A stretch of 64,000 bases of DNA from Botryllus schlosseri. Lineage: Eukaryota. Positions 1 through 64,000 of the stretch are shown in pieces (position 1 is the first letter of the stretch; each line of letters opens with the position of its first letter). Under the pieces are notes generated by a model. That model was not told the origin of the DNA. It made no database searches and was given only the letters and a program-made list of their open reading frames with translations. The translations under genes and the position numbers were made by a program. The DNA lies in contig CM119371.1 in assembly GCA_051294905.1 (NCBI GenBank), positions 32,490,001-32,554,000 on the forward strand, written 5' to 3'.

Positions 1-3000
1 TGGACGGATGCTTATGCTATCGAAAATTGGATACCTGCTGGTATGCATCAATATGAATCAAGCTCGTCACCTTTCGCATAGATCAATTTGCACCTTTTTA
101 CAATCCATGTGAACAAATTAGGATCGTTTTCACAACTACTTACTTACTTGAGTACTTTTAAAGTCCGTCAATTCTACTTCTACTTCAAGTAGTTTCAGGG
201 TTCTTATGGAAGAAGTACTTCTACTTGTACTTGAGTAGATTTTTTTGTCGCTACTTTGACCACCTCTGCTTGTGCCAAATCTAACTGTAGGATAGTAATA
301 AAAAGCCGCAAAAGACTTATATCATAAATAATATTATACATTATGTAGAAAATGCATCGTTTTTTATTATTTTAAATGGAAATTTGCAGGTGCATTTATT
401 GAAATAAGTGGTAGTGTCTTGAAAACCCGAGCTTTTGATTTGATATGAACAAGTGCTAAAATCCAATTCCACAATGATAGGTGGTGGCGAATGTAATCAA
501 TAATCCTTAATGCATCCGTTCACACCAGGCACCTAAATTGGAAAAAAGATTTTCTACTGAACGTCCAGCCTACCGATTTCCATCTAGCAGCTCATCATGA
601 AGTTATTCTTGAATAGGGGTTATGTATATTGCCAAAGAAAATCGATAACAAATGTCCACTTATAGCGACTACTCACTAATTTGCTGGGACTGACAATTAG
701 TAAACATTTCGAAGTCACCCTGATTGACCTTAGTGTTCCACCTTTTTATCTTTTCACAAACCCCGACATACCATCTTCAATAGCAATATATGTTAGTATC
801 ATTAGGCTGCTGTCAATTTATCAATTAAAATGAGTTTGCACAGTAGGATGATTCGTTTTCGACGGCCATTTTTGTAATATTGAGTCTTTAAGTTTTATCA
901 GTTATGAAGCGAATCTGTCTCGTGATTTACCTAATTGAAAAAATACAAATTAGGCGATAAAACATTTTACAAATTTGGATGTCTCGCGGGCTCCCTGAAA
1001 ATACTTCGTGGACACCGGGTTGAGAGCCACTACTCTCGTGACTCGTGAGTCTAGTCCAGGGATCGGGAACCTTTTTTGACCGGAAAGCCATATTGGCGCA
1101 ATATTTACAATCGCAAATCCGAAAGAGCCATACATATAATTCAACTGTTACGTCACAAATGAAAGTTCGTAACGTATCGGTAGCACTAATGCAGTGGTTC
1201 TCAACATGTGTTCCACGGCACGCTAGCGTGACAATTAGGTCTCGCGATGGTGCCGCGAGAAATCAAAATTGCTGTCATGGCCGCAATCAATAAACTCCGC
1301 GAATTCGCTTTACCCGACATACCGCGCACCTTGAAGGTTGAATTTAGTTGTGCAAAATACGTTGATTCATCGCAAAGAAGAGCTGATATGGCGGAGCCTG
1401 TGTAACTATGCACTTTTACAATCCTCATCGTCTTCCTAAGTAGCAGCGAGACATGAACTTAGTTGGAAGTGAGGTTCACTGGGGGTGTTCAAAAAAAAAC
1501 TTATTTTTTAAACTTTTTTCGGCTTGGTTGTCAAATCGTCAGGTTATTTAAAGAAACGTTGCACACCAAATTTGAATCAATTCCAACCAGCAGTCATTTA
1601 AATTGAAATTTCGGCCCTTTTTGAAATAATAGTATTTACGGTGACCTATTTCGTCACACCGACATGACGAAAAATCGTGTTCATGGTATGCCTGAAGAGA
1701 CGGGTATGTGCTTTCCGCTTGTTTTGATCTTGACAAGGGCCCATGGTGGCGTCTGGACGAAGACATCGCCAGTAAACGAAAAAATGGTATAACATGGATT
1801 ATCTGGAAACTAGTCCACTTCACTACGTCCTTGCATTTTGCTGCCTGTCTGAAATACAGATTGAGTGGTCATTGATTTTGAACCGATAAATGAATATACA
1901 GTTGACTATACACGCAAGAAGGCGCTGTATCGTCCACATATACGAAGAACTGCTAGACTACGTGAGTAATTGCATGGCCTCAGCTTATAGTTACCAGCCA
2001 AAATAGAGAATAGAGAAGCGAATTGATAAGATGCAATACAGTACCCATTTACAAATTGATATGATACGATTCTAGCCTGCGTAAATGGTTGGGGACTATA
2101 TAAACCAGGGGTGGGCAATTATTTTCCTTCGCGGGCCAAATGAGAACTATAAAATACCTTGGCGGGCCGAGTGAAATTGTTTACGAATATTCTCCAGCTT
2201 ATATTAATTTTGTTTCTAAACACCATTGTTAATAAATGCTGCTCAGTGAATGTGTTGATGTTAGGTAATGAGAAAGTGCCGGCTAATTGAAAAAATATTA
2301 ATTTGCCGTCGTGATTCGAAACAGTGTTAAACATGATACATTTTTAACTCTCTATAGTGATAATTTCACGCCCAAGCCCCCCTATTATGATATCACAACA
2401 TAATAAAAAGAGCAACCAGCATACTAGCAATCCCGACGGATAGTTTAATGGCATGGATGGTTGTGAATGTTGATGAGAAGTTTCTGTAATATCAAAGTCG
2501 GACAATACTCAGAGCAAAAATGTAGGGGTTAAATCGCGCGGAGCGCGAAAAAAAAATTACTTCAGCTTCACGCCTACGAGATTTATTTACGCCCCCAGTT
2601 CGAGAAACACTGCACTGAAATGCATCTGGGATAGTACAGTGGTTCCCAACCTTTTTCATCTCGTGCCTCCCTTGGCCGAAATTTGAGCCAAAATACACCC
2701 TTAGGAGAAATCTGCCCGATGATTAAAAAAGGTCATTTTTAACCGCGCAATCACCTGTTGACCGAAGCATAAGACGGGCGGCACAGAGTGTTTGTTTCTA
2801 GCAGTGCTGTAACAACACTTTGTAGACCTCCAAAAACAATGGTCTTGGTCCCAATCAAACAAATTCTGGAAGGCTTGAATCAACAGACCTCATATTTCCA
2901 TTTGTACTTTCGGCTTATCATGCACTAATCGTTTATATAACCGCTGTGAAAAATCATTATGCATAAATTTACTGGTCTCGCGATTTTTTTCTTAAGTTTG

Positions 3001-3041
3001 CGAATGCATTTGGCCAATGATATTGGTACTTTCATATACAG

Positions 3042-3795
3042 CAGGATTGAAAACACTCGAGTCGAACTCGAGTCAGCATTTTCTGATGTCTCGACTTAAC
3101 TCGACTCATATCCTCAAAATAGGGAAACGACTCGACTCGACTAGAGACAATCTGTGTATTGACTCGACTTGGAGTCATTGTACATGACTCGAACCAAGTC
3201 ATATTACTCGTTACTATAAGACGGTCAAGACCGACATTTCATTGTAATTTCGAAGAACAGTAAAGTGGCCTTCCTATCCTATTGGAATTTCGTCTATTGG
3301 TCCTGGTACTTGAAAATGCGACGGTAAACTGCTCAAATTGAAGAAAATTAGTATATTATGAATCAAAATCATTCAATATTACCAAACAGAGTTATAGAAA
3401 GTGAGTCTAACAGGACTTCAACTGGAAATTGAGCAGTCAACACAATGACTTGGACTCGGACTTGAGTCATTATACCATGAATCTGACTTGACCCTATGCT
3501 CGGTGACTTAGACCGTCGGACTTGACTCAATAGTGAATTGAAAATGACTCGACTTGATTTTCCTCCTCGCCACCTCATCCGCGTAAGCGGTGTCTTACCA
3601 AAAGTGGAAGTGGGTCGTGCTATAAGTCGGCAGTTACGGAATAAATGTGAGGAGTGTCGGTCTGGTGTGAATGGCCATAGTGGTCGAAATACACAATGAA
3701 TACCACAAACAAACAAACTCGACTTGATTCGAGTAAAAACTATTAAAGTGAGATTGACTTTTGACTTGGAGCCTCGTGACTTGGTTACAGCCCTG
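3042..3795. mobile_element. GACTCGA-rich hAT MITE (CAGGGTTGTAA family)
   Basis: Has subterminal GACTCGA arrays and right end GTTACAGCCCTG. Homologous to 23127-23684 and 63565-64000. Confidence 0.75.
3560..3716 (+). mobile_element. 5'-truncated SINE with (CAAA)n tail
   Basis: Matches the 3' part of the full SINE at 25616-25891. 13-bp TSD ACTCGACTTGATT (3547-3559 / 3717-3729). Confidence 0.88.
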
Positions 3796-5239
3796 ATATA
3801 TACCCTGATATATAACATACACGTAATCAGATTTCCTGCTTGAGCTCATTGAAATTTAGGACATTCATTCTGTTTCGGCCACATTGCACCAAGTTTAACA
3901 TGCATTTTTTCGATCGAGTTGCTGTTCACTAAAAATAAAGGCAGGCTAGCTAGCGATCTCTTTGACTTGAATTGATGGCGTTGGAATATTTTGTCACTTT
4001 ATGAAAATGTTGACTTGAAAATATAAGATAAATACTTTCGATAGAGGCCTTGTTGTGATAGATTCTGCAGGACATTTGCTCGCTTAGAATATATTTGATT
4101 GAGAGGCCGTCTCTGGCCTACAAAATTGTTTTGCGAACTGCAGCACATCTGAACTAGTTAAAAAAAAAACAAGGAACTTGTATGTGAGAAAGAGATTTCA
4201 AATAGCATTTGAACATACTTTCAGCAAAGAAAACAGCTATAAGAAGCTATACGTTCTGATATAACTGGTTGACTACATGACAGTTCGGACATGAACAATT
4301 TGGGAAATCCGTTACAATTCTAAAGTGAAATTCCTCCCTAAAAATTGCAAAATTCCCCCCAAGGGGGGAATTCCTCCCCGGTTGGGAAACACTGGGATAG
4401 TACAATGTTTGTCTTGGTTGCTGCATTCCGACCAGTTTGCAGTGCAGCTCAAAGACCCTTGATGTTAAGCGAAGTTTGTAGTTTTTCTGAAGTTCGACCT
4501 GCCTTGACCGAGTGTTTCGTGTTTTTGTCATAATAAAATCCATATTCTCGGCACTATACTCGGCAAAAACTAAAAAGGGCGGGTTTATCCCTATCTCCAG
4601 TATACAAATATTTAGTGCTCTTCTAAACCTTCTGTGAGTTTCGGCTTTTGGCTTTCTCTTTTTGACATGTTCGTTCATCCTTTATAGGTGATAGATATGA
4701 TGAGTCATAGCAGTAGCGAGCACCGAATGACTTGTTTTTCGAATTAGGGATTTGAAAACGCCTCAAGTAACAATTTGAATCACGTACCGTATAATGCGCA
4801 ATATGACAATGGCAACAAAGAAGGTTCGACTCAAGCTTTATGAAAATAGTGATTTCTTGTGAATTCGATTGATACTCATGCTTTGCCACATTGCATTTAT
4901 TTTGAATCTTAATACGCATGCGAGGTACGTATATACTATATAGGCAGGGTAATCGTGGCGTATTAATGATCATACTTCAAAATAAACGAATTTCCTGTTT
5001 AGTTCATACATCCTATAGCTTTAGTCCACGCATAAACATTCAAAATGCAGGTTTATTGTTGCGGATTTTGAGCAACCTTTCGCGGGCCGCATTTGGCCCG
5101 CGGGCCGCACTTTGCCCAGGCCTGATATAAACTATATTCGAATAGAATTTAAATAAAACAAGAGGTTTGGTTAACGTACGAACAGAGAACAGAAATATAC
5201 ATTTTGCTCTTAAATTACTTTGCTATATTAGTTTACGAC

Positions 5240-5626
5240 TACGGCTGGGCACAACGATTCGAGTACTCGAATCTGAATCGAATATTTTTTTTAATGATTC
5301 GAGTCGAGTACTAAGACGCGATATTTTAGAGTAGTGAAAATATACGCTCTACGCCAGTGAAAGTTAATTTATCAACGACGATTATAGTTTCGATACTAGT
5401 TCCCACTTCGGATGGCTGCAAACCTTGATTGGCCATATGGCAGCATACGAAACATAGTACAAAGTTAGTAACTTGATTGGAATTAACATATTTCTGAAGA
5501 CATGAATAACCCACAACCCGCCACAAAGTGCAATGAAATCGATCCGGTCGAGAACATACCAAATAATCTCGAATACTCGACTTGACGCAGAATACATGAA
5601 TTCAGAATCGAATCACTCAGGCCCTA
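5240..5626. mobile_element. hAT-type MITE
   Basis: Ends are TACGGCTGGGC and CAGGCCCTA, with a perfect TSD TTTACGAC (5232-5239 / 5627-5634). A single TTTACGAC is present at the homologous empty site near 49004. Confidence 0.85.
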
Positions 5627-5949
5627 TTTACGACAATAAACTGTATGCTTCGATCACCTCGTTTGCGGTCAATTTATTTGTGTGGGAACAATGGAGGCTC
5701 ACTAAAACGCGCGATCATTGAATTATTGGTCGCTCTCACAGGTTACACCAGCGTTTCGCGAACATTCCGAACATATGCAAGAGACAGTGATTTTTATCGA
5801 CACCGATTACTTGATGACTTGAAAGTGACTCGTGAATTTTGCTCCAAGTCACGAGTCAATTCACATTTCTGATAATTTCTGTCAAGTCATGCCTCGAGTC
5901 ATCCCAACACAGGTAGACAGTAGTACAAATGTAGTAAAAATGCGACACA

Positions 5950-6600
5950 CTGAGGAAAATAATGCACCCCAATTTGAAATCGAGTGCGCCAGACAAGTTT
6001 CACATAGAGCTGCGTTGCGTACAACTGTAGTTTCGCGTTCTCCATGTCATACATACCCGTAATACCTTAGCATACTAAACTGAAAGTTGCATTCTTTTTG
6101 ATGTGTGAGTATACGGTTTGGTGAGCTCATCTCATTAACTCGCGAGTCACAATATGGATGATTCAAGATAATAGGGCATAGCTAGGAGCAGCATATACTA
6201 ATGTGACGAGCGATAATGGGCTCACTCTCATGATAGTTTTGGAGCCCGTTTTCCAAGCCACCTGGCGGAAGCGTATAAAACAAGGATGTGGGTTTGGCAA
6301 CCTTTCAGGGGCTTCCAGAACGTTTTGCCAAATTGCCAAAAACGTATTGTACCAGCATGCATTTCTGTTGCCGGAAAATACGCTGTGTTTTGGATGGGAG
6401 TGCTGGATAGTTCTTATAGAGGAGACCTTGCACTCTAAACACTAGAAGTTCTTGTGCAAAATCCAACAATGTAGTTTGCTGAAAAGTCCGTGTGCACTAA
6501 AGCTGAAACAAAAACGAGAGTAAAGTGTTGTCCTTTTAATGAGACATTTATTGGCCTCAATTAGTAGCCGAATACTCTTCATTTTCTCCATTTCTTTGTG
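5950..6600 (+). pseudogene. Decayed Buster/Charlie-type hAT transposase, C-terminal part
   Basis: Manual translation near 6370-6545 gives KYAVFWMGVLDSSYRGDLAL*TLEVLVQNPTM*FAEKS..KTR, resembling the Buster/Charlie FW...L..FPTTYL.EKGFS...KTK.R motif. Homologous to 56340-56720. Confidence 0.6.
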
Positions 6601-7233
6601 TGAAGGATTTTGTTTTGCAAACAAAGCGCAGATAATGCGCAACAAGGTTGAAAAAGCACAGTACTGAACTTATCGCGACTATAACTTTTCGATTGCGAAT
6701 CTAAGCCGAGCTACTGTCGTGAACGATGCATGTTGTATCGTACACTACACAAAATACTGGTTGTCTTAGACAAAAAATAGATGAGCAAACTAAATATTGC
6801 CAAGTTTCATTATAAGTACTTTTGCGAACACACCGCACGAAATCATTATACATTTCATAAAGCATGACGTCATAGACATTTTTAATTGTGAAATCTTGTA
6901 TGATATCGAGTGGTCATTTAAAGGCGAAAGGGTGTGATCTTCTTCTGTGCAGTAGCATTATCCTCAACGTGACACCTCACATTGGATGGCTTTACCGCCT
7001 AGGGATTAGGCTCAGGTATTTCATCATGAAACCGATCCGCAGAGCAGAAAGGGTTATCGGTAGTGTTGGTGTGAACCTCGCGTTCTGTGTGTGAACCTCA
7101 CAAATTTAGAGGTTCACGTTCACAAACTAACCTTGGCAGGTTCTGCTCTGTGAACCTTTTTCATATATTACAATTTTCACTTCAATATAACATCTTTAGT
7201 TGAAATTTATTGAATTTCAACTGTGAGCTACTA

Positions 7234-8609
7234 GGGGAGACCGGGGACAATTGTAACACTTTTCGTATTTTCCAACATTACGTGTTTTTCTCGTGGAAAT
7301 TTCACTTCCAAAGTTTTATATAAAGAAGCCAACAACTCGATAGTTGATATGAAAACTAAATTGGAACTCAATCAACAATCAATCATGGAAATTTTGGGTC
7401 GCAAAAATCGCTACTCAAATGTTACAATCGCCCCGTACCCAGGGGCAATTGTACCACCCTTGCGGGGCAATTGTAACAGTGTTATTTATAACTAAACAGA
7501 ATCTAAATGAACAACGAAAACGGAAGCACAATATGTAATATTGCGTGAATCTAAAGGAAGAGACGTTTGAACGCTTCCAGGCTACGCCCCATCGCATTTA
7601 TGGCATCTGAATGCAATATCACCCTTCGTGTCTTGTTCAAGCTTAAAGTGTACAAGAGACACATTCATTCCATCATCTCCCTACACATATTCGGCCTCTT
7701 CTACCAAGGTTCTGTTGTTCAGTGGGCATAATGGGTTGGTCATTCGGTCACCTGCGAAGGTGCGAAACCGACCTGGCTCACATATCTTGGTTGAATGGGC
7801 CGATGATATTATAGTAAAACGAGGACGCAACATTGTGTGGCGTCAAAGCTATAATGACATTTATCTGTGCTGTAGAAAATTAACATAAATTGTTCACATC
7901 AAATATCAAAATGTAAGTGGGCCATGATCATAGTCAGAGGACGAGAATTAAGCCATGAATATTGAAGTTCGACACACCAAAAGTCGATCAACATGAGAAA
8001 GGGTGGTTGAATCACGAACATAACCGAACCGTCAGATTCACATCACCACTATTGTATGGCCGTTTCGCCAGATGATCATGTTAGAATTGGTATCGCAAGG
8101 CAGTATCTGCTCTGTTGAACTTCTGGCTGTTGCAAGATTATTCTGCAGTAGATAAATGGTATTACCAACATATGAACAAAGACATTCAGAATTGATAACA
8201 TATTGTAACGGGGCAAAAGTAACAGAGTGTTACGATTGCCCCTGACACGCTCGACCATGATTAGCGTCTCAGTATGGTACCTTCCCGGCGATGCAAGTCC
8301 TATTATTTCCATCACCACGGTAGACTATAGTAACATTGTTCCAGCTACACATATTACGTTGTAACTACTTGAGGTACTATTCGTCTAGACAAATTATTCC
8401 AGACCAGAAAAACTTTACTCAAGGGTCAAAAATTTAGTTTTTTACAAATTATTCCGGGGTTTCGCATCGTAGCTCAACGTAACTCCAGGTATAATAGGAG
8501 AGATAACTACTGCATGCGCACTTAAAATATCAAGCTGATTTCTCCATCCTACTAGCGGTGAGGTCGATTGTTACATTTGCCCCTAGTTACATTTGTCCCC
8601 GGTCTCCAC
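7234..8609. mobile_element. Tc1/mariner/pogo-type non-autonomous element, copy 1
   Basis: TIR is GGGGAGACCGGGGACAA, preceded by TA, with right end TTGTCCCCGGTCTCCAC. Nearly identical to 18963-20623. Confidence 0.9.
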
Positions 8610-10239
8610 TTCAAAATCAACAATAAACGAGCATGCACCTTGGAAATTTCAAAAATTTCACATGCTTTGTTACAAAAGTTTGCTCGTAATATCCAGCTTT
8701 TCGTTTGTGAATATTAAGTGAATTTCTGGTGTGAGCGTGACCGGCAATCACACAACCTCAAGAGCGAAAATGCACCACTTGCACGTAGCCACAAACACCA
8801 AATCCCTGCGATTGGGGTGTTGGCCACTGTTGTATAACTTGTTAATGGAGTAATGTCGGTAGCAAAACCCGTTTTACACTTTGATCAATATCAACGTAGC
8901 AATACTCAGACGCCGATTACATTGTCCGGTCTGGCTTACAACGTTAAGGCGTAAGCTTGAATTACCTTGCAAGTCCCCGTCGAAATTGTTTGCAAAGCGA
9001 CGGAAGATATTGACTTCATGGGTTTATTATATCATTTGATTGCCCCAGTTGATACATTTGGCGACGTTCAAAACGTCAATATGTACTTCAGCATTGTGAC
9101 ATGATGTGGTCCGAGTGGTCGCTAGGTAGCCTATCGTGTAGGCCTACATCTACAATAATATAGGCTATCACTTCACTGAAATGTAGGGTTAAAATTAGCA
9201 AAATTACGTCACGTAACGACATAAGGTTGACGTTCGCGTTCACACAGAACCTTTCAGAGGTTCACACCATCCCAAGTTGTCGGTCCCTGTTCTAATTTAT
9301 AGTCTATTTTGTTGCGTGCTATGAGTCCTTCAACGGTTTAAATGTTCAAATTCTTTTTCTATTCACAAACTCTTCGACTTACCAATGACTTTACACATTG
9401 CAACATTGAGCATGAGCAATAATATGCACGTCCACGCGCAGGAAGTTTGCTATGACTAGAGTTGGTCATAAACGAAATACTACTTTTCAAACTACTTTGA
9501 CAACCTCAGGCTATGACTTAAATCAGGACTTCAGTAGGTGCATTGGGATGCCGTGGACTCATTCTTCACTCAGCTTCTTGCCTCTATGCACAAACACAGT
9601 GCAAATGATACAACACGATTCTTCAAGTTGGATTGTATTCGAACATGTTTTCCTCAAATATTAAATCGACGATATCGTACACCATAACAACAAATATCCG
9701 TAAGAGCAGTAGCCTGACACAATAGCTCGTCCAAAAAGGTATAGTTTTCCAACGTAGATTGCAAGCGACGCATTCTTTAACTTTTATTCGAATCCACCAA
9801 AATTTCCAAAGGGTCAATTAGTCGGATTAATATACTTGAGAAATGTCATCCACAATGTCCTGATTTCAAAAACTACAGCTATCAATACAAAACCAGGTGA
9901 TAGAGCACATACTAATGAAAAAACTTTTGTCCGCAGTTTCTCACTCACGAAACAACAACTGCTGGATAAACATTGTTAGGCGTTCAAACGCAGAAGCTGA
10001 ATTCCAAATACACAGATATCATAGGAGGCGTCACAACTATAACTGTCACTTGGAGAAGTATTAAGCACAGCTTGCTACCAGATACCTACGACAATTGTAC
10101 ACGTGAATACACAATGCATGCAACCATACGGCAATGAATTTACGTCAGGAAATATTCGAGAACAAAATCGACTCATTGTTCAGAAATGAAAAAAAACCGT
10201 ACGATTTCCAAATACTTGAAAGTAATGTAGGTTAATGAG

Positions 10240-10536
10240 GTCACCCTTGAAGTAACCCTATGCAGTATATGCTCTACCACATACTTTAATTCCTGATTGT
10301 TGATGCCAGTATGCATATTCATATGTCGCCTGAGGTTATTCTTCTGCGTGAATGCTATTCACTTTTTTTTGATGCCTGAATGCATATCCATATGAAGCTT
10401 GAGGTAGTGGCCACCCTTTATAGAAAATGCTTTCCCATACAGATTTCATTCATTTCATTCATCCCCGCATTTATTCTAATATGTCACCTAAGGTTTTTTT
10501 CTGAGTGAAGATTGTCCCACATACATCACGTTTATG
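10240..10536 (-). pseudogene. Degenerate C2H2 fingers downstream of the stop of ZNF array 1
   Basis: An in-frame TAA replaces a linker codon and is followed by HKRDVCGTIFTQ and frameshifted finger remnants. Its end is homologous to the end and 3' flank of the 33662 exon. Confidence 0.8.
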
Positions 10537-11739
10537 TTATTTGACGCGGGCATGCATATCCATATGTGACTTGAGGTGAGCCTTCCTAGCAAATGCCTTC
10601 CCACATACATAACATTTGTGGTTTTTGACGCCCGCGTGCATATCCATATGATGTCCAAGGTGATGCTTTCTAGTAAATGCTTTCCCACATACATCACACT
10701 CATGGTTTTTGACGCCGGCATGCATATTCATATGACGCTTGAGGTTGCATTTCCAAGTAAATGCTTTCCCACACACATCACATTTATAAATTTTAATTCC
10801 AGCATGCATATCCATATGAAGCTTGAGGTTACCATTTCCAGTAAATGCTTTCCCACATACATCACACTCATGATTTTTGATGCCAGCATGTATATTCATA
10901 TGATGGCTGATGGTATTCTTATCAAAGAATGCTTTCCCACATACATCACATTTTTGGTTTTTGACGCCGGCGTGCATATCCATATGAGGCTTTAGGGAAA
11001 GCTTCCAAGCGAATGCCTTCCCACATACGTCACATTCATATTTTTTGAAGCCTGCGTGCATATCCATATGATGCTTGAGATGATCCTTTCTAGTAAATGC
11101 TTTCCCACATACATCACACTCATGGTTTTTGATGCCAGCATGTATAACCATGTGTCGCCTTAGGCTACTTTTATCAGTAAATGCCTTCCCACATATATCA
11201 CATTTATGTTTTTGGACACCGGCATGCATATCCATATGACGCTTGAGGTCACGCTTTCGAATAAATGCTTTCCCACATACATCACATTCATGATTTTTGA
11301 TGCCAGCATGTATATTCATATGATGCCTGAGGGCACTTTTATAGGTAAATGCTCTCCCACATCGATTACACTCATGGTTTTTGATGCCAGCATGTATAAC
11401 CATGTGTCGCCGTAGGCTACTTTTATCTATAACTGCCTTCCCACATATGTCACATTTATGTTTTTTGACGTCGGCATGCATATCCATATGACGCTTCATG
11501 TCATATTTCCGAGTAAATGCTTTCCCACACACATCACATATATAAACTTTGATGCCAGCATGGATATCCATATGAAGCTTGAGGTCACCCTTTCGAGTAA
11601 ATGCCTTCCCACATACATCACTCTCATGACTTTTAATGCCAGCGTGCATATCCATATGAAGCTTGAGTTTACTCTGCCTAATAAATGGTTTACCACATAC
11701 ATCACATTCATGATTTTTGACGCCGGTGTGCATATCCAT
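10537..11739 (-). CDS. Tandem C2H2 zinc-finger array 1 (14 x 28-aa units, one with Cys->Ser); 5'-truncated, possibly a pseudogene
   Basis: 400-aa ORF of repeated C-x2-C-GKAF-x5-L-x2-H-x3-H units. The upstream in-frame sequence is a half finger (SGNFNIH) preceded by TGA at 11764-11766. Confidence 0.85.
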   Translation of the reverse strand: MDMHTGVKNHECDVCGKPFIRQSKLKLHMDMHAGIKSHESDVCGKAFTRKGDLKLHMDIHAGIKVYICDVCGKAFTRKYDMKRHMDMHADVKKHKCDICGKAVIDKSSLRRHMVIHAGIKNHECNRCGRAFTYKSALRHHMNIHAGIKNHECDVCGKAFIRKRDLKRHMDMHAGVQKHKCDICGKAFTDKSSLRRHMVIHAGIKNHECDVCGKAFTRKDHLKHHMDMHAGFKKYECDVCGKAFAWKLSLKPHMDMHAGVKNQKCDVCGKAFFDKNTISHHMNIHAGIKNHECDVCGKAFTGNGNLKLHMDMHAGIKIYKCDVCGKAFTWKCNLKRHMNMHAGVKNHECDVCGKAFTRKHHLGHHMDMHAGVKNHKCYVCGKAFARKAHLKSHMDMHARVK

Positions 11740-14700
11740 ATGAATGTTGAAGTTGCCCGAATATCATCAATACGATCATCAGTTCGATCACTTTTGATCA
11801 ATTCAAACTATAGTCAGCGAGTAACACTATGAAAAGAAAAAAAATTACTCATCAACTGGAAAAGAAACAAAAAGAAATGTGATAAACATGACACCCATAA
11901 CGTCTGTGCGATGGTCGGGAACGTATGGCTCGTAAGCTATATATGGCTCTTTTAATGACACGATTTGACCTCTCAGCGAACTCTTTATTGAAGTTCTCAG
12001 TCATACGAACATGATCCTTCCTGGAAAAGGCAAAGTCCATATAATTCAATCTAGACGCTGCGTGCAGTTAATTATCTGATTATTCACTATAGCGTCTAGC
12101 ACCATGCTTTCCCGGGAAAAATAATTATCACTGTAACGTGCATAGTTTCTGTCTTCCAATGAAAGAAAATCGTATCAAATACTTGCTTTTAATTTCAACC
12201 ATTGATTCCACATCTGTATGCCGCGGGACATTAGTACGTCCGCACAGATTCTAAAGTTTGCCGTGATTTTTGTTGTAATTTTGGAGAAAAATATATTAAA
12301 AACTTTTAAAATTAGGGAGGATTGCTAGCATGCGACTTGAAAACGCTCTAACCGCTTCATGGCTGATAAACAAGTACGTTATATTACAGTGGAATCTATC
12401 ATTGCATTGTCAATGGGTTTGGTATTGTTCACGTATTGTTGAAAACCTTTGATTGGTAGTTAGTTCACTTAGAAGCAGTGAATCAAGCAATCTTACTGCA
12501 TAATATGAGCTCATTCATTTGCTAAACGTCCCGTTTTTTAGAATGCTTTTTCACGAAAATGGATGAGTTATGTCTGTCACCCTCCAAATCGTTTACCTTG
12601 GCTGCAAACGCAATCAGAATTTCATTGCGATTTATATCTTCATGAATATGTGAACATTAGTTTTAGTCTTGGCTGAAATTTTAAAAATTGCACGGGAACT
12701 GCTTGGAATTGAGGAGGAAATGCGGGTATGTTGTTCGCATAAATAAGCGTAGCCATCGCATTACCAGGTATTTTTTCTACGAAAAGCAACATTCAGGTAA
12801 ATGTTTTATACTTCTTATAGTGGGCCAAACCACAAAAAGATTGGGAACCACTGATGTAAACCAAACAAAATCGCACTGTTGGCAGACAAATTGCGTGTGC
12901 TCTGGACACCAGCTCCATACATGCTAATGCAAACGGCGATATTTCAATAAAATTCACAATCCGATTTTGTAGATTAAGATATGAACAGATTTGAATATAA
13001 ATGTTCGAGTCAATTTCATTGTTGAAAGACTGGCACACTCTATGGGTTTTTAGTACCGACAACTGATGATGACATGACTCGAATTATGGCTTTACTCTAG
13101 TAACGTTTTCGGGATGACCTGATTTGGCTCATTACACTAAAATGAGTTGACCTGACTCGAATTTCGACGAATGCATATTATTGAAGGGGTCACGAATTGG
13201 GCGCAGATGTTAGAGTCATCTTTCAAGTCATGAGCTATAATAGTGCTTTTTAACCTGTGGATGACACTTGATGGCCTAAGCGATGGGGGGCCAACCTTTT
13301 ATCTATTCACGGCCACATTACAGGGCATAACCGTAATGAACGAGCTCGACGCCAAACACCCATGTTAAAGCGTATATGACCATTTCCGGTGAACTCCGGA
13401 CTAATCTATTTCACGATATAGGTTTACTTTACGCACCGAAATATCGAGTCGTCACTGGTTATGTTAAGGGCCAGTTTATAGTCGCACAACGCGCGAAAAC
13501 AATTTCAGATTCTACGATGAATTTCGTCATTTAATTGGCAGCTTTAGATATTACTATCAAACATTTACCCTTTCTCAGCCAAATTGATCAGAATAACCGG
13601 TAAATATTTGATGCAGGGATAGTTTTCGAAAATTAAGGGCAAGTTATACATTATGATGCATCTTTGGGTGGGCCAATTGCTATTAGTCACTTTGTTATAT
13701 GCTGCTATTTCATGACCTCCAATCAGGATTGTCGATTTAGTGAGGAGCACACGATTCCGAGTTGTTATTTCCCTATGAGGCGCATCATTTTCTTCTACTG
13801 TTCACGTCTGTATTGTGGGGGTCTGATTGCAACGGGCGCTACTTTTTTTTAAATCGAAAATGAAGTCACATCGAATCGCATGTAGAGCGAAAAAATATCA
13901 AGGTTTATTCAAATCTTTCAAGAAATCGGGAGTCAATTCGTTAAATTCGAATTGCATGTCGACGGCCGCCAACACATACTAATTGAATTACGTGTCCACT
14001 AGGGTTGTCCAAAATTTGGAAAATCTCAAAAAGTTTCCGTGATTGTGTCTCATTCTATAGATTATTGATAAAAAACAACAATTAGCCTGAAAGAAGCTTA
14101 CAGGAAAGCCGTTAAGATTTCGGTCAAAGCGTTTGAAAGTAGCTGCTCAAGAATGGGCGTGCCACTGCCCATAGAACGGCGAGAAGACTAGTAATCAAAT
14201 AACCACGGCTCTTGATTGGCTAATCGGCTATGCTTCAATGACCACGGCAGCAGCAGCTTGCTGATCAGGTGTTCAAGAAGTCTGCTACCGGCGGGGATTC
14301 TGAGTGCGCATTGTTAGTAGTTTGGCAGGTGATGATTTAAGATTAATTCAGGACATGTTGAGGTACGAAATACATGATGAAGAAACAACATCTGCTTCAC
14401 AGCACTTTTACAGCATGACTGCTTCATTGTGAAGGAAACGGCTGAAGCCTACATGTCGTGTTTTCATCGAGAGAAGGCAAAGGCGCTTATGCAAGTGTTG
14501 AGCGAATTCACCGTTTCAGTACGGATCCACCATCAGTGAATACAAATATAAAAAGCTAAACAATGACAATATACTAAAATGACTTGACCTGATTCTAATT
14601 TCGACGCATGCATATTACTGAATGAGTCACGACTTGGGCGTAAATCATATATAGTCATCAACTATAATGCTTCGAAAAACCTATTGATCAACAGGCCTGC

Positions 14701-15343
14701 TATAATCCTTTATTCACTGGACTCGACTTCCGTTTACGGTTTGGATGTATGGTAAGTAGATCAGCATGCGGTGACAACCCGGATAAAGGAAACAGTATTG
14801 GCATGCCATGAACGGCCGTAATAATGGTATTGGCCAGCATTTTAATATCAATAAACCCATAACCAAAGATATATTCAATCAGGTTGATAAGAATAAAAGT
14901 TTTTCTATCAAAGCAATTTCGAAGAAATCTGATAACAATTTGCTATTTTCTCAATAACCTTTTTTTCTAGAAAAATATTTGGTAGAATCTGCAAAGTTTG
15001 CAACCATCCGGCAATTAATGATACTTTGACGGAATTATGCTCCCAGACTACTTCTAGTAAAGCATACCTTGTTAGTTGCATTTCCATCCCAACATACACA
15101 AACGACCAGATTCATTCGTACACTGAGCGATGTATCGTAATACCTCGAGAGGAGCCAGGAGAAGCCAACCAATTACACGCGAGTATGAAAAAGACTTGTA
15201 CGTATTCGAGGAACGAGAACACTTTCAAAATGAGTTATGTCGCGTATAATGGAAGAATTATGGTTCGCTACCAAGGTACCACCCTCACACAATATGTACA
15301 ACATATGCAACGGTTTATCAAGGTCTGAACCCTTAAGTTAGAC

Positions 15344-16221
15344 CAGTAGTCGGGAACCTTTTTCGTACAAAGAGCCATTTTAGCCCTATATTTTCCATTT
15401 TAACTCCCAAAGAGCCATACATGTCAATCAATTGCTACGTCACACTTTAAAATTCGTTTCGTTATGGTAGTGCAAATTCGAACTCACTACATGGGATTAG
15501 TCGTGGGCGCCATATTTTCTCTGTAAAAACTGGTAGGATACCAATCATCCTGTGATAGCACAATTCATCGTAAATAGATAGGAATTTATATTAATTGATA
15601 TTAATCTAATATAACTGTAGAACTGATTCCGAAAATCCAAATATTGTTCGACTTCTCAATTCGGCGGTGACATAAACGTTGCACTACAAGCCTACATTTT
15701 ACGGCAGTACTGGTGAGCTGCTTATCAATGAAAAACGTGGATAGCGAAGCGTTGTTTGTAATTTGGATTTGAAATTGGACTGTCATTTCCAAGGCAGTTA
15801 ATTTCTCGGCGTATAACAGGAAAACAATGTGTATTTGAAAACTAGATTGTCTTATAGGCGTTCCCATGTCTGCTATTCTCTTTGATCAACCAACGTATGG
15901 TGCCATCCAAGATTACGCAGCGTGCGATGCCGGGTATATCAAATTCGCCAGGGATATTGGTCGCTGGCGCTACAGCGATTTAAATTTGAGGATTTTGTAA
16001 ACGGTTCCGGGCCCTCAACCCTGGATACGCCAAAGTCTTGACCTCTCGAATACATGTTTATGCTGCCACGAGAATAATTATTCTGGCCGTTAAGAAAATT
16101 TACTAACAAATTGCTGCAATATCGATAAAATTAAGTGCAAAATTAAAAATATGTCAAAGAGCCATATCTTATACCCAAAAGAGCTATATATGGCTCGCGA
16201 GCCATAGGTTCCCGACTACTG
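15344..16221. mobile_element. hAT-type MITE
   Basis: Perfect 16-bp TIR CAGTAGTCGGGAACCT and perfect TSD AGTTAGAC. Confidence 0.93.
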
Positions 16222-17941
16222 AGTTAGACAATAATTGTCATTTTTAACACATACGAAATCAGGCTTAATCGTATATTATATTCGAATAAATTTCATAGTC
16301 GAAATGCTGGTATACTCTGAACTTTTTGACTAGGGACAACTGATATTACATAATTGTCGATATACAATGATCTTTTCAATTATCTATTAGTTGCTGGATA
16401 TAAGCCCCTGACGAGTGTAACCCGAATATATTCAGGTTAATATCAATATGAATATACTAGACAGTGGTATATTCTAGGTTTATGATAATTTTGTAGTTCA
16501 GACAAAATAGGCATGCTGAGTCGTACGTATCGCGGTCCAATTAGCGCATTTTCTCGGTGCCATAGACGAGATTCCATATACGAGATTCCATAATTGTGAT
16601 TGCGCTATTTTCCCAACGCAAAATAAACCTCATACCAAATTATCTGGAAAGCTGGATGAGCCTGACTGATACTGACTATGATATTCCCATGATACTCACG
16701 TAACCTACCGATATCGCTGCTGATACCGTCAATTAGTTCACTAAACACATGGCCTGTTTTTGCATTGATTTTGCAAGTGCCCCGACGCTGCACGAAACAG
16801 ACTGAAGCTGGATGTAACATAATGTAAAAACCCATGCATGGACCGCGTGAACTCGCGAGCTGCGCGTATATTGCTATGAAAATGCTGATGAAACAATGAT
16901 CAGACGATTCTTATCAGAGTAAAATTTCTACATTGGTTTGTGCCTGTAACTGTTCGAATTTACTGGTATTCCGAAGTATATGACCGGAGAAGCATGTTAA
17001 AATCAGAGATGTCCTCGGGAATTTGTCCCGCTTGCCTCTAAAGTTACATTGCTAGTGATATATGCGCGCTTCTCGTAAATGCTATTCTAGAAATACGTCA
17101 ATTTCAAAGTTAAATATGCATGCAAAAAGCCATTGTACCGCTCAGACATATGTAGAACAGCTAAACCACGAAAGTAGCTATATAGCCTCAAGCTATAATT
17201 ATAATTATCAGCCAAAATAGAGAATACGAAACCTAAAAAATTAGAAATTAATTGATGTAATGCAATACGCTGCCCAAGTAGGTTACATATCTATGAGATA
17301 CAAGTCAAGCCTGCGGCAATGGTTGACGGGTAATATATACTTATACACGATATTCAAAATATATTCAAATCAAACCAGAGGTCTAGGGGAGAATCGAGCA
17401 CTATCAGCAGTCTATAGAACAGACATGGCCGACGCCCAACTGCCCATTTCTATAAATCATGCGTATTTTTTGTTGGGAACGGGTACCCAATAATCAGATA
17501 TCAGACAATTATAAAAAATTCCTGAAAAATTTCAAAAAAATACACCATAATTTATGTTAATTGTCGAAATAATTTTGGACCCCCTTCGAGCTCGGCCCCT
17601 CCAATTGGGAGGTTTTGGTGCGAAAGTTACGGTCCTGAGTAAATCTTACGCAATGTTCATGCCACGCGGAGAAGACTATTCGTTAGTTTCTCGGAGATTA
17701 ACTTCGAGCTAGTCCAATATTATTTATAACTTACCATGTTATTTCGCCATTCCCAGAAAATAATGCGCTATTGAAATGATATCAGTATCGCTCACGCGTA
17801 CGAGGCCATACTAAAAAAATATCTTCCGTGAGGCGCACGTGATTGTGAATTCTTATTTCTTCACGGAGCGTAATAGTTACCTTTGTGGAGCACACTTATA
17901 CCTCGATTTCAGACTTCAGTGATAACACTATTTGGCCCTGA

Positions 17942-18121
17942 CAATGTTCCATCTTAATTTTCACGAATCTGCGCGCCTGCGTGATCCATTGAACAACAGT
18001 GCGCAACAACTTAAAATAAAACATCATTTCTGATTTTTGGTGCGCAGCGTAGATTTTCTGTGCGCAGACACCGTTTCAACAATGCGCATTTGCGCACGTG
18101 CGCAGCTTAGAGGGAACATTG
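17942..18121. mobile_element. Short MITE (CAATGTTCCCTCTAA family)
   Basis: Ends are CAATGTTCC and GGGAACATTG. Related copies or ends lie at 42835, 47702 and 49831-50011. Confidence 0.7.
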
Positions 18122-19711
18122 GACTTGACCCTCAAGCAATGTAAAAATAGTATTTCAACAAATACGAATCCAGGCTGCACCGTAAATTAAATTCGACTAG
18201 ATTTCATAGTCAAAATGCTGGTAGGCTATATGATCCTTTCCAATGTAGAATATACTGCAGATCGAGCTATGTGGAAAGCTGGGTGAGCCTGACTAATGCT
18301 GACTATGAGCTTCTCATAATACTCACGGTCATATAGCCTACCGATATTGTCGCTAATACCGTTAACATGCATGGCGAGCTTTTTCATCGATTTTGCAAGT
18401 CCCGCGACGATGCCTGAAACAGACTGAAGCCGGATGTAATTTAATGCTAAACCCGCACGCACGAATCACGTGAACGCGCTGCGCGTATACTATACAGCTG
18501 TGAAAATGCTGATGCATTAATGGCCAGTTCACTGAACAATGAATGCTCTTAATAGTGATATACGTGTGGCGATCAACCATTTTCGAAGTATTCTTTTTAT
18601 ATTGTGCTGTGCCTACGGTTGCAACTTACTTTTATTCCTAAGTATTTGAACAGAGAATCATATTAAAATCATAAATGTACTTTAGACTTTGTCCTGATTG
18701 CCTTTAAATTAATATTGCAAACAGTATATATATATAAATACATTAGCATAAACATTAAATATCGCGCCGTGTTCACTTGACATATTAAACCACATGATAC
18801 AACATGCACTCATTGGTTGCTAATTCTGCTGTTCTAAAATTACAATCAGTTATCATATAGCGTTTCAGATTCGTACTTTGCCGTACATTAAGCAATGATT
18901 GGAGATATTGGGCTACCAACATTGTCCACACAAAAGGGAATCAGTAGATACAATCTTATGTAGGGGAGACCGGGGACAATTGTAACACTTTTCGTATTTT
19001 CCAACATTACGTGTTTTTCTCGTGGAAATTTCACTTCCAAAGTTTTTTATAAAGAAGCCAACAACTCGATAGTTGATATGAAAACTAAATTGGAACTCAA
19101 TCAACAATAAATCATAAAAATTTTGGGTCGCAAAACTCGTTGCTCAAATGTTACAATCGCCCCGTATCCAGGGGCAATTGTACCACCCTTGCGGGGCAAT
19201 TGTAACAGTGTTATTTATAACTAAACACAAACTAAATGAACAACGAAAACGGAAGCACAAATTGTAATATTGCATGGAACTAAAGGAAGAGACGTTTGAA
19301 CGCTTCTAGGCTAAGCCCCATCGCATTTATGGCATCTGAATGCAATATCACCCTTCGTGTCTTGTTCAAGCTTAAAGTGTACAAGAGACTCATTCATTCC
19401 ATCATCTCCCTACACATATTCGACCTCTTTTACCAAGGTTCTGTTGTTCAGCGGGCATAATGGGTTGGTCATTCGGTCACCTGCGAAGGTGCGAAACCGA
19501 CCTGGCTAACATATCTTGGTTGAATGGGCCGATGATAGTATAGTAAAACGAGGACGCAACATTGTGTGGCGTCAAAGCTATAATGACATTTATCTGTGCT
19601 GTAGAAAATTAACATAAATTGTTCACATCAAATATCAAAATGTAAGTGGGCCATGATCAAAGTCAGAGGACGAGAATTAAGCCATGACTATTGAAGTTCG
19701 ACACACCAAAA

Positions 19712-19952
19712 TGTTATGTTCGTGCATTTACGTTTTAGTGTCGTACAACTCTTTCTTTCTATAGGATTAGTAATTACAGCCAATCATTCTTTCCTCGTGT
19801 GTCGTGCTTGTATTTATACCCTGTGTTCTGTTGTCTCCTCGTCTTTCATTTAACTGAACTCTGGATCGTGTTACTCTGCTGTTAATATACTGATTTCTTA
19901 TTGCAACCTCGTCGTATTGAGTTATTGATCAAACAAGATCAAGAACATAACA
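19712..19952 (+). mobile_element. Single LTR of an LTR retrotransposon (probably Gypsy-type)
   Basis: 241 bp with TG...CA termini and a 10-bp inverted repeat TGTTATGTTC / GAACATAACA. Contains a TATA-like TATTTATA. Followed after 2 nt by a tRNA-Leu primer-binding sequence. Absent from MITE copy 1. Confidence 0.85.
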
Positions 19953-19954
19953 AT

Positions 19955-19996
19955 TGGTGTCAGAAGTAGGATTCGAACCCACGCCTCCATTCGGAG
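19955..19996 (-). other. 42-nt copy of the 3' end of mature tRNA-Leu (CCA, acceptor 3' strand, T arm, long variable arm); extended PBS
   Basis: The reverse complement CTCCGAATGGAGGCGTGGGTTCGAATCCTACTTCTGACACCA resembles the 3' half of animal tRNA-Leu(CAA) plus CCA. No D arm or anticodon arm is present, so it is not a tRNA gene. Confidence 0.88.
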
Positions 19997-20749
19997 GTCG
20001 ATCAATATGAGAAAGGGTGGTTGAATCACGAAAATAACCGACCCGTCAGATTCACATCACCACTATTGTATGGCCGTTTCGACAGATGATCATGTTAGAA
20101 TTGGTATCGCAAGGCAGTATCTGTTCTGGTGAACTTCTGGCTGTTGCAAGATTATTCTGCTGTAGATGAATGGTAATACCAACATATGAACAAAGACATT
20201 CAGAATTGATAACATATTGTAACGGGGCAAAAGTAACAGAGTGTTACGATTGCCCCTGACACGCTCGACCATGATTAGTGTCTCAGTATGGTACCTTCCC
20301 GGCGATGCAAGTCCTATTCTTTCCATCACCACGGTAGACTATAGTAACATTGTTCCAGCTACACATATTACGTTGTAACTACTTGAGGTACTATTCGTCT
20401 AGACAAATTATTCCAGACCAGAAAAACTTTACTCAAGGGTCAAAAATTTCGTTTTTTGCAAATTATTCCGGGGTTACGCATCGTAGCTCAACGTAACTCC
20501 AGATATAATAGGAGAGATAACTACTGCATGCACACTTGAAATATCAAGCTGATTTCTCCATCCTACTAGCGGTGAGGTCGATTGTTACATTTGCCCCTAG
20601 TTACATTTGTCCCCGGTCTCCCCTAAATGATAATTGAGCCGACAATACCCTGATCTCCATCATAACAGTTTCAAAGCAATATTTATAGAATGTACAATGT
20701 ACACCATGGATAGAACTGTCTCAATGATTTTATATCATCGCATGTCATA

Positions 20750-22050
20750 GGAAGGTATTTGAAAGCCAATTTCGTCTATTAGAAACTCCTTTATACCAGT
20801 ATTCAAACGAACGTCTTAGCAGTGAATTTCGTCATCCACAGCCGGCGACTTCCACGCCATAACCGAGTCTGCAAAAAGTAGCTAGTATGGGAAACCTAAT
20901 ACATGCTCAAACTTGGTCAGTATCAGAACGCAGAAATGCAGTAAATACACAATGTAACAGTGCTTTTAACCTTTTTGGATACCGATTCGCCTTTTTTTTG
21001 AAATTGAAATTCGTTCGCTCAAAACAATCAAAAATTGTTATAGTTTGCATGATGTCTAGGGAAATAAGCTCCAACACGATAATGGAGAATAGGCACATTA
21101 GAGCTCGCTACCTTATGATACACATCTCAGACTTGCGTTCTGTTTTTATATTTCGATTTCCCATTTCCTGTCTCGCGAGTTAATGGAAAGAGCAAAGATC
21201 TCTCACTCGAAACTTAATAACAGTTCGAAAACCTTCAATAACCAACAACCAGCCTCTTGAACCACGAAAAAAATCAGAGATTTTGTGGCATCTCGCCGAG
21301 CCTCACACCTGAACAATATGGCAATTGTAATATTACAGTTGCATGCCACGATTTTAAGGACACGCATGACATAAACTACCGAACTTGCAGAACACAATTG
21401 TACGCAACACGAAACCTGTCTGACGCACGTGATTTCAAATAGGAGTGATTTAAATTCCCCTGCTCGTTGTATTTGTACTACTGTCCACTCAGATTGCAAG
21501 AACAGGACTTTTCAGTGCCAACTGCCGACAACAGAGCGTATCGATTTGGAAAGGCTTGGCCGCGTTTGGCACCGCATTTTATCAGCGGTATGTTGGCCAA
21601 ACTTTACATCTTCAGGTGCCCCGACAATCCGACATAGAAGGGTTTGGCTTCGAAATGAATGTGTCTCGCGCTCGTTGCACACCCCTACAGTAGTTCATCT
21701 CAACGGTCTTCGACCAAGTCTTTCAGAAAACCAGTCGTACGAATCCTATCATGAATTCATGACAAAGGTCGCAGATTCTCATGAACAAGCCATATTTTTG
21801 CGTGTCTCGATTATTGGATATAGTATGCAACAACAGTGACCCTGGATATGTAAAAATCATCGCCGGATTTTTTGCAATAAATTCAACAAATACTACATAC
21901 ATATCAATAGATAGTTCTGGTAACGTGTCGACCTATCATCATATATTCTTTGCGGCCAATACTTTAATAACCCTTGAAGGGGTGAGAATTTGCGCTGCAG
22001 CAAACTGCAAATGTGAGTCTGTAATGTTGGTACTAATCAATGAGCTCTTA
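20750..22050 (-). pseudogene. Decayed Buster/Charlie-like hAT transposase
   Basis: Minus-strand remnants LAI*VDSSTN (cf. FALQLDESTD) near 21500 and LFRCEAR (cf. LLFHTEVRWLSRG) near 21300. Homologous to the LINE-interrupted copy at 51300-53270 and, inverted, to 55480-56400. Confidence 0.55.
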
Positions 22051-23126
22051 CAATGTTGTGCAACGTTATTCTACTCAGCTAGATTGACAGTCATATATAC
22101 AACAATTTCATGGGGTTGGCAGCAGTGGCGAAGCAGCAGGTGCTGCCGCCCATGGCTTTTGTTGAAAATGCCGCCCCATAAGCCCACCGCAGCAAATTTC
22201 GACATAGTTTCAAGCACTATTTTCAATAAAAATATTTACAAATAATATGCCGCGTATCAGAAGCTCTATATTGCTTGAGAAAGAAGCCCATCTCCGCGTT
22301 TATAAGGCCAAAAACAATAATGACAAGAAATGGAGAACGAATGTATTAGTCCAGGGGCGGCCAACCCGTCACCCGCGAGAAGATTTTGAGTGGCTGGCGA
22401 AATAATTCGCGAAATTAACTGTAATATTAAATAATAAATATTCCATGTAATTTAGTACTCTTATATATATCTTCTGCTATAGGTGCAACAAAGTATGTAA
22501 TTTACTGTGAATTTGCAAGGTCCACCAAAAGTTTGATAAGCTTTACCGCGAAATTTGGGTTGGTAATGACTTGAGCATCATTTCCGACGCAATGGCGTAG
22601 CCAGGGGCCAGCCAGATTTTTCATAAGATCTTCGTATATGATCGTAAAGTAGAATATTTCGTGGTAGATTTATTTGACTCGATATTTTTATAAGCACTTA
22701 GCGCGATTTATTGTCACTCAAATTCTTGCTTATAGTACTCCCTCCTTAAAATTCACCGAATTGAGTCTGACAATACTCGCAATTATGAGAGAACGTGTCG
22801 TCCAACATCCGATTTCGCATCTGCATTTGTAGAAAGATGATACGTGATGATGAAACATTCGTACAAAATTAGACGCCTCTACGCCGGAATCTACGATATT
22901 TATATGCCTAAGCGCCGAATATTCCTGTCTTGTCAAATGAGCCCAGCGGCATACAAAGGCGACCCGCAATATATGCAAGTGGCATAGGTATTGGCCGAAC
23001 TCATTCATTATAACTTAGAAAAATGTTAGCGCTTGGCGCGGTTAGTTCACGAGCGCACTATGCACGCTGACTTTTCACGACATAATTGTTATCGATTTTG
23101 ATGCCTAGTAATATACGTCTTGTTTC

Positions 23127-23684
23127 CAGGGTTGTAATGACTCGAGTCAGACTCGAGTCACGATTTTCTGATGACTCGACTTGACTCGAGTCCTTTTCTA
23201 AAAATACGGAAATCACTTGACTCGATTCGAGTCAATCTGTGTATTGACTCGACTTGGACTCGAGTCATTGCGCATGACTCGAACCAAGTCATATGACTTG
23301 AGACCAAGACGGCCAAGACCGATATTTCATTGTGATTTCGAAGAATAGTAAAGAAACCACCCTATCGGGTCGGGACTTCGACTATTGGTACTGGTACTTA
23401 AAAAGGCGACCAGAAACTGATAAAAGTGAGGAAAATTAGTATATTACAAACGCGAACCAGTCGATATCACCAAACAGAGTTATAAAAGTGGGCTTAACAA
23501 GACTTTAACTGGAAACTAAGCAGTCAACACGATGACTTGGACTCGGACTCGAGTCACAATACCATGAGTCGGACTCGAATACCGGGTCGATGACTTGGAC
23601 TCGGTGGTGAATTGAAAATGACTCGACTTGACTCGTGTCAAAACTATAAAAGTGAGATTAACTAGTGACTCGGTTACAACCCTG
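23127..23684. mobile_element. GACTCGA-rich hAT MITE
   Basis: TIR CAGGGTTGTAA / TTACAACCCTG with TSD CTTGTTTC / CTAGTTTC (7/8). Absent from the paralog near 54340. Confidence 0.9.
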
Positions 23685-23848
23685 CTAGTTTCCGTATAGT
23701 CCGGCTCGCTCCAATCGAACGACTCAAGAAAGGTCATGAAAATTCAACATCCAAGTGGCCTGCTCAATGATTCCCAAATCTCATGTGGCCCTTTGACCGA
23801 AAAGGTTGGCGCCATGTATTGGACAAATAAAAAAAATCAATAGCCGCC

Positions 23849-24060
23849 TTAAAACTGAACTCTTCGGGCTTTCAGCGGAACGAAATCAGCGACAATATTC
23901 TAAAAATCAAGTTTTTGAACGTAGTCCATTTCTATAAAAAGAATGGATATAGGTGATAGCCGATCCTCATTCATGGTATAACGTAAATAAGACTTTATCA
24001 GTTTGAGCTTTGAGAAGCTCCTCTCAGAGCTCGCAATTGAAACACAAACGGTCAGACACA
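23849..24060 (-). pseudogene. hAT transposase C-terminal dimerisation-domain remnant (ZMYM1/Tip100-like)
   Basis: Translates as CLTVCVSIASSERSFSKLKLIKSYLRYTMNEDRLSPISILFIE. Confidence 0.8.
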
Positions 24061-24234
24061 AATGGTGTCGAATCAAGTACGCGTGATCTAACTAACCACC
24101 GTAAAACATCGAACGCTGTTGCATTACGATCAAAAGTGGTTTCACTGCTCCGCACCAGCCTCTTAAATATGTCAATTTCTTCATCTAACTCTAATTTAAC
24201 AATAGAATACTGTTTTTAACAGAAGTCTATTGTT

Positions 24235-24635
24235 GTTGTTCTTAGTATTGTACATATGATGTTCGGCTACAATGGCCTTTTACACCAGGTCTTAAGAGTC
24301 TGACAAAGCCATTAGAGTCACAACTGTCTGCCGGTGAGGATAACGAATTCAGCCACTGGTAGTAAAATACGTGGATCTGATAACAGCATTGTGAGCTGAA
24401 ACGGTATGCCTGGATTCGCCGCTGTCGTCTTCCAGTGATTACGGTGGGTCGAATAGCGTTGGCAATGAATTGAAAAGTGTTCGACCGTCTCGTCGACGTA
24501 TCGCATAAACCCATCTCGTGACATACAATTCTGCGAAGGTGCCAGTGGATTTTACAGTGGCCCGTTTGCAATCTTATCAGAATTGATGAGATTGTTCGCG
24601 AGGATATGCTGCAGCTTGGCATGATTGGCCATACA
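24235..24635 (-). mobile_element. 5'-truncated non-LTR retrotransposon (I/R1-like ORF2 C-terminus) with (CAA)n tail
   Basis: Frameshifted ILIRLQTGHCKIHWHLRRI... and DETVEHFSIHCQRYSTHR, the RLxTGH and ETxEH...C zinc-knuckle signature. Short 3' UTR and CAA tail. Flanked by ~135-bp direct repeats. Confidence 0.8.
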
Positions 24636-25615
24636 GTGGTGACCCGCAATATATGTGAGTGATATTAGTATCGGCCGAACCAATGTAAAACATCGAACGC
24701 TGCTGCATTACGATCAAAAGTGGTTTCACTGCTCCGCACCAGCCTCCTAAAATATGTCAATTTCTCCATCTAACTCCAATTAAACAACAGAATACTGTTC
24801 ATAATCGAAAGCTATTGTTTCCTCTTTGATTCCGGCTGGTCGGGACAACGGAACGACCGCGAAATAGCTGTCTAAGTTTGAACATCGGCATTGTTCCGAA
24901 TATTCGCTCGATATAATTTCCATTATCATGGTCAATTTGGTCATCGTGTTGCGGCGCTCCGATTATTTGGAACAATCGGTCTTGATGGCTGTTTCGGATT
25001 GGTCCAATTGCCATGCTCACATTTTAATTTGTGTTTTCGGAATCAGTGCGACACTAGCTTTTGATTTAGACCAGTGGATTAAATTTGAGGTCTCGGGTCG
25101 CCATGCAGCTATAGGACTACAAATTATACGCTGCTTTTAGCCGGCTGTGTACTCTGTGCACTGTGCAGTAGGGGTCTTCAAAATGACTTCTTTTCTCTAT
25201 TTGTACTGGCTACTTGATAAAATTGTGAGGTTAGCTAATTTAGGCCTACACGCCAAATTACAACCAGTATAGCCTCAATTCCAACCAGTATAGCCTCATT
25301 GCTACAGGAGAAATAAGTTTCTATTTATCACATAAAAATAAATACCAATATAATTGAAAATTATCTGTTCGCTCCATCAAAGTGTTAGGTTGTCTACAGA
25401 AACGATGTTCACCAAATTTGGTTCAAACCCAAGTCGTGGAAGTGGAGTTATTGCAGTCGCAAAATTTGGATTTGAATAAAATAGTAAATTAGTAATAATA
25501 AATATTTAAAGAATTGGTCACCGTAAATACTATTTTATTCATAATCCAAATTCTTCGACGGCCATAACTCCGCTTCCACTGGTTGGAATTGAACCAAACT
25601 TGGTGAACATCGTTT

Positions 25616-25891
25616 GTTTGTTTGTTTTTGGGGTATTCATGGTGTTTGTCGACTACTATGGTCATTTACACCAGGCCGATATTCTTCTTAATATCCGTAA
25701 CTGCCGACTTATAGCACGGCCCACCTCTAGGCTTTTGTAAGACACCGCTGACGCGGATGAGGTGGCGAGGAGGAGCCTAGGTAAACCTCCAACACTTAGG
25801 TATCGGAATTCGGAAGTCGACCTCGGTCGGACTCGAACCCGCACCCATTGGTGTTGCAGCCGCGGATTATACCACTGCGCTATCTCGCCAC
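25616..25891 (-). mobile_element. Full-length tRNA-derived SINE
   Basis: A box TAGCGCAGTGG, B box GGTTCGAGTCC and (CAAA)n tail. 13-bp TSD GTGAACATCGTTT (25603-25615 / 25892-25904). Confidence 0.92.
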
Positions 25892-26596
25892 GTGAACATC
25901 GTTTCTATAGACAGCCTAACACTTTCATGGGGTGAACAGAAATTTTCAAATGTTTTGGTATTTACTTGTATATAGTAAATAGAAACTTTCTTCTCTTGTA
26001 GCAATGTGTCTACTGGTTGGAATTGAGCCAAAGTTGGTGTGTAGGCTTGCATTGGGTACGGTTCTCAACATTAAATGACTTGGGAACCCCTGTGGCCGAG
26101 CTGGGCAATTATTTTTCTGAGAATAACAAGCAGAAATACGTTGAAGGATAAGTCAAAAGTTGGCACTATATGTAGTGTATGAATTCTAAAATGATGTTAG
26201 TCTGAGTTTTAGTTCTAGTAGCGGATTTTGAAAAGTGAGTAGTTCTAGTTTAAGTTGCGGATTTTAAGAAGTTGTTAGTTCTAGTTTTAGTTTTAGTTAT
26301 CGTTCCGGGATTGAAAAATAATGAGTAGCTCTAGTTCTAGTTCTAGTTCTAGTTGTCCTTTTTGCATATCGAGTAGTTTGTATAAGTCTGAGCATGAGTC
26401 AGGGTTGTATCCAAATCACAAGGCTTCGAGTCACAAGTAAATCTCATTGATACAGTGTTGAATCGCGTCATTTTCAATTCGACACCGAGTCAAGTCAGGG
26501 TGCAGAGGGTCAAGTCCGAGTCATAGTCTTATGATTCGAGTCCGAGTCTGTGTCATTGTGTTGACTGCTCAGTTTCCTGTTGAAGTCTTGTTATAC

Positions 26597-26879
26597 TAGG
26601 GTTACCATACGTCCTCTTTAAAGAAGATTTGTCCTCTATTTTGAATTTTTTGAAAGTGTCCTCGGAGGACGCCCTTTTGTCCTTTTTTTGAGTCAACCAC
26701 CTGACAATGTGGAGGAAAATCTGTATTTTGGGCGTTGAGCGAGTAAGTTGACTTTTTTTGGTCAACCGACCTCAAAGTAGAAAAAATTTGCCATTTTTTG
26801 AGAATTCACCTCCGGATTTGCAAGTCTGAAAATTCTGAATAAGTGTCCTTTTCAGATTTTCAAAAATGTTGTAACGCTA
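26597..26879. mobile_element. hAT MITE (TAGGGTTACCA end)
   Basis: Perfect TSD TGTTATAC (26589-26596 / 26880-26887) and imperfect TIR. Confidence 0.82.
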
Positions 26880-27570
26880 TGTTATACCCATTTTATTATA
26901 ACACTGTTTGGTGATATCGAATGGTTCGCATTTATTAAATACTAATTTTCCTCAATTTTGGCCGTTTCTGCTCGCATTTTCAAGTACCAAACCAATAGAT
27001 GAAATCCCGACAGTATGGTCACTTCACTATTTTTCGAAATTGCAATGAAATGACGGTCTTGGTCGCAGGGTTGTAATGACTCGAGTCAGACTCGAGTCAC
27101 GATTTTTTTATGACTCGACTTGACTCGAGTCAATTTCTTGAAATGGGAAAATGACTCGACTCGACTCGAGTCAATATTTGGATTGACTCGACTTGTACTC
27201 GAGTCATTACGCATGACTCGACCCAAGTCATTGACTCGGCTTATTTTATATGACTTGAAGATGAAGAAATTTGCGAATCATAATGGCTATAGATCAACGC
27301 ATCCGACGAATTCTGCCGACATCGCTATTTGTCACCACTGCTTTCTTCGCACTTGTCTCATATCAGATATGCCGCCGTAAAAACAACAGAAAATGTACAT
27401 AGTAGCAATGCATTGTACAAAATCGTCCAGTGATGAAGAGGTAATAGATCCTCCGCAATTAAAGTACTCAAGACTTTTCAATTATACAAGCAAGCAATTG
27501 AATCAAAATTCAATTAGAGCCAATGAAATGACTCAGATGGTGAAGAGATGATAAGCTCATGTGTAGATTT

Positions 27571-27792
27571 GAAGGCGATGATTCTTTGCATTTTTGGGCG
27601 ACTAGAAAGAATGAGTATTGAATGATATTCAGTGTGGTTCAAAAATGCTTGTCAATTCCTGCATCAAGTTCTAGTGCACTAGTGGAACGTGTATTCAGTA
27701 TATGTGGATTCATTTTATGGCCATGCCGCTTTAACATATTTGAGGATCTCCTTTCCACATTAGTATTTTTGAGGTGTAACTCATTGATTTGA
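27571..27792 (+). pseudogene. hAT (Ac/ZBED-type) transposase dimerisation-domain remnant
   Basis: Translates as EGDDSLHFWATRKNEY*MIFSVVQKCLSIPASSSSALVERVFSICGFILWPCRFNIFEDLLSTLVFLRCNSLI*. Confidence 0.85.
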
Positions 27793-27902
27793 TCTGCTGT
27801 CTGTGAAAACACACAATGCCCCTCGTCCATTTGACGTTTTGTTAGGTATGTGCATTGTGCACGTGAGTAATAATGAATGGCTAATGTTATGTGAAGTTTG
27901 TA

Positions 27903-28392
27903 CAATATGGCTGTTCTAAAATAACTTCTTTTTTTATTTTACTGGGTGGTTACTTGATAAAATTGTTATGTTGCATAGAAGGAACACTGAATCTGGCTTA
28001 ATTTGAAAAAAGTGGAATCAATGATGTAAGAGGAGAATATTTTGGATTTGAAAATAAATGGAGTATTTTAGTGAGAAATTCTTTCATATAATATAATACA
28101 TAGTAGTAAGCCGACTATTTTTTCATATCCAAAACATTCTAATCTAATAACTTCACTTTTTCTAGTTGGAATGGAGTCAAATTTGCTATGAATCATATTT
28201 TTACACAATGTAGCAATATCATGAGATAGCCGGTAAAATTCGAAAATATCTATTTGAAATTAGTCTAAAATTTTCTTTCATAGCATTGCTTTCTACTGGT
28301 TGGAATTGAGCCAAATTTGATTTTTTAGGCAATCTAGCAATTTTAAGAAGTAGCCGGAATATTTGAAAAAATGTTTTTGAACAGCCCCATTG
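27903..28392. mobile_element. Foldback-like MITE with TA TSD
   Basis: TA|CAATATGGCTGTTC ... GAACAGCCCCATTG|TA with long imperfect arms. Related to the palindromic element at ~25165-26050 and the half copy at 40890-41185. Confidence 0.65.
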
Positions 28393-30202
28393 TACAATTA
28401 TTTCTGCAATGCTGTAACTGCGATGTAGTCTGTAATGCACTTTAGTATAATCAAAAGGTATCTGTTCTGTTGTCACTGCACAATGTACATAGTTGCATGC
28501 ACGCTTTTACAGCATGCTGGCCTGTTGCAAATACCTCTACATAAACATGCATCTATTGATTCTCTATCAACTATAGTATCTTGACGTGAATTTGTTGGTT
28601 CTCTATCAGATAGTATGTAGACGTGAATTCGTTGGCTCTCTATCAGCTATTCGTGAGCTATCGTCGATGTGCTCATAATAAAAACTGAATGCTTGTATTG
28701 GTGATGTATCAGACTGACAAGAGAGATATTTGATTTTAAGGTCTAAGATTAGTAAAGTTATCTTTAGCATCGGTAAATGAGGCCAGGACCCGTCCGTTAT
28801 CTGCCTAAATAAACACTTGTCAAGACTCTGATAGGGGCAAAATGAGCATGTTTCGCAAACAAGGAATTCGATATCACCCAAGCAGGATTGAAAACATGAG
28901 TTGAACATGACTTCAATACTGTGACTTGGACTCGACTCGAGTCATAACACCATGACTCGGACTTGACCCCTTAAACGGTGACTTGGACTCGGACTCGAGT
29001 CTGTGATGAATTGAAAATGACTCGACTCGAGTCAATACCACAAAAGTATGATTGACCCGTGACTCGGAACCATGTGACTTGGTTACAACCCTGCTTGGTC
29101 GGTAGAGTCTCGATTCATATGACTCGGTTCGAGTCATGAACCGTATTTTGAGAAAATGACCCGAGTCGAGTCATCAGAAAGTTGTGACTGGAGTCGGATT
29201 CGAGTCATTATAGAACCCTTGTATGAACCCGTGCTCGATGGTTGTTATAGCAACCAGGGTTGAAATGACTCGAGTAAAGACTCGACTGGAGTCGAGTCAT
29301 GTTTTCAAAATACGGAAATGACTCGACTCGAGTCAATCTGTGTATTGACTCCACTTGGACTTCATTTCGCATGACTCGAGCCAAGTCATATGACTTGAGA
29401 ATCAGACGACCAAGACCGACATTTCATTGTAATTTCGAAGAATAGTAAAGTCACCGCACTATTGGGATTTCATCTATTGGTACTGGTACTTGAAAATGCG
29501 ACCAAAAACTGTTCGAAGTGTGAAAAGTTAGTATGTTATAAATGCGAACCGGAATCGCCTATGCGTAACAAAAACAAATTTCTTTAGTGAGGAACACTGA
29601 CTCCCAAGTTTTATTTCTTTGTGGAGCTCATCATTTTCTTCTGCTGTTCGCATATGTACTGTGAAGCTAAAATTGATCGAATGAAGTCTTATTGAATCAC
29701 GCAGGGCGCGAAGAAAATTTCGAGATTACTGAATCTCTTAAAGAATTTAGGAGTAAAATCGTGAAGCCCATTTGCAGGTCCACTGCCGTCAACACATAGT
29801 AATTGAATCACATGTCAACGGCCGTATAAATTTACTTCTACGGACGCAGGTTGGCCACCCCTTGCAATATAGGGATAGCATATTTTGAGACCCAAAATCA
29901 GGCACTCATTACAAATTCGAAATTTATTATATTGGACGCGAATACGGGTAATTTGAAAACCTATATAGGAAATCCTGTTATGTTGCCCTAAAAAAGTTAT
30001 GTTGACATCTCCACTCCTGCAAAACCATCGAAGTAGCTCGCAACTCGTAAGTTTAAACAAACTTCGCTAAGTTGCGACCGTACGAGTTCATGACCTTCAG
30101 CAGTAGAATAAATGCAAAGTCGTATTTCTTTGTAGCTGCATAGTCGTAACGGTAATTTGGATGAAATTTTATTGTTATTGACGGCTTACCAGCAAAAAGG
30201 TT

Positions 30203-30208
30203 GAGAGA

Positions 30209-30240
<32 letters not shown>
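30203..30240. repeat. (GA)n microsatellite
   Basis: Visible dinucleotide run; a longer paralogous run is at 58512-58562. Confidence 0.95.
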
Positions 30241-30551
30241 ACCATAGCCATAGATGTCAATAGTTTCTCAGTGCTTAGTGCTCAGAATTTCACATCCCTT
30301 GGTGGATTTGAGGGGATTTCGGTATTCTGGCATAGTCAATATTTGGACTTACGGAATCAGTGCGTCGATAGCATTTGATTGATGCTAGTTATTATAAATT
30401 ATCAGCTGTCCATGATGAATTACATTATCGAGGTGAGGCACGACTGGCAATTATCTTATACTTGTCCAGACGACAGGTGAGGTATTGCCTCACTCCCCTT
30501 CCTGACTGCACGTCACTGAAATGATCCCTCCGCAGTACCATGCTTATTGCT

Positions 30552-32351
30552 TAGGGCCGTAACAGTACGTCGTCAGCCCCCCTCAAAACGGTGGTTTCGG
30601 GCCCCCATACGATGATATACCAAACTGCTGGGGTGCTTCTCCCCCCAGACCCCTCAGGCTGCACGCTGTTTACCGCTACTTGTAATCTACATTGGAGGCC
30701 GTTTACTGAAGCAGCATTTCTGGCGTTAATGCGCGAAGCGCGAAAGATTTCTATTATTCATGAATGAATCGGTCAATAAGATCGGGAGTTGCATGTATAT
30801 TGTTATTGCAATCAATTTCTTGTCCTCTCTGCTCACGTAATCAGATTTACCGGTAGAGCTGACTGAGGTGTCTTGGATAGGCTACTGTATGGCCCGTTGG
30901 TATGACTCCGTAGCATGATGTTATTTCATGACCTCCTGTCTGCTATATCAACAAAAAAAAAAGAATCGCCCAAACGTAGGCTATTAAACTAAAAGACGCA
31001 CACGATTTTAAATTGGTATTTCTTCACTGGCATATAATTTTTCCCTGCGTGATGGTATATGTCTTGTGAGGTTCAGATTGCCGAGACAAGAACATTCGGC
31101 AGCCGTCATTTAGGCGCCTATGGACAATTAAACCTGTATGTGCATATGTGCATATAACGAAGTTTTCGGTCAGCACAAGGGCAGTCCTTTTCGGCCAAGG
31201 TTTTCTCGCTGCCGATCGTTCTGGCACACTTCTTGGAGTCGCATGTTACATGGCTTAAAACACTGGTTCTCAATTTTTTGTCTTCGCGGACCCCTTTTGG
31301 ACCACCACGGACCCCGCAGACCCCCTCAAGTTTTCGTTCAAAATTAGCTCGATTATCGCGCAACCGCCATCTGTCTCGTGCAGATACTGATTGTAGGCTA
31401 TTGATAAACAGCAACAAAATGGCTTTTCTTGAAAATAGCATCACAGTATATGTAAAAAATGGGTAGACTTTTATTATATAGTAACGAATTTTGCAGCTGT
31501 ATTTATTGTCTTGAAAATCCGTCACTTCGATTGGATACGAACGAGTGCCAAAAATCCATTTTCACACATATATATTGGTGGCGAATGTAATATTAACGCG
31601 TAACGCTTTCGACGACAGATTTTTGTTGTGAGTTTTTAATAAAAAGTTCACGTCCAGCCTAGTCGTTTCTATCTATGATCTCACCTTGAAGTTATTTAGT
31701 GGTTATATCACAGGAGTAAATGGATTTCTTGGAGAGGTTTCAATTCCTTCATTGGGACAGATTAGGAAAAAAAATAAGGAATTTATATTTAAACGACTGT
31801 TTGATAATTTGCTGAGACTGACAACTCCAAATCAAAAGTGCTACCTCTAACATTTCATTTTTCCACAGACCCCAACAAAACATCTCTAAACAGTAGGATG
31901 TGTCATCTCAGACGACCATTTTAATGATGTGAGTCCTAAAGTTTGAGCAATTATGAAGCGAACCCGTCATGCCTTTCCCAATTAAAAAAAGGTTATCAAT
32001 CACGTTACAAATTTAGAGGTTTCGCGGACCCCTGAAAATGCTTCGCGGACCCCCGGTTGAGAACCACTGACCTAAAATTTTATATGTGTTGGTGCATCGT
32101 GGCGCGGTAATGGCCAACGCCGAAATGCCCATTTTTATAAATCTTGCGTGTTTTTTCTTTAGGGAAGGTAACCAAAAATCAAGATATTTGGCAACTTAAA
32201 ATCGCGCCCAGCGCAAAATGTTTTTGAAATAGTTTCATAAATATTTTAAAAAAACTCTATAATTTATGCTAATTCACTAAATAATTTTGGGCCCCTGTCG
32301 AGCTCGCACCCTCCAAATTGGGGGGTTTGGAGTGCGACAGTTAAGGTCCTG
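30552..32351. mobile_element. CAGGACCGTAAC-family hAT element containing a nested MITE
   Basis: Right end GTTAAGGTCCTG is followed by CTTATATA. Paralog of 58884-62666, where the TSD is perfect. Confidence 0.75.
31261..32069. mobile_element. hAT MITE (CA(C/G)TGGTTCTCAA ends)
   Basis: TSD GCTTAAAA / ACCTAAAA. Paralog at 61615-62435; related sequence at ~270-1030. Confidence 0.8.
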
Positions 32352-32842
32352 CTTATATAATAATGGATATTAATATTAATAATTAATAATGCATATATAT
32401 TAATGCATAGGGCATATACCGTAAGTCAATCCACACTAGTTTCAATGTGGAACAGACGGTTTGGCAAACGGGTCCACGAAAAGTATTTTGTCTTTGAAAC
32501 CGCTCCGCAGAGCTAAAATGGTTGCCGACCCCTTCCTTAATACACACTTTATAGGGTTGTGTTCTGTGCATCCTTCAACTATTTGAAATCTTTTTATATC
32601 TGAAAACTCCTCAAAATATCAATGACTTTAGACAGACACACATTGAGCAAGCACGTGCATTGCAGTTTTGCACCAAAGCCACCCATGGTATGTATAATTT
32701 TGCTATGTCTTAAATTGGAACTTCTATGAGTACGTTTCTGTGACTTCATTCTACGCTCAGCTCAGATAAGTGTTCTTGAGATGGTCTATCCACAATGTCT
32801 GAATCTCAAAAACTTCAGATATTCAATACTAAACCAGCTAAT

Positions 32843-33286
32843 CAGTGGTTCCCAACTGGGGGGGGGGTTGATATTATTAGGGGGGAATCTGACTTTGGCG
32901 TAGTATCGGAAGATACACTGGGTTCACATGGTTTATAGATTATTGTAGTATTGAACTGTAGAAATTATTTCTTTACAATTGTACCTTTCTTTGGCCGATT
33001 TTAAGCTAGGTGGCGGATTTCACTGTCTTCCGTAGATAATACACCCCCTGATAAAGTGAGGCTCTCGAGGGTCAAATTTAACTGTACTTTACCGAAGTGT
33101 AGTACGGTCCCCAATCGACAGGAATCGGACATAACTGAATATGTTTGGTCATTAATTGCTCAGTCAACAAGTGGCTGGGCGTTAAAAAGCACCTTTTTTA
33201 GTCACAGGCAAATTTTTCATAGGGGGGAATTTTTGCTTAAATATCGGCCATTGGGGCCACGAGACGAAAAAGGTTGGGAACCACTG
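32843..33286. mobile_element. hAT MITE (CAGTGGTTCCCAAC family) in the 3' flank of ZNF array 2
   Basis: 14-bp TIR. Right TSD is AGCTAACA; the left copy is degenerate (AGCTAAT). Confidence 0.85.
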
Positions 33287-33661
33287 AGCTAACAGAATAC
33301 ATATCTGTAAAAGTATCAGTAATAATCACCCACGTTACAAGAACTGCAGCAGAGACTTTATTAAGCGTCTAACCGTCGAAGCGGCTAGATGCGAAAGACA
33401 CAGGAACAACACAAGACATCACTACTATAACCGGGAGCGGTATAGAGCACGGCTGCCACATATCGACTGCAATTGTACATGTGAATATCCCTATGCATTT
33501 TATGAAACGTCCATGAATTTACGTCAGGAAATATTGGAGAATAAAATCGAATAATTGGACGGAGATGAAAAAAAACTTTTTTCAGATACTTGAATGTAAT
33601 ACATGTTAATGACTTCACCCCTGGAGTAACCCTTCGCAGTATATGCTGTCCCCCATGCATT

Positions 33662-34858
33662 TCATCCATGATTGTTGCTGCCAGTATGCACATTCATATG
33701 TCGCTGGAGGTTATTCTTCTGAGTAAACGCTCTCCCACATAAATCACATTTATGATTTTTGATGCCACCATGTATATACATATGAAGCTTGAGGAGACCC
33801 TTCTGAGAAAATGCTTTACCACAAACATCACATTCATGTTTTTTGACACCAGCATGCATATCCATATGTTTCCTGAGATTATTTTTTTGAGTAAATGCCT
33901 TCCCACATACATCACACCCATGATTTTTGATGCCAGTATGCACATTCATATGTCGCTGGAGGTTATTCTTCTGAGTAAACGCTCTCCCACATAAATCACA
34001 TTTATGATTTTTGATGCCACCATGTATATACATATGAAGCTTGAGGAGACCCTTCCGAGTAAATGCTTTCCCACATACATCACATCCATGGTCTTTGATG
34101 CCAGTATGGATATTCATATGTTGCCTGAGTGCATGTTTATAAGTAAATGCCTTTCCACATATATCACATTTATGTTTTTTGATGCCAGCGTGCATCTTCA
34201 TATGAACCCCGAGGCTCTTCATCTGGGCTAATGTCTTCCCACATACATCACATTTAATACCTTTTCTGCCAATATGCGTTTTCATATGACAATTGCGATC
34301 AATCTTCCTAATGAATGCTTTCCCACATATCTCACATTGATGTTTTTTGACGTCATCATGAGTATTCATATGAAGTTTAAGGCAACGGTTACTAGTAAAT
34401 GCTTTATCACATACATCACATTTACGATTTTTGATGCCGGAATGCATCGCCATATGACTATTGAGGTCATTCTTCCTCAAAAATGGTTTACCACAAACAT
34501 CACATTCATGATTTTTGACACCAGCATGCATATCCATATGATGGTTGAGGTGGGCCTTCTGAGTAAATGCTCTCCCACATACATCACATTCATGTCTTTT
34601 GACGTCAGCGTGCATATCCATATGAGACTTGAGGTAGCTCTTCAGATGAAACGATTTCCCACATATAGCACATTCAAGACTTTTGATACCAACATGCATA
34701 TTCATATGTCGCTTGAGGTCACCCTTCATAGTAAATGTTCTCCCACATACATCACATATATGAGTTTTGGTGTAGACGTTTCGAGAGAATTCTTTTTTGG
34801 CAACATCGCATGGATGATCTTTCAAGTCGTGATGAATAGATAATTTTTCTGACTCCAT
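33662..34858 (-). CDS. Tandem C2H2 zinc-finger array 2 (13 fingers); first in-frame ATG at 34858, true 5' structure uncertain
   Basis: Lies within the 422-aa ORF 33662-34930, which opens on TTG. Contains 13 C-x2-C...H-x3-H units with all zinc ligands intact. The stop TGA sits at the first-Cys position of a degenerate 14th finger. An in-frame TGA lies upstream at 34961-34963. Confidence 0.88.
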   Translation of the reverse strand: MESEKLSIHHDLKDHPCDVAKKEFSRNVYTKTHICDVCGRTFTMKGDLKRHMNMHVGIKSLECAICGKSFHLKSYLKSHMDMHADVKRHECDVCGRAFTQKAHLNHHMDMHAGVKNHECDVCGKPFLRKNDLNSHMAMHSGIKNRKCDVCDKAFTSNRCLKLHMNTHDDVKKHQCEICGKAFIRKIDRNCHMKTHIGRKGIKCDVCGKTLAQMKSLGVHMKMHAGIKKHKCDICGKAFTYKHALRQHMNIHTGIKDHGCDVCGKAFTRKGLLKLHMYIHGGIKNHKCDLCGRAFTQKNNLQRHMNVHTGIKNHGCDVCGKAFTQKNNLRKHMDMHAGVKKHECDVCGKAFSQKGLLKLHMYIHGGIKNHKCDLCGRAFTQKNNLQRHMNVHTGSNNHG

Positions 34859-37614
34859 GTCGCTCTTTATATGGAAATGACAATGGTGTTTATTTCTTAC
34901 AGTGGTAATAATATCTGTTTTCAAGTTCAAAGTGGTTATTACATATTTTCCACAATTTCTTCAGTGTATATACCGGTAAGTAGTTCTATGACGGCATGGC
35001 ACGGTCTGATAATTATGAAACTATGAAAGTGTCGAACTGTTGACGTTTTTCGACGTTAAAAAACCTAATTTTGAAAAAATGTTGCCCTAATGTATATAAA
35101 TTATGAGTTTTCACGCATAATGCTAGAATTGTACTACTCATCTTCATTTCTGGCTGGAACTGTCTGTCCTCACATCACGAAGTATGGTACAAATACAATT
35201 AAAATGTATTGTAGTACAACGGAAGATACTTTCCTACATTCTCGGGTAGAAAGTGTCTGTCCTTTGTAAGTAGCTTGCCAAGAGTGGAGAAAAAACGTTA
35301 AACAGCAGCAGTTGTGCGTACACTGCTGGTGAAAATCCGTGTTGCTTCAATGTTGTCTACATCAGTGGTTCTCAACCTCCCCTCCCGCGGACCGGCAAAA
35401 TTTCAAAAGATATGTGGCGGACCGGTGAACCTTGAAAATTGAAATCAACCCCAAATGTAATGTATGCAGCTGTTTTCCTGCAAGTATGGTACTGGAGCAG
35501 GCGTGGTCAACCTTTTTGCTATTCACGGCCACATTTCGATCACTTATACGGCCTACGGCCGCATACCAGGACACACAGTCGTGATGAACTACCTAGACGC
35601 GAAATACCCATGTCCATTACTGGTGAACTCCGGACTAATCGACTTTATGATATCGTCTTACCCTACGCGGGGAAATCACTATATAGTGCCCACGTTATGA
35701 ATAGTTACTATAGGAACAATGATCTTGGCGCCCAACGTGAAAATTCTATTCTATTCTCCAACGAATTTCATCATTAACACTGGTCGTCTCTCGTATTACC
35801 ATTTATCCTTTCTCAGCCAATGCGATCAGATTCATCGGTAGAGTTGATGTAGGGAGTGTTTTCGAAAATTTTGGCAATTTATGAATGTTGATGAATCTTC
35901 GGGTGAGCCGATTGTTACTGTAGTCACTTTGTTGCGTGTTGTTATTCCTTGACCTCCCATCAGGATTGTCGGTATAGTGGAAAGAGATTGGAATCTACCA
36001 AACGTACCAGAAACAAATTTCTTTCGCGAGGAGCGTAGACCTATAGTTCCTAGATGGTGTTTCTATATCGCAGTGGTCGGGAACCTATGGCTATTTTGGT
36101 CTAAGATATGGCTCTTTGGGAAATTTTTAATTTTTTGCCTAATTTATCAATATTGCAGCAACTTGTTAGTAAATTTTCATGACGGCCAGAATATTATTCT
36201 CGTGGCAGCATAAGAACGTATTTGATAGGTCAAGACAGTGCGGGATATCCACTATCCAAGGTTAGGGGCTCGTACCGCCCTCTTTTCAAAATCCCCAAAT
36301 ATAAGTTGCTGTCACGCCGGCGACTAACACCACTCGCGAGTTCGATCAACCTGCCATCGCGAGCTTCGAAACCTTGGATTGCACGATACCTTGGTAGATT
36401 AAAGAGAATAGCAGACGTGGCCACGCTTGTAGAACAATGCAGTTTTCAAATACACGTTGTCTTCCTGATCCACGCCGACAAATAAACTGCCTTGGAAGTG
36501 ACATTCATAATTACAAATTCAACTTAAAAACAACGCAATAGCTATCCATGTTCTTGACGTATGTGGCCAGAAAAATATGGCGCATATTACGAATCCCACA
36601 TATTAGTGCAGGGGTGGCCAACCTGCAGCCGTAGCAGGGAATTTGTGCGGCCGTCGATACGTAATTCAATTAGTATGTGTTGGCGGCCGTCGACATGCAA
36701 AATGAAATTACGAATTCACTCTCGAATTTTTGAGAGATTTCAATGAATCTTGAAATTTTCTTCGCGCTAGCCGCGATTCAATGCGACTTCTTTTCTCGAT
36801 TTTAATATAGTAGGACACTTTTCAATCTGTGCCGGATTCGAAATTGTGTGCTCCTCACGAAAATAAATTGTTTATGGTACATTTGGGCGATTCCAATATG
36901 TTTCCACTATACCGACAATCCTGATGAGGGGCCAAGAAATAACAGCATGCAACAAAGTTACTAACAGCAATTTGCCCACCGAAGATGCATTATCATTTTT
37001 ATCTTAGCCTAAATTTTCAAAAGCATTCCTTCCCTCTATCAACTCTACCAGTGAATCTGATCACATGGGCTGATAAAGTATAAATATTTGATAGCATTAT
37101 GTGATACTGCTACTATTAATGACGGAATCGATCGGTGATCTGAAAAGTTTTCATGCTTTGCGCGACTATATCCAAACCCAGTGACTATCCATAACATTAC
37201 CACTCACGATTGCGGTGCGTATAACAGGTCGATATGAAAAGTAGAATAGTCCGAAGTTCAACAGAAATAAACATGGACAGTTTAAGATAGGCATTTTGCG
37301 TCCAGTTAGTTCATTGCGGCTATGCCCTGGAATGCGGCCGTAGGCTACATATGTAATCGAAATTCGCCCGTGGTTAGCAAAAAGGTTGCCCACCTCCATA
37401 GTAGTTCTACTATCGACAATGTCATACTCTAAAGCAGTGCTCTTCAACCGGGGTGGTCGTACACCCTAGGGTGTACCAGAATTTGCAAAGGGTGTACCAC
37501 TCGGATGGGGTGTACAGGGGTGTACCAGATCCGAATTACAATGAGCCGATGGCTAGCTATCACAAAGGCAGGTTTATGGGTCAGGACAGGTTGACGCACA
37601 GGTTAATGAGCATG

Positions 37615-40483
37615 CAGCACCGTAACTGCCACACCCCAAACCCCCAATTGTGGGGTGAGCTCGAAGGGGGTCCCAAATTATTTCGTGAATTAACATAAAT
37701 TATAGCGTATTTTTTTAAAATTTATGCAATTTTTTCCAAAATTTAAAGTTGCCAATTATGTTCATTATTTGGTACTCTTCCCCCAAGAAAAAACACGCAA
37801 CATTTATAGAAATGGACATATCGGCGTTGGCCATTAACACGTCACCACGCACCAAGATATATAATGATTTAGTACTTATTACATGCGACTCCAAGAAGTG
37901 TGCCAGAACGATCGGCAGCGCGAAAAGCTTGGCCGAAACGGACTGCCCTTACGCAGACCGAAAACTTCGTTATATATACCAAATAATAGGTTAAATTGTC
38001 CATAGGCGCCTAAATGACTGGCGCCATATGTTCCTGTCTTGGCAATCTGAACCTCAGAAGACAAATACCATCCAGCAAGAAAAAATATATGCCAGTGAAG
38101 AAATACCAATTTGAAATCGTGTGCGTCTTTTAGTTTAGTACGTTAGAGCAATTTTATATTTTTGATATAGCAGACAGGAGGTCACGAAATAAAATCATGT
38201 AACGAAGTCATACCAACGGGTCCGCCCACCCGAAAATGTTTAATTATTATTTATGGGCCCTACAGTTTCCGGTAAATCTGATAACATGAGCAGAGAGGAC
38301 AAGATATTGATAGCAATATATATGCAATGCAATCTTATTGGCCGATTGTATCATGAATTATCGAAAATTGTCGCGCTTCGAGCTGGCTCACTAAACAGTG
38401 CAGCAAATTTCTCGGCAAAAGCGAACACTGTGATGAGGGGTCGGTTTATCACCGTATGAGAACCGAAAACCCAAGTTATTGTGGGGGGGGGGGGGGGGGC
38501 GGAGCTGACGAAGTGCTGTTTAGTTCCTGCCAACGCAGGCCTGGGCAAAGTGCGGCCCGCGGGCCAAATGCGGCCCGCGGAGCTATTCTGTGCGGCCCGC
38601 GAAAGGTTGCTTGAAAGTGAAGATATAAAACCTACTTTTTGCTGTTGCTGCGTGGACTAAAACCATAGGATGTATTAACTGAACCGTAAATTCGTTTATT
38701 ATCAAGCCTGTTCAATGTTTGTTCATGAACATGCTGCGATTAGGCAGCCTATACGTACCTCGCGTGCCTAATCCATATTCAAAGTAAAGTCAATGTAGAA
38801 AATGAGGCCGTTACAATTAAAGTCACAACAAGTCACCAAACCTTCTTTGTTGCCATTGTCATAGTACAAATTACACGGTCTGTGTTTCAAATTGTTACGT
38901 GATGTGTTTACAAATCCTTAACAAGTCAATCACTGCCCGTGATTTCTATATCAGTATATCACCACCCATAAAGGATGGCAAAAAAGAAAGCCGAAAGTAG
39001 AGATTCAAAGATGGTTCGGAGGACTAAATATTTGATTTCTACCAAATCTGTTTAGTAGTTAGTGCCGAGCACTTCGCACATATAGGGCCATCGCTCGATC
39101 AAGGGACGGCGAATTTCGTAATGTCCACAAGCTTGGCTTAACAGCAAGGCCATTTTCGGCAAGCTCAACACTTCTCGGAAACCAGCTACCAAGACAATAA
39201 GCTTTAAAGTATACCCAGGACCGTAACTGCCGCACCCCAAACCCCCAATTGGCGGGCGAGCTCGAAGAGCGCCCAAAATTATTTCGTGAATGACCATAAA
39301 TTATAGAGTATTTTTTTAATTTATGCAACTTCTTTCAAATGTTTCTCGCGCAAAGCGCGATTTCGAGATCAATAGTCATAGAATTGGGTATTTCAGCGTC
39401 AGCCATTACCGCGCCACGGCGTACCGAGATATATGAAGTTCAGGCCAACACGGGATTTCGTGAATGCACTGCAATTGCAACTGCTGATCAAATTAACTAG
39501 TGAAAGCTCGATAGCGAGAAAGCCTTGGCCCAAAAGGACTGCCCTCGTGTTGACCGAAAACCACGATGTCCAATTGTCCATAGGTAATATTTCCCAGTGA
39601 AGAATTATCAATTGGGAATCGTGTGCGTCTTTTAGTTTAGTACCCTTTGACGATTTCAATATCTTTTCACGTAGCAGACGGGAGGTCACGAAATAATAAC
39701 ATGTAACGAAGTATAATTATACCAACAGGCCCTCTCGAATATTTTCACGACAGCAACTCACTCTGCTCTAGCGGTAAAACTGAGTACGAGGGCTGAAAGA
39801 GGTTTAAAAAATATAGCTGTATGTATGCAATTACCAATAATATTGACCGATTGAATCACGAAACATGGAAAAATTCCGCGATTCGTGCGATTGGGGCATA
39901 AAACGTTGCCAATTAGTGTATTTAAGAAATCTCGCTCAGGAGTAGTGTTAAAAACATGCATTCTGATGGGTCTGGTCTGAGGGTGGAGCATTCAATTTAG
40001 AAATAAAATCAATACGCTGGAGAATACAGCTAAAATTTCTGGGCCCGCCAACATATTTCTGCTTCTCATTTGGCCCGCGGAGAAAAATAATTGCCCACCC
40101 CTGTGCCAACGGGTATACGCCCGAAGATGTCTAATTATTATTATTGGGATGTCCTACAATTTTAAAACAGACTTCGCTCAGCTCTACCGTTAAATCTGAT
40201 TACGTGAGCAGAGAGAGGATCAAAATTGATAGCAATATATATGTAATTCCCGACCATATTGCCCGATTACATTCTTGAATTACTGAAATTATTCGCGCTT
40301 CGCGCGTCTAGGCGGGAAAAGCGGTCTCACATAACGTACACCCAGTGGAGATGTGAAATAGCGTCAAAAAGCGGATAGCCAAGGGGGGGGGACTGGGGGG
40401 CGACGCCCCCATAGGTTTATCACCCCATGGGGGCCCTAGGCCAACGATTTGGGGGGGGCTGACGAAGTGCTGTTACGGCCCTG
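37615..40483. mobile_element. CAGGACCGTAAC-family hAT element, nest level 4
   Basis: Ends are CAGCACCGTAAC and GTTACGGCCCTG, with perfect TSD TGAGCATG. Confidence 0.88.
38536..40103. mobile_element. hAT element (family of 2106-5124), nest level 5
   Basis: Ends are CAGGCCTGGGCAA and TTGCCCACCCCTG, with perfect TSD TGCCAACG. Confidence 0.9.
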
Positions 40484-42152
40484 TGAGCATGGTACGATGT
40501 TATCTCAAGTGTAATACTGTACACCGTTTGATTGTGATGTCATAAGCAGAAATCTCCAGTAATCATTTAGCCGTCGGCAATAGACCAATGGCTCCGTTTG
40601 GTGTTGGAAAGTATGCAGTTAACAAACATGTGTTCAGCTAGTCATTTGTCTTATAGTGATTTTTGAGAAAACCGCCGCGATAGCTCAGACTTCTTGAATC
40701 GGTACTTCATACTCGACGTTAATAAATACCGCAATGAAAATAAAAAAGTGACGTAGCCAGCCAGGGTCGAAACAGCATCCATGATGAAATCGAAACCCTT
40801 TTGTTTTAAAATGCCGATGTTATGTCCAATATTTCGCCATACATTTGTAATTTAATATTTTGTTACTAGTGATGCAAATTAGCGACAATAGACTGTGTGA
40901 CCAAATACTATTTTATTCAAATCCAAATTTTTGACGGCAATAACTCCGCTTCTACTGGTTGGAATTGAACCAAATTTGAAGAACATCGTTTTTATAGACA
41001 ACATAATACTTTCATCGGGTGAACAGAAAAATTTCAAATTTTTCGTTATTTCTTTTTCCCGTAGCAATCCGGCTACTGGTTGGAATCGAACCAAATTTGG
41101 TGTGTAGGCTTAAATTAGGTAACCTAACAATTTTATCAAGTAGCCAGTACGATTTGAGAAAAAAAGTCAATTTTGAAGACCCCGAATGAACAGGGGTGTA
41201 CGAGTTTTGAGCAAACGTTAAAAGGGTGTACCACTCCGAAAAAGGTTGAAGAGCACTGCTCTAAAGTGCTACCAATATGTCACGGATTTTCAATTGTGAC
41301 GTAACAGTTGATTGACATGTATGGCTCTTTGGGAGTTACAATTGAAAATATTGGGCCAATATGGCTCTTCGGTAGAAAAAGGTTCCCGACCCCTGCTATA
41401 TGGGGTGCATCATTTTTTTCGGTTGTTCGCATCTGTACTGTGAGGCCCAGATTGCAAAGCGCGCTACGACAATATAATAATCGAAAAATGAAGTCGCATT
41501 GAATCACGCCTAACGCGAAGAAAGTTTCAAGTTTAATTGAAATATCTCCAAAAGTAGGGAGTCAACTCGCAAATTAAATTTTCATGTCGACGGCGGCCAA
41601 CACATACTAATCGAATTACGTGTCCACGGTCGCACAAATTTCCTTCTGCGGCCGCAGGTTGGTCCTGTACTAAAGAGTGACATTCTTTTCGTAATTAATG
41701 CATCTCTGGCTTGCACAATCGCCTCTGCATTGGCTTGGTGCTCCCGATATTGACTCTGGCCTACATAATCGCATCTGCAATAGTCCTGGTACAAAAGAGA
41801 TAATCGCTGGCCTAATCATCGCGTCTGCGGGCCCAGCATGCGTTGGCTTCCATCCCTCGGATGGCTTGGTTGACAATATGCCGTTAAGTGTATTCTGATA
41901 AGTGATTGTGAGTAAAGAGCGACATCGCGAAACTGAATGATATCGAATGTTCGGAAACATGTGTGATTGTTTGTGCGTGCAAGCGTAATTGATTTCCACT
42001 AATACTTAATTCGAAAAGAATTGAAACCCAGTCATTTTATTTCAAACACTGCCATCTTATTTTTCGGCTGGCTACGCACCTGATCACGTGAATTTATCAA
42101 GGAGGGATTTGAGAGAGATATCACGCCGTCCTCAATTCCAGTATAGGACACT

Positions 42153-42425
42153 ATGATTCCAGTATCGGCTACCCGTCCTTCCAGTACTCCGAACCTATAC
42201 AGAAGAATGGTTCAAAAGGAATGCGAAGTGTTTGAAGCTTCCGGGAAACGACCTGCCAACCTTTAGACTCGCTATGAAGCGCTGATTACTATTAGGTCCA
42301 CTTCTGTGGAGGCGGAAAGAGCATTCAATGCATGCGGACTCTATGTTACAAAACTCCAGTGCCGGCTACAGGATGCCACGATTGATGCATTGTGCGTCAT
42401 AAGGAGGCCGTTGCTGAAGCAGTGA
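42153..42425 (+). pseudogene. hAT transposase C-terminal remnant
   Basis: Translates as ...MVQKECEVFEASGKRPANL*TRYEALITIRSTSVEAERAFNACGLYVTKLQCRLQDATIDALCVIRRPLLKQ*, with a TSVEAERAF motif and one internal stop. Confidence 0.82.
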
Positions 42426-42722
42426 ACATTATATCTGCGTGATTTTTCTCGTAGTCAAAATACTGGTATACTCGGAACTTTTTGACCAGGGACAACTGAT
42501 ATTACAATATTGTCGATATAAAATGTTCTTTTAAATTATGCACTAGTTGCTGGCTATTACTCCTGACGAGTGTCAACCGAATATATTCAGGTTAATATCA
42601 CAATAAATATACTAGTCGGTTGTTTATTTTAGGTTTATGATAATTTTGTAGTATAACAGACAAAATATGCATGTTGCGTCGTGCGTATCGCGGTGCAATC
42701 AGTGCTCCTCGATGCCATAGAC

Positions 42723-44341
42723 CAGTGGTCCCCAACCTTTTTCGACTCATCGCCCTCTTATAAAGCTCGAAAAATTTTCATCGCCCCCCTAGAAGGTGAC
42801 CCAAATTTGAGATCTATTGAGGTCTCGTGACCACCGTTCCCTCTAAGCTGCGCCCGTGCGCAATTGCGCAGTGCTGACACGGAAAATCTAATCTGCGCAC
42901 GAAAAAGCCGAAGGGATGACATTTTTTTAGTTAGCACCACAAAATTACCGAGAAAAGTTGTAATTCGGCAGTCCGATCAAAGTGATGACCATTTTTTATT
43001 TGTTGCGCACTGCTGACCAACGGACCGCGCAGTTAGTCGGTGAATGCGCACAGACAGAGTTTTGCCTAAACCCCAAACGTTCAACGATAAGTTAGATGGC
43101 CATTACTGTACTATTCGGTATCATAACAACTTATACTGTCCTCCACAAATCTAACCGCACAGGGTTATTAACGTTTTGGAAATCGTTGGAGTTAGGCCTA
43201 CTAGTATGCTAAAAAATAAGGCTACTTCGAGAAGCAATGCTGTTGTGTTACGTCTATAAAGTATAGACCAATTAAAACTACATTGGTGATCGAAAATCAA
43301 CTGTATCGCTTGCTTGAGGTGTCATATATAGGGTTGGCAACTGCAGGAAGGCTCTGGAAGTCATAGGCTATATTTCATAACATAATAGTTTACCAAACTG
43401 ACTGTAACATAACCAAATTATCCTCATCGTTCGAGATGTCTTTACATATTAATAGAGATCAGATAAAATGATTGGGAAAATGAGTGGCGCAGTTGGTTAA
43501 ACACTGCAGTCACGACACCAACGGTTGCTGGTTCGAGTCTCGGCTCTGCTCTGTTTCTATGTGTCGGAGGTTTATCTGGGCTCCTCTTCGCCGATCGCGC
43601 TGTACTTCCAGCGCCTTGAAAAGCTCAGAGGAAGAGAGAGCCGAACTCCAGAAAGATGGCAAAAAAAGACTAGGTTGCGGGCGCATGAAAATCGAACGAG
43701 ACTGATGGTGGAAGAGCGCGTGCATGGACGTCGTCCTTGATAGTTGAAGGAAATCGAACGAGCAAAACTAGTGCCAACGTTCCATACTCGAAATTCTGGT
43801 GCCAACTATCGTGAAAATGTGCCAATATTCATAAATTTGGCCCCGATATGCGCCAATTTGCAACACTGGATACTTCGCAACGACACACTAAGGAGCAGTA
43901 TTAACAGAAAGTGTTCGTGCTTGCTGGCTCACGCAGAAACAGCTGATATTTGATTAATTATGATGTAACAACAGCGGTGTATCCATTGAGAATAAACGAC
44001 CGTCAATGACCGGATGGTACGAGGTTGGTAGAGTTCATAAACAAGTGAAATAGGTGTAATAGGAGGCAAATTTACGGGACTTGAAATTCATTTCAGGTAT
44101 CGCAGGCTGGAATGGGTCAAGTATTGAGCCACTTTTCTATCATCGTCGATCTCACATAAATTGAACTGAGCAATAAAGCAAGCACATATTGAATCATTAT
44201 TTGACTGAAAGTTCTATCGTTTTCGCCCCCTATCGCCCCCTTGTCCGTTTTCGCCCCCCTATCGCCCCCATCGTTATTTTCGCCCGCTGGATCACCAAAT
44301 CGCCCCCTGGGAGGCGGTATCGCCCACGCTGGGTACCACTG
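42723..44341. mobile_element. hAT element with ATCGCCCC subterminal repeats
   Basis: Ends are CAGTGGTCCCCAAC and GCTGGGTACCACTG, with TSD CCATAGAC / CCATGAAC. The homologous uninterrupted host sequence is near 16560-16660. Confidence 0.75.
43477..43770 (+). mobile_element. tRNA-derived SINE, second type (3' boundary uncertain)
   Basis: A box TGGCGCAGTTGG (43485) and B box GGTTCGAGTC (43530). The core GTGTCGGAGGTTTATCTGGGCTCCTCTTCGCC is shared with the 25616 SINE. Confidence 0.7.
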
Positions 44342-45566
44342 CCATGAACCATATATTCCTTAATTGCGATTGTGCTATTTTCCCAATGCAAAATACCCCA
44401 CATACCAAATTACCTGGAAAGCTGGATGAGCCTGACTAACAGGACCGTGTAGCAGCACATCGTCAGCCACCGGAAACGTTGGTTTCGCCCCCCCCCCATA
44501 GGGCGATAAACCAAAGTATTCCTTTATTGGCATATAATTTTTCTCCACGGGGTAGCACTTGTCCTGTCGGGTTCAGATCGCCAGAAAGGGAATATTCAAC
44601 GCCAACCGTTGATGCGCATATGGACCATTGAACGTATATGTATAGTATATATATATCGAAGTTTTCGGTGAGAACAAGGGCATTCCTTTTCGGCCAAGGT
44701 CGTCTATCTGCTGATCGTTCTGGCACACTTCTCGAGGTCGCATGTTACATGGCCTATAACTCCATATGTGTCGGTGCGTCGTGGCGCAGTAATCTCCGAC
44801 GCCGAAGTATCCATTTCCAAAAATCTTTCGTATTTTTGTTGGGGTAAGGGTACCCCAAAACCAAGAGATATGACTAGGCTATATTAAATCGCGCACAGTG
44901 CCAAAATTCTTTGAAAAAGTCAAGTTCACGTTCGAGTCCGCCTCTTCCAATTTGGAATTGGGGGAGCGGCAGTTACGGTCCTGACTCCAATATAGCCGTT
45001 TTAACGCGCCGTCGCCCCTATCGCCCCCATCGTTCGTTTTCGCCCCCCAGCCCTATCGCCCCCTAGACCGCCAAATCGCCCTCTGTGGGCGATATCGCCC
45101 ACGTTGGGAACCACTGCATTGAGACATATGCCATAAAACCTTGACCCAAAATGACCGTTGCTAGTTGGCCAAAGTCTTCAATATTGATATGTCCGGTTTA
45201 GAAATGGTCGGCACCGAATATATCGTCTCGTCCTTGCAATCTTGTCCCGGTACTAGAAAATTGGCCAACAGAGAAAAATATTGCATACCGATTTTAAGTT
45301 GCGCACGCTATACATGTTTCACAGAGCTGCGACTTGGTGTCCGCGCCTTTGTATTCCATGCATGCCAGTAAATACGTAACACACTGACATTAAATGCAAT
45401 CATGTGGAGGCGTGAGGCTCGGGTTACGAGAGATTTGAGTCGGTCCAGAAAGTTTGAGAAACCGAGTCATACGAGGGGACGGTGTCTTGTGACGTCACAA
45501 TCAACCCTCAGCGGTGACGTCATAGTCACATTAGAACGCACTTTACTCCATGTCGCCGGTGTACGT

Positions 45567-45981
45567 CAGAGATGAGCATGGATTAGGATTAGGTTTTGAA
45601 AAAACAGGATTTGTGAAATTTTGCGGATTTGGATTAGAAATTTTTTTCAGAACGGATTAGGATTTGCATTGGATTTACCAATTTTCTGGCGGATTGAAAT
45701 GTCGTGGGGCGAATGGCGACAAACTTTATTCAGATCAGTTATTAATGTACTTAAGGTTACTAAGTTATCTTGAATCAAGTGAATCGTTGGTTGTGAAAGA
45801 AAATTTTCGAATCCCTCCATTGCATAAATTGGTAATTTTTCTGAATTTCCAGTTGGAATCGGATTAGGATTGGACATGGACTTGAATATGAAAAAGTTAT
45901 GGATTAGGATTTAGATTTGGATTTGAAGGTTCGGATTTGGATTGGATTAGGACATAGAAATTTCAAATCCGCTCATCTCTG
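45567..45981. mobile_element. hAT MITE with GGATT(A/T) repeats
   Basis: TIR CAGAGATGAGC / GCTCATCTCTG with perfect TSD GTGTACGT. Confidence 0.92.
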
Positions 45982-48450
45982 GTGTACGTACGTACAGTAG
46001 GGATATCTAGATATGATCCTTTTTCAGGAAATAGACCACCCTACATGTTAGCGTAAGGATTGTGTATTTCCACCCATGTAACAACCCTGATATACGGGTG
46101 TCAATATACCCCCATAGCACACGAAACAAGAGCCTAACTCACACTCGAGTACAGCATTCTATTTCAAATGATGCATTCGCGTATGTGCTTAGGAAGGTAT
46201 GCACGTAGGCACGTAGGATTTATGACCGCGATGTAATTCTGTGTAAGGTTCTGTCTCCGGCCCTTTGGATGTGAATACGCTTAGAGTGTATAGTTTTATG
46301 GGTTTAAAAACGAACGAAGTTGAATTTAGATAGTAAAGTCAATCTCATCATCAAAATACTGGCACGGTCGGAACTTTTTTATCGAGTACAACTGATATTG
46401 ACGCGCCTGGAGTCATGGCTTGAATCGATTACCATTTTCTGAATGACCTGACTTGAATCCACTGAATCCAATTCACTCCACTGAAATGAATTAACTTGAC
46501 TTGACTTGACTTTCACAGGCACTAAAATATCATTAAATCCAAGACTAAATATATTCAATCAGATGGATAAGAAGGGAAGTTTTTCTATCTTGACAATTTC
46601 TAAGAAATCTGATTACGATTTAATATTTTCCCAACAAAAGTTTCTCTTTCACATAAACATGTAATCGGCTCTGCCTCTATAGCATAAAGCTTGCATCCAT
46701 CCTGCATTGTTTTCTCAATGAACATTACTTTCACGGAATTAGGCCACTTTGGATAGCGCATACCTTATTTTCAGCATTATCATTCCATTATACGCATAGA
46801 AAAGTATATTACAGCAGACCAGATTCATTTAGACACCGAGTGACGTATTGTACTACCACGGAAGGATCCAGGTTAAAACCAATCATACCTGACTATCGAA
46901 ACATAAACTTCTCAACCTCTCTCATACTGGGAGACTTATGGTTAGCTATCAAGGTTACAAAATATTCCAAAGACTAGTGAATTAGACAGCGAATACAAGC
47001 CGCGCACAATATGTTCAATATTGTCCACACCGACTTGCAGAAATTACTGGATTTCCAAAAAGCGCAACTACAATAACTACTACAACTAATCAATTTTGGA
47101 AACTAGCAACTAGAATTAAATAAAGAACTACTCACTTTTCAAACTAGGCAATCATACTAGGACTAGAACTAATCTCCTTTCGAAGCCCGTAGCTAGAACT
47201 AGATCTAGCTACAACTAATGACCTTGCAAAATTAATAGACCGCAGAATATAGAGCAAAATTTTGACTTGACCCTGGAACCTATTCACTGCTTCTCATTCT
47301 CTGAAAAATAATTAAATTTACTAAGAAACACATTGATTTTTATTTTATCCGAAATATTATACGCAGAATCGTCATTTCAAGAGGAAGTGTTTCGAGTTTG
47401 AAATAGGAGAGATTTCGATCCCCAAACCTCACCCGTTGGCTACGCCACTGTTAGCAGTGATGGCTTTGAGCGACCAATGGCTGCATAAACATCATTCAGC
47501 AGAACGCCGGTATCTCGAATCGCGCAAAACAACAACACGTGTATTCTAGTTATCCGGCAACTAATATTTCTTCAAATGTGAAACCAGAACTAGATCTATA
47601 GAACTACTCTTTTTTCAAAATTCGAAACTAGAACTAGAACTAGAAGTACTCAAAACACCGTTAGTTATAGTTGAACGGCAACAAACTAAATGAGTAGCGT
47701 GCAATGTTCCCTCTAATTTTTCACGAGTCTGCGCAAATACGCCAACTCACTGCGCGGGCCCTTGGACAACAGTGCGCGACCAGCCCCCCCCCATAGGGTG
47801 ATAAACCGAACCAGACCCCCCTCACGCTGGGCGCTTCTCACCCCTACTACAAATCTATGTCTGGTCTTTGTTCAGTGGGCGTTCCGTCTAAACGCGCGAA
47901 GCGCGAACATTTTCTATAATTCATGATCAAATCAGTCAATATCATCGGGAATTGCATATATTGCTATCAATTTTAATCCTGTCCCTGCTCACGTAATCAC
48001 ATTTACAGGTAAAGCTGATCGAGTGAGATGTGTTAGAAAAGGTAGGACCCCTAAATATAATTAAACATATTCGGGCGTACCCGTTGGTATAATGACTTCC
48101 TTACATCATGCTATTTCGTGACCTCCTATCTGCTATGCCAAAAGATAGTGAAATCTGACATAAGTCACCTTGATTCCACTGCGACGATATGGTGACATAC
48201 TATGGATTACTAGAGGACAGACATACACGCACGAGAACGCACTTGAAATCAATACATGCGATCGATGTAGGTCTATGTGACGTCTTAATACCGGCAATGC
48301 ACTCATTACTATCAAGACATACAGTCAGATACAGTGATACGAATATTCAAGTCTGATTGAAGCAAGAACAAGATCAGCGTATTACCTTATCGACAGAAGA
48401 TACCCGTTCAAACGAATCGAATAAAATCACAAATTAGTGCTGCTGAGAAG

Positions 48451-49348
48451 CAGTGTTGGGATCAAGTCACTACCTTCGAGTCACGAGTCATTTCGAGTCA
48501 TTGCACATTTTGACTCGAGTCAAGTCAAGTCAATCGGTTTTCGTAGATGACTCGAGTCAAGTCAAGTCACTTGATTTTTGGAGGTGACTCGAGTCAAGTC
48601 GAGTCAAGTCAAGTCAAGTCAAGTCACGAGTCAAGTCAAAATTCAAGTCCAGTTGCCTTTTCGCAGTATGAGGCATGATTACGTCATTACATTTTGCTAG
48701 CTTTCTGAAACACAGATTGAGTGGTCATTGATTTTGAACCGATGAACGAATATAGAGCTAAATATATACCCAAGAAGGCGCTGTAGCGCTCACATACACG
48801 TGGCCTCAGTTTATAGTTACCAACCAAAATGGGGAATAGAGAAACGAATTAATAAGATGCAATATATTACCCTTTACCCATTTATACATATTGATATGAT
48901 ACAATTCGAGTCTGCGCCAATGGTTGAGGTGTATATAAACTTTATTCGAATTCAAAATCAATGAAACAAGAGGTTCTATTCTATTATATTACTGTACTAC
49001 TAGTTTACGACAACGTAAGCTGTAAGCTTTGATCAATTCGTTTGTGGTCAATTCATTTGTGAGAGAACAATGGAGGCTCAGTAAAACGCACGATCATTGA
49101 ATGATTGGTCGCTCTCACGGGTTACACCAGCGTTTCGCGAACAATCCAGACGTATGCAAGATACAGTGATTTTTTTCGACACCGATTAATTTATGACTTG
49201 AAATTGACTCCTGAATTTTGCCCCGAGTCACGACGAGTCAATCCACATTTTTGATACGCCGATTCAAGTCAAGTCAAGTCATTTTAGCAAAGTGACTCGA
49301 GTCAAGTCAAGTCATGCGAAAAAGGTGACTCGAGTCATCCCAACACTG
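48451..49348. mobile_element. hAT MITE with GAGTC/AAGTC repeats
   Basis: TIR CAGTGTTGGGAT / ATCCCAACACTG with perfect TSD CTGAGAAG. It is the uninterrupted version of the host element at ~1830-5912. Confidence 0.93.
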
Positions 49349-51649
49349 CTGAGAAGCTGATCTAATACAACGCCCTACAGTGCATATAGTTGCTGCATTT
49401 CCCGATCAACGCTTGCAAAGGGATGGATTTTTTCAACAATAATGGTGCTTGTACTTGCATATTCTGCATATTATACTATATCACCATACGTGATCAGATT
49501 CGCCTTATGGAAGCGATGACTTCGAAAATTCGCATCGCGGCATGTAATTGTACAGTAAATCTTACACAATATTCATGCCACGCGGAGAAGACTATTCGTT
49601 AGTTTCTCGCAGTTAACTTCGAGCTAGCCCATTCCGCCATTCCCGCAAAGGATTGCGCTATTGATATGATATCAGTATCGCTCACGCGTACGATACCACA
49701 GTAAAAGAAAAATCTCTCTCGTGAGACGCACACGATTGCAAATTCTCATTGCTTCGCGGAGCGCAATATTTGCCTTTTCGAGCCGGACTTATAGGCCTAC
49801 CTCGGTTTCAGACTTCAACGATAGCACTGGTAATGTTCCCTCTCATTTTTTCTCGTGTCAGAGCGCCTGCGCGATGCCTTGGACAAGAGTGCGCAACGAT
49901 TAAAAAAAAGTCATCATTTCGGATTTTTTGTGCGCGGCCTTGATTTTCTGTGCGTAGAGAACGTTTCAGCACTGCGCATTTGCGCACGTGCGCAGCTTAG
50001 AGGGAACATTGGTAGTGTGTACTCTGATTCAACAGTTTAACCATGACTTAACCCTCCACTCCAGTAGTCATATAAAAAAATGAACAAATACGAATCCAGG
50101 CTGCATCCTAAATTAAATTCGAGTAGACTTCATAGTCGAAATACCGGTACGCTATATGATCTTTTTTTCTAGCGACACATGATATTGACATGATTTTTGA
50201 TAAACAATGTTCGGTCAAATTCTACACTGGTTTCTGAAGATTATCCCTGGCGCGTGTGCCATTATGTGTATGGTAATTTTAGAAGATATCAGGCAAAATG
50301 GCAATGTTTCATCATAGGATACGTATCAGAATACAATTAGCACACTTTCCAGATTCCATAAATAAGATTCTATAATCGTAATCGCGCTATCTTCCCAATG
50401 TAAAATATACCGCAGAGCAAGCTATCTGGAAAGCAGGGTTAGCCTGACTAATGCTGACTATGAGCTTCCCATAATACTTACGTTCAGATAGACTACCGAT
50501 ATCGTCGCTAATACCGTTTACATGCATAGCGAGCTTTTTCATCGATTTTGCAAGTCCCGCGACGATGCATGAAACAGATCGAAGCCGGATGTAATTTAAT
50601 GCTAAACCCCCATGCACGAATCGCGTGAACGCGCAGCGCGTATACAGCTGTGAAAATGCTGATAAATCAATGGCCAGTTTCCTTAACACTGAATACTATT
50701 AAAAGTGATCTACGTGTGGCGATCAACCATTTTTAAAGTGATCTCTTTATATTGTGTTGTGCCTACAATTGTTGCAACTTACTTTTATTCCCAAGTATAT
50801 GACCAGAGATTCATATTAAAATCGAAAATGTACTTTGGACTTTGTCCTGATTGCCTTTAAATTAATATTGCAAACAGTATATATATAAATTCAATAGCAT
50901 AAACATTAAATATCCAACCGTTTTCCCTTGACATACTAAATCACATGATCCAACATGCACTCATTGGTTATTATTTCAGCTGTACTAAAATAACTATAAT
51001 TTATAATATAACGTTTCAGATCTGTACTCTGCCGTACATAGGCTACTGCTACTCGAAACAGTGCATTAAATAATGCTCGGAGATAGGGCTACCAACATTG
51101 TCCACACAAGCGGGAATCAGTAGATAAAATCTTATGTATAGGTGATAATTGAGTCGACAATACCCTGATCCCAATCAAAACAGTTTCAAAGTAATATTCA
51201 TAGAATGTACAATGTACAAGATGGATAGTAGTGTCTCGATGATTTCATATCATCGCATGTCATAGTGAGATATTTGAAAGCCAACGTCGTCTTCTAGAAA
51301 CTCCTTTGTACCAATATTCAAACGAAAGTTTTAGCAGTGAATTTCACATCCACCGCCGGCGACTTCCACGCCATAACCGAGTCTGCAAAAAGTAGCTAGT
51401 ATGGGAAACTTCATACATGCTCAAAATTGGTCAGTATCAGAACGCAGACATTCAGGAAAGACACATTATAACAGCTCTTTTTTACCTTTTGGGAAACCGA
51501 TTCGCCTTTTTTTTTATAACGAATTTCATTAGCTCACACCAATCAAAAATTGTTATACTTTGCCCGATGTCTTGGGAAATAAGCTCTAACACGATCACGG
51601 AGAGTAGGCACATTAGAGCTCACTACCTTATGATACGTTTCTCAGAATT

Positions 51650-52313
51650 GCAATACGGCTAATCTCATCTGTACCTTTACGTATCAATTTATCGCCTTAC
51701 CACCGTAAGCATCGAATTTTGCGAGTTGATGAACTATATCGCTTCGAAGTATCAAAAGTTGTTCACAAATATTTTTCCAATAGTCTGCCTCCTGTGTTTG
51801 ATGACTTTTTCATACCTGCTAAACATGTCCATTCCCATTACACGAGATCCTCGTCTAAAGGAAACATCTACTTACCCCCACCCAATAGCAACCTAACTAA
51901 GAGATCTATCGACTACTCGGGACCTATCACCTGGAATGCATTACCACCACATATCCGTGAATTGCCTTATAATAGATTCAAAAAAGCCCTACTTGATCAC
52001 CTCTTGTCGTTACACGAACACTGTTGCCCTACCTCGCCCAGACATTGCTTCATTGATCATTTGCTACCATTGTTTGAATTTTTTCTATTTTCCTTTCTTA
52101 ACTAAACATTTTTTTACAGCCAGATTGTTCAGAGTCAAGTGTACCTGTTTGATGCTGGTGTGATCAGACTAGATGACCTTCACGGTCTTATCGATAATTC
52201 CTATCTAATACCGAATACTGTGCATGCATATTTTCTGTACCACCATCACTGCCGTTTGTTATGTATTTTGGTTCGATGAAAATAAAGACTCTCTCTCTCT
52301 CTCTCTCTCTCTC
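51650..52313 (+). mobile_element. 5'-truncated CR1/L2-group LINE (ORF2 C-terminus, 3' UTR, (CT)n tail)
   Basis: Translates as AIRLIS...ILRVDELYRFEV...LPPVFDDFF...HSHYTRS...SIDYSGPITWNALPPHIR...FKKAL, then AATAAA and (CT)n. Absent from the paralog near 21135. Confidence 0.85.
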
Positions 52314-54499
52314 TTTGGGTTCTGTTTTTATTTTTCGATTTCCTATTTTCTGTCTCGCGAGTTAATGGGAAGAGCAAAGATCTCTCACCTGAAACTTAGT
52401 ATCAGTTCGAAAACCAACAACCTGCTACTTGGACCACGAGAAAAATCAGAGATTTTTTGGCATCCTCGCGACCTGAGCCTCACACGTGAAAAAGAATGCA
52501 TTTTTGAAAAAATATTACGGTAGTATGCCACGATTTCAAGGACATGCATGACATAGGACACTGAACCTGCAGACCACAATTGTACGTAACACGAAACATG
52601 TCTGACGTAGGTGATTTCGAATAGGAGTGTTTTAAATTCCTCTGCCCGTCGCATTTGTACTACTGTTTTCTCAGATTGCAAGCACAAGAGTATTAGGTGC
52701 AGACTGCCTATAACGGATCGTATCCATATCGAAAGGCCTCGGCCATCCAGCCACGGTCATTTTTAACCGAGGTTTTGTCGCCGCTGATGTTTTGGCACCG
52801 CACTTTATCAGCGGTATGTTGGCCAAAACTTTACATCTTCATTTTCCCCGACATAGAAGGGGTTGGCCTCGAAATGAATGTGTCTCATAGGCCTGGACAT
52901 GCTCGTTGCACACCCCTACATTAGTTCAGCTCAGGGTTAGTCGACCACGTCTTTCAGAAAACCAGTCGTACGAATCCTATCATGAACTCGAACCATAGAA
53001 CGCAGATTTTCATGATCAAGCCATATTTTCTGCGTTTCTCGCTTATTGGGTGTAGTACGCAACAACAGTGACATTTATGTAAAAACCATCGCAGGATTTT
53101 TTGCAATAAATTCAACAAATACTACATACATATCAACAGATAGTTCTGGCAACGTGTCGACCTATCATCATATACTCTTTGCGGCCAATACTTTAAAAAC
53201 CCTTGAAGGGGTGAGAATTTGCGCTGCAGTAAATTGCAAATGTGAGTCTGTAATGTTGGTAGTAATCAATGAGCACTTACATTGCTGTGCAAGTTTTTCG
53301 TCTCAGCTAGATTGACAGTAATATATACAACAATTTCATGGGGTTGGCAGCAGTGGCGTAGCAGCAGGTGCTGTCGCCCATGGCTTTTCTTGAAAATGCC
53401 ACCGCATAAGCACACCACAGCAAATTTCGACATAGTTTCCTGTTCGAGCACTCTTTTCAATAAAAATAATCACAAATAATATGCCGCGTATCAGAAGTTC
53501 TATATTGCTTGAGAAAGAAGCCTATCTCAGCGTTTATAAGGCCAAAACAATAATGACAAGAAATGGATACGAATGTATTAAGCCAGGGGCGGCCAACCCG
53601 TCTCCCGCGAGAAGATTTTGAGTGGCCGGCGAAATAGTTCCCGAGATTAGCTGTAACATTACAAAATAAATATGCCATGTAATATATCGTCTGCTATCGG
53701 TGCAACAAAGTATGTAATTTATTGTGAATTTGCAAGGCCAACCAAAAATGTGATAAACGTTACCGCGAAATTTGGGTTGTTAATGACTTGAACATCATTT
53801 CCGACGCAATGGCGTAGCCAGGGGCCAGCCAGATTTTTCATAAGATCTTCGTATATGACCATAAACTAGAATATTTCGTGGTAGATTTAGTTGACTCGAT
53901 ATTTTTATTAGCACTTAGCGCGATTTATTGTCACTCAAATTCTTGCTTTTAGTACTCCCCTCTTAAAATTTACCGAATTGAGTCTGACAATACTCGCAAT
54001 TATGAGAGAACGTGTCGTCGAACATCCCACTTCGCATCTGCATTTGTAGAATGATGATAGGCGATGGTGAAACCTTTGTACAAAATGATAGACGCCTCTA
54101 CGCCGGAATCTACGATATTTATATGTCTAAGCGCCGAATATTCCTGTCCTTGTCAAATGAGCCCAGCGGAATACAGAGGCCACCCTCAATATATGCAAGG
54201 GACATAGGCATTGGCCGAACTCATTCAATATAACTTAGAAAAATGTTAGCGCTGGGCGCGGTTAGATCACGAGTGCACTTTGCACGCTGACTTTTCATGA
54301 CACAATTGTTATCGATTTTGATGCGTAGTAATATATGTTCTCGTATAGTCCGGCTCGCTCCTATCGGACGACTAAAGAATGGTAATCAAAATTCAACATC
54401 CAAGTGACCCGCGCAATAATTCCCAAATCTCATGAGGCCCTTTCGCCGAGAAGGTTGGCGCCATGTATTAGGCAAATAACAAAATCAATAGCTGCCTCA

Positions 54500-54710
54500 A
54501 AACTGACCTTTTCGGGCTTTCGCCGGAAAGAAATCAGCGACAATATCCTAAAAATCAAGTTTTTGAACGTAGTCCCTTTCTATAAAAAAGAATGGATGGA
54601 GGTGATAGTCGATCCTCATTCACGGTAGAACATAAATAAGACTTTATCAGTTTGAGCTTTGAGAAGCTCCTCTCACAGCTCGCAATTAAAACACAAATGG
54701 TCAGACACGA
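54500..54710 (-). pseudogene. hAT transposase dimerisation-domain remnant (paralog of 23849-24060)
   Basis: Translates as CLTICVLIASCERSFSKLKLIKSYLCSTVNEDRLS. Confidence 0.8.
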
Positions 54711-54909
54711 ATGGTGTGGAATCAAGTAGGTGTGCTTTAAGTAACCACTGTAAAACAGCAAACGCTATAGCATTATGATCAAAAGTGGTTTCTCTGCTCC
54801 GCACCAGCCTCTTAAATCTGCCAATTTCCGCATCAAACTGCAATTTAACAATAGAATACTGTTCTTAATCGAAAGCTATTGTTGTTGTTGTTTGTTTGTT
54901 TGTTTGTGG

Positions 54910-56879
54910 CAGTGCTTTTCAACCTGTATGACGGTTCGCACTAGTGCGAATCCAAAAAATTGCAGTGCGAATGGCGGAGGTGGGGCAAATGGCGCGAATG
55001 AAAATCCAGATCAAGTGCGAATGACGAAGGTGTTGCGAATGAAAATCCGGATCACGTGCGAATGACGAAGGTGTTGCGAATGAAAATCCGGATCACGTGC
55101 GAATGGAAATCGTTATCAATTGTTAATTTTTCTGGAATAATTCAAATAAACCTAATAGGAAATTTAAGGTATGTGTTACTTTTGTAGTTGCGACGAAATT
55201 GTAAAAACTTAATACGACGCACCACTAGTCGTAGCTCTCACAAGCCGTATTGAATTATTATTCTCGGAATATAATTATTAGCCTACGTAACCAAAAGCCT
55301 AGTTTGGAAGCTGGTGTAGTGGCAGACATACAGCACAATATATCAGCCCGTCTGAGCCTGCGACAAGCTGAAAAATGATGTCAAATTCACTTCTGCTTTC
55401 TTTCGCTAAACAATCATCACATTTTCGTAATACCTGTTCGATTAGCGGGAGGCACGAGGATATTATTGTAAATACCATCATTACAGACTCACGTTTGTAA
55501 GTTACTGTAACGCAAATTGTTAGCCCTTCAAGGGTTATTAAAGTATGGACCGCAAAGGGTATAATTTTAAGTCGACACGGTGCCAGAGCTATCTGTAATA
55601 TTGTGTGTAATATTTATTGAATTTATTGCAAAAAATCCTGCGATAGTTTGTACATATCCAAGGTCACTGTGTTGCGTACTGTAGCCAATAAGCGAGACAC
55701 GCAGTAAATAAGGCTTTATCATGAAAACTCATGATAAGATTTGAGACTATTAGTCTCATTCATTTCGAGGCCAACCCCAACTGCGTCGGGGCACAAGAAG
55801 ACGTAAACTATTGGCGAACAAACCGATGATAAAATGCGACGCCAAAAATGTAAGTGGTGACAAAACCTCGGCCTAAAAATGACCGATGCTGGATGGCCAT
55901 GGCCAAGCCTTTCGAGAAGGATTGGCTATGCTCCGTTGTTGGCACGGAATAGTCCCGTTCTTGCAATCTGAGTAGACAGTAGTACAATCGCGACACGCAG
56001 AAGAATTTAATTCTCCCTAATTTGAAATCGCGTGCGTCAGACATGCTGTGTACAGCTGTGTTGTGTTGGGTAGAATTGTGGTGTGCGCGTGCTGTATGTC
56101 ATACATGCCGTAAAATCGTAGCATACAACATTAATATTACAAATGATTTCCTTTTCATGTGTGAGGCTCGGGTCGCGAGATGCTACAAAAACGCGGACTT
56201 TGGTGGTAGTCTAAAAGCTGCTTTACCGTTATTAAACTGCTATGAATTCCCAGGTTAGATTGAGTTAAAGAGTAGAAGACACAGAATCGTGAGTTTATTT
56301 TATCTTCTCATAAACTCGCGAGACCGAAGTTGGGCAACGTATCATAACGTAGCGAGCTCTAATGTGCCCACTCTCCTTGCTCGTTTTGCACCTTATGTTA
56401 CAAGACATAAGGCAAAAGCCTCAAAACAAACATGTTGGTTTTTTCATCCTTTCGACAAACTGGAGCCTCCGGGACCTTTGTGTTGTGTCAGGTCTCAAAA
56501 TCGATTTCTGCCAGGTATCATTTTTCACACGCGAAAAATACGCTGTATTTTGGATAGGAGTGCAGAACATACTGTAAGACCTGGCCATCTAACCCAAGCA
56601 CCAGTAGACGTTCTTGCACAAATTCCCAACAACATTCTTTGGCCGGGAAGGGTATTAGTGGAATAATTGAAAGCAAAACGAGCGAAAAAAATTCACTTCT
56701 TAATGAGACACTTGATAGTTTAAGCTACATAAAAGTCAATTTGTTGCACATCTGAAAAGCAAAATGTTGTTAAGTATCTTCATCTTCTTTTTGTATAACA
56801 ATTTTCGATTAGTTTGTGCGAGTGAAATTTATTTCCCAAAAAAAGTGCGAATGGAGCCAAAAAAGGTTGAAAAGCACTG
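54910..56879 (+). mobile_element. Buster/Charlie-like hAT element with decayed transposase
   Basis: Perfect 15-bp TIR CAGTGCTTTTCAACC with TSD GTTTGTGG / GTTTGGTG. Frameshifted remnants LFMCEAR, EKYAVFWIGV and KGISGIIESKT. Confidence 0.8.
54994..55105 (+). repeat. 41-bp tandem repeat (~2.7 units) built from GCGAATG motifs
   Basis: Unit GCGAATGAAAATCCGGATCACGTGCGAATGACGAAGGTGTT; subterminal to the 54910 element. Confidence 0.9.
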
Positions 56880-58508
56880 GTTTGGTGTATTCATGGTGTT
56901 TGTCCACTGCATCGTTCATTTGCACCAGCCCGATTTTCTGCATTTTCTGATTCCGTATGTGTCGACTTGTAGCACGGCCAACTTCTAGGCTTTTTGTAAG
57001 ACACCGCTTACGCACTTTATCGGCGCACCAAATCGGCGCACCATATCGGCGCACCATATCACTGTTATCTACTCATCACACTTCGATATCTTCTCATTAT
57101 TGAATGAGGAACCCTGAGTTTATAATTTGGTTTTCGGGGTTTAAGACGAGACTCTTCTACGCTCACGACAATAACGTATCCGAATAAACTGTATTGAGCG
57201 AATCTGTGGATTGGGAATTCACTACCAAGAAAGCAACGGACTCAAGGTCAAATTACCGGTAAAGTGCAATCCATAATGTCCGGTTAGCTACCATTGTACT
57301 TCGGGCACAGCAATTTCATCAATTGGCTGCAGCAGTCTCTGCTATAGTCTTGAACACGAAATAAACTAGAAGCCTGCATGTGAACGCCTACGTTTAGAAG
57401 TAGTCTGGTCAATTTACAGAACATATAGGGTTCTAAGGCAGGGGTGGCCGACCCTTTTTGCTATTGACGGCCGCATCTCAATTACTTTTCCACATTCCTG
57501 GGCATATCCGTAAGGAACTAACTGAACGCCAAATACCCATGTTAATCCGTCCGGGTCCATTTCCGATAAACTCTGGACTAATCTACTTCTTCATATCGTC
57601 TTACTATACGCACCTAAATCCTGAGTGGTCCCGTTTGGAATGGTTCCTGAGATTCGTTATGGTCATGCGAATATATTTTCAGATTCACCATTGAATTACG
57701 TCTCTTGTTAGTAGATTCACATATTGCTATCAAATATTTATTATTTTTCAGTCCATGTGTAGTGTATAGATTCACTGGCAGAGTTGGGTTGGTGAACCGA
57801 TTGTTATTAGTCACTTTGTTCTTTTTGCTTGACCTCCCATCGCGATTGTTGGTAGTGGAAAGATCGGAACCGCCTATGCGTAGCAAAAACAAATTTCTTT
57901 AGTGAGGAACACTGTCTCCCAAGTTTTATTTCATTGTGGGGCTCATCATATTCTTCTGCTGTTCGCATATGTACTGTGAAGCTAAAATTGATCGAATGAA
58001 GTCGCATTGAATCGCGCAGGGCACGAAGAAAACTTCAAGATTACTAAATTTCTCAAAAAATTTGGGAGTCAAATCGTAAAGCCAATTTGCAAGTCCACCG
58101 CCGCCAACACGTAGTGATTGAATCACGTGTCAACGGCCGCATAAATCTCCTTCTACGGACGCAGGTTGGTCACCCCTGCAATATAGGGATAGCATATTTT
58201 GAAATCAGGACACTCATTACAAAATACGAAATTTATTATATCGGACGAGAATACGGTTAATTTGAAAACCTATACAGGAAATCCTGTTGTGTTGCCTTAA
58301 AAAAGTTATGTTGCCATCTCCACTCCTGAAAAACCCACGAAGTAGGCTAGCTCGTACGTTTAAACAAACTTCACTAAGTTGCGACCGTACGAGTTCACGA
58401 CATTTAGCAGTAGAATAAAGGCAAAGTCGCATTTCTTTGTAGTTGCATAGTCGTAACGGTAATTTGGATGAAATATTACTATTATTGAAGGCTTACCAGC
58501 AAAATGTT

Positions 58509-58511
<3 letters not shown>

Positions 58512-58562
<51 letters not shown>
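58512..58562. repeat. (GA)n microsatellite
   Basis: Visible dinucleotide run. Confidence 0.95.
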
Positions 58563-58566
<4 letters not shown>

Positions 58567-59231
58567 ACCATAGCCCTAGATGTCATTATCTTCGCAGTGT
58601 TTAGTGCTCAGAATTTCACATCCCTTGGTGGATTTGAGGGGGTTTCGATATTCTGTCATTTTTAGTATTTGGATTTACGGAATCAGAGCGTCGATAGCAT
58701 TTGATTGATGCTAGTTATTATAAATTCTCAGCTGTCCATGATGAATTGCATTATCGAGGTGAGGCACGACTGGCAATTATCTTATACTCGTCCAGACGAC
58801 GGGTGAGGTATTGCCTCACTCCCCTTCCTGACCGCACGTCACTGAGATGATCCCTCCGCAGTACCATGGTTATTGCTTATATACAGGACCGTAACAGTAC
58901 TTTGTCAGCCCCCCCAAAAAACGATGTTCTTGGGCCCTGATATTATGATGAACCGAACTGCTGGTGAGCTTCGCTCCCCAGACCCCCTCAGGCTGCACGC
59001 TGTTTACCACTACTTGTCATCCACATCGGAGGCCGTTTACTGAGGCAGCTTTTCTGGCCTTAACGCACGAAGGGCGACAAAAATTCCATATTTCATGATT
59101 GAATCGATCAATATGATCGGAAATTGCATATATACTGCTATCAATTTTTATCCTGAATGAGGAGTGTTTGAAAAGGTAGGACCCCTCAATATTAATTGAA
59201 CATCTTCGGGGGTATTCCTGTGGGCAGGAAC

Positions 59232-60963
59232 CAGGGCTCTGGAGCCGCCGTAAATTTAAACTGCTTCAGCTCCGGCTCCGGAGCTTTGTTCTATCATACA
59301 TTAGCTCCGGCTCCAGCTCCGGAGCCACATTATTACCACTGCTCCGGCTCCAGCTCCGACTCCGGCTCTGAAATTATCGAATGGGCCTGTCTATATCAGG
59401 GGTGGCCAACCCGCGGGCCAAACGTTGCCCGCGAGAGGGTTTTGCGTGGCCCGCCAGGTAATTTCCTATTATATTATCGAAAATGAATTGCTCAGATTGT
59501 GAACTTACAATGCCAACCAAAAATTACAAGTCTACTGGCTGCGACACTTGGGATGTTGATGACTAAAATATCAGTTCCGACGAATTGGCAGATGCATGGT
59601 CCAGTCACATTTTCAGTAAATCGTCGTACATTACAATAAACTAAAATAATGGTGAAATTTTTCTTCACGTTTCGCGTGTTTAATTGTCACACGATTTCTT
59701 GCTTGGTAGCCTACCCCCTACCGAAAATGAAAAAAATGCCTAATTTACCCGATTGAGTCTAACTGTATTCGCAATTACGGGAGAAAGCCTTTTCGCGTTT
59801 GCGCTCGCACAAAGATCGTCGACGGTGAAATGTGGGCACAATATCATTGTCGCATATTATCGGAAACCTTCGATATCGATATGGCCAGACGTTTAATAGT
59901 CGTGACCTTGCAAACTGAGCCTAGCGGGCGGTATACAGTAGACCCGCAATATACTCAAGTAATAATATTATTGACCTAGTTTATTTATAAACTTCTACAC
60001 TTATTTTTGCCTACAAAACTGAAAACTGTCAAGTAGAAGTAGTCTAAAATCATAGCTACTTAAAAAGTAGTGTGAGTAGGCAAAATCTACTTCAAGTACT
60101 TCAAAAAGTAGAAGTACTTCGTTACTGACCACATCTGTATGGGACACTATGCTCTGATCAATCAACAAACACACGGTGCAATCCCTAATTAATATTTCAA
60201 GGCGTTCGATAAAGCCCGGTACCCCAAGATATCAATTCATTAGGGCTGAGTAGGTGATGAGATAGCGTCGTTGTTCATCTGTGTGGCCTACTTCATCTCG
60301 ATATTGAATTCATGCGGACCGCGGCATCTACGAAATTTGAAAAGTGGCCCGCGACTCGTTTTGAGTTGGCGACCCCTGGCATAAGCGGTGTCTTACAAAA
60401 GCCTAGAAGTGTGCCGTGGTACAATTGTAGTCTGCAAACACAATGATTACTGCAAACGATATTAGGATTCAGTACATCGTAAATGCCGATAATGCAAGTC
60501 TTCTCGCTTCGAAGAACTTACGCGCAAGCTACACTCGCACGCTGCGCAAGTGCATACATGTACAAAATAACATACAGTCACCAAAATTTGACGTAGTAAG
60601 CAAGTAGCAGGGAATCTCGACAGACTTTAGCCGCGGGCCACATTATCATATAAAACTGAAAACTGTCCGTGGGCCGGACAAAATCCCTTCGCAGGCCGTA
60701 TGTTCCCCGCCCTGCTCTATGCCATTGCTGTACACGGCATTAAAATTCAGGCCTGCTGTTCAATTATGATAAATCAGCAGATGTGGTTGTTGCATATATA
60801 ATAGCATCTTATGAAATAAGTCGGAGCCGGAGCTACTCCTCAAATAACGGGCTCCGGCTCCGGCTGAATTTTATGTAGAGCTCCAGCTACGGCTCCAGCT
60901 CCGTTGAAAATGCACGGCTCCGTGGCTCCGCCTCCGGGCTCCGCCTCCGGCTCCAAAGCCCTG
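59232..60963. mobile_element. hAT element with GCTCCG repeats
   Basis: Ends are CAGGGCTCTGGAGCC and GGCTCCAAAGCCCTG, with perfect TSD GCAGGAAC. Confidence 0.9.
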
Positions 60964-61614
60964 GCAGGAACGAGACAGCACTTCCTCAGTTCCCCCGAAA
61001 CAACTTGAGTCTTGGGCTCCCATGACGTGATAAGCCTACCTCAAATCACGTTGTTCGCTATTGCCACGAAATTATACGAACAGTTTAGTGAGCCAGCGCC
61101 AAGCGCGGAAATTTTAGATTATCCATGATGAAATCGGTCAATAAGATCGGGAAGTGCATATATATTGCTATTGCAATCAATTTCTTGTCCTCTATGCTCA
61201 CGTAATCAGATTTACAGGTAGAGCTGACTGAGGTGTCTTGGATACTGTATGGCCCGTTGGTATGTCTCCGTAGGATGATGTTATTTCGTGACCTCCTGTC
61301 TGCTATATCAAAAATATAGAATCGCCCAAACGTAGGATACTAAACTAAAAGACGCACACGGTTTTAAAGTGGTATTTGTTCACTGCATACAATTTCTCCC
61401 TGCGGAATGGTATCTGTCTAGTGAGGTTCAGATTGCCAAGACAGGAACATTCGGCCGCAGTCATTTACGCGCCTATGGACAATCAAACCTACATGTATTT
61501 TGTGAATATAACGAAGTTTTCGGTCAGCATAAGGGCAGTCCTTTTCGGCCAAGGTTTTCTCGTTGCCGATCGTTCTGGCACACTTCTTGGAGTCGCATGT
61601 TACATGGCCTAAAA

Positions 61615-62435
61615 CACTGGTTCTCAACCTTTTTGTCTTCGCAGACCCCTTTTGGACCACCACGGACCCCGCGGACCCCCAAAAGTTTTCGTTCAAAATT
61701 ATCTCAATTATCGCGCAACCGTCATCTGTCTCGTGCAAATACTGGTTGTAGGCTGATGATAAACAGTCACAGTATGACTTTTGTTGGAAATAGCATCACA
61801 GTATATGTAGAAATTTGATATACTTTTATTAATTAGTAACTAATTTTGCAGCTGTATTTATTGTCTTGAAAATCTCTGACTTCGATTGGATATGAACGAG
61901 TGCCAGAAATCCATTTTCACAAAGATATATTGGTGGCGAATGTAATATTAACGCGTAACGCTTTCGACGTCAGGTTTTTGGTGTGTGTTTTTATTAAACA
62001 TATCACGCCCAGCCTAGTGGTTTCTATCTGTCATTTGTACTTGAAGTTATTTAGTGGTTATATCACATGAGTAAATGGATTTTTTGTCGAGTTTTCAATT
62101 CCTTCATCGGGACAGATTAGGAAAAGAAATATGGAATTTATATTTCAAACGACTGTTTGCTAATTTGATGAGACTTTTTGACAACTCCAAATCCAAAATG
62201 CTACCTCTAACATTTCATTTTCCCACAAACCCCAACAAAACATCTCTAAACATTAGGATGTGTCATCTCAGACGACCATTTTAATGATGTGAGTCCTGAA
62301 GTTTTAGCAAGTATGAAGCGAAACCGTTATGCCTTTCCTAACTGAAAAAATAGGTTATCAATCACGTTACAAATTTAGAGGTTTCGCGGACCCCCTGAAA
62401 ACGCTTCGTGGACTCCCGGTTGAGGAGAACCACTG
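61615..62435. mobile_element. hAT MITE (paralog of 31261-32069)
   Basis: TSD GCCTAAAA / ACCTAAAA. Confidence 0.82.
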
Positions 62436-63164
62436 ACCTAAAACTTCATATGTCTTGGTGCACCGTCCAATGTCCAACGACGATATGCCCATTTCTATAA
62501 ATACTGCGTATTTTTTCTTGGGATATTTGGCAACTGGAAATCACAAATGTTGAATAAATATTCAAAAAATACTCCATAATTTATGATAATTCACGAAATA
62601 ATTTTGGGCCCGATTCGAGCTCGCCCCTCCAATTGGGGTTTTGGGGGTGCAGCAGTTACGGTCCTGCTTATATAACAATGGATATTATTATTATTATTAA
62701 TAAATAATGCATATACATTAATGCATAGGGCATACATCGTAAGTCAATCCATACTAGTTTCAATGTGGAACATAGGTTTGTTTTGGAGACGGGTCCACGA
62801 AAAGTATTAAATCTTTGAAACCGCTCCGCAGAGCTAAAATGGTTGCCGACCCCTTCCTTAATACATACTTTATAGGGGTGTGTTCTGCGCATCCTTCAAC
62901 GATTTGAAATCTTTTTATATCTGAAAACTCCTCAAATTATCAATGACTTTAGACAAACACTCATTGAGCAAGCACATGCATTGCAGTTTTGCACCAAAGC
63001 CACCCATGGCATGTAGAATTTTACTTTGTCTTAGATTAGAACTTCTATGAGTATGTTTCTGTGACTTCATTCTACGCTCAGCTCAGATAAGTGTTCTTGA
63101 GATGGTCTATCCACAATGTCTGAATCTCAAAAACTTCAGATATTCAATACTGAACCAGCTAACA

Positions 63165-64000
63165 CAGTGGTTCCCAACCTTTTTCATCTCGTGCCTCCCT
63201 TGGCCGAAATTTAAGCCAAAATTCCCCCCTTAGGATAAATCTGCCCGATGATTAAAAATGATCGTTTTTACGGCGCAAACACCTGTTGACTGAGAGAATA
63301 AGTACCGAGTGATTGTTTCTAGCAGTGCTGTAATAACACTTTGCAGACCTCTAAAAACAATGGTCTTGGTCCCAATCAAACAAATTGTTGAAGGCTTGAC
63401 TCAACAGACCCCCACACTTCCATTTGTGTTTTCGGCTTACCATGCACCAATCGCTAAAACAATTGCCGTGAAAAATCAGTATGCATAAGTTTACAGGTCA
63501 TGCGATTTTTTTCTCAAGCTTGCGTATGCATTTGGCAATAATATTGGTACTTTCACATATGGCATAGGGTTGACCAAACTCGAGTCTGACTCGGGTCACC
63601 ATTTTCTGATGACTCGACTTGACTCAAGTCATTTTCTCAAAATGCGGACTCGACTCGACTCGAGACAATCTGGGTATTGACTCGACTTGGACTCGAGTCA
63701 TTGTGCATGACTCAAACCAAGCCATATGACTCGAGACTATAAGACGGTCAAGGCCGCCATTTCATTATAATTTCGAAGAACAGTAAAGTGACCACCCTAT
63801 CGGAATTTCGTCTAGTGATCTTGGTACTTGACAATGCGACAAGAAACTGCTCAAAGTGAGGAAAATTAGTACATCACAAATCCAAATCATTCAATATCAC
63901 CAATCAGTGTTGACTTGAGTGTGACTTGGAATCGGACTCGAGTCATAATACCATGACTCGGACTCTACCCTGAGCTCGGAGACTTGGACTCGGACTTGAT
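63165..64000. mobile_element. hAT element of the 2637-4394 family, running off the window, with a GACTCGA MITE from ~63565
   Basis: Colinear with 2637-3520 and preceded by AGCTAACA. Confidence 0.88.

Follow-up and report, generated by a model that had tools for sequence, protein, structure and literature searches.

Does this locus of Botryllus schlosseri hold a lineage-specific family of zinc-finger proteins that evolves against transposons? The original prediction for the window, i.e. the whole stretch of 64,000 nucleotides analysed here, suggested so on the basis of two paralogous C2H2 arrays lying among repeats. We consider it highly probable that the two genes belong to a lineage-specific, tandemly duplicating family and are under selection for new targets, and we lean slightly towards repetitive DNA as the putative moving target. 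The complete proposal, a poly-C2H2 family of this kind that tracks repeats, is in our judgement an even bet.

Two zinc-finger arrays in a duplicated, repeat-dense locus

The two predicted arrays, of 14 and 13 units, are indeed present, both on the minus strand and with an exact 84-bp period. They have a 28-residue period, canonical linker spacing and no indels, and their Pfam zf-C2H2 and zf-H2C2_2 matches are far above cut-off. With 13 intact fingers each, both are poly-C2H2 arrays, defined as at least five tandem fingers per frame. Judged by their sequences, A and B (55–57% identity) are paralogs in a tandem duplication.

Paralog A (10537..11763, minus strand) is a 408-codon stop-to-stop frame composed of half a finger and 14 C2H2 units, whose first in-frame ATG, at 11739, would yield 400 residues. 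In unit 2 the first Cys is replaced by Ser, unit 4 has a Phe to Val change and unit 9 carries a Pro at helix position +6. The original prediction had overlooked that this array starts in the middle of a finger and that frameshifted fingers continue past its stop codon, which lies within the linker after unit 14. These decayed fingers (10246..10536, minus strand; ~3.5 units) have accumulated seven indels over ~310 nt, six of which are not multiples of three, compared with none in the 14-unit array, and they probably now form the 3' UTR of A. All 17 listed upstream AG sites (11790–12020) lead to five to nine in-frame stops before finger 1; hence, no in-frame upstream exon is possible ahead of it.

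Paralog B (33662..34960, minus strand) is a 432-codon frame with an ATG at 34858 giving 398 residues. Its units 12–13 are a recent duplicate of units 9–10, with five and two nucleotide differences. The open stretch that precedes its fingers (34763..34960, minus strand) gave an alignment score of 61, against a maximum of 50 in 200 shuffles, and a phmmer search with 34739–34960 returned nine matches, eight of them C2H2 arrays and one an unrelated-looking repeat protein. By sequence, this stretch probably consists of about three degenerate fingers rather than an effector domain. Downstream of B, sequence and RNA depth delineate a 3' flank with a probable 3' UTR (33326..33661, minus strand), including a candidate AATAAA near 33360 and a read depth of 29 at 33440 in RNA run X7. 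B has weak candidate splice acceptors, e.g. at 34914. No splice joint to B was present among 15 of the 1201 joints of a repeat-swamped table, and no 5' exons of B were found, both from RNA reads mapped to 32400–52399.

The flanking non-coding sequences had been described as homologous. This holds for the 3' flanks, which are 65–77% identical, but the sequences directly 5' of A and B are not homologous apart from shared repeats. The 3' flank of A (9941..10249, minus strand) matches that of B (33326–33623) at 71%, with additional homologous blocks at 9822–9901 and 9276–9412. On a larger scale, a segmental duplication that includes the downstream flank of B (17638..32856) is collinear with 49554..63178, with 7.3 kb aligned at 86.6% identity; within it, 30731–32856 matches 61096–63178 at 87%. 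The position of this second block leads us to predict a third zinc-finger paralog directly past position 64000, which had been missed before. Self-tblastx of the duplicated blocks revealed no convincing common coding exon. A motif in six copies (12965, 16246, 18153, 42428, 46294 and 50083) was considered as a hidden exon and rejected, as the aligned copies have no common open frame.

The repeat-dense setting was also confirmed: 64% of the window aligns elsewhere in the window and 33% does so with at least two alignments, figures that take in the segmental duplication and both arrays. The 3' flank of B contains a MITE with terminal inverted repeats and a near-8-bp target duplication (32843..33286), presumably hAT-like. 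A TA-flanked non-autonomous DNA element with terminal inverted repeats (18961..20624), which we take to be Tc1/mariner-like, is missing from the paralogous block and has a 97% identical copy at 7233–8610. A SINE-like element at 43482–43736 has high coverage in the two RNA runs. Rfam and tRNA scans gave no matches.

Relatives, effector domains and expression

Among proteins of near, shorter and longer length, the best 120 matches listed for each search were generic zinc-finger proteins only, with top identities of 48%, 51% and 43%; in the near and longer searches, scoring was limited to the top 8000 or so candidates. A family-specific DNA motif had no matches in metagenome contigs, and an Atlas search found generic C2H2 clusters only. 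The presence of recent tandem paralogs and the lack of close relatives in the three protein searches fit the lineage-specific expansion originally proposed, as judged against databases that may lack species related to the host. The proposed birth-and-death mode is likewise in agreement with the segmental duplication of genes, the internal duplication of fingers and their loss via stops or truncation. In run X4, the summed contig depth on array B is 6600–7600, a measure that does not equate to copy number, compared with about 100 on apparently single-copy contigs. This hints at tens of close relatives.

As originally noted, no effector domain is visible: 157 of the 168 window frames of at least 70 residues were scanned, with no Pfam effector match, including to the N-terminal KRAB, FiNZ, ZAD, SCAN and BTB domains. 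No SET domain was matched within the window either. Zinc fingers that target transposons are typically active in the early embryo or germline. RNA depth on B is low in two runs of unstated tissue (4.3 in X7 and 1.0 in X11); scaled to the X4 depth, it does not exceed that of two low-copy bins; the mapped region, 32400–52399, covers B and not A. Run X1 was discounted as a measure of expression, given its deep coverage of repeats and a contig that looks unspliced.

Finger architecture and selection at the DNA-contact positions

The linker was predicted to be non-canonical. TGEKP, the hallmark of Krüppel-type fingers, occurs in none of the 27 units, although the canonical length, Gly and Lys are retained. 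The consensus is A-G-[IV]-K-[NK], with A in 18 units, G in 23, I or V in 24, K in 25 and P in none; the first position is Thr in three units and Ser in one. Among database matches, 637 of 1168 linkers are of the [TS]GE[KR]P type and 76 of the xG[IV]Kx type. The residue before the first Cys is His in 20/27 units of A and B, compared with 198/1174 database units. Two other C2H2 arrays (P0244 and P0247) also have proline-free linkers, x-G-[IL]-K-[ND]-H-x-C; thus, this linker type is not unique to A and B. In contrast with A and B, they have H-X4-H fingers, and they share 36–40% identity with them over the matched stretch; the likeness of their linkers is probably convergent.

We compared the diversity of the fingers with that of 111 database arrays of at least eight fingers. 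To call the scaffold nearly invariant was an overstatement: mean pairwise identity outside the contact positions is 71% in A and 60% in B, against a database median of 59%, and 12 and 55 of the 111 arrays reach the values of A and B, respectively. All six helices originally quoted (RQSKLKL, DKSSLRR, WKLSLKP, QKAHLNH, SNRCLKL and QKNNLQR) are present. The helices are variable, with 13/14 distinct in A and 12/13 in B, but this is ordinary for such arrays, since identity at contact positions is 0.17 in A and 0.13 in B for a database median of 0.17. The share of diversity located at contact sites is high in A (0.327, reached by 2/111 database arrays) and not unusual in B (33/111). The paralogs were also rightly described as sharing few recognition patterns, as they have no contact quartet in common. 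The median difference between fingers is 22 of 84 nt.

The predicted excess of non-synonymous change at contact positions was found at the level of the fingers. Fitted to the 27 fingers, a codon model gave a dN/dS of ~3.1 at positions -1, 2, 3 and 6 (2.9–3.4 over six tree and frequency settings), compared with 0.02 at the zinc ligands and about 0.57 elsewhere. With contact-specific or helix-wide dS, the contact value is 2.4 (p=0.01) or 2.5 (p=5e-4). The contact positions therefore change about 2.5–3 times faster than the synonymous rate while the zinc ligands are conserved. Among the 24 non-zinc sites, positions -1, 2, 3 and 6 change fastest and rank first of 10626 four-site sets, and the interleaved helix positions +1 and +4 are slow. 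We ran 42 neutral simulations, 28 of which included gene conversion, and none matched the observed value; their maxima were a dN/dS of 2.41 and an LRT of 16.6, against 3.09 and 33.5 observed. Under the null, the test gives inflated values, with a median of 1.2–1.4 and 7/42 simulations nominally significant, and it compares fingers with each other rather than aligned young genes, on a poorly resolved finger tree. A alone does not reach significance with helix-wide dS (dN/dS 1.48, p=0.25), and the non-contact sites of B are near a dN/dS of 1. The six youngest finger pairs show no excess (contact pN 0.125; pS 0.125–0.16), and only one of the four contact sites passed a per-site test. Positive selection at the contact positions is thus observed between fingers, with dN/dS of 2.4–3.4; the signal is weak in A alone and is not seen in the six youngest pairs.

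Possible targets and what the family may mean

In the mechanism that we propose, the family grows by segmental duplication of genes, and fingers are gained by internal duplication and lost via stops or truncation. Each array would wrap the major groove in the manner of standard fingers, because its linkers keep the helix-capping Gly and the backbone-binding Lys, although Thr, Glu and Pro of the TGEKP motif are missing from them. Selection would favour new target sequences, most likely in repetitive DNA such as MITEs, other transposons or satellites. Since no effector domain is visible, the bound repeats might be silenced or stabilised by occlusion or via a partner protein. In a bolder version, which we regard as quite unlikely, an effector-less, fingers-only family would track non-autonomous DNA transposons and be retained on mitotic chromosomes without a KRAB-type corepressor. 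Its arrays would remain bound through mitosis and block transposase access or bookmark repeats. C2H2 proteins are released from chromatin in mitosis through the TOPK/PBK switch (PMC4359306), and such arrays might escape it because the phosphorylatable linker Thr is replaced (three Thr and one Ser remain in 27 linkers).

The proteins might alternatively be fast-evolving ordinary transcription or chromatin factors directed to host regulatory DNA or general heterochromatin, cf. the Drosophila ZAD-zinc fingers, with transposons only supplying homology for duplication. We regard this as possible, if doubtful. Wells et al. (bioRxiv 10.1101/2022.11.29.518450) name this explanation, in that repeat-rich DNA promotes gene duplication. 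In their study, roughly one in three KRAB zinc fingers is directed at DNA other than transposons, and no transposon preference was found in Drosophila. The locus is itself a repeat-filled segmental duplication with no repressor domain in the frames scanned. However, fly and mosquito expansions are described as devoid of positive selection (PMC2604467), unlike the fingers of A and B. Mostly neutral turnover by unequal crossing-over and gene conversion, with relaxed helices, A as a truncated pseudogene and the selection signal as a modelling artefact, is unlikely. It would account for the youngest pairs, the inflated test, the non-contact sites of B, the low expression, and the mid-finger start, Cys to Ser and Phe to Val changes and helix Pro of A. 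It accords poorly with the constraint on the zinc ligands, with two arrays free of indels where the tail of A has seven, with the exact coincidence of the fastest sites and the contact positions around slow +1 and +4, and with simulations that never reached the observed value.

That the arrays bind RNA or protein, like TFIIIA-type fingers with non-canonical linkers, appears very unlikely, even though the SINE-like element nearby might provide an abundant transcript. Their variation is located at DNA-contact positions, and some helices, RKRDLKR and QKNNLQR among them, look like standard DNA-reading helices under the recognition code. TGEKP, absent here, is reported to predict DNA binding (PMC11327367), but linker length, Gly2 (23/27) and Lys4 (25/27) are retained. 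Least probable of all, to the point of being hardly credible, is a PRDM9-like recombination-targeting gene with SET-domain exons beyond the window. A tandem array of 84-bp units that varies chiefly at its contact residues would suit it, and the 5' structure of B leaves room for upstream exons. Nevertheless, the finger units of PRDM9 are near-identical, far from the divergence between the fingers of A and B, whose contact share of diversity is 0.27–0.33; moreover, the window has no SET match and the genes are multi-copy.

Our favoured reading, a repeat-tracking family, has precedents. Coevolution of zinc fingers and transposons has already been proposed across metazoans by Wells et al., including octopus, sea urchin and weevil, in a study where only 5% of the predicted motifs agreed with measured ones. 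Its main text makes no mention of tunicates, Ciona or ascidians, although its supplements may hold tunicate counts. The cyprinid FiNZ genes that it describes share with A and B lineage-restricted, clustered tandem C2H2 fingers, a single array exon and positive selection on contact residues. They differ in their linker and their N-terminal accessory domain, for which we found no counterpart for A and B in the frames scanned. Tetrapod KRAB zinc fingers (Emerson and Thomas 2009, PMC2604467) similarly form tandem clusters with birth and death, a 28-residue period and selection at -1, 3 and 6. In A and B, by contrast, AG[IV]K[NK] replaces TGEKP, His rather than Tyr or Phe precedes the first Cys in most units, and the scanned frames have no KRAB match. 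In tunicates, a Styela clava survey (PMC8122590) found the number of zf-C2H2 genes to be the most variable transcription factor count, which fits lineage-specific expansions; what we draw from that survey is counts, with no linker type, selection test or transposon link.

Fastest change at DNA-reading residues is a pattern known from the expanding zinc-finger families of other animals, and, taken as sequence, A and B add one more case to it. Tunicates are the sister group of vertebrates, and we found no published selection analysis of their poly-zinc-finger clusters. A family under measurable contact-site selection in which no effector is visible could show if an accessory domain is required for transposon targeting, and the same family could reveal whether loss of the linker Thr alters mitotic behaviour.

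Zinc-finger arrays and their linkers

Six-frame scanning found both predicted C2H2 zinc-finger arrays on the minus strand: array A (10537-11763), a 408-codon frame with 14 units, one of which has serine in place of its first cysteine, and array B (33662-34960), a 432-codon frame with 13 units. The repeat period is 84 bp in both, their Pfam zf-C2H2 scores are far over the cut-offs, and each of the six helices named in the original prediction is found in them. The linker had also been called non-canonical. Indeed, TGEKP occurs in none of the 27 post-finger pentapeptides, but the canonical spacing is kept, and Gly2 (23/27) and Lys4 (25/27) are mostly retained; Ala fills position 1 in 18 of the 27, Thr in three and Ser in one, and Pro5 is never present. 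Residues of the Gly2/Lys4 type cap the helix and contact the backbone, according to the available text of PMC11327367. The pattern xG[IV]Kx accounts for 76 of the 1168 linkers in database matches, and proline-free linkers very much like those of A and B are seen in two unnamed proteins. The linker is a family signature rather than a new architecture.

Comparison with 111 database arrays of at least eight fingers each showed that 'nearly invariant scaffold' was an overstatement (scaffold identity: A 71%, B 60%, database median 59%). Nor is helix diversity special: identity at the contact sites (helix positions -1, 2, 3 and 6) is 0.17 in A and 0.13 in B versus a median of 0.17, and thus unlike helices in adjacent fingers are normal. 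The contact-site share of diversity is unusually high in A, being matched by two of the 111 arrays. Unit 2 of A (11640-11628, minus strand) has lost a zinc ligand and unit 9 (11040-10957, minus strand) has a proline at helix position +6; hence, some fingers of A may be inactive spacers.

Selection on contact residues

A partitioned codon model was fitted to the 27 fingers of both arrays (median difference 22 of 84 nt), with contact positions chosen before fitting and branch lengths obtained by scaling a nucleotide tree of poor resolution. Across six settings, the model put dN/dS at 2.9-3.4 for contact sites, 0.02 for zinc ligands and about 0.57 for other sites; with a separate synonymous rate, the contact value was 2.4 (p=0.01) or 2.5 (p=5e-4). 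Of the 24 non-zinc sites, the contact positions take the top four ranks in rate, which places them first among 10626 four-site sets. None of 42 simulations with neutral contact sites, including 28 with gene conversion, attained the observed value. The test itself was inflated in these simulations (median 1.2-1.4, nominal significance in 7 of 42), and therefore the nominal p-values are too small.

The expected helix excess thus holds overall, but it is weak in A and absent from the youngest pairs. With a helix-wide synonymous rate, A alone gave 1.48 (p=0.25) and B 6.6; in the six youngest finger pairs, contact pN was 0.125 versus a pS of 0.125-0.16, and only position +6 passed the per-site test. 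The contact-site signal is real, and older branches supply most of it. In other individuals or close paralogs, a variant at 34296 alters finger B6 at helix position +4, and one at 34210 alters finger B7 at +5.

Gene structure, expression and duplication

Array A opens with a half finger after an in-frame stop, and all 17 upstream AG sites listed meet 5-9 in-frame stops ahead of finger 1. Judged from its frame, A can therefore only be a putative fingers-only protein from the ATG at 11739, a gene spliced inside the array or a truncated copy. The decayed fingers downstream of its stop carry seven indels in about 310 nt versus none in the array, which argues that the frame has been maintained since the stop arose. 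The start candidate of B is the ATG at 34858. The open stretch preceding its fingers (34763-34960, minus strand) looks like degenerate fingers: its alignment score was 61 versus a maximum of 50 in 200 shuffles, and eight of its nine matches in a profile-free search are C2H2 arrays. A weak candidate acceptor at 34914 would be in frame with B, which may thus have an upstream exon; no splice joint to B is among the 15 joints listed of 1201. As originally noted, no effector domain is visible: a Pfam scan of 157 of the 168 window frames of at least 70 aa revealed no effector family, the other 11 being other-frame overlaps of the arrays or duplicates of scanned frames.

Reads were mapped on 32400-52399, which includes B. 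RNA depth in the bin within the array was 4.3 in run X7 and 1.0 in run X11, and 0.3-0.6 and 0-0.2, respectively, in the two bins lowest in X4 depth; normalised to X4 depth, coverage of B is no higher than in those two bins. At 34296, all three X7 reads share the variant of a 97%-identical X4 contig. Transcription of B, or of a copy very close to it, thus occurs at a low level. Summed X4 depth on the array exceeds that of apparently single-copy contigs by a factor of 66-76, which is not a copy number and hints at tens of close relatives.

Homology of the flanks, claimed in general, is restricted to the 3' flanks. The segments 17638-32856 and 49554-63178 are collinear (86.6% identity over 7.3 kb of alignment), and weaker blocks join 12965-17360 to 46294-48958. 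This is a tandem segmental duplication, from which we infer a third paralog just beyond 64000. Of the window, 64% has a match in another part of it, and terminal-inverted-repeat elements with target-site duplications lie, among other places, at 32843-33286 and 18961-20624; this repeat density is no evidence of targeting. MITEs at 32843 and 63165 occupy the equivalent site of the two paralogous 3' flanks, with the same termini and different interiors. A motif of ~150 bp has six diverged copies (12965, 16246, 18153, 42428, 46294 and 50083) in one orientation within the duplicated blocks, with a mean column identity of 55% and no open frame common to the six. A 162-codon frame (51617-52105, plus strand), missing from the paralogous block near 21136, yielded no Pfam match; we take it to resemble the C-terminus of the reverse transcriptase of a CR1/L2-type LINE. 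A SINE-like element (43482-43736, plus strand) carries tRNA-type A and B boxes; Rfam and tRNA scans of it gave no match. In both raw-read runs, RNA depth in its bin exceeds 1100, and thousands of reads bear a template-switch adapter at 43482, showing that transcripts of this repeat family start at a defined position.

Relatives and possible targets

Among the best 120 matches of each of three protein searches, only generic zinc-finger proteins were found, with maximal identities of 48%, 51% and 43%, below the 55-57% between A and B. The family DNA motif had no match in metagenome contigs, and our literature search found no publication on the family. The arrays resemble the FiNZ and KRAB zinc-finger expansions in their mode of working. 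In contrast to these, they lack the TGEKP linker, and the frames scanned yielded no accessory domain, so they are assignable to neither. In the available text of Emerson and Thomas (PMC2604467), vertebrate expansions are under selection at -1, 3 and 6, and those of fly and mosquito are not. The accessible part of a survey including Styela describes C2H2 counts as most variable among tunicates (PMC8122590).

The pair is marked by duplication, by fingers gained and lost, by conservation of the zinc ligands and by accelerated change at the contact residues. The arrays would bind DNA by standard major-groove reading, and selection would favour new target sequences. We find it somewhat probable that repeats are the likeliest targets of the family. 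Alternatively, the targets might be host regulatory DNA or heterochromatin, the arrays might bind RNA or have a PRDM9-like role, or they might turn over neutrally. That a fingers-only family escapes mitotic linker phosphorylation (PMC4359306) and guards DNA transposons seems very doubtful.

Returning to repeats as targets, Wells et al. (bioRxiv 10.1101/2022.11.29.518450) carried the transposon link over to invertebrates and anticipate dozens of families yet to be characterised; their main text makes no mention of tunicates. That A and B are a real instance of lineage-specific poly-zinc-finger expansion, an already known phenomenon, is moderately well supported.

Follow-up and report, generated by a model that had tools for sequence, protein, structure and literature searches.

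The 285-bp insert that separates two copies of a repeat in the window (the whole 64-kb stretch of DNA that was analyzed) is very probably a fossil read-through plus-strand strong-stop DNA of a Ty3/gypsy element. The best explanation of the whole event, which we favor with moderate confidence, is that this reverse-transcription intermediate entered the chromosome most likely via host end joining. The event is not singular and is one of about 50 in its long terminal repeat (LTR) family.

Structure of the Insert

The two repeat copies and the parts of the insert are listed in Table 1. Using BLAST, positions 7232–7982 pair with 18961–19711 at 96.7% and positions 7983–8610 pair with 19997–20624 at 97.1%. 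The empty site between 7982 and 7983 reads CACCAAAA on its left and GTCGATCAA on its right. Pairwise alignment and BLAST gave 0 nt gained or lost and 0 nt of microhomology at either junction of the insert. The target-site duplication (TSD) is 0 bp, and the 5-bp TSD of integrase-mediated insertions of the family is absent here. An earlier note, made from the letters of the window, had claimed that an insert of this size separates two repeat copies with no target duplication and no deletion. Both claims hold, as the copies are otherwise collinear around the block at 19712–19996 and the BLAST flanks meet at 7982 and 7983.

Table 1. Coordinates of the repeat copies and of the parts of the insert in the window.
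Feature	Positions	Strand	Basis or remark
Empty host-repeat copy, 1,379 bp	7232..8610	+	Alignment and BLAST
Filled host-repeat copy, non-autonomous TIR DNA transposon with TA duplication	18961..20624	+	BLAST
285-bp insert (LTR, AT and 42-nt tRNA-primer copy)	19712..19996	+	Sole block distinguishing filled from empty repeat copy
241-bp Ty3/gypsy LTR, TG...CA, 9-bp terminal inverted repeat	19712..19952	+	Matches both LTRs of element L076
AT spacer, U5 to PBS	19953..19954	+	Same AT in normal and read-through copies
tRNA copy, first 18 nt, complement of tRNA positions 76–59	19955..19972	+	Normal strong-stop portion
24-nt read-through, complement of A58 to first base of variable-arm hairpin	19973..19996	+	Identical to gene sequence

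The LTR proposed in the earlier note, 241 bp from TG to CA and followed by AT, is seen at 19712–19954. Its ends read TGTTATGTT...AACATAACA, and the 42-mer at 19955–19996 is TGGTGTCAGAAGTAGGATTCGAACCCACGCCTCCATTCGGAG. Like plus-strand strong-stop DNA, the insert begins at the first U3 base beside the polypurine tract (PPT) and holds U3-R-U5 and the spacer; its first LTR base is the base that follows the PPT in full elements. As in read-through DNA, the 3′ part derives from the mature primer tRNA (CCA is present) and is longer than 18 nt. The junctions fit those of a cDNA captured at a break by end joining, for which no integrase-type TSD and blunt ends or changes of 0–5 nt are expected.

A solo LTR arises by LTR–LTR recombination, keeps its TSD and contains no PBS or tRNA sequence. 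The insert is likewise a lone LTR of its family, but it has no TSD and its LTR is followed by AT and the 42-nt tRNA copy. The host repeat abuts the tRNA end directly, so that the internal sequence and two LTRs of a deferred-transfer provirus are not present. No other sequence of the LTR family was found by BLAST within the 64-kb window.

Host Repeat

The repeat that carries the insert has terminal inverted repeats (TIR) of ~25 bp, a TA duplication, a longest ORF of 105 aa, and 406 candidates in the genome. The term MITE is usually applied to elements below about 800 bp. The earlier label of MITE is apt with respect to the TIR, the TSD, the absence of coding capacity and the high copy number, but not with respect to miniature size; at 1,379 bp, the repeat is better termed a non-autonomous TIR element. 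The insertion site is unbroken in 40 of 40 scored host-repeat matches (the query and 39 other copies, from 406 candidates). The alternative raised earlier, that the insert is ancestral and the empty copy a deletion, is thus contradicted by every match that was scored.

Source Element

The LTR family gave 1,114 first-look candidates in the genome. In the 4.75-kb element L076, the LTR of the insert matches at 501–781 and 4992–5247 as direct repeats, and the internal region contains one 1,400-aa ORF with RVT_1, RT_RNaseH, Integrase_H2C2 and rve in that order. The LTRs have the TG...CA ends of the Ty3/gypsy type, with the PBS 2 nt after the 5′ LTR and the PPT directly before the 3′ LTR. The PPT/LTR junction reads ...GGGGAGGAC followed immediately by TGTTATG. 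When compared with 40 other LTRs, the LTR of the insert has a median gap-free identity of 89% and a best identity of 95%, and it carries a private deletion of ~15 bp.

The form LTR-AT-TGGTGTCAGAAGTCGGATTCA was present in 15 of the 30 loci read and has 162 exact occurrences in the genome. It had been considered that all full-length members might carry the 42-nt match. This is not the case, as the PBS of normal members is 20 nt and is followed by the leader and gag. A TSD of 5 bp was found in 6/6 integrase-type members.

Origin of the 42-Nucleotide Segment

Read as its complement, the 42-mer covers the 3′ end of mature tRNA-Leu(CAA): CCA, the discriminator A, the 3′ strand of the acceptor stem, the T arm and the hairpin of the variable arm. 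Compared with the tRNA-Leu(CAA) genes of this genome, which contain introns, and with CCA added, it matches at 41 of 42 positions, which bears out the earlier assignment of these parts to a tRNA-Leu. The sole mismatch is position 14 of the copy (window position 19968). The copy ends one nucleotide 3′ of U44, and the next template base is the T after the anticodon stem. A 31-nt piece of it has a single occurrence in the window, compared with none in 100 shuffles.

The earlier note had called for a tRNA-Leu gene that does not encode CCA, and the tRNA-Leu(CAA) genes answer to this description. None of the tRNA-Leu genes listed has a CCA-encoding trailer; the listed trailers read CCT, CTA, CGT, AAG, AAA, AAT, TAA, CAT, CAC and TCG, and the two listed rows that read CCA are LTR-linked copies and not genes. 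ARAGORN in default mode reported no tRNA in the window or at six tRNA-gene loci, the latter because the genes carry introns; with the intron option, the gene loci were called as tRNA-Leu(caa). An Rfam scan of 19850–20100 returned only a chance match (E 0.93). A tRNA gene, a pseudogene and a tRNA-derived SINE were considered as sources of the segment and rejected: the segment comprises just the 42 nt from the 3′ end, lacks the 5′ half with the A box, has CCA instead of a gene-like trailer, and directly abuts LTR-AT.

Position 14 distinguishes a copy of the genomic PBS, which has C, from a copy of the tRNA, for which the genes have G. Among the read-through copies, this base is G in 50/52, A in two (the window copy and L002) and C in 0/52. 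The 221 exact genome-type (C) junctions include 0 read-through junctions, and all 38 exact tRNA-type (G) junctions are read-through; no tRNA-type junction with a normal leader was found. Loci L093 and L054 contain a tRNA-type copy followed by a genome-type PBS in tandem. Read-through of the primer tRNA is therefore shown independently by the diagnostic base in the family. For the window copy itself the base is uninformative, since A is neither G nor C. A search for a tRNA gene variant that would explain the GTAGG of the window copy and L002, or a GAGT variable loop, found none. Likewise, no tRNA gene was found to carry the PBS base of the genome type, which would give a T stem of GTCGG/CCGAC; the sole match to this stem, at L074, is a gene-fragment-like stretch that is not called by ARAGORN.

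Read-Through Junctions in the Genome

A search with the LTR end plus 31 nt of tRNA gave 51 genome matches versus 0 for the reversed control, and one more was found later. The count of other LTR plus long-tRNA insertions that the earlier note had recommended thus came to 52 junctions read, of which 48 are distinct. The length of the tRNA copy, measured for 50 junctions, is 28–50 nt with a mode of 42. No junction ends at 19–27 nt. A58 was copied faithfully, with T in 49 of 50 junctions. Read-through junctions make up 38 of the 259 exact LTR-PBS junctions (~15%).

An alternative source of the end points is a pre-cleaved 3′ tRNA fragment that served as the primer, with the reverse transcriptase running off its end. 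The clustering of the end points at 39–43 nt (32/50) would fit such a fragment, as would the few ends at 48–49 nt, the length expected of a 3′ half cleaved within the anticodon loop. We consider this origin unlikely. The main end point is not known to be a tRNA cleavage site. At 8 of the 50 junctions the copy exceeds 43 nt, which means that the anticodon loop was present in some of the templates at least, and the spread from 35 to 43 nt and the use of microhomology fit pausing better than a fixed RNA end.

Beyond the tRNA copy, 36 of the 50 junctions run on into sequence of the same family and ~14 into unrelated DNA; 20 junctions were followed for about 240 nt downstream. At 14/34 junctions, microhomology of 2 nt or more is present, and 6 rows (5 distinct) have 4 nt or more. 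The two-LTR read-through derivatives have exact 5-bp TSDs in 5/5. The fossil forms in the family are deleted, inverted and orphan. The earlier reading of the insert as a fossil reverse-transcription intermediate extending 24 nt beyond the normal stop is supported by its structure, the CCA, the diagnostic base of the sister copies and the recurrence in the family.

Two other orphans were verified. The second orphan, L056, also has 42 nt of tRNA copy and lies inside a different repeat, where comparison with 3/3 paralogs shows neither a TSD nor a deletion. The third, L035, has a 17–24-nt direct repeat that overlaps the tRNA end, so not all orphans are blunt insertions. In the flanks of other orphans, L044 is single-copy and the upstream repeat at L036 stops 7 nt before the LTR; for L049 the paralog is only 80% alike and is ambiguous for an empty site.

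Three further explanations for the window copy bear on these loci. The first is an integrated, deleted two-LTR element with a 5-bp TSD that later lost the stretch from the tRNA copy through the end of one TSD copy, with the target exactly restored. Such elements exist, as the two-LTR derivatives L037, L038 and L060 share the 42-nt copy. The required loss is nevertheless highly improbable: both ends are base-exact with no microhomology at the required end points, the same precise outcome is seen at the independent locus L056, and no same-family DNA was found within 7.5 kb downstream in the five orphans that were extended (5/5).

The second explanation is a patch at the DNA level, in which break-repair synthesis would have used a different LTR-tRNA locus of the genome as its template, without any cDNA. 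Breaks are known to acquire templated insertions (PMC11724301), and about 50 possible template loci exist in the genome. This route is very unlikely, as both ends of the insert are natural strong-stop ends (the LTR's first base and the most frequent tRNA stop) whereas genomic templates continue on both sides; in addition, gap-free identity to the nearest LTR found is just 95%.

The third is an assembly artefact arising from a chimeric join inside the repeat. The public short-read contigs over the region contain only the empty host-repeat form (19711 joined to 19997) and other family contexts; with high-copy repeats on both flanks, the filled junctions are bridged by none of these short-read contigs. 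An artefact is extremely improbable, however, given the private changes and private deletion in the LTR and the one change in the tRNA part. Nor would a chimeric join fall precisely at the start of the LTR and at the most frequent tRNA stop while leaving the host repeat base-exact, and L056 shares the same architecture.

Proposed Origin and Route of Entry

In the favored mechanism for the read-through strong-stop DNA, the plus strand would have started at the PPT and copied U3-R-U5 and the AT spacer, and then the tRNA-Leu(CAA) primer, to which the minus strand would still have been joined. Synthesis would not have stopped after 18 nt at position 58, probably because the primer lacked m1A58, and would have continued across both the T arm and the variable arm to halt at the base of the anticodon stem, one nucleotide short of U44, where structure or a 2′-O-methyl U44 may have caused the stop. 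The product would have been unable to make the normal second jump. In most of the sister cases, its 3′ end would have been re-primed on internal minus- or plus-strand DNA via a few bases of microhomology, giving deleted or inverted elements that were presumably then inserted by integrase with 5-bp duplications. For the window copy, no re-priming would have occurred and the LTR plus tRNA piece would have reached the chromosome by itself, with host end joining at a putative blunt break as the most likely route and with no duplication and no loss. The order of the enzymatic steps and the route of joining are inferred from the structure of the copies.

The absence of a TSD in the insert, compared with the 5-bp TSD in 6/6 integrase-type members, points to host joining, for the tRNA end at least, and the insert was probably joined by host end joining without integrase. 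Of the earlier proposal that the product was patched in without integrase, the part that concerns the tRNA end is thus favored, and integrase-free entry as a whole is likely rather than proven. Counting against simple capture, the window copy, L056 and L035 all begin exactly with TG on the left, which is the outcome of integrase joining. The context at the start of the 3′ LTR is GGGGAGG-AC-TG, and the AT spacer corresponds to the two bases that integrase would trim from a linear cDNA end. Together, and if retroviruses are taken as a guide, this context and the 2-nt AT would suggest that the plus strand starts two bases earlier, at AC; if it does, simple capture should have retained AC. A search for LTR–LTR circle junctions, sought for the unprocessed U3 end, gave 0 matches. 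At L033 and L046, template jumps land on a plus-strand end that reads ...CAAT.

These observations bear on a possible but less favored route for the same product, in which the U3 end was joined one-endedly by integrase and the tRNA end, which has no CA terminus, by host repair. Mutants of avian retroviruses reportedly show one-ended integration with host-made duplications or deletions. The exact TG at the left junction of the three verified orphans fits this route, as do the two extra unprocessed bases that the PPT context and the AT at U5 suggest and that are absent here. The mini-element L058, which consists of an LTR, 35 nt of tRNA and 11 nt of LTR end, has an exact 5-bp TSD (GTTAT) and was an integrase substrate; the duplication at L035 is irregular, with microhomology at the tRNA end, as if finished by the host. 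On the other side, two of the three verified orphans (the window copy and L056) have neither duplication nor deletion, which a blunt break fits better than a nick with a host cut at some arbitrary distance on the opposite strand. Moreover, the left LTR is usually made double-stranded by genome-derived pairing, and the 0/52 read-through copies with C indicate that no minus strand derived from the genome was paired with the PBS region.

Comparison with Known Systems

The underlying read-through error is already known from HIV and yeast, and about fifty fossils of it are kept in this genome. For HIV-1, the available text of PMC12657518 (Commun Biol 2025) describes deferred second-strand transfer that leaves tRNA(Lys3) inserts of 7–54 nt at deletion junctions. 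Relative to that text, the fossils are alike in that the reverse transcriptase overruns the stop at 18 nt, copies more of the primer tRNA and then continues from a site downstream; the architecture LTR-PBS-extra tRNA-internal sequence is the same in 36 of 50 junctions here, and the inserts extend 10–32 nt beyond the PBS. Unlike HIV-1, the element is a Ty3/gypsy retrotransposon with a tRNA-Leu(CAA) primer and the copies are fixed in the germline. The window copy also differs from HIV-1 proviruses in having no internal sequence, second LTR or TSD, as would an unrescued intermediate.

In the sections available of PMC1976456 and PMC11372161, yeast Ty1 cDNA is reported to be ligated into breaks by Ku-dependent end joining without an integrase-type duplication. 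The 3′ LTR is described there as a hot spot, and many inserts are said to contain bases found only in replication intermediates; the work of Moore and Haber (1996), Teng et al. (1996) and Yu and Gabriel (1999) is summarized in the same sections. In contrast to this capture of a Ty1/copia element at induced laboratory breaks, as those sections present it, the window copy is a natural, fixed event of a Ty3/gypsy element at a presumed break. Unlike the Ty1 captures, the piece here is a complete read-through strong-stop DNA.

As stated in the available part of PMC8599865 (Nucleic Acids Res 2021), retroviral reverse transcriptase runs past position 58 when m1A58 is missing, a second stop further in is proposed at m5Um54, and the read-through products are said to be non-integrable. 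In line with the m1A58 model given there, the fossils copy A58 faithfully and stop at a second site. This second stop differs from that described at m5Um54, as it falls before U44 of a tRNA with a long variable arm and no junction falls at 19–27 nt. Contrary to the statement in that part of the source, the fossils here sometimes integrated. A literature search, limited to sources other than most subscription journals and the primary papers of 1985–1999, did not turn up any earlier account of such an orphan, a read-through strong-stop DNA fixed in a germline.

Implications

Textbooks and recent HIV work, as represented in the available part of PMC8599865, regard reading through the primer tRNA as a dead end, one that blocks integration. 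Here, the dead end leaks visibly into the germline, in 38 of the 259 exact LTR-PBS junctions, and the window orphan would be the cleanest picture of the intermediate itself. For annotation, TSD-less LTR plus tRNA pieces should not be scored as solo LTRs or truncated elements.

The fossils may tentatively be regarded as a natural primer-extension experiment on the primer tRNA in germline virus-like particles, a reading that takes four statements jointly. If it is true, the family would often be primed by tRNA-Leu(CAA) without m1A58, with a back-up stop one nucleotide before U44, as for 2′-O-methyl U44 of tRNAs with a long variable arm at low dNTP, and a minor stop before G37 (m1G37). Dead-end strong-stop DNAs would be rescued by microhomology-primed transfer or by precise integrase-independent joining (the window copy and L056). 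The modification state of the primer would then be a measurable determinant of decay into deleted, inverted and orphan copies. The spectrum of stop points predicts low m1A58 and the presence of Um44 on tRNA-Leu(CAA), and it would offer a route to past primer states from genome sequence alone.

On the same reading, the tRNA-copied PBS strand would never be inherited in normal replication (221 to 0). In 1994, Lauermann and Boeke reportedly showed that the primer tRNA sequence is not inherited in Ty1. The likeness to Ty1 is at the level of the family only and concerns a Ty3/gypsy element, with 221 C-type junctions versus no junction combining G with a normal leader. As a separate observation, the normal copies of the family retain a PBS base that is mismatched to the primer at these 221 C-type junctions.

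The Insert and Its Host Repeat

The two copies of the host repeat are 96.7-97.1% identical by pairwise alignment and BLAST, and the only non-collinear segment between them is the 285-bp block at 19712-19996. The empty site lies between positions 7982 and 7983 (CACCAAAA/GTCGATCAA), and identical bases border the block in the filled copy. Relative to the empty copy, 0 bases are duplicated and 0 are lost, in agreement with the earlier note, and comparison of the two copies revealed no microhomology at either insert junction. The host had been described as a MITE. Its terminal inverted repeats of approximately 25 bp (GGGGAGACCGGGGACAA...) and TA duplication identify a TIR element, but the small size implied by that name does not hold; no open reading frame longer than 105 aa was found in it, and it is a non-autonomous TIR transposon. 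The coordinates of all features are collected in the table.

A 201-bp query centered on the empty site was searched in the window's own genome and returned 406 candidates. All of the 40 that were scored, the query itself included, are contiguous across the site. Emptiness is therefore the ancestral state, and the empty copy is not a deletion product. Immediately to the left of the empty copy, a segment is 85% like the TIR-type element, with the terminus ...CAGGGATGGTGTGAGCG, that stands next to the tRNA copy of L032, another LTR-tRNA junction followed by unrelated DNA (hereafter, an orphan). A further pair of window repeats, with additional copies, is 79-85% alike.

Features of the window and of related loci in the same genome (G000)
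Feature	Coordinates	Description
Empty host-repeat copy	7232-8610	1,379 bp
Filled host-repeat copy	18961-20624	carries the 285-bp block
LTR of insert	19712-19952	TGTTATGTT...AACATAACA, then AT, then 42 nt
Window orphan	19712-19996	42 nt of tRNA; no TSD, no deletion
TIR-like segment	7079-7225	left of the empty copy
Further window repeats	3042-3557, 23127-23631	
L056		orphan; 42 nt of tRNA; within another repeat; no TSD, no deletion
L035	G000:C3:37845977-37849013	orphan with direct repeat
L058	G000:C17:1349947-1352983	mini-element
L093	G000:C1:24558665-24559281	doubled PBS
L054	G000:C12:8666678-8669714	doubled PBS
L033	G000:C2:38163218-38166254	head-to-head LTRs
L046	G000:C9:24820331-24823367	head-to-head LTRs
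L010/L011/L042/L043	G000:C7:14313846-14318083	tandem array
L076	G000:C10:28517456-28524955	reference element; tandem array
L067, L070, L072	G000:C4:19768794-19785608	tRNA-Leu(CAA) gene cluster
L074	G000:C11:22482216-22485237	lone tRNA-Leu-like fragment

Identity of the LTR and the tRNA Segment

This LTR is one of a large family, with 1,114 first-look candidates in the genome (40 scored). Two window-type LTRs bound the 4.75-kb reference element L076, the interior of which encodes a single 1,400-aa open reading frame with RVT_1, RT_RNaseH, Integrase_H2C2, and rve domains. Its polypurine tract (PPT; ...GGGGAGGAC) adjoins the TG of the 3' LTR. The family is a Ty3/gypsy-type retrotransposon. Against 40 other LTRs, the window LTR reaches a gap-free identity of 89% at the median and 95% at best; among those other LTRs the median is 88%. 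The window LTR thus falls inside the diversity of the family, and this identity, together with a private deletion of approximately 15 bp, argues against an assembly chimera. No contig bridging the insert junctions was found among public contigs; as these come from short reads in high-copy repeats, this result carries no weight either way. The family also forms tandem LTR-internal-LTR-internal-LTR arrays, in which the PPT of the neighboring unit stands directly before an LTR. One such array consists of a read-through derivative that passes into inverted internal sequence at a junction with 8 nt of microhomology.

Full-length members lack the 42-nt match, as the earlier note had anticipated: 15 of 30 loci read LTR-AT-TGGTGTCAGAAGTCGGATTCA followed by the leader and gag. 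In 14 others, the window included, LTR-AT is followed by 36-42 nt of tRNA, and the remaining locus is a 3' LTR. The normal form LTR-AT-TGGTGTCAGAAGTCGGATTCA occurs exactly 162 times in the genome.

The 42-nt segment corresponds, in reverse complement, to the 3' end of tRNA-Leu(CAA), to which it is identical at 41/42 positions. Approximately 19 gene-like loci for this tRNA are present in the genome and, with the intron option, ARAGORN calls them tRNA-Leu(caa) with intron. CCA appears in none of the listed gene trailers, the two listed rows that read CCA being LTR-linked copies, and the CCA of the insert therefore derives from mature tRNA, as had been claimed. The copy spans CCA, A73, the acceptor 3' strand, the T arm, two linker bases, and a 12-nt variable hairpin; the next template base would be the U after the anticodon stem, position 44. 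No tRNA gene has a variant matching the single mismatch, at position 19968. In composition, the insert is exactly a plus-strand strong-stop DNA whose synthesis overran its stop by 24 nt in a mature tRNA.

Six tRNA-Leu(CAA) genes, all with introns of differing sequence, are clustered within approximately 17 kb; ARAGORN wrongly calls some of these tRNA-Arg(tcg) with intron. L074 is a tRNA-Leu-like 3' fragment that begins in the variable loop and lacks CCA.

Recurrence and Stop Points

A pattern consisting of the LTR end, AT, and 31 nt of tRNA, with at most 3 mismatches, gave 51 matches genome-wide versus 0 for the reversed control. A shorter pattern added one more, so that the count of LTR plus long-tRNA insertions suggested in the earlier note comes to 52 junctions, the window copy among them, each with its stop point. 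The family makes this read-through error often. The tRNA-derived length was measured at 50 junctions, separately from L002 (39 nt) and L097 (42 nt), and is distributed as follows (junctions in parentheses): 28 (2), 35 (2), 36 (1), 37 (4), 38 (2), 39 (6), 40 (8), 41 (6), 42 (9), 43 (3), 44 (1), 46 (1), 47 (1), 48 (2), 49 (1), and 50 nt (1). The single 47-nt junction is 42 nt plus a chance match. Junction and flanks are common to four pairs (L042/43, L077/78, L049/87, and L055/L002), which leaves 48 distinct junctions. No end points were found at 19-27 nt, and 3-4 products stop at 48-49 nt, immediately before G37.

Across 47 distinct junctions, 24 positions of the copies depart from the gene sequence (approximately 1.3%; 1/42 in the window copy). 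Changes at two variable-arm adenosines recur (L035, L060, L077/L078, and L097; L050, L055, and L091). At copy position 36, 3 distinct junctions and L097 have T>C, the L035 case being explained by the target sequence, and copy position 32 is altered in 3 junctions; no tRNA gene carries either variant. With numbers this small, these changes could be due to chance or could be a trace of a modified or edited template A.

The Diagnostic PBS Base

Position 14 of the genomic PBS is C (GTCGG), and that of the tRNA genes is G (GTGGG). An exact 23-mer criterion for both types identified 221 C-type versus 38 G-type junctions. No G-type junction continues into the normal leader and no C-type junction has read-through, whereas all 38 exact tRNA-type junctions read through for at least 28 nt. 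The C14 of normal elements, for example L013-L030, mismatches every tRNA-Leu(CAA) gene. The only GTCGG-type tRNA-like stretch in the genome is the T stem of L074, which has no LTR link and no gene callable by ARAGORN.

Two loci carry both types in tandem. L093 reads LTR-AT-tRNA(28 nt, G-type)-AAT-PBS(C-type)-leader. In L054, 44 nt of tRNA and a further 27 nt precede the final 11 nt of the LTR, AT, and a C-type PBS that leads into the whole internal region. In both, the PBS was doubled when the read-through strand landed again at its proper site or close to it. The C/G split and these tandem sites indicate that the primer itself served as template for the long tRNA segments; they were not handed down within an element lineage. 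In the window copy, position 14 is A, neither the C of the genomic PBS nor the G of the tRNA genes. The observation in the earlier note holds, and its core interpretation, a fossil read-through strong-stop DNA, has support. Normal copies of the family seem never to inherit the tRNA-copied plus-strand PBS, and a similar behavior has reportedly been seen for Ty1.

Continuation Beyond the tRNA Copy

Sequence of the same family follows the tRNA copy in 36 of the 50 junctions, mostly in forward orientation at internal coordinates 912 to 4486 of the reference. Nine rows are inverted, two of which are an inverted LTR starting ...ATTGTTATG. In L033 and L046, LTR-AT-tRNA(37-38 nt) is followed head-to-head by an inverted LTR and, in L033, by an inverted PPT. 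These are jumps onto a plus-strand 3' end reading ...CAAT, and the unprocessed U5 end therefore carries a 2-nt AT. As scored approximately, against one reference copy 83-99% like the true parents, junction overlap reaches 2 nt or more in 14/34 and 4 nt or more in 6 rows, of which 5 are distinct (maximum 8 nt), and apparent filler or mismatch of 1-11 nt appears in 14 rows.

Perfect 5-bp TSDs (GGTTG, ATACT, GTGGT, GAAAC, and GAAAA) flank all five derivatives with two LTRs, which measure 1.0-1.5 kb. In L058, the LTR, AT, and 35 nt of tRNA are followed by the final 11 nt of the LTR, and a perfect TSD of GTTAT bounds the whole; this product of approximately 300 bp still inserted in integrase fashion. 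Read-through products integrate with 5-bp TSDs once they have recovered a U5 end or landed at an internal site, and no TSD flanks the window copy. The same-family continuations with TSDs are deferred second-strand transfers as in HIV-1, for which PMC12657518 describes 44 defective proviruses with 7-54 nt of tRNA(Lys3) at the deletion junction.

Proposed Mechanism and Joining Route

The primer probably lacked the m1A58 block, which would have let reverse transcriptase read past position 58. When m1A is read through, misincorporation is the usual result; here 49 of the 50 junctions have T opposite A58, the exception being L091, which is altered at positions 18-19. For retroviral reverse transcriptases, m1A58 is shown to be needed for the stop (PMC8599865). 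The enzyme would then have paused one base short of U44, at the foot of the anticodon stem. 2'-O-Methyl groups pause reverse transcriptase one base early at low dNTP. Eukaryotic tRNAs that have a long variable arm often carry Um44 (PMC5372725).

Downstream DNA has no BLAST match to the family in 14 of the 50 junctions and in L097; the 14 include the window copy and L058 with its 11-nt LTR end. Most orphans were judged on approximately 240 nt of downstream sequence, and in the 5/5 that were extended no family DNA was found within approximately 7.5 kb. The target is definable in three: the window, L056, and L035. The L056 site is contiguous in 3/3 paralogs at approximately 80% identity, and the absence of a TSD or deletion holds at that resolution.

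The joining route is the main uncertainty of the mechanism. Integrase may have joined the U3 end, leaving only the tRNA end to host repair, if plus strands start at AC. The left end is exactly TG in all three verified orphans, and the PPT context GGGGAGG-AC-TG is a hint that AC may be the start of unprocessed plus strands; LTR-LTR junctions, sought to define the unprocessed U3 end, were not found. Evidence against this integrase route is that two of the three verified orphans are blunt insertions without loss, and that the genome-type C is absent from all read-through copies, which argues that the PBS region never paired with a genome-derived minus strand. The likelier route is host end joining of the free LTR-tRNA piece into a break, as described in yeast for Ty1 cDNA (PMC1976456, PMC11372161).

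The error is already known from HIV-1 proviruses and cDNA capture from yeast. The literature search, in which older subscription papers are thinly covered, found no report of germline-fixed orphan read-through strong-stop DNA. What adds interest is how large and clean the fossil series is, together with a testable prediction on primer modifications.

In L035, a 24-nt direct repeat (CACTCGGGTTCATTTCAATATGAA) flanks the LTR and tRNA, its first bases overlapping the tRNA copy where that copy ends. This duplication measures 17-24 nt and has microhomology at the tRNA end, in contrast to the blunt window and L056 insertions.
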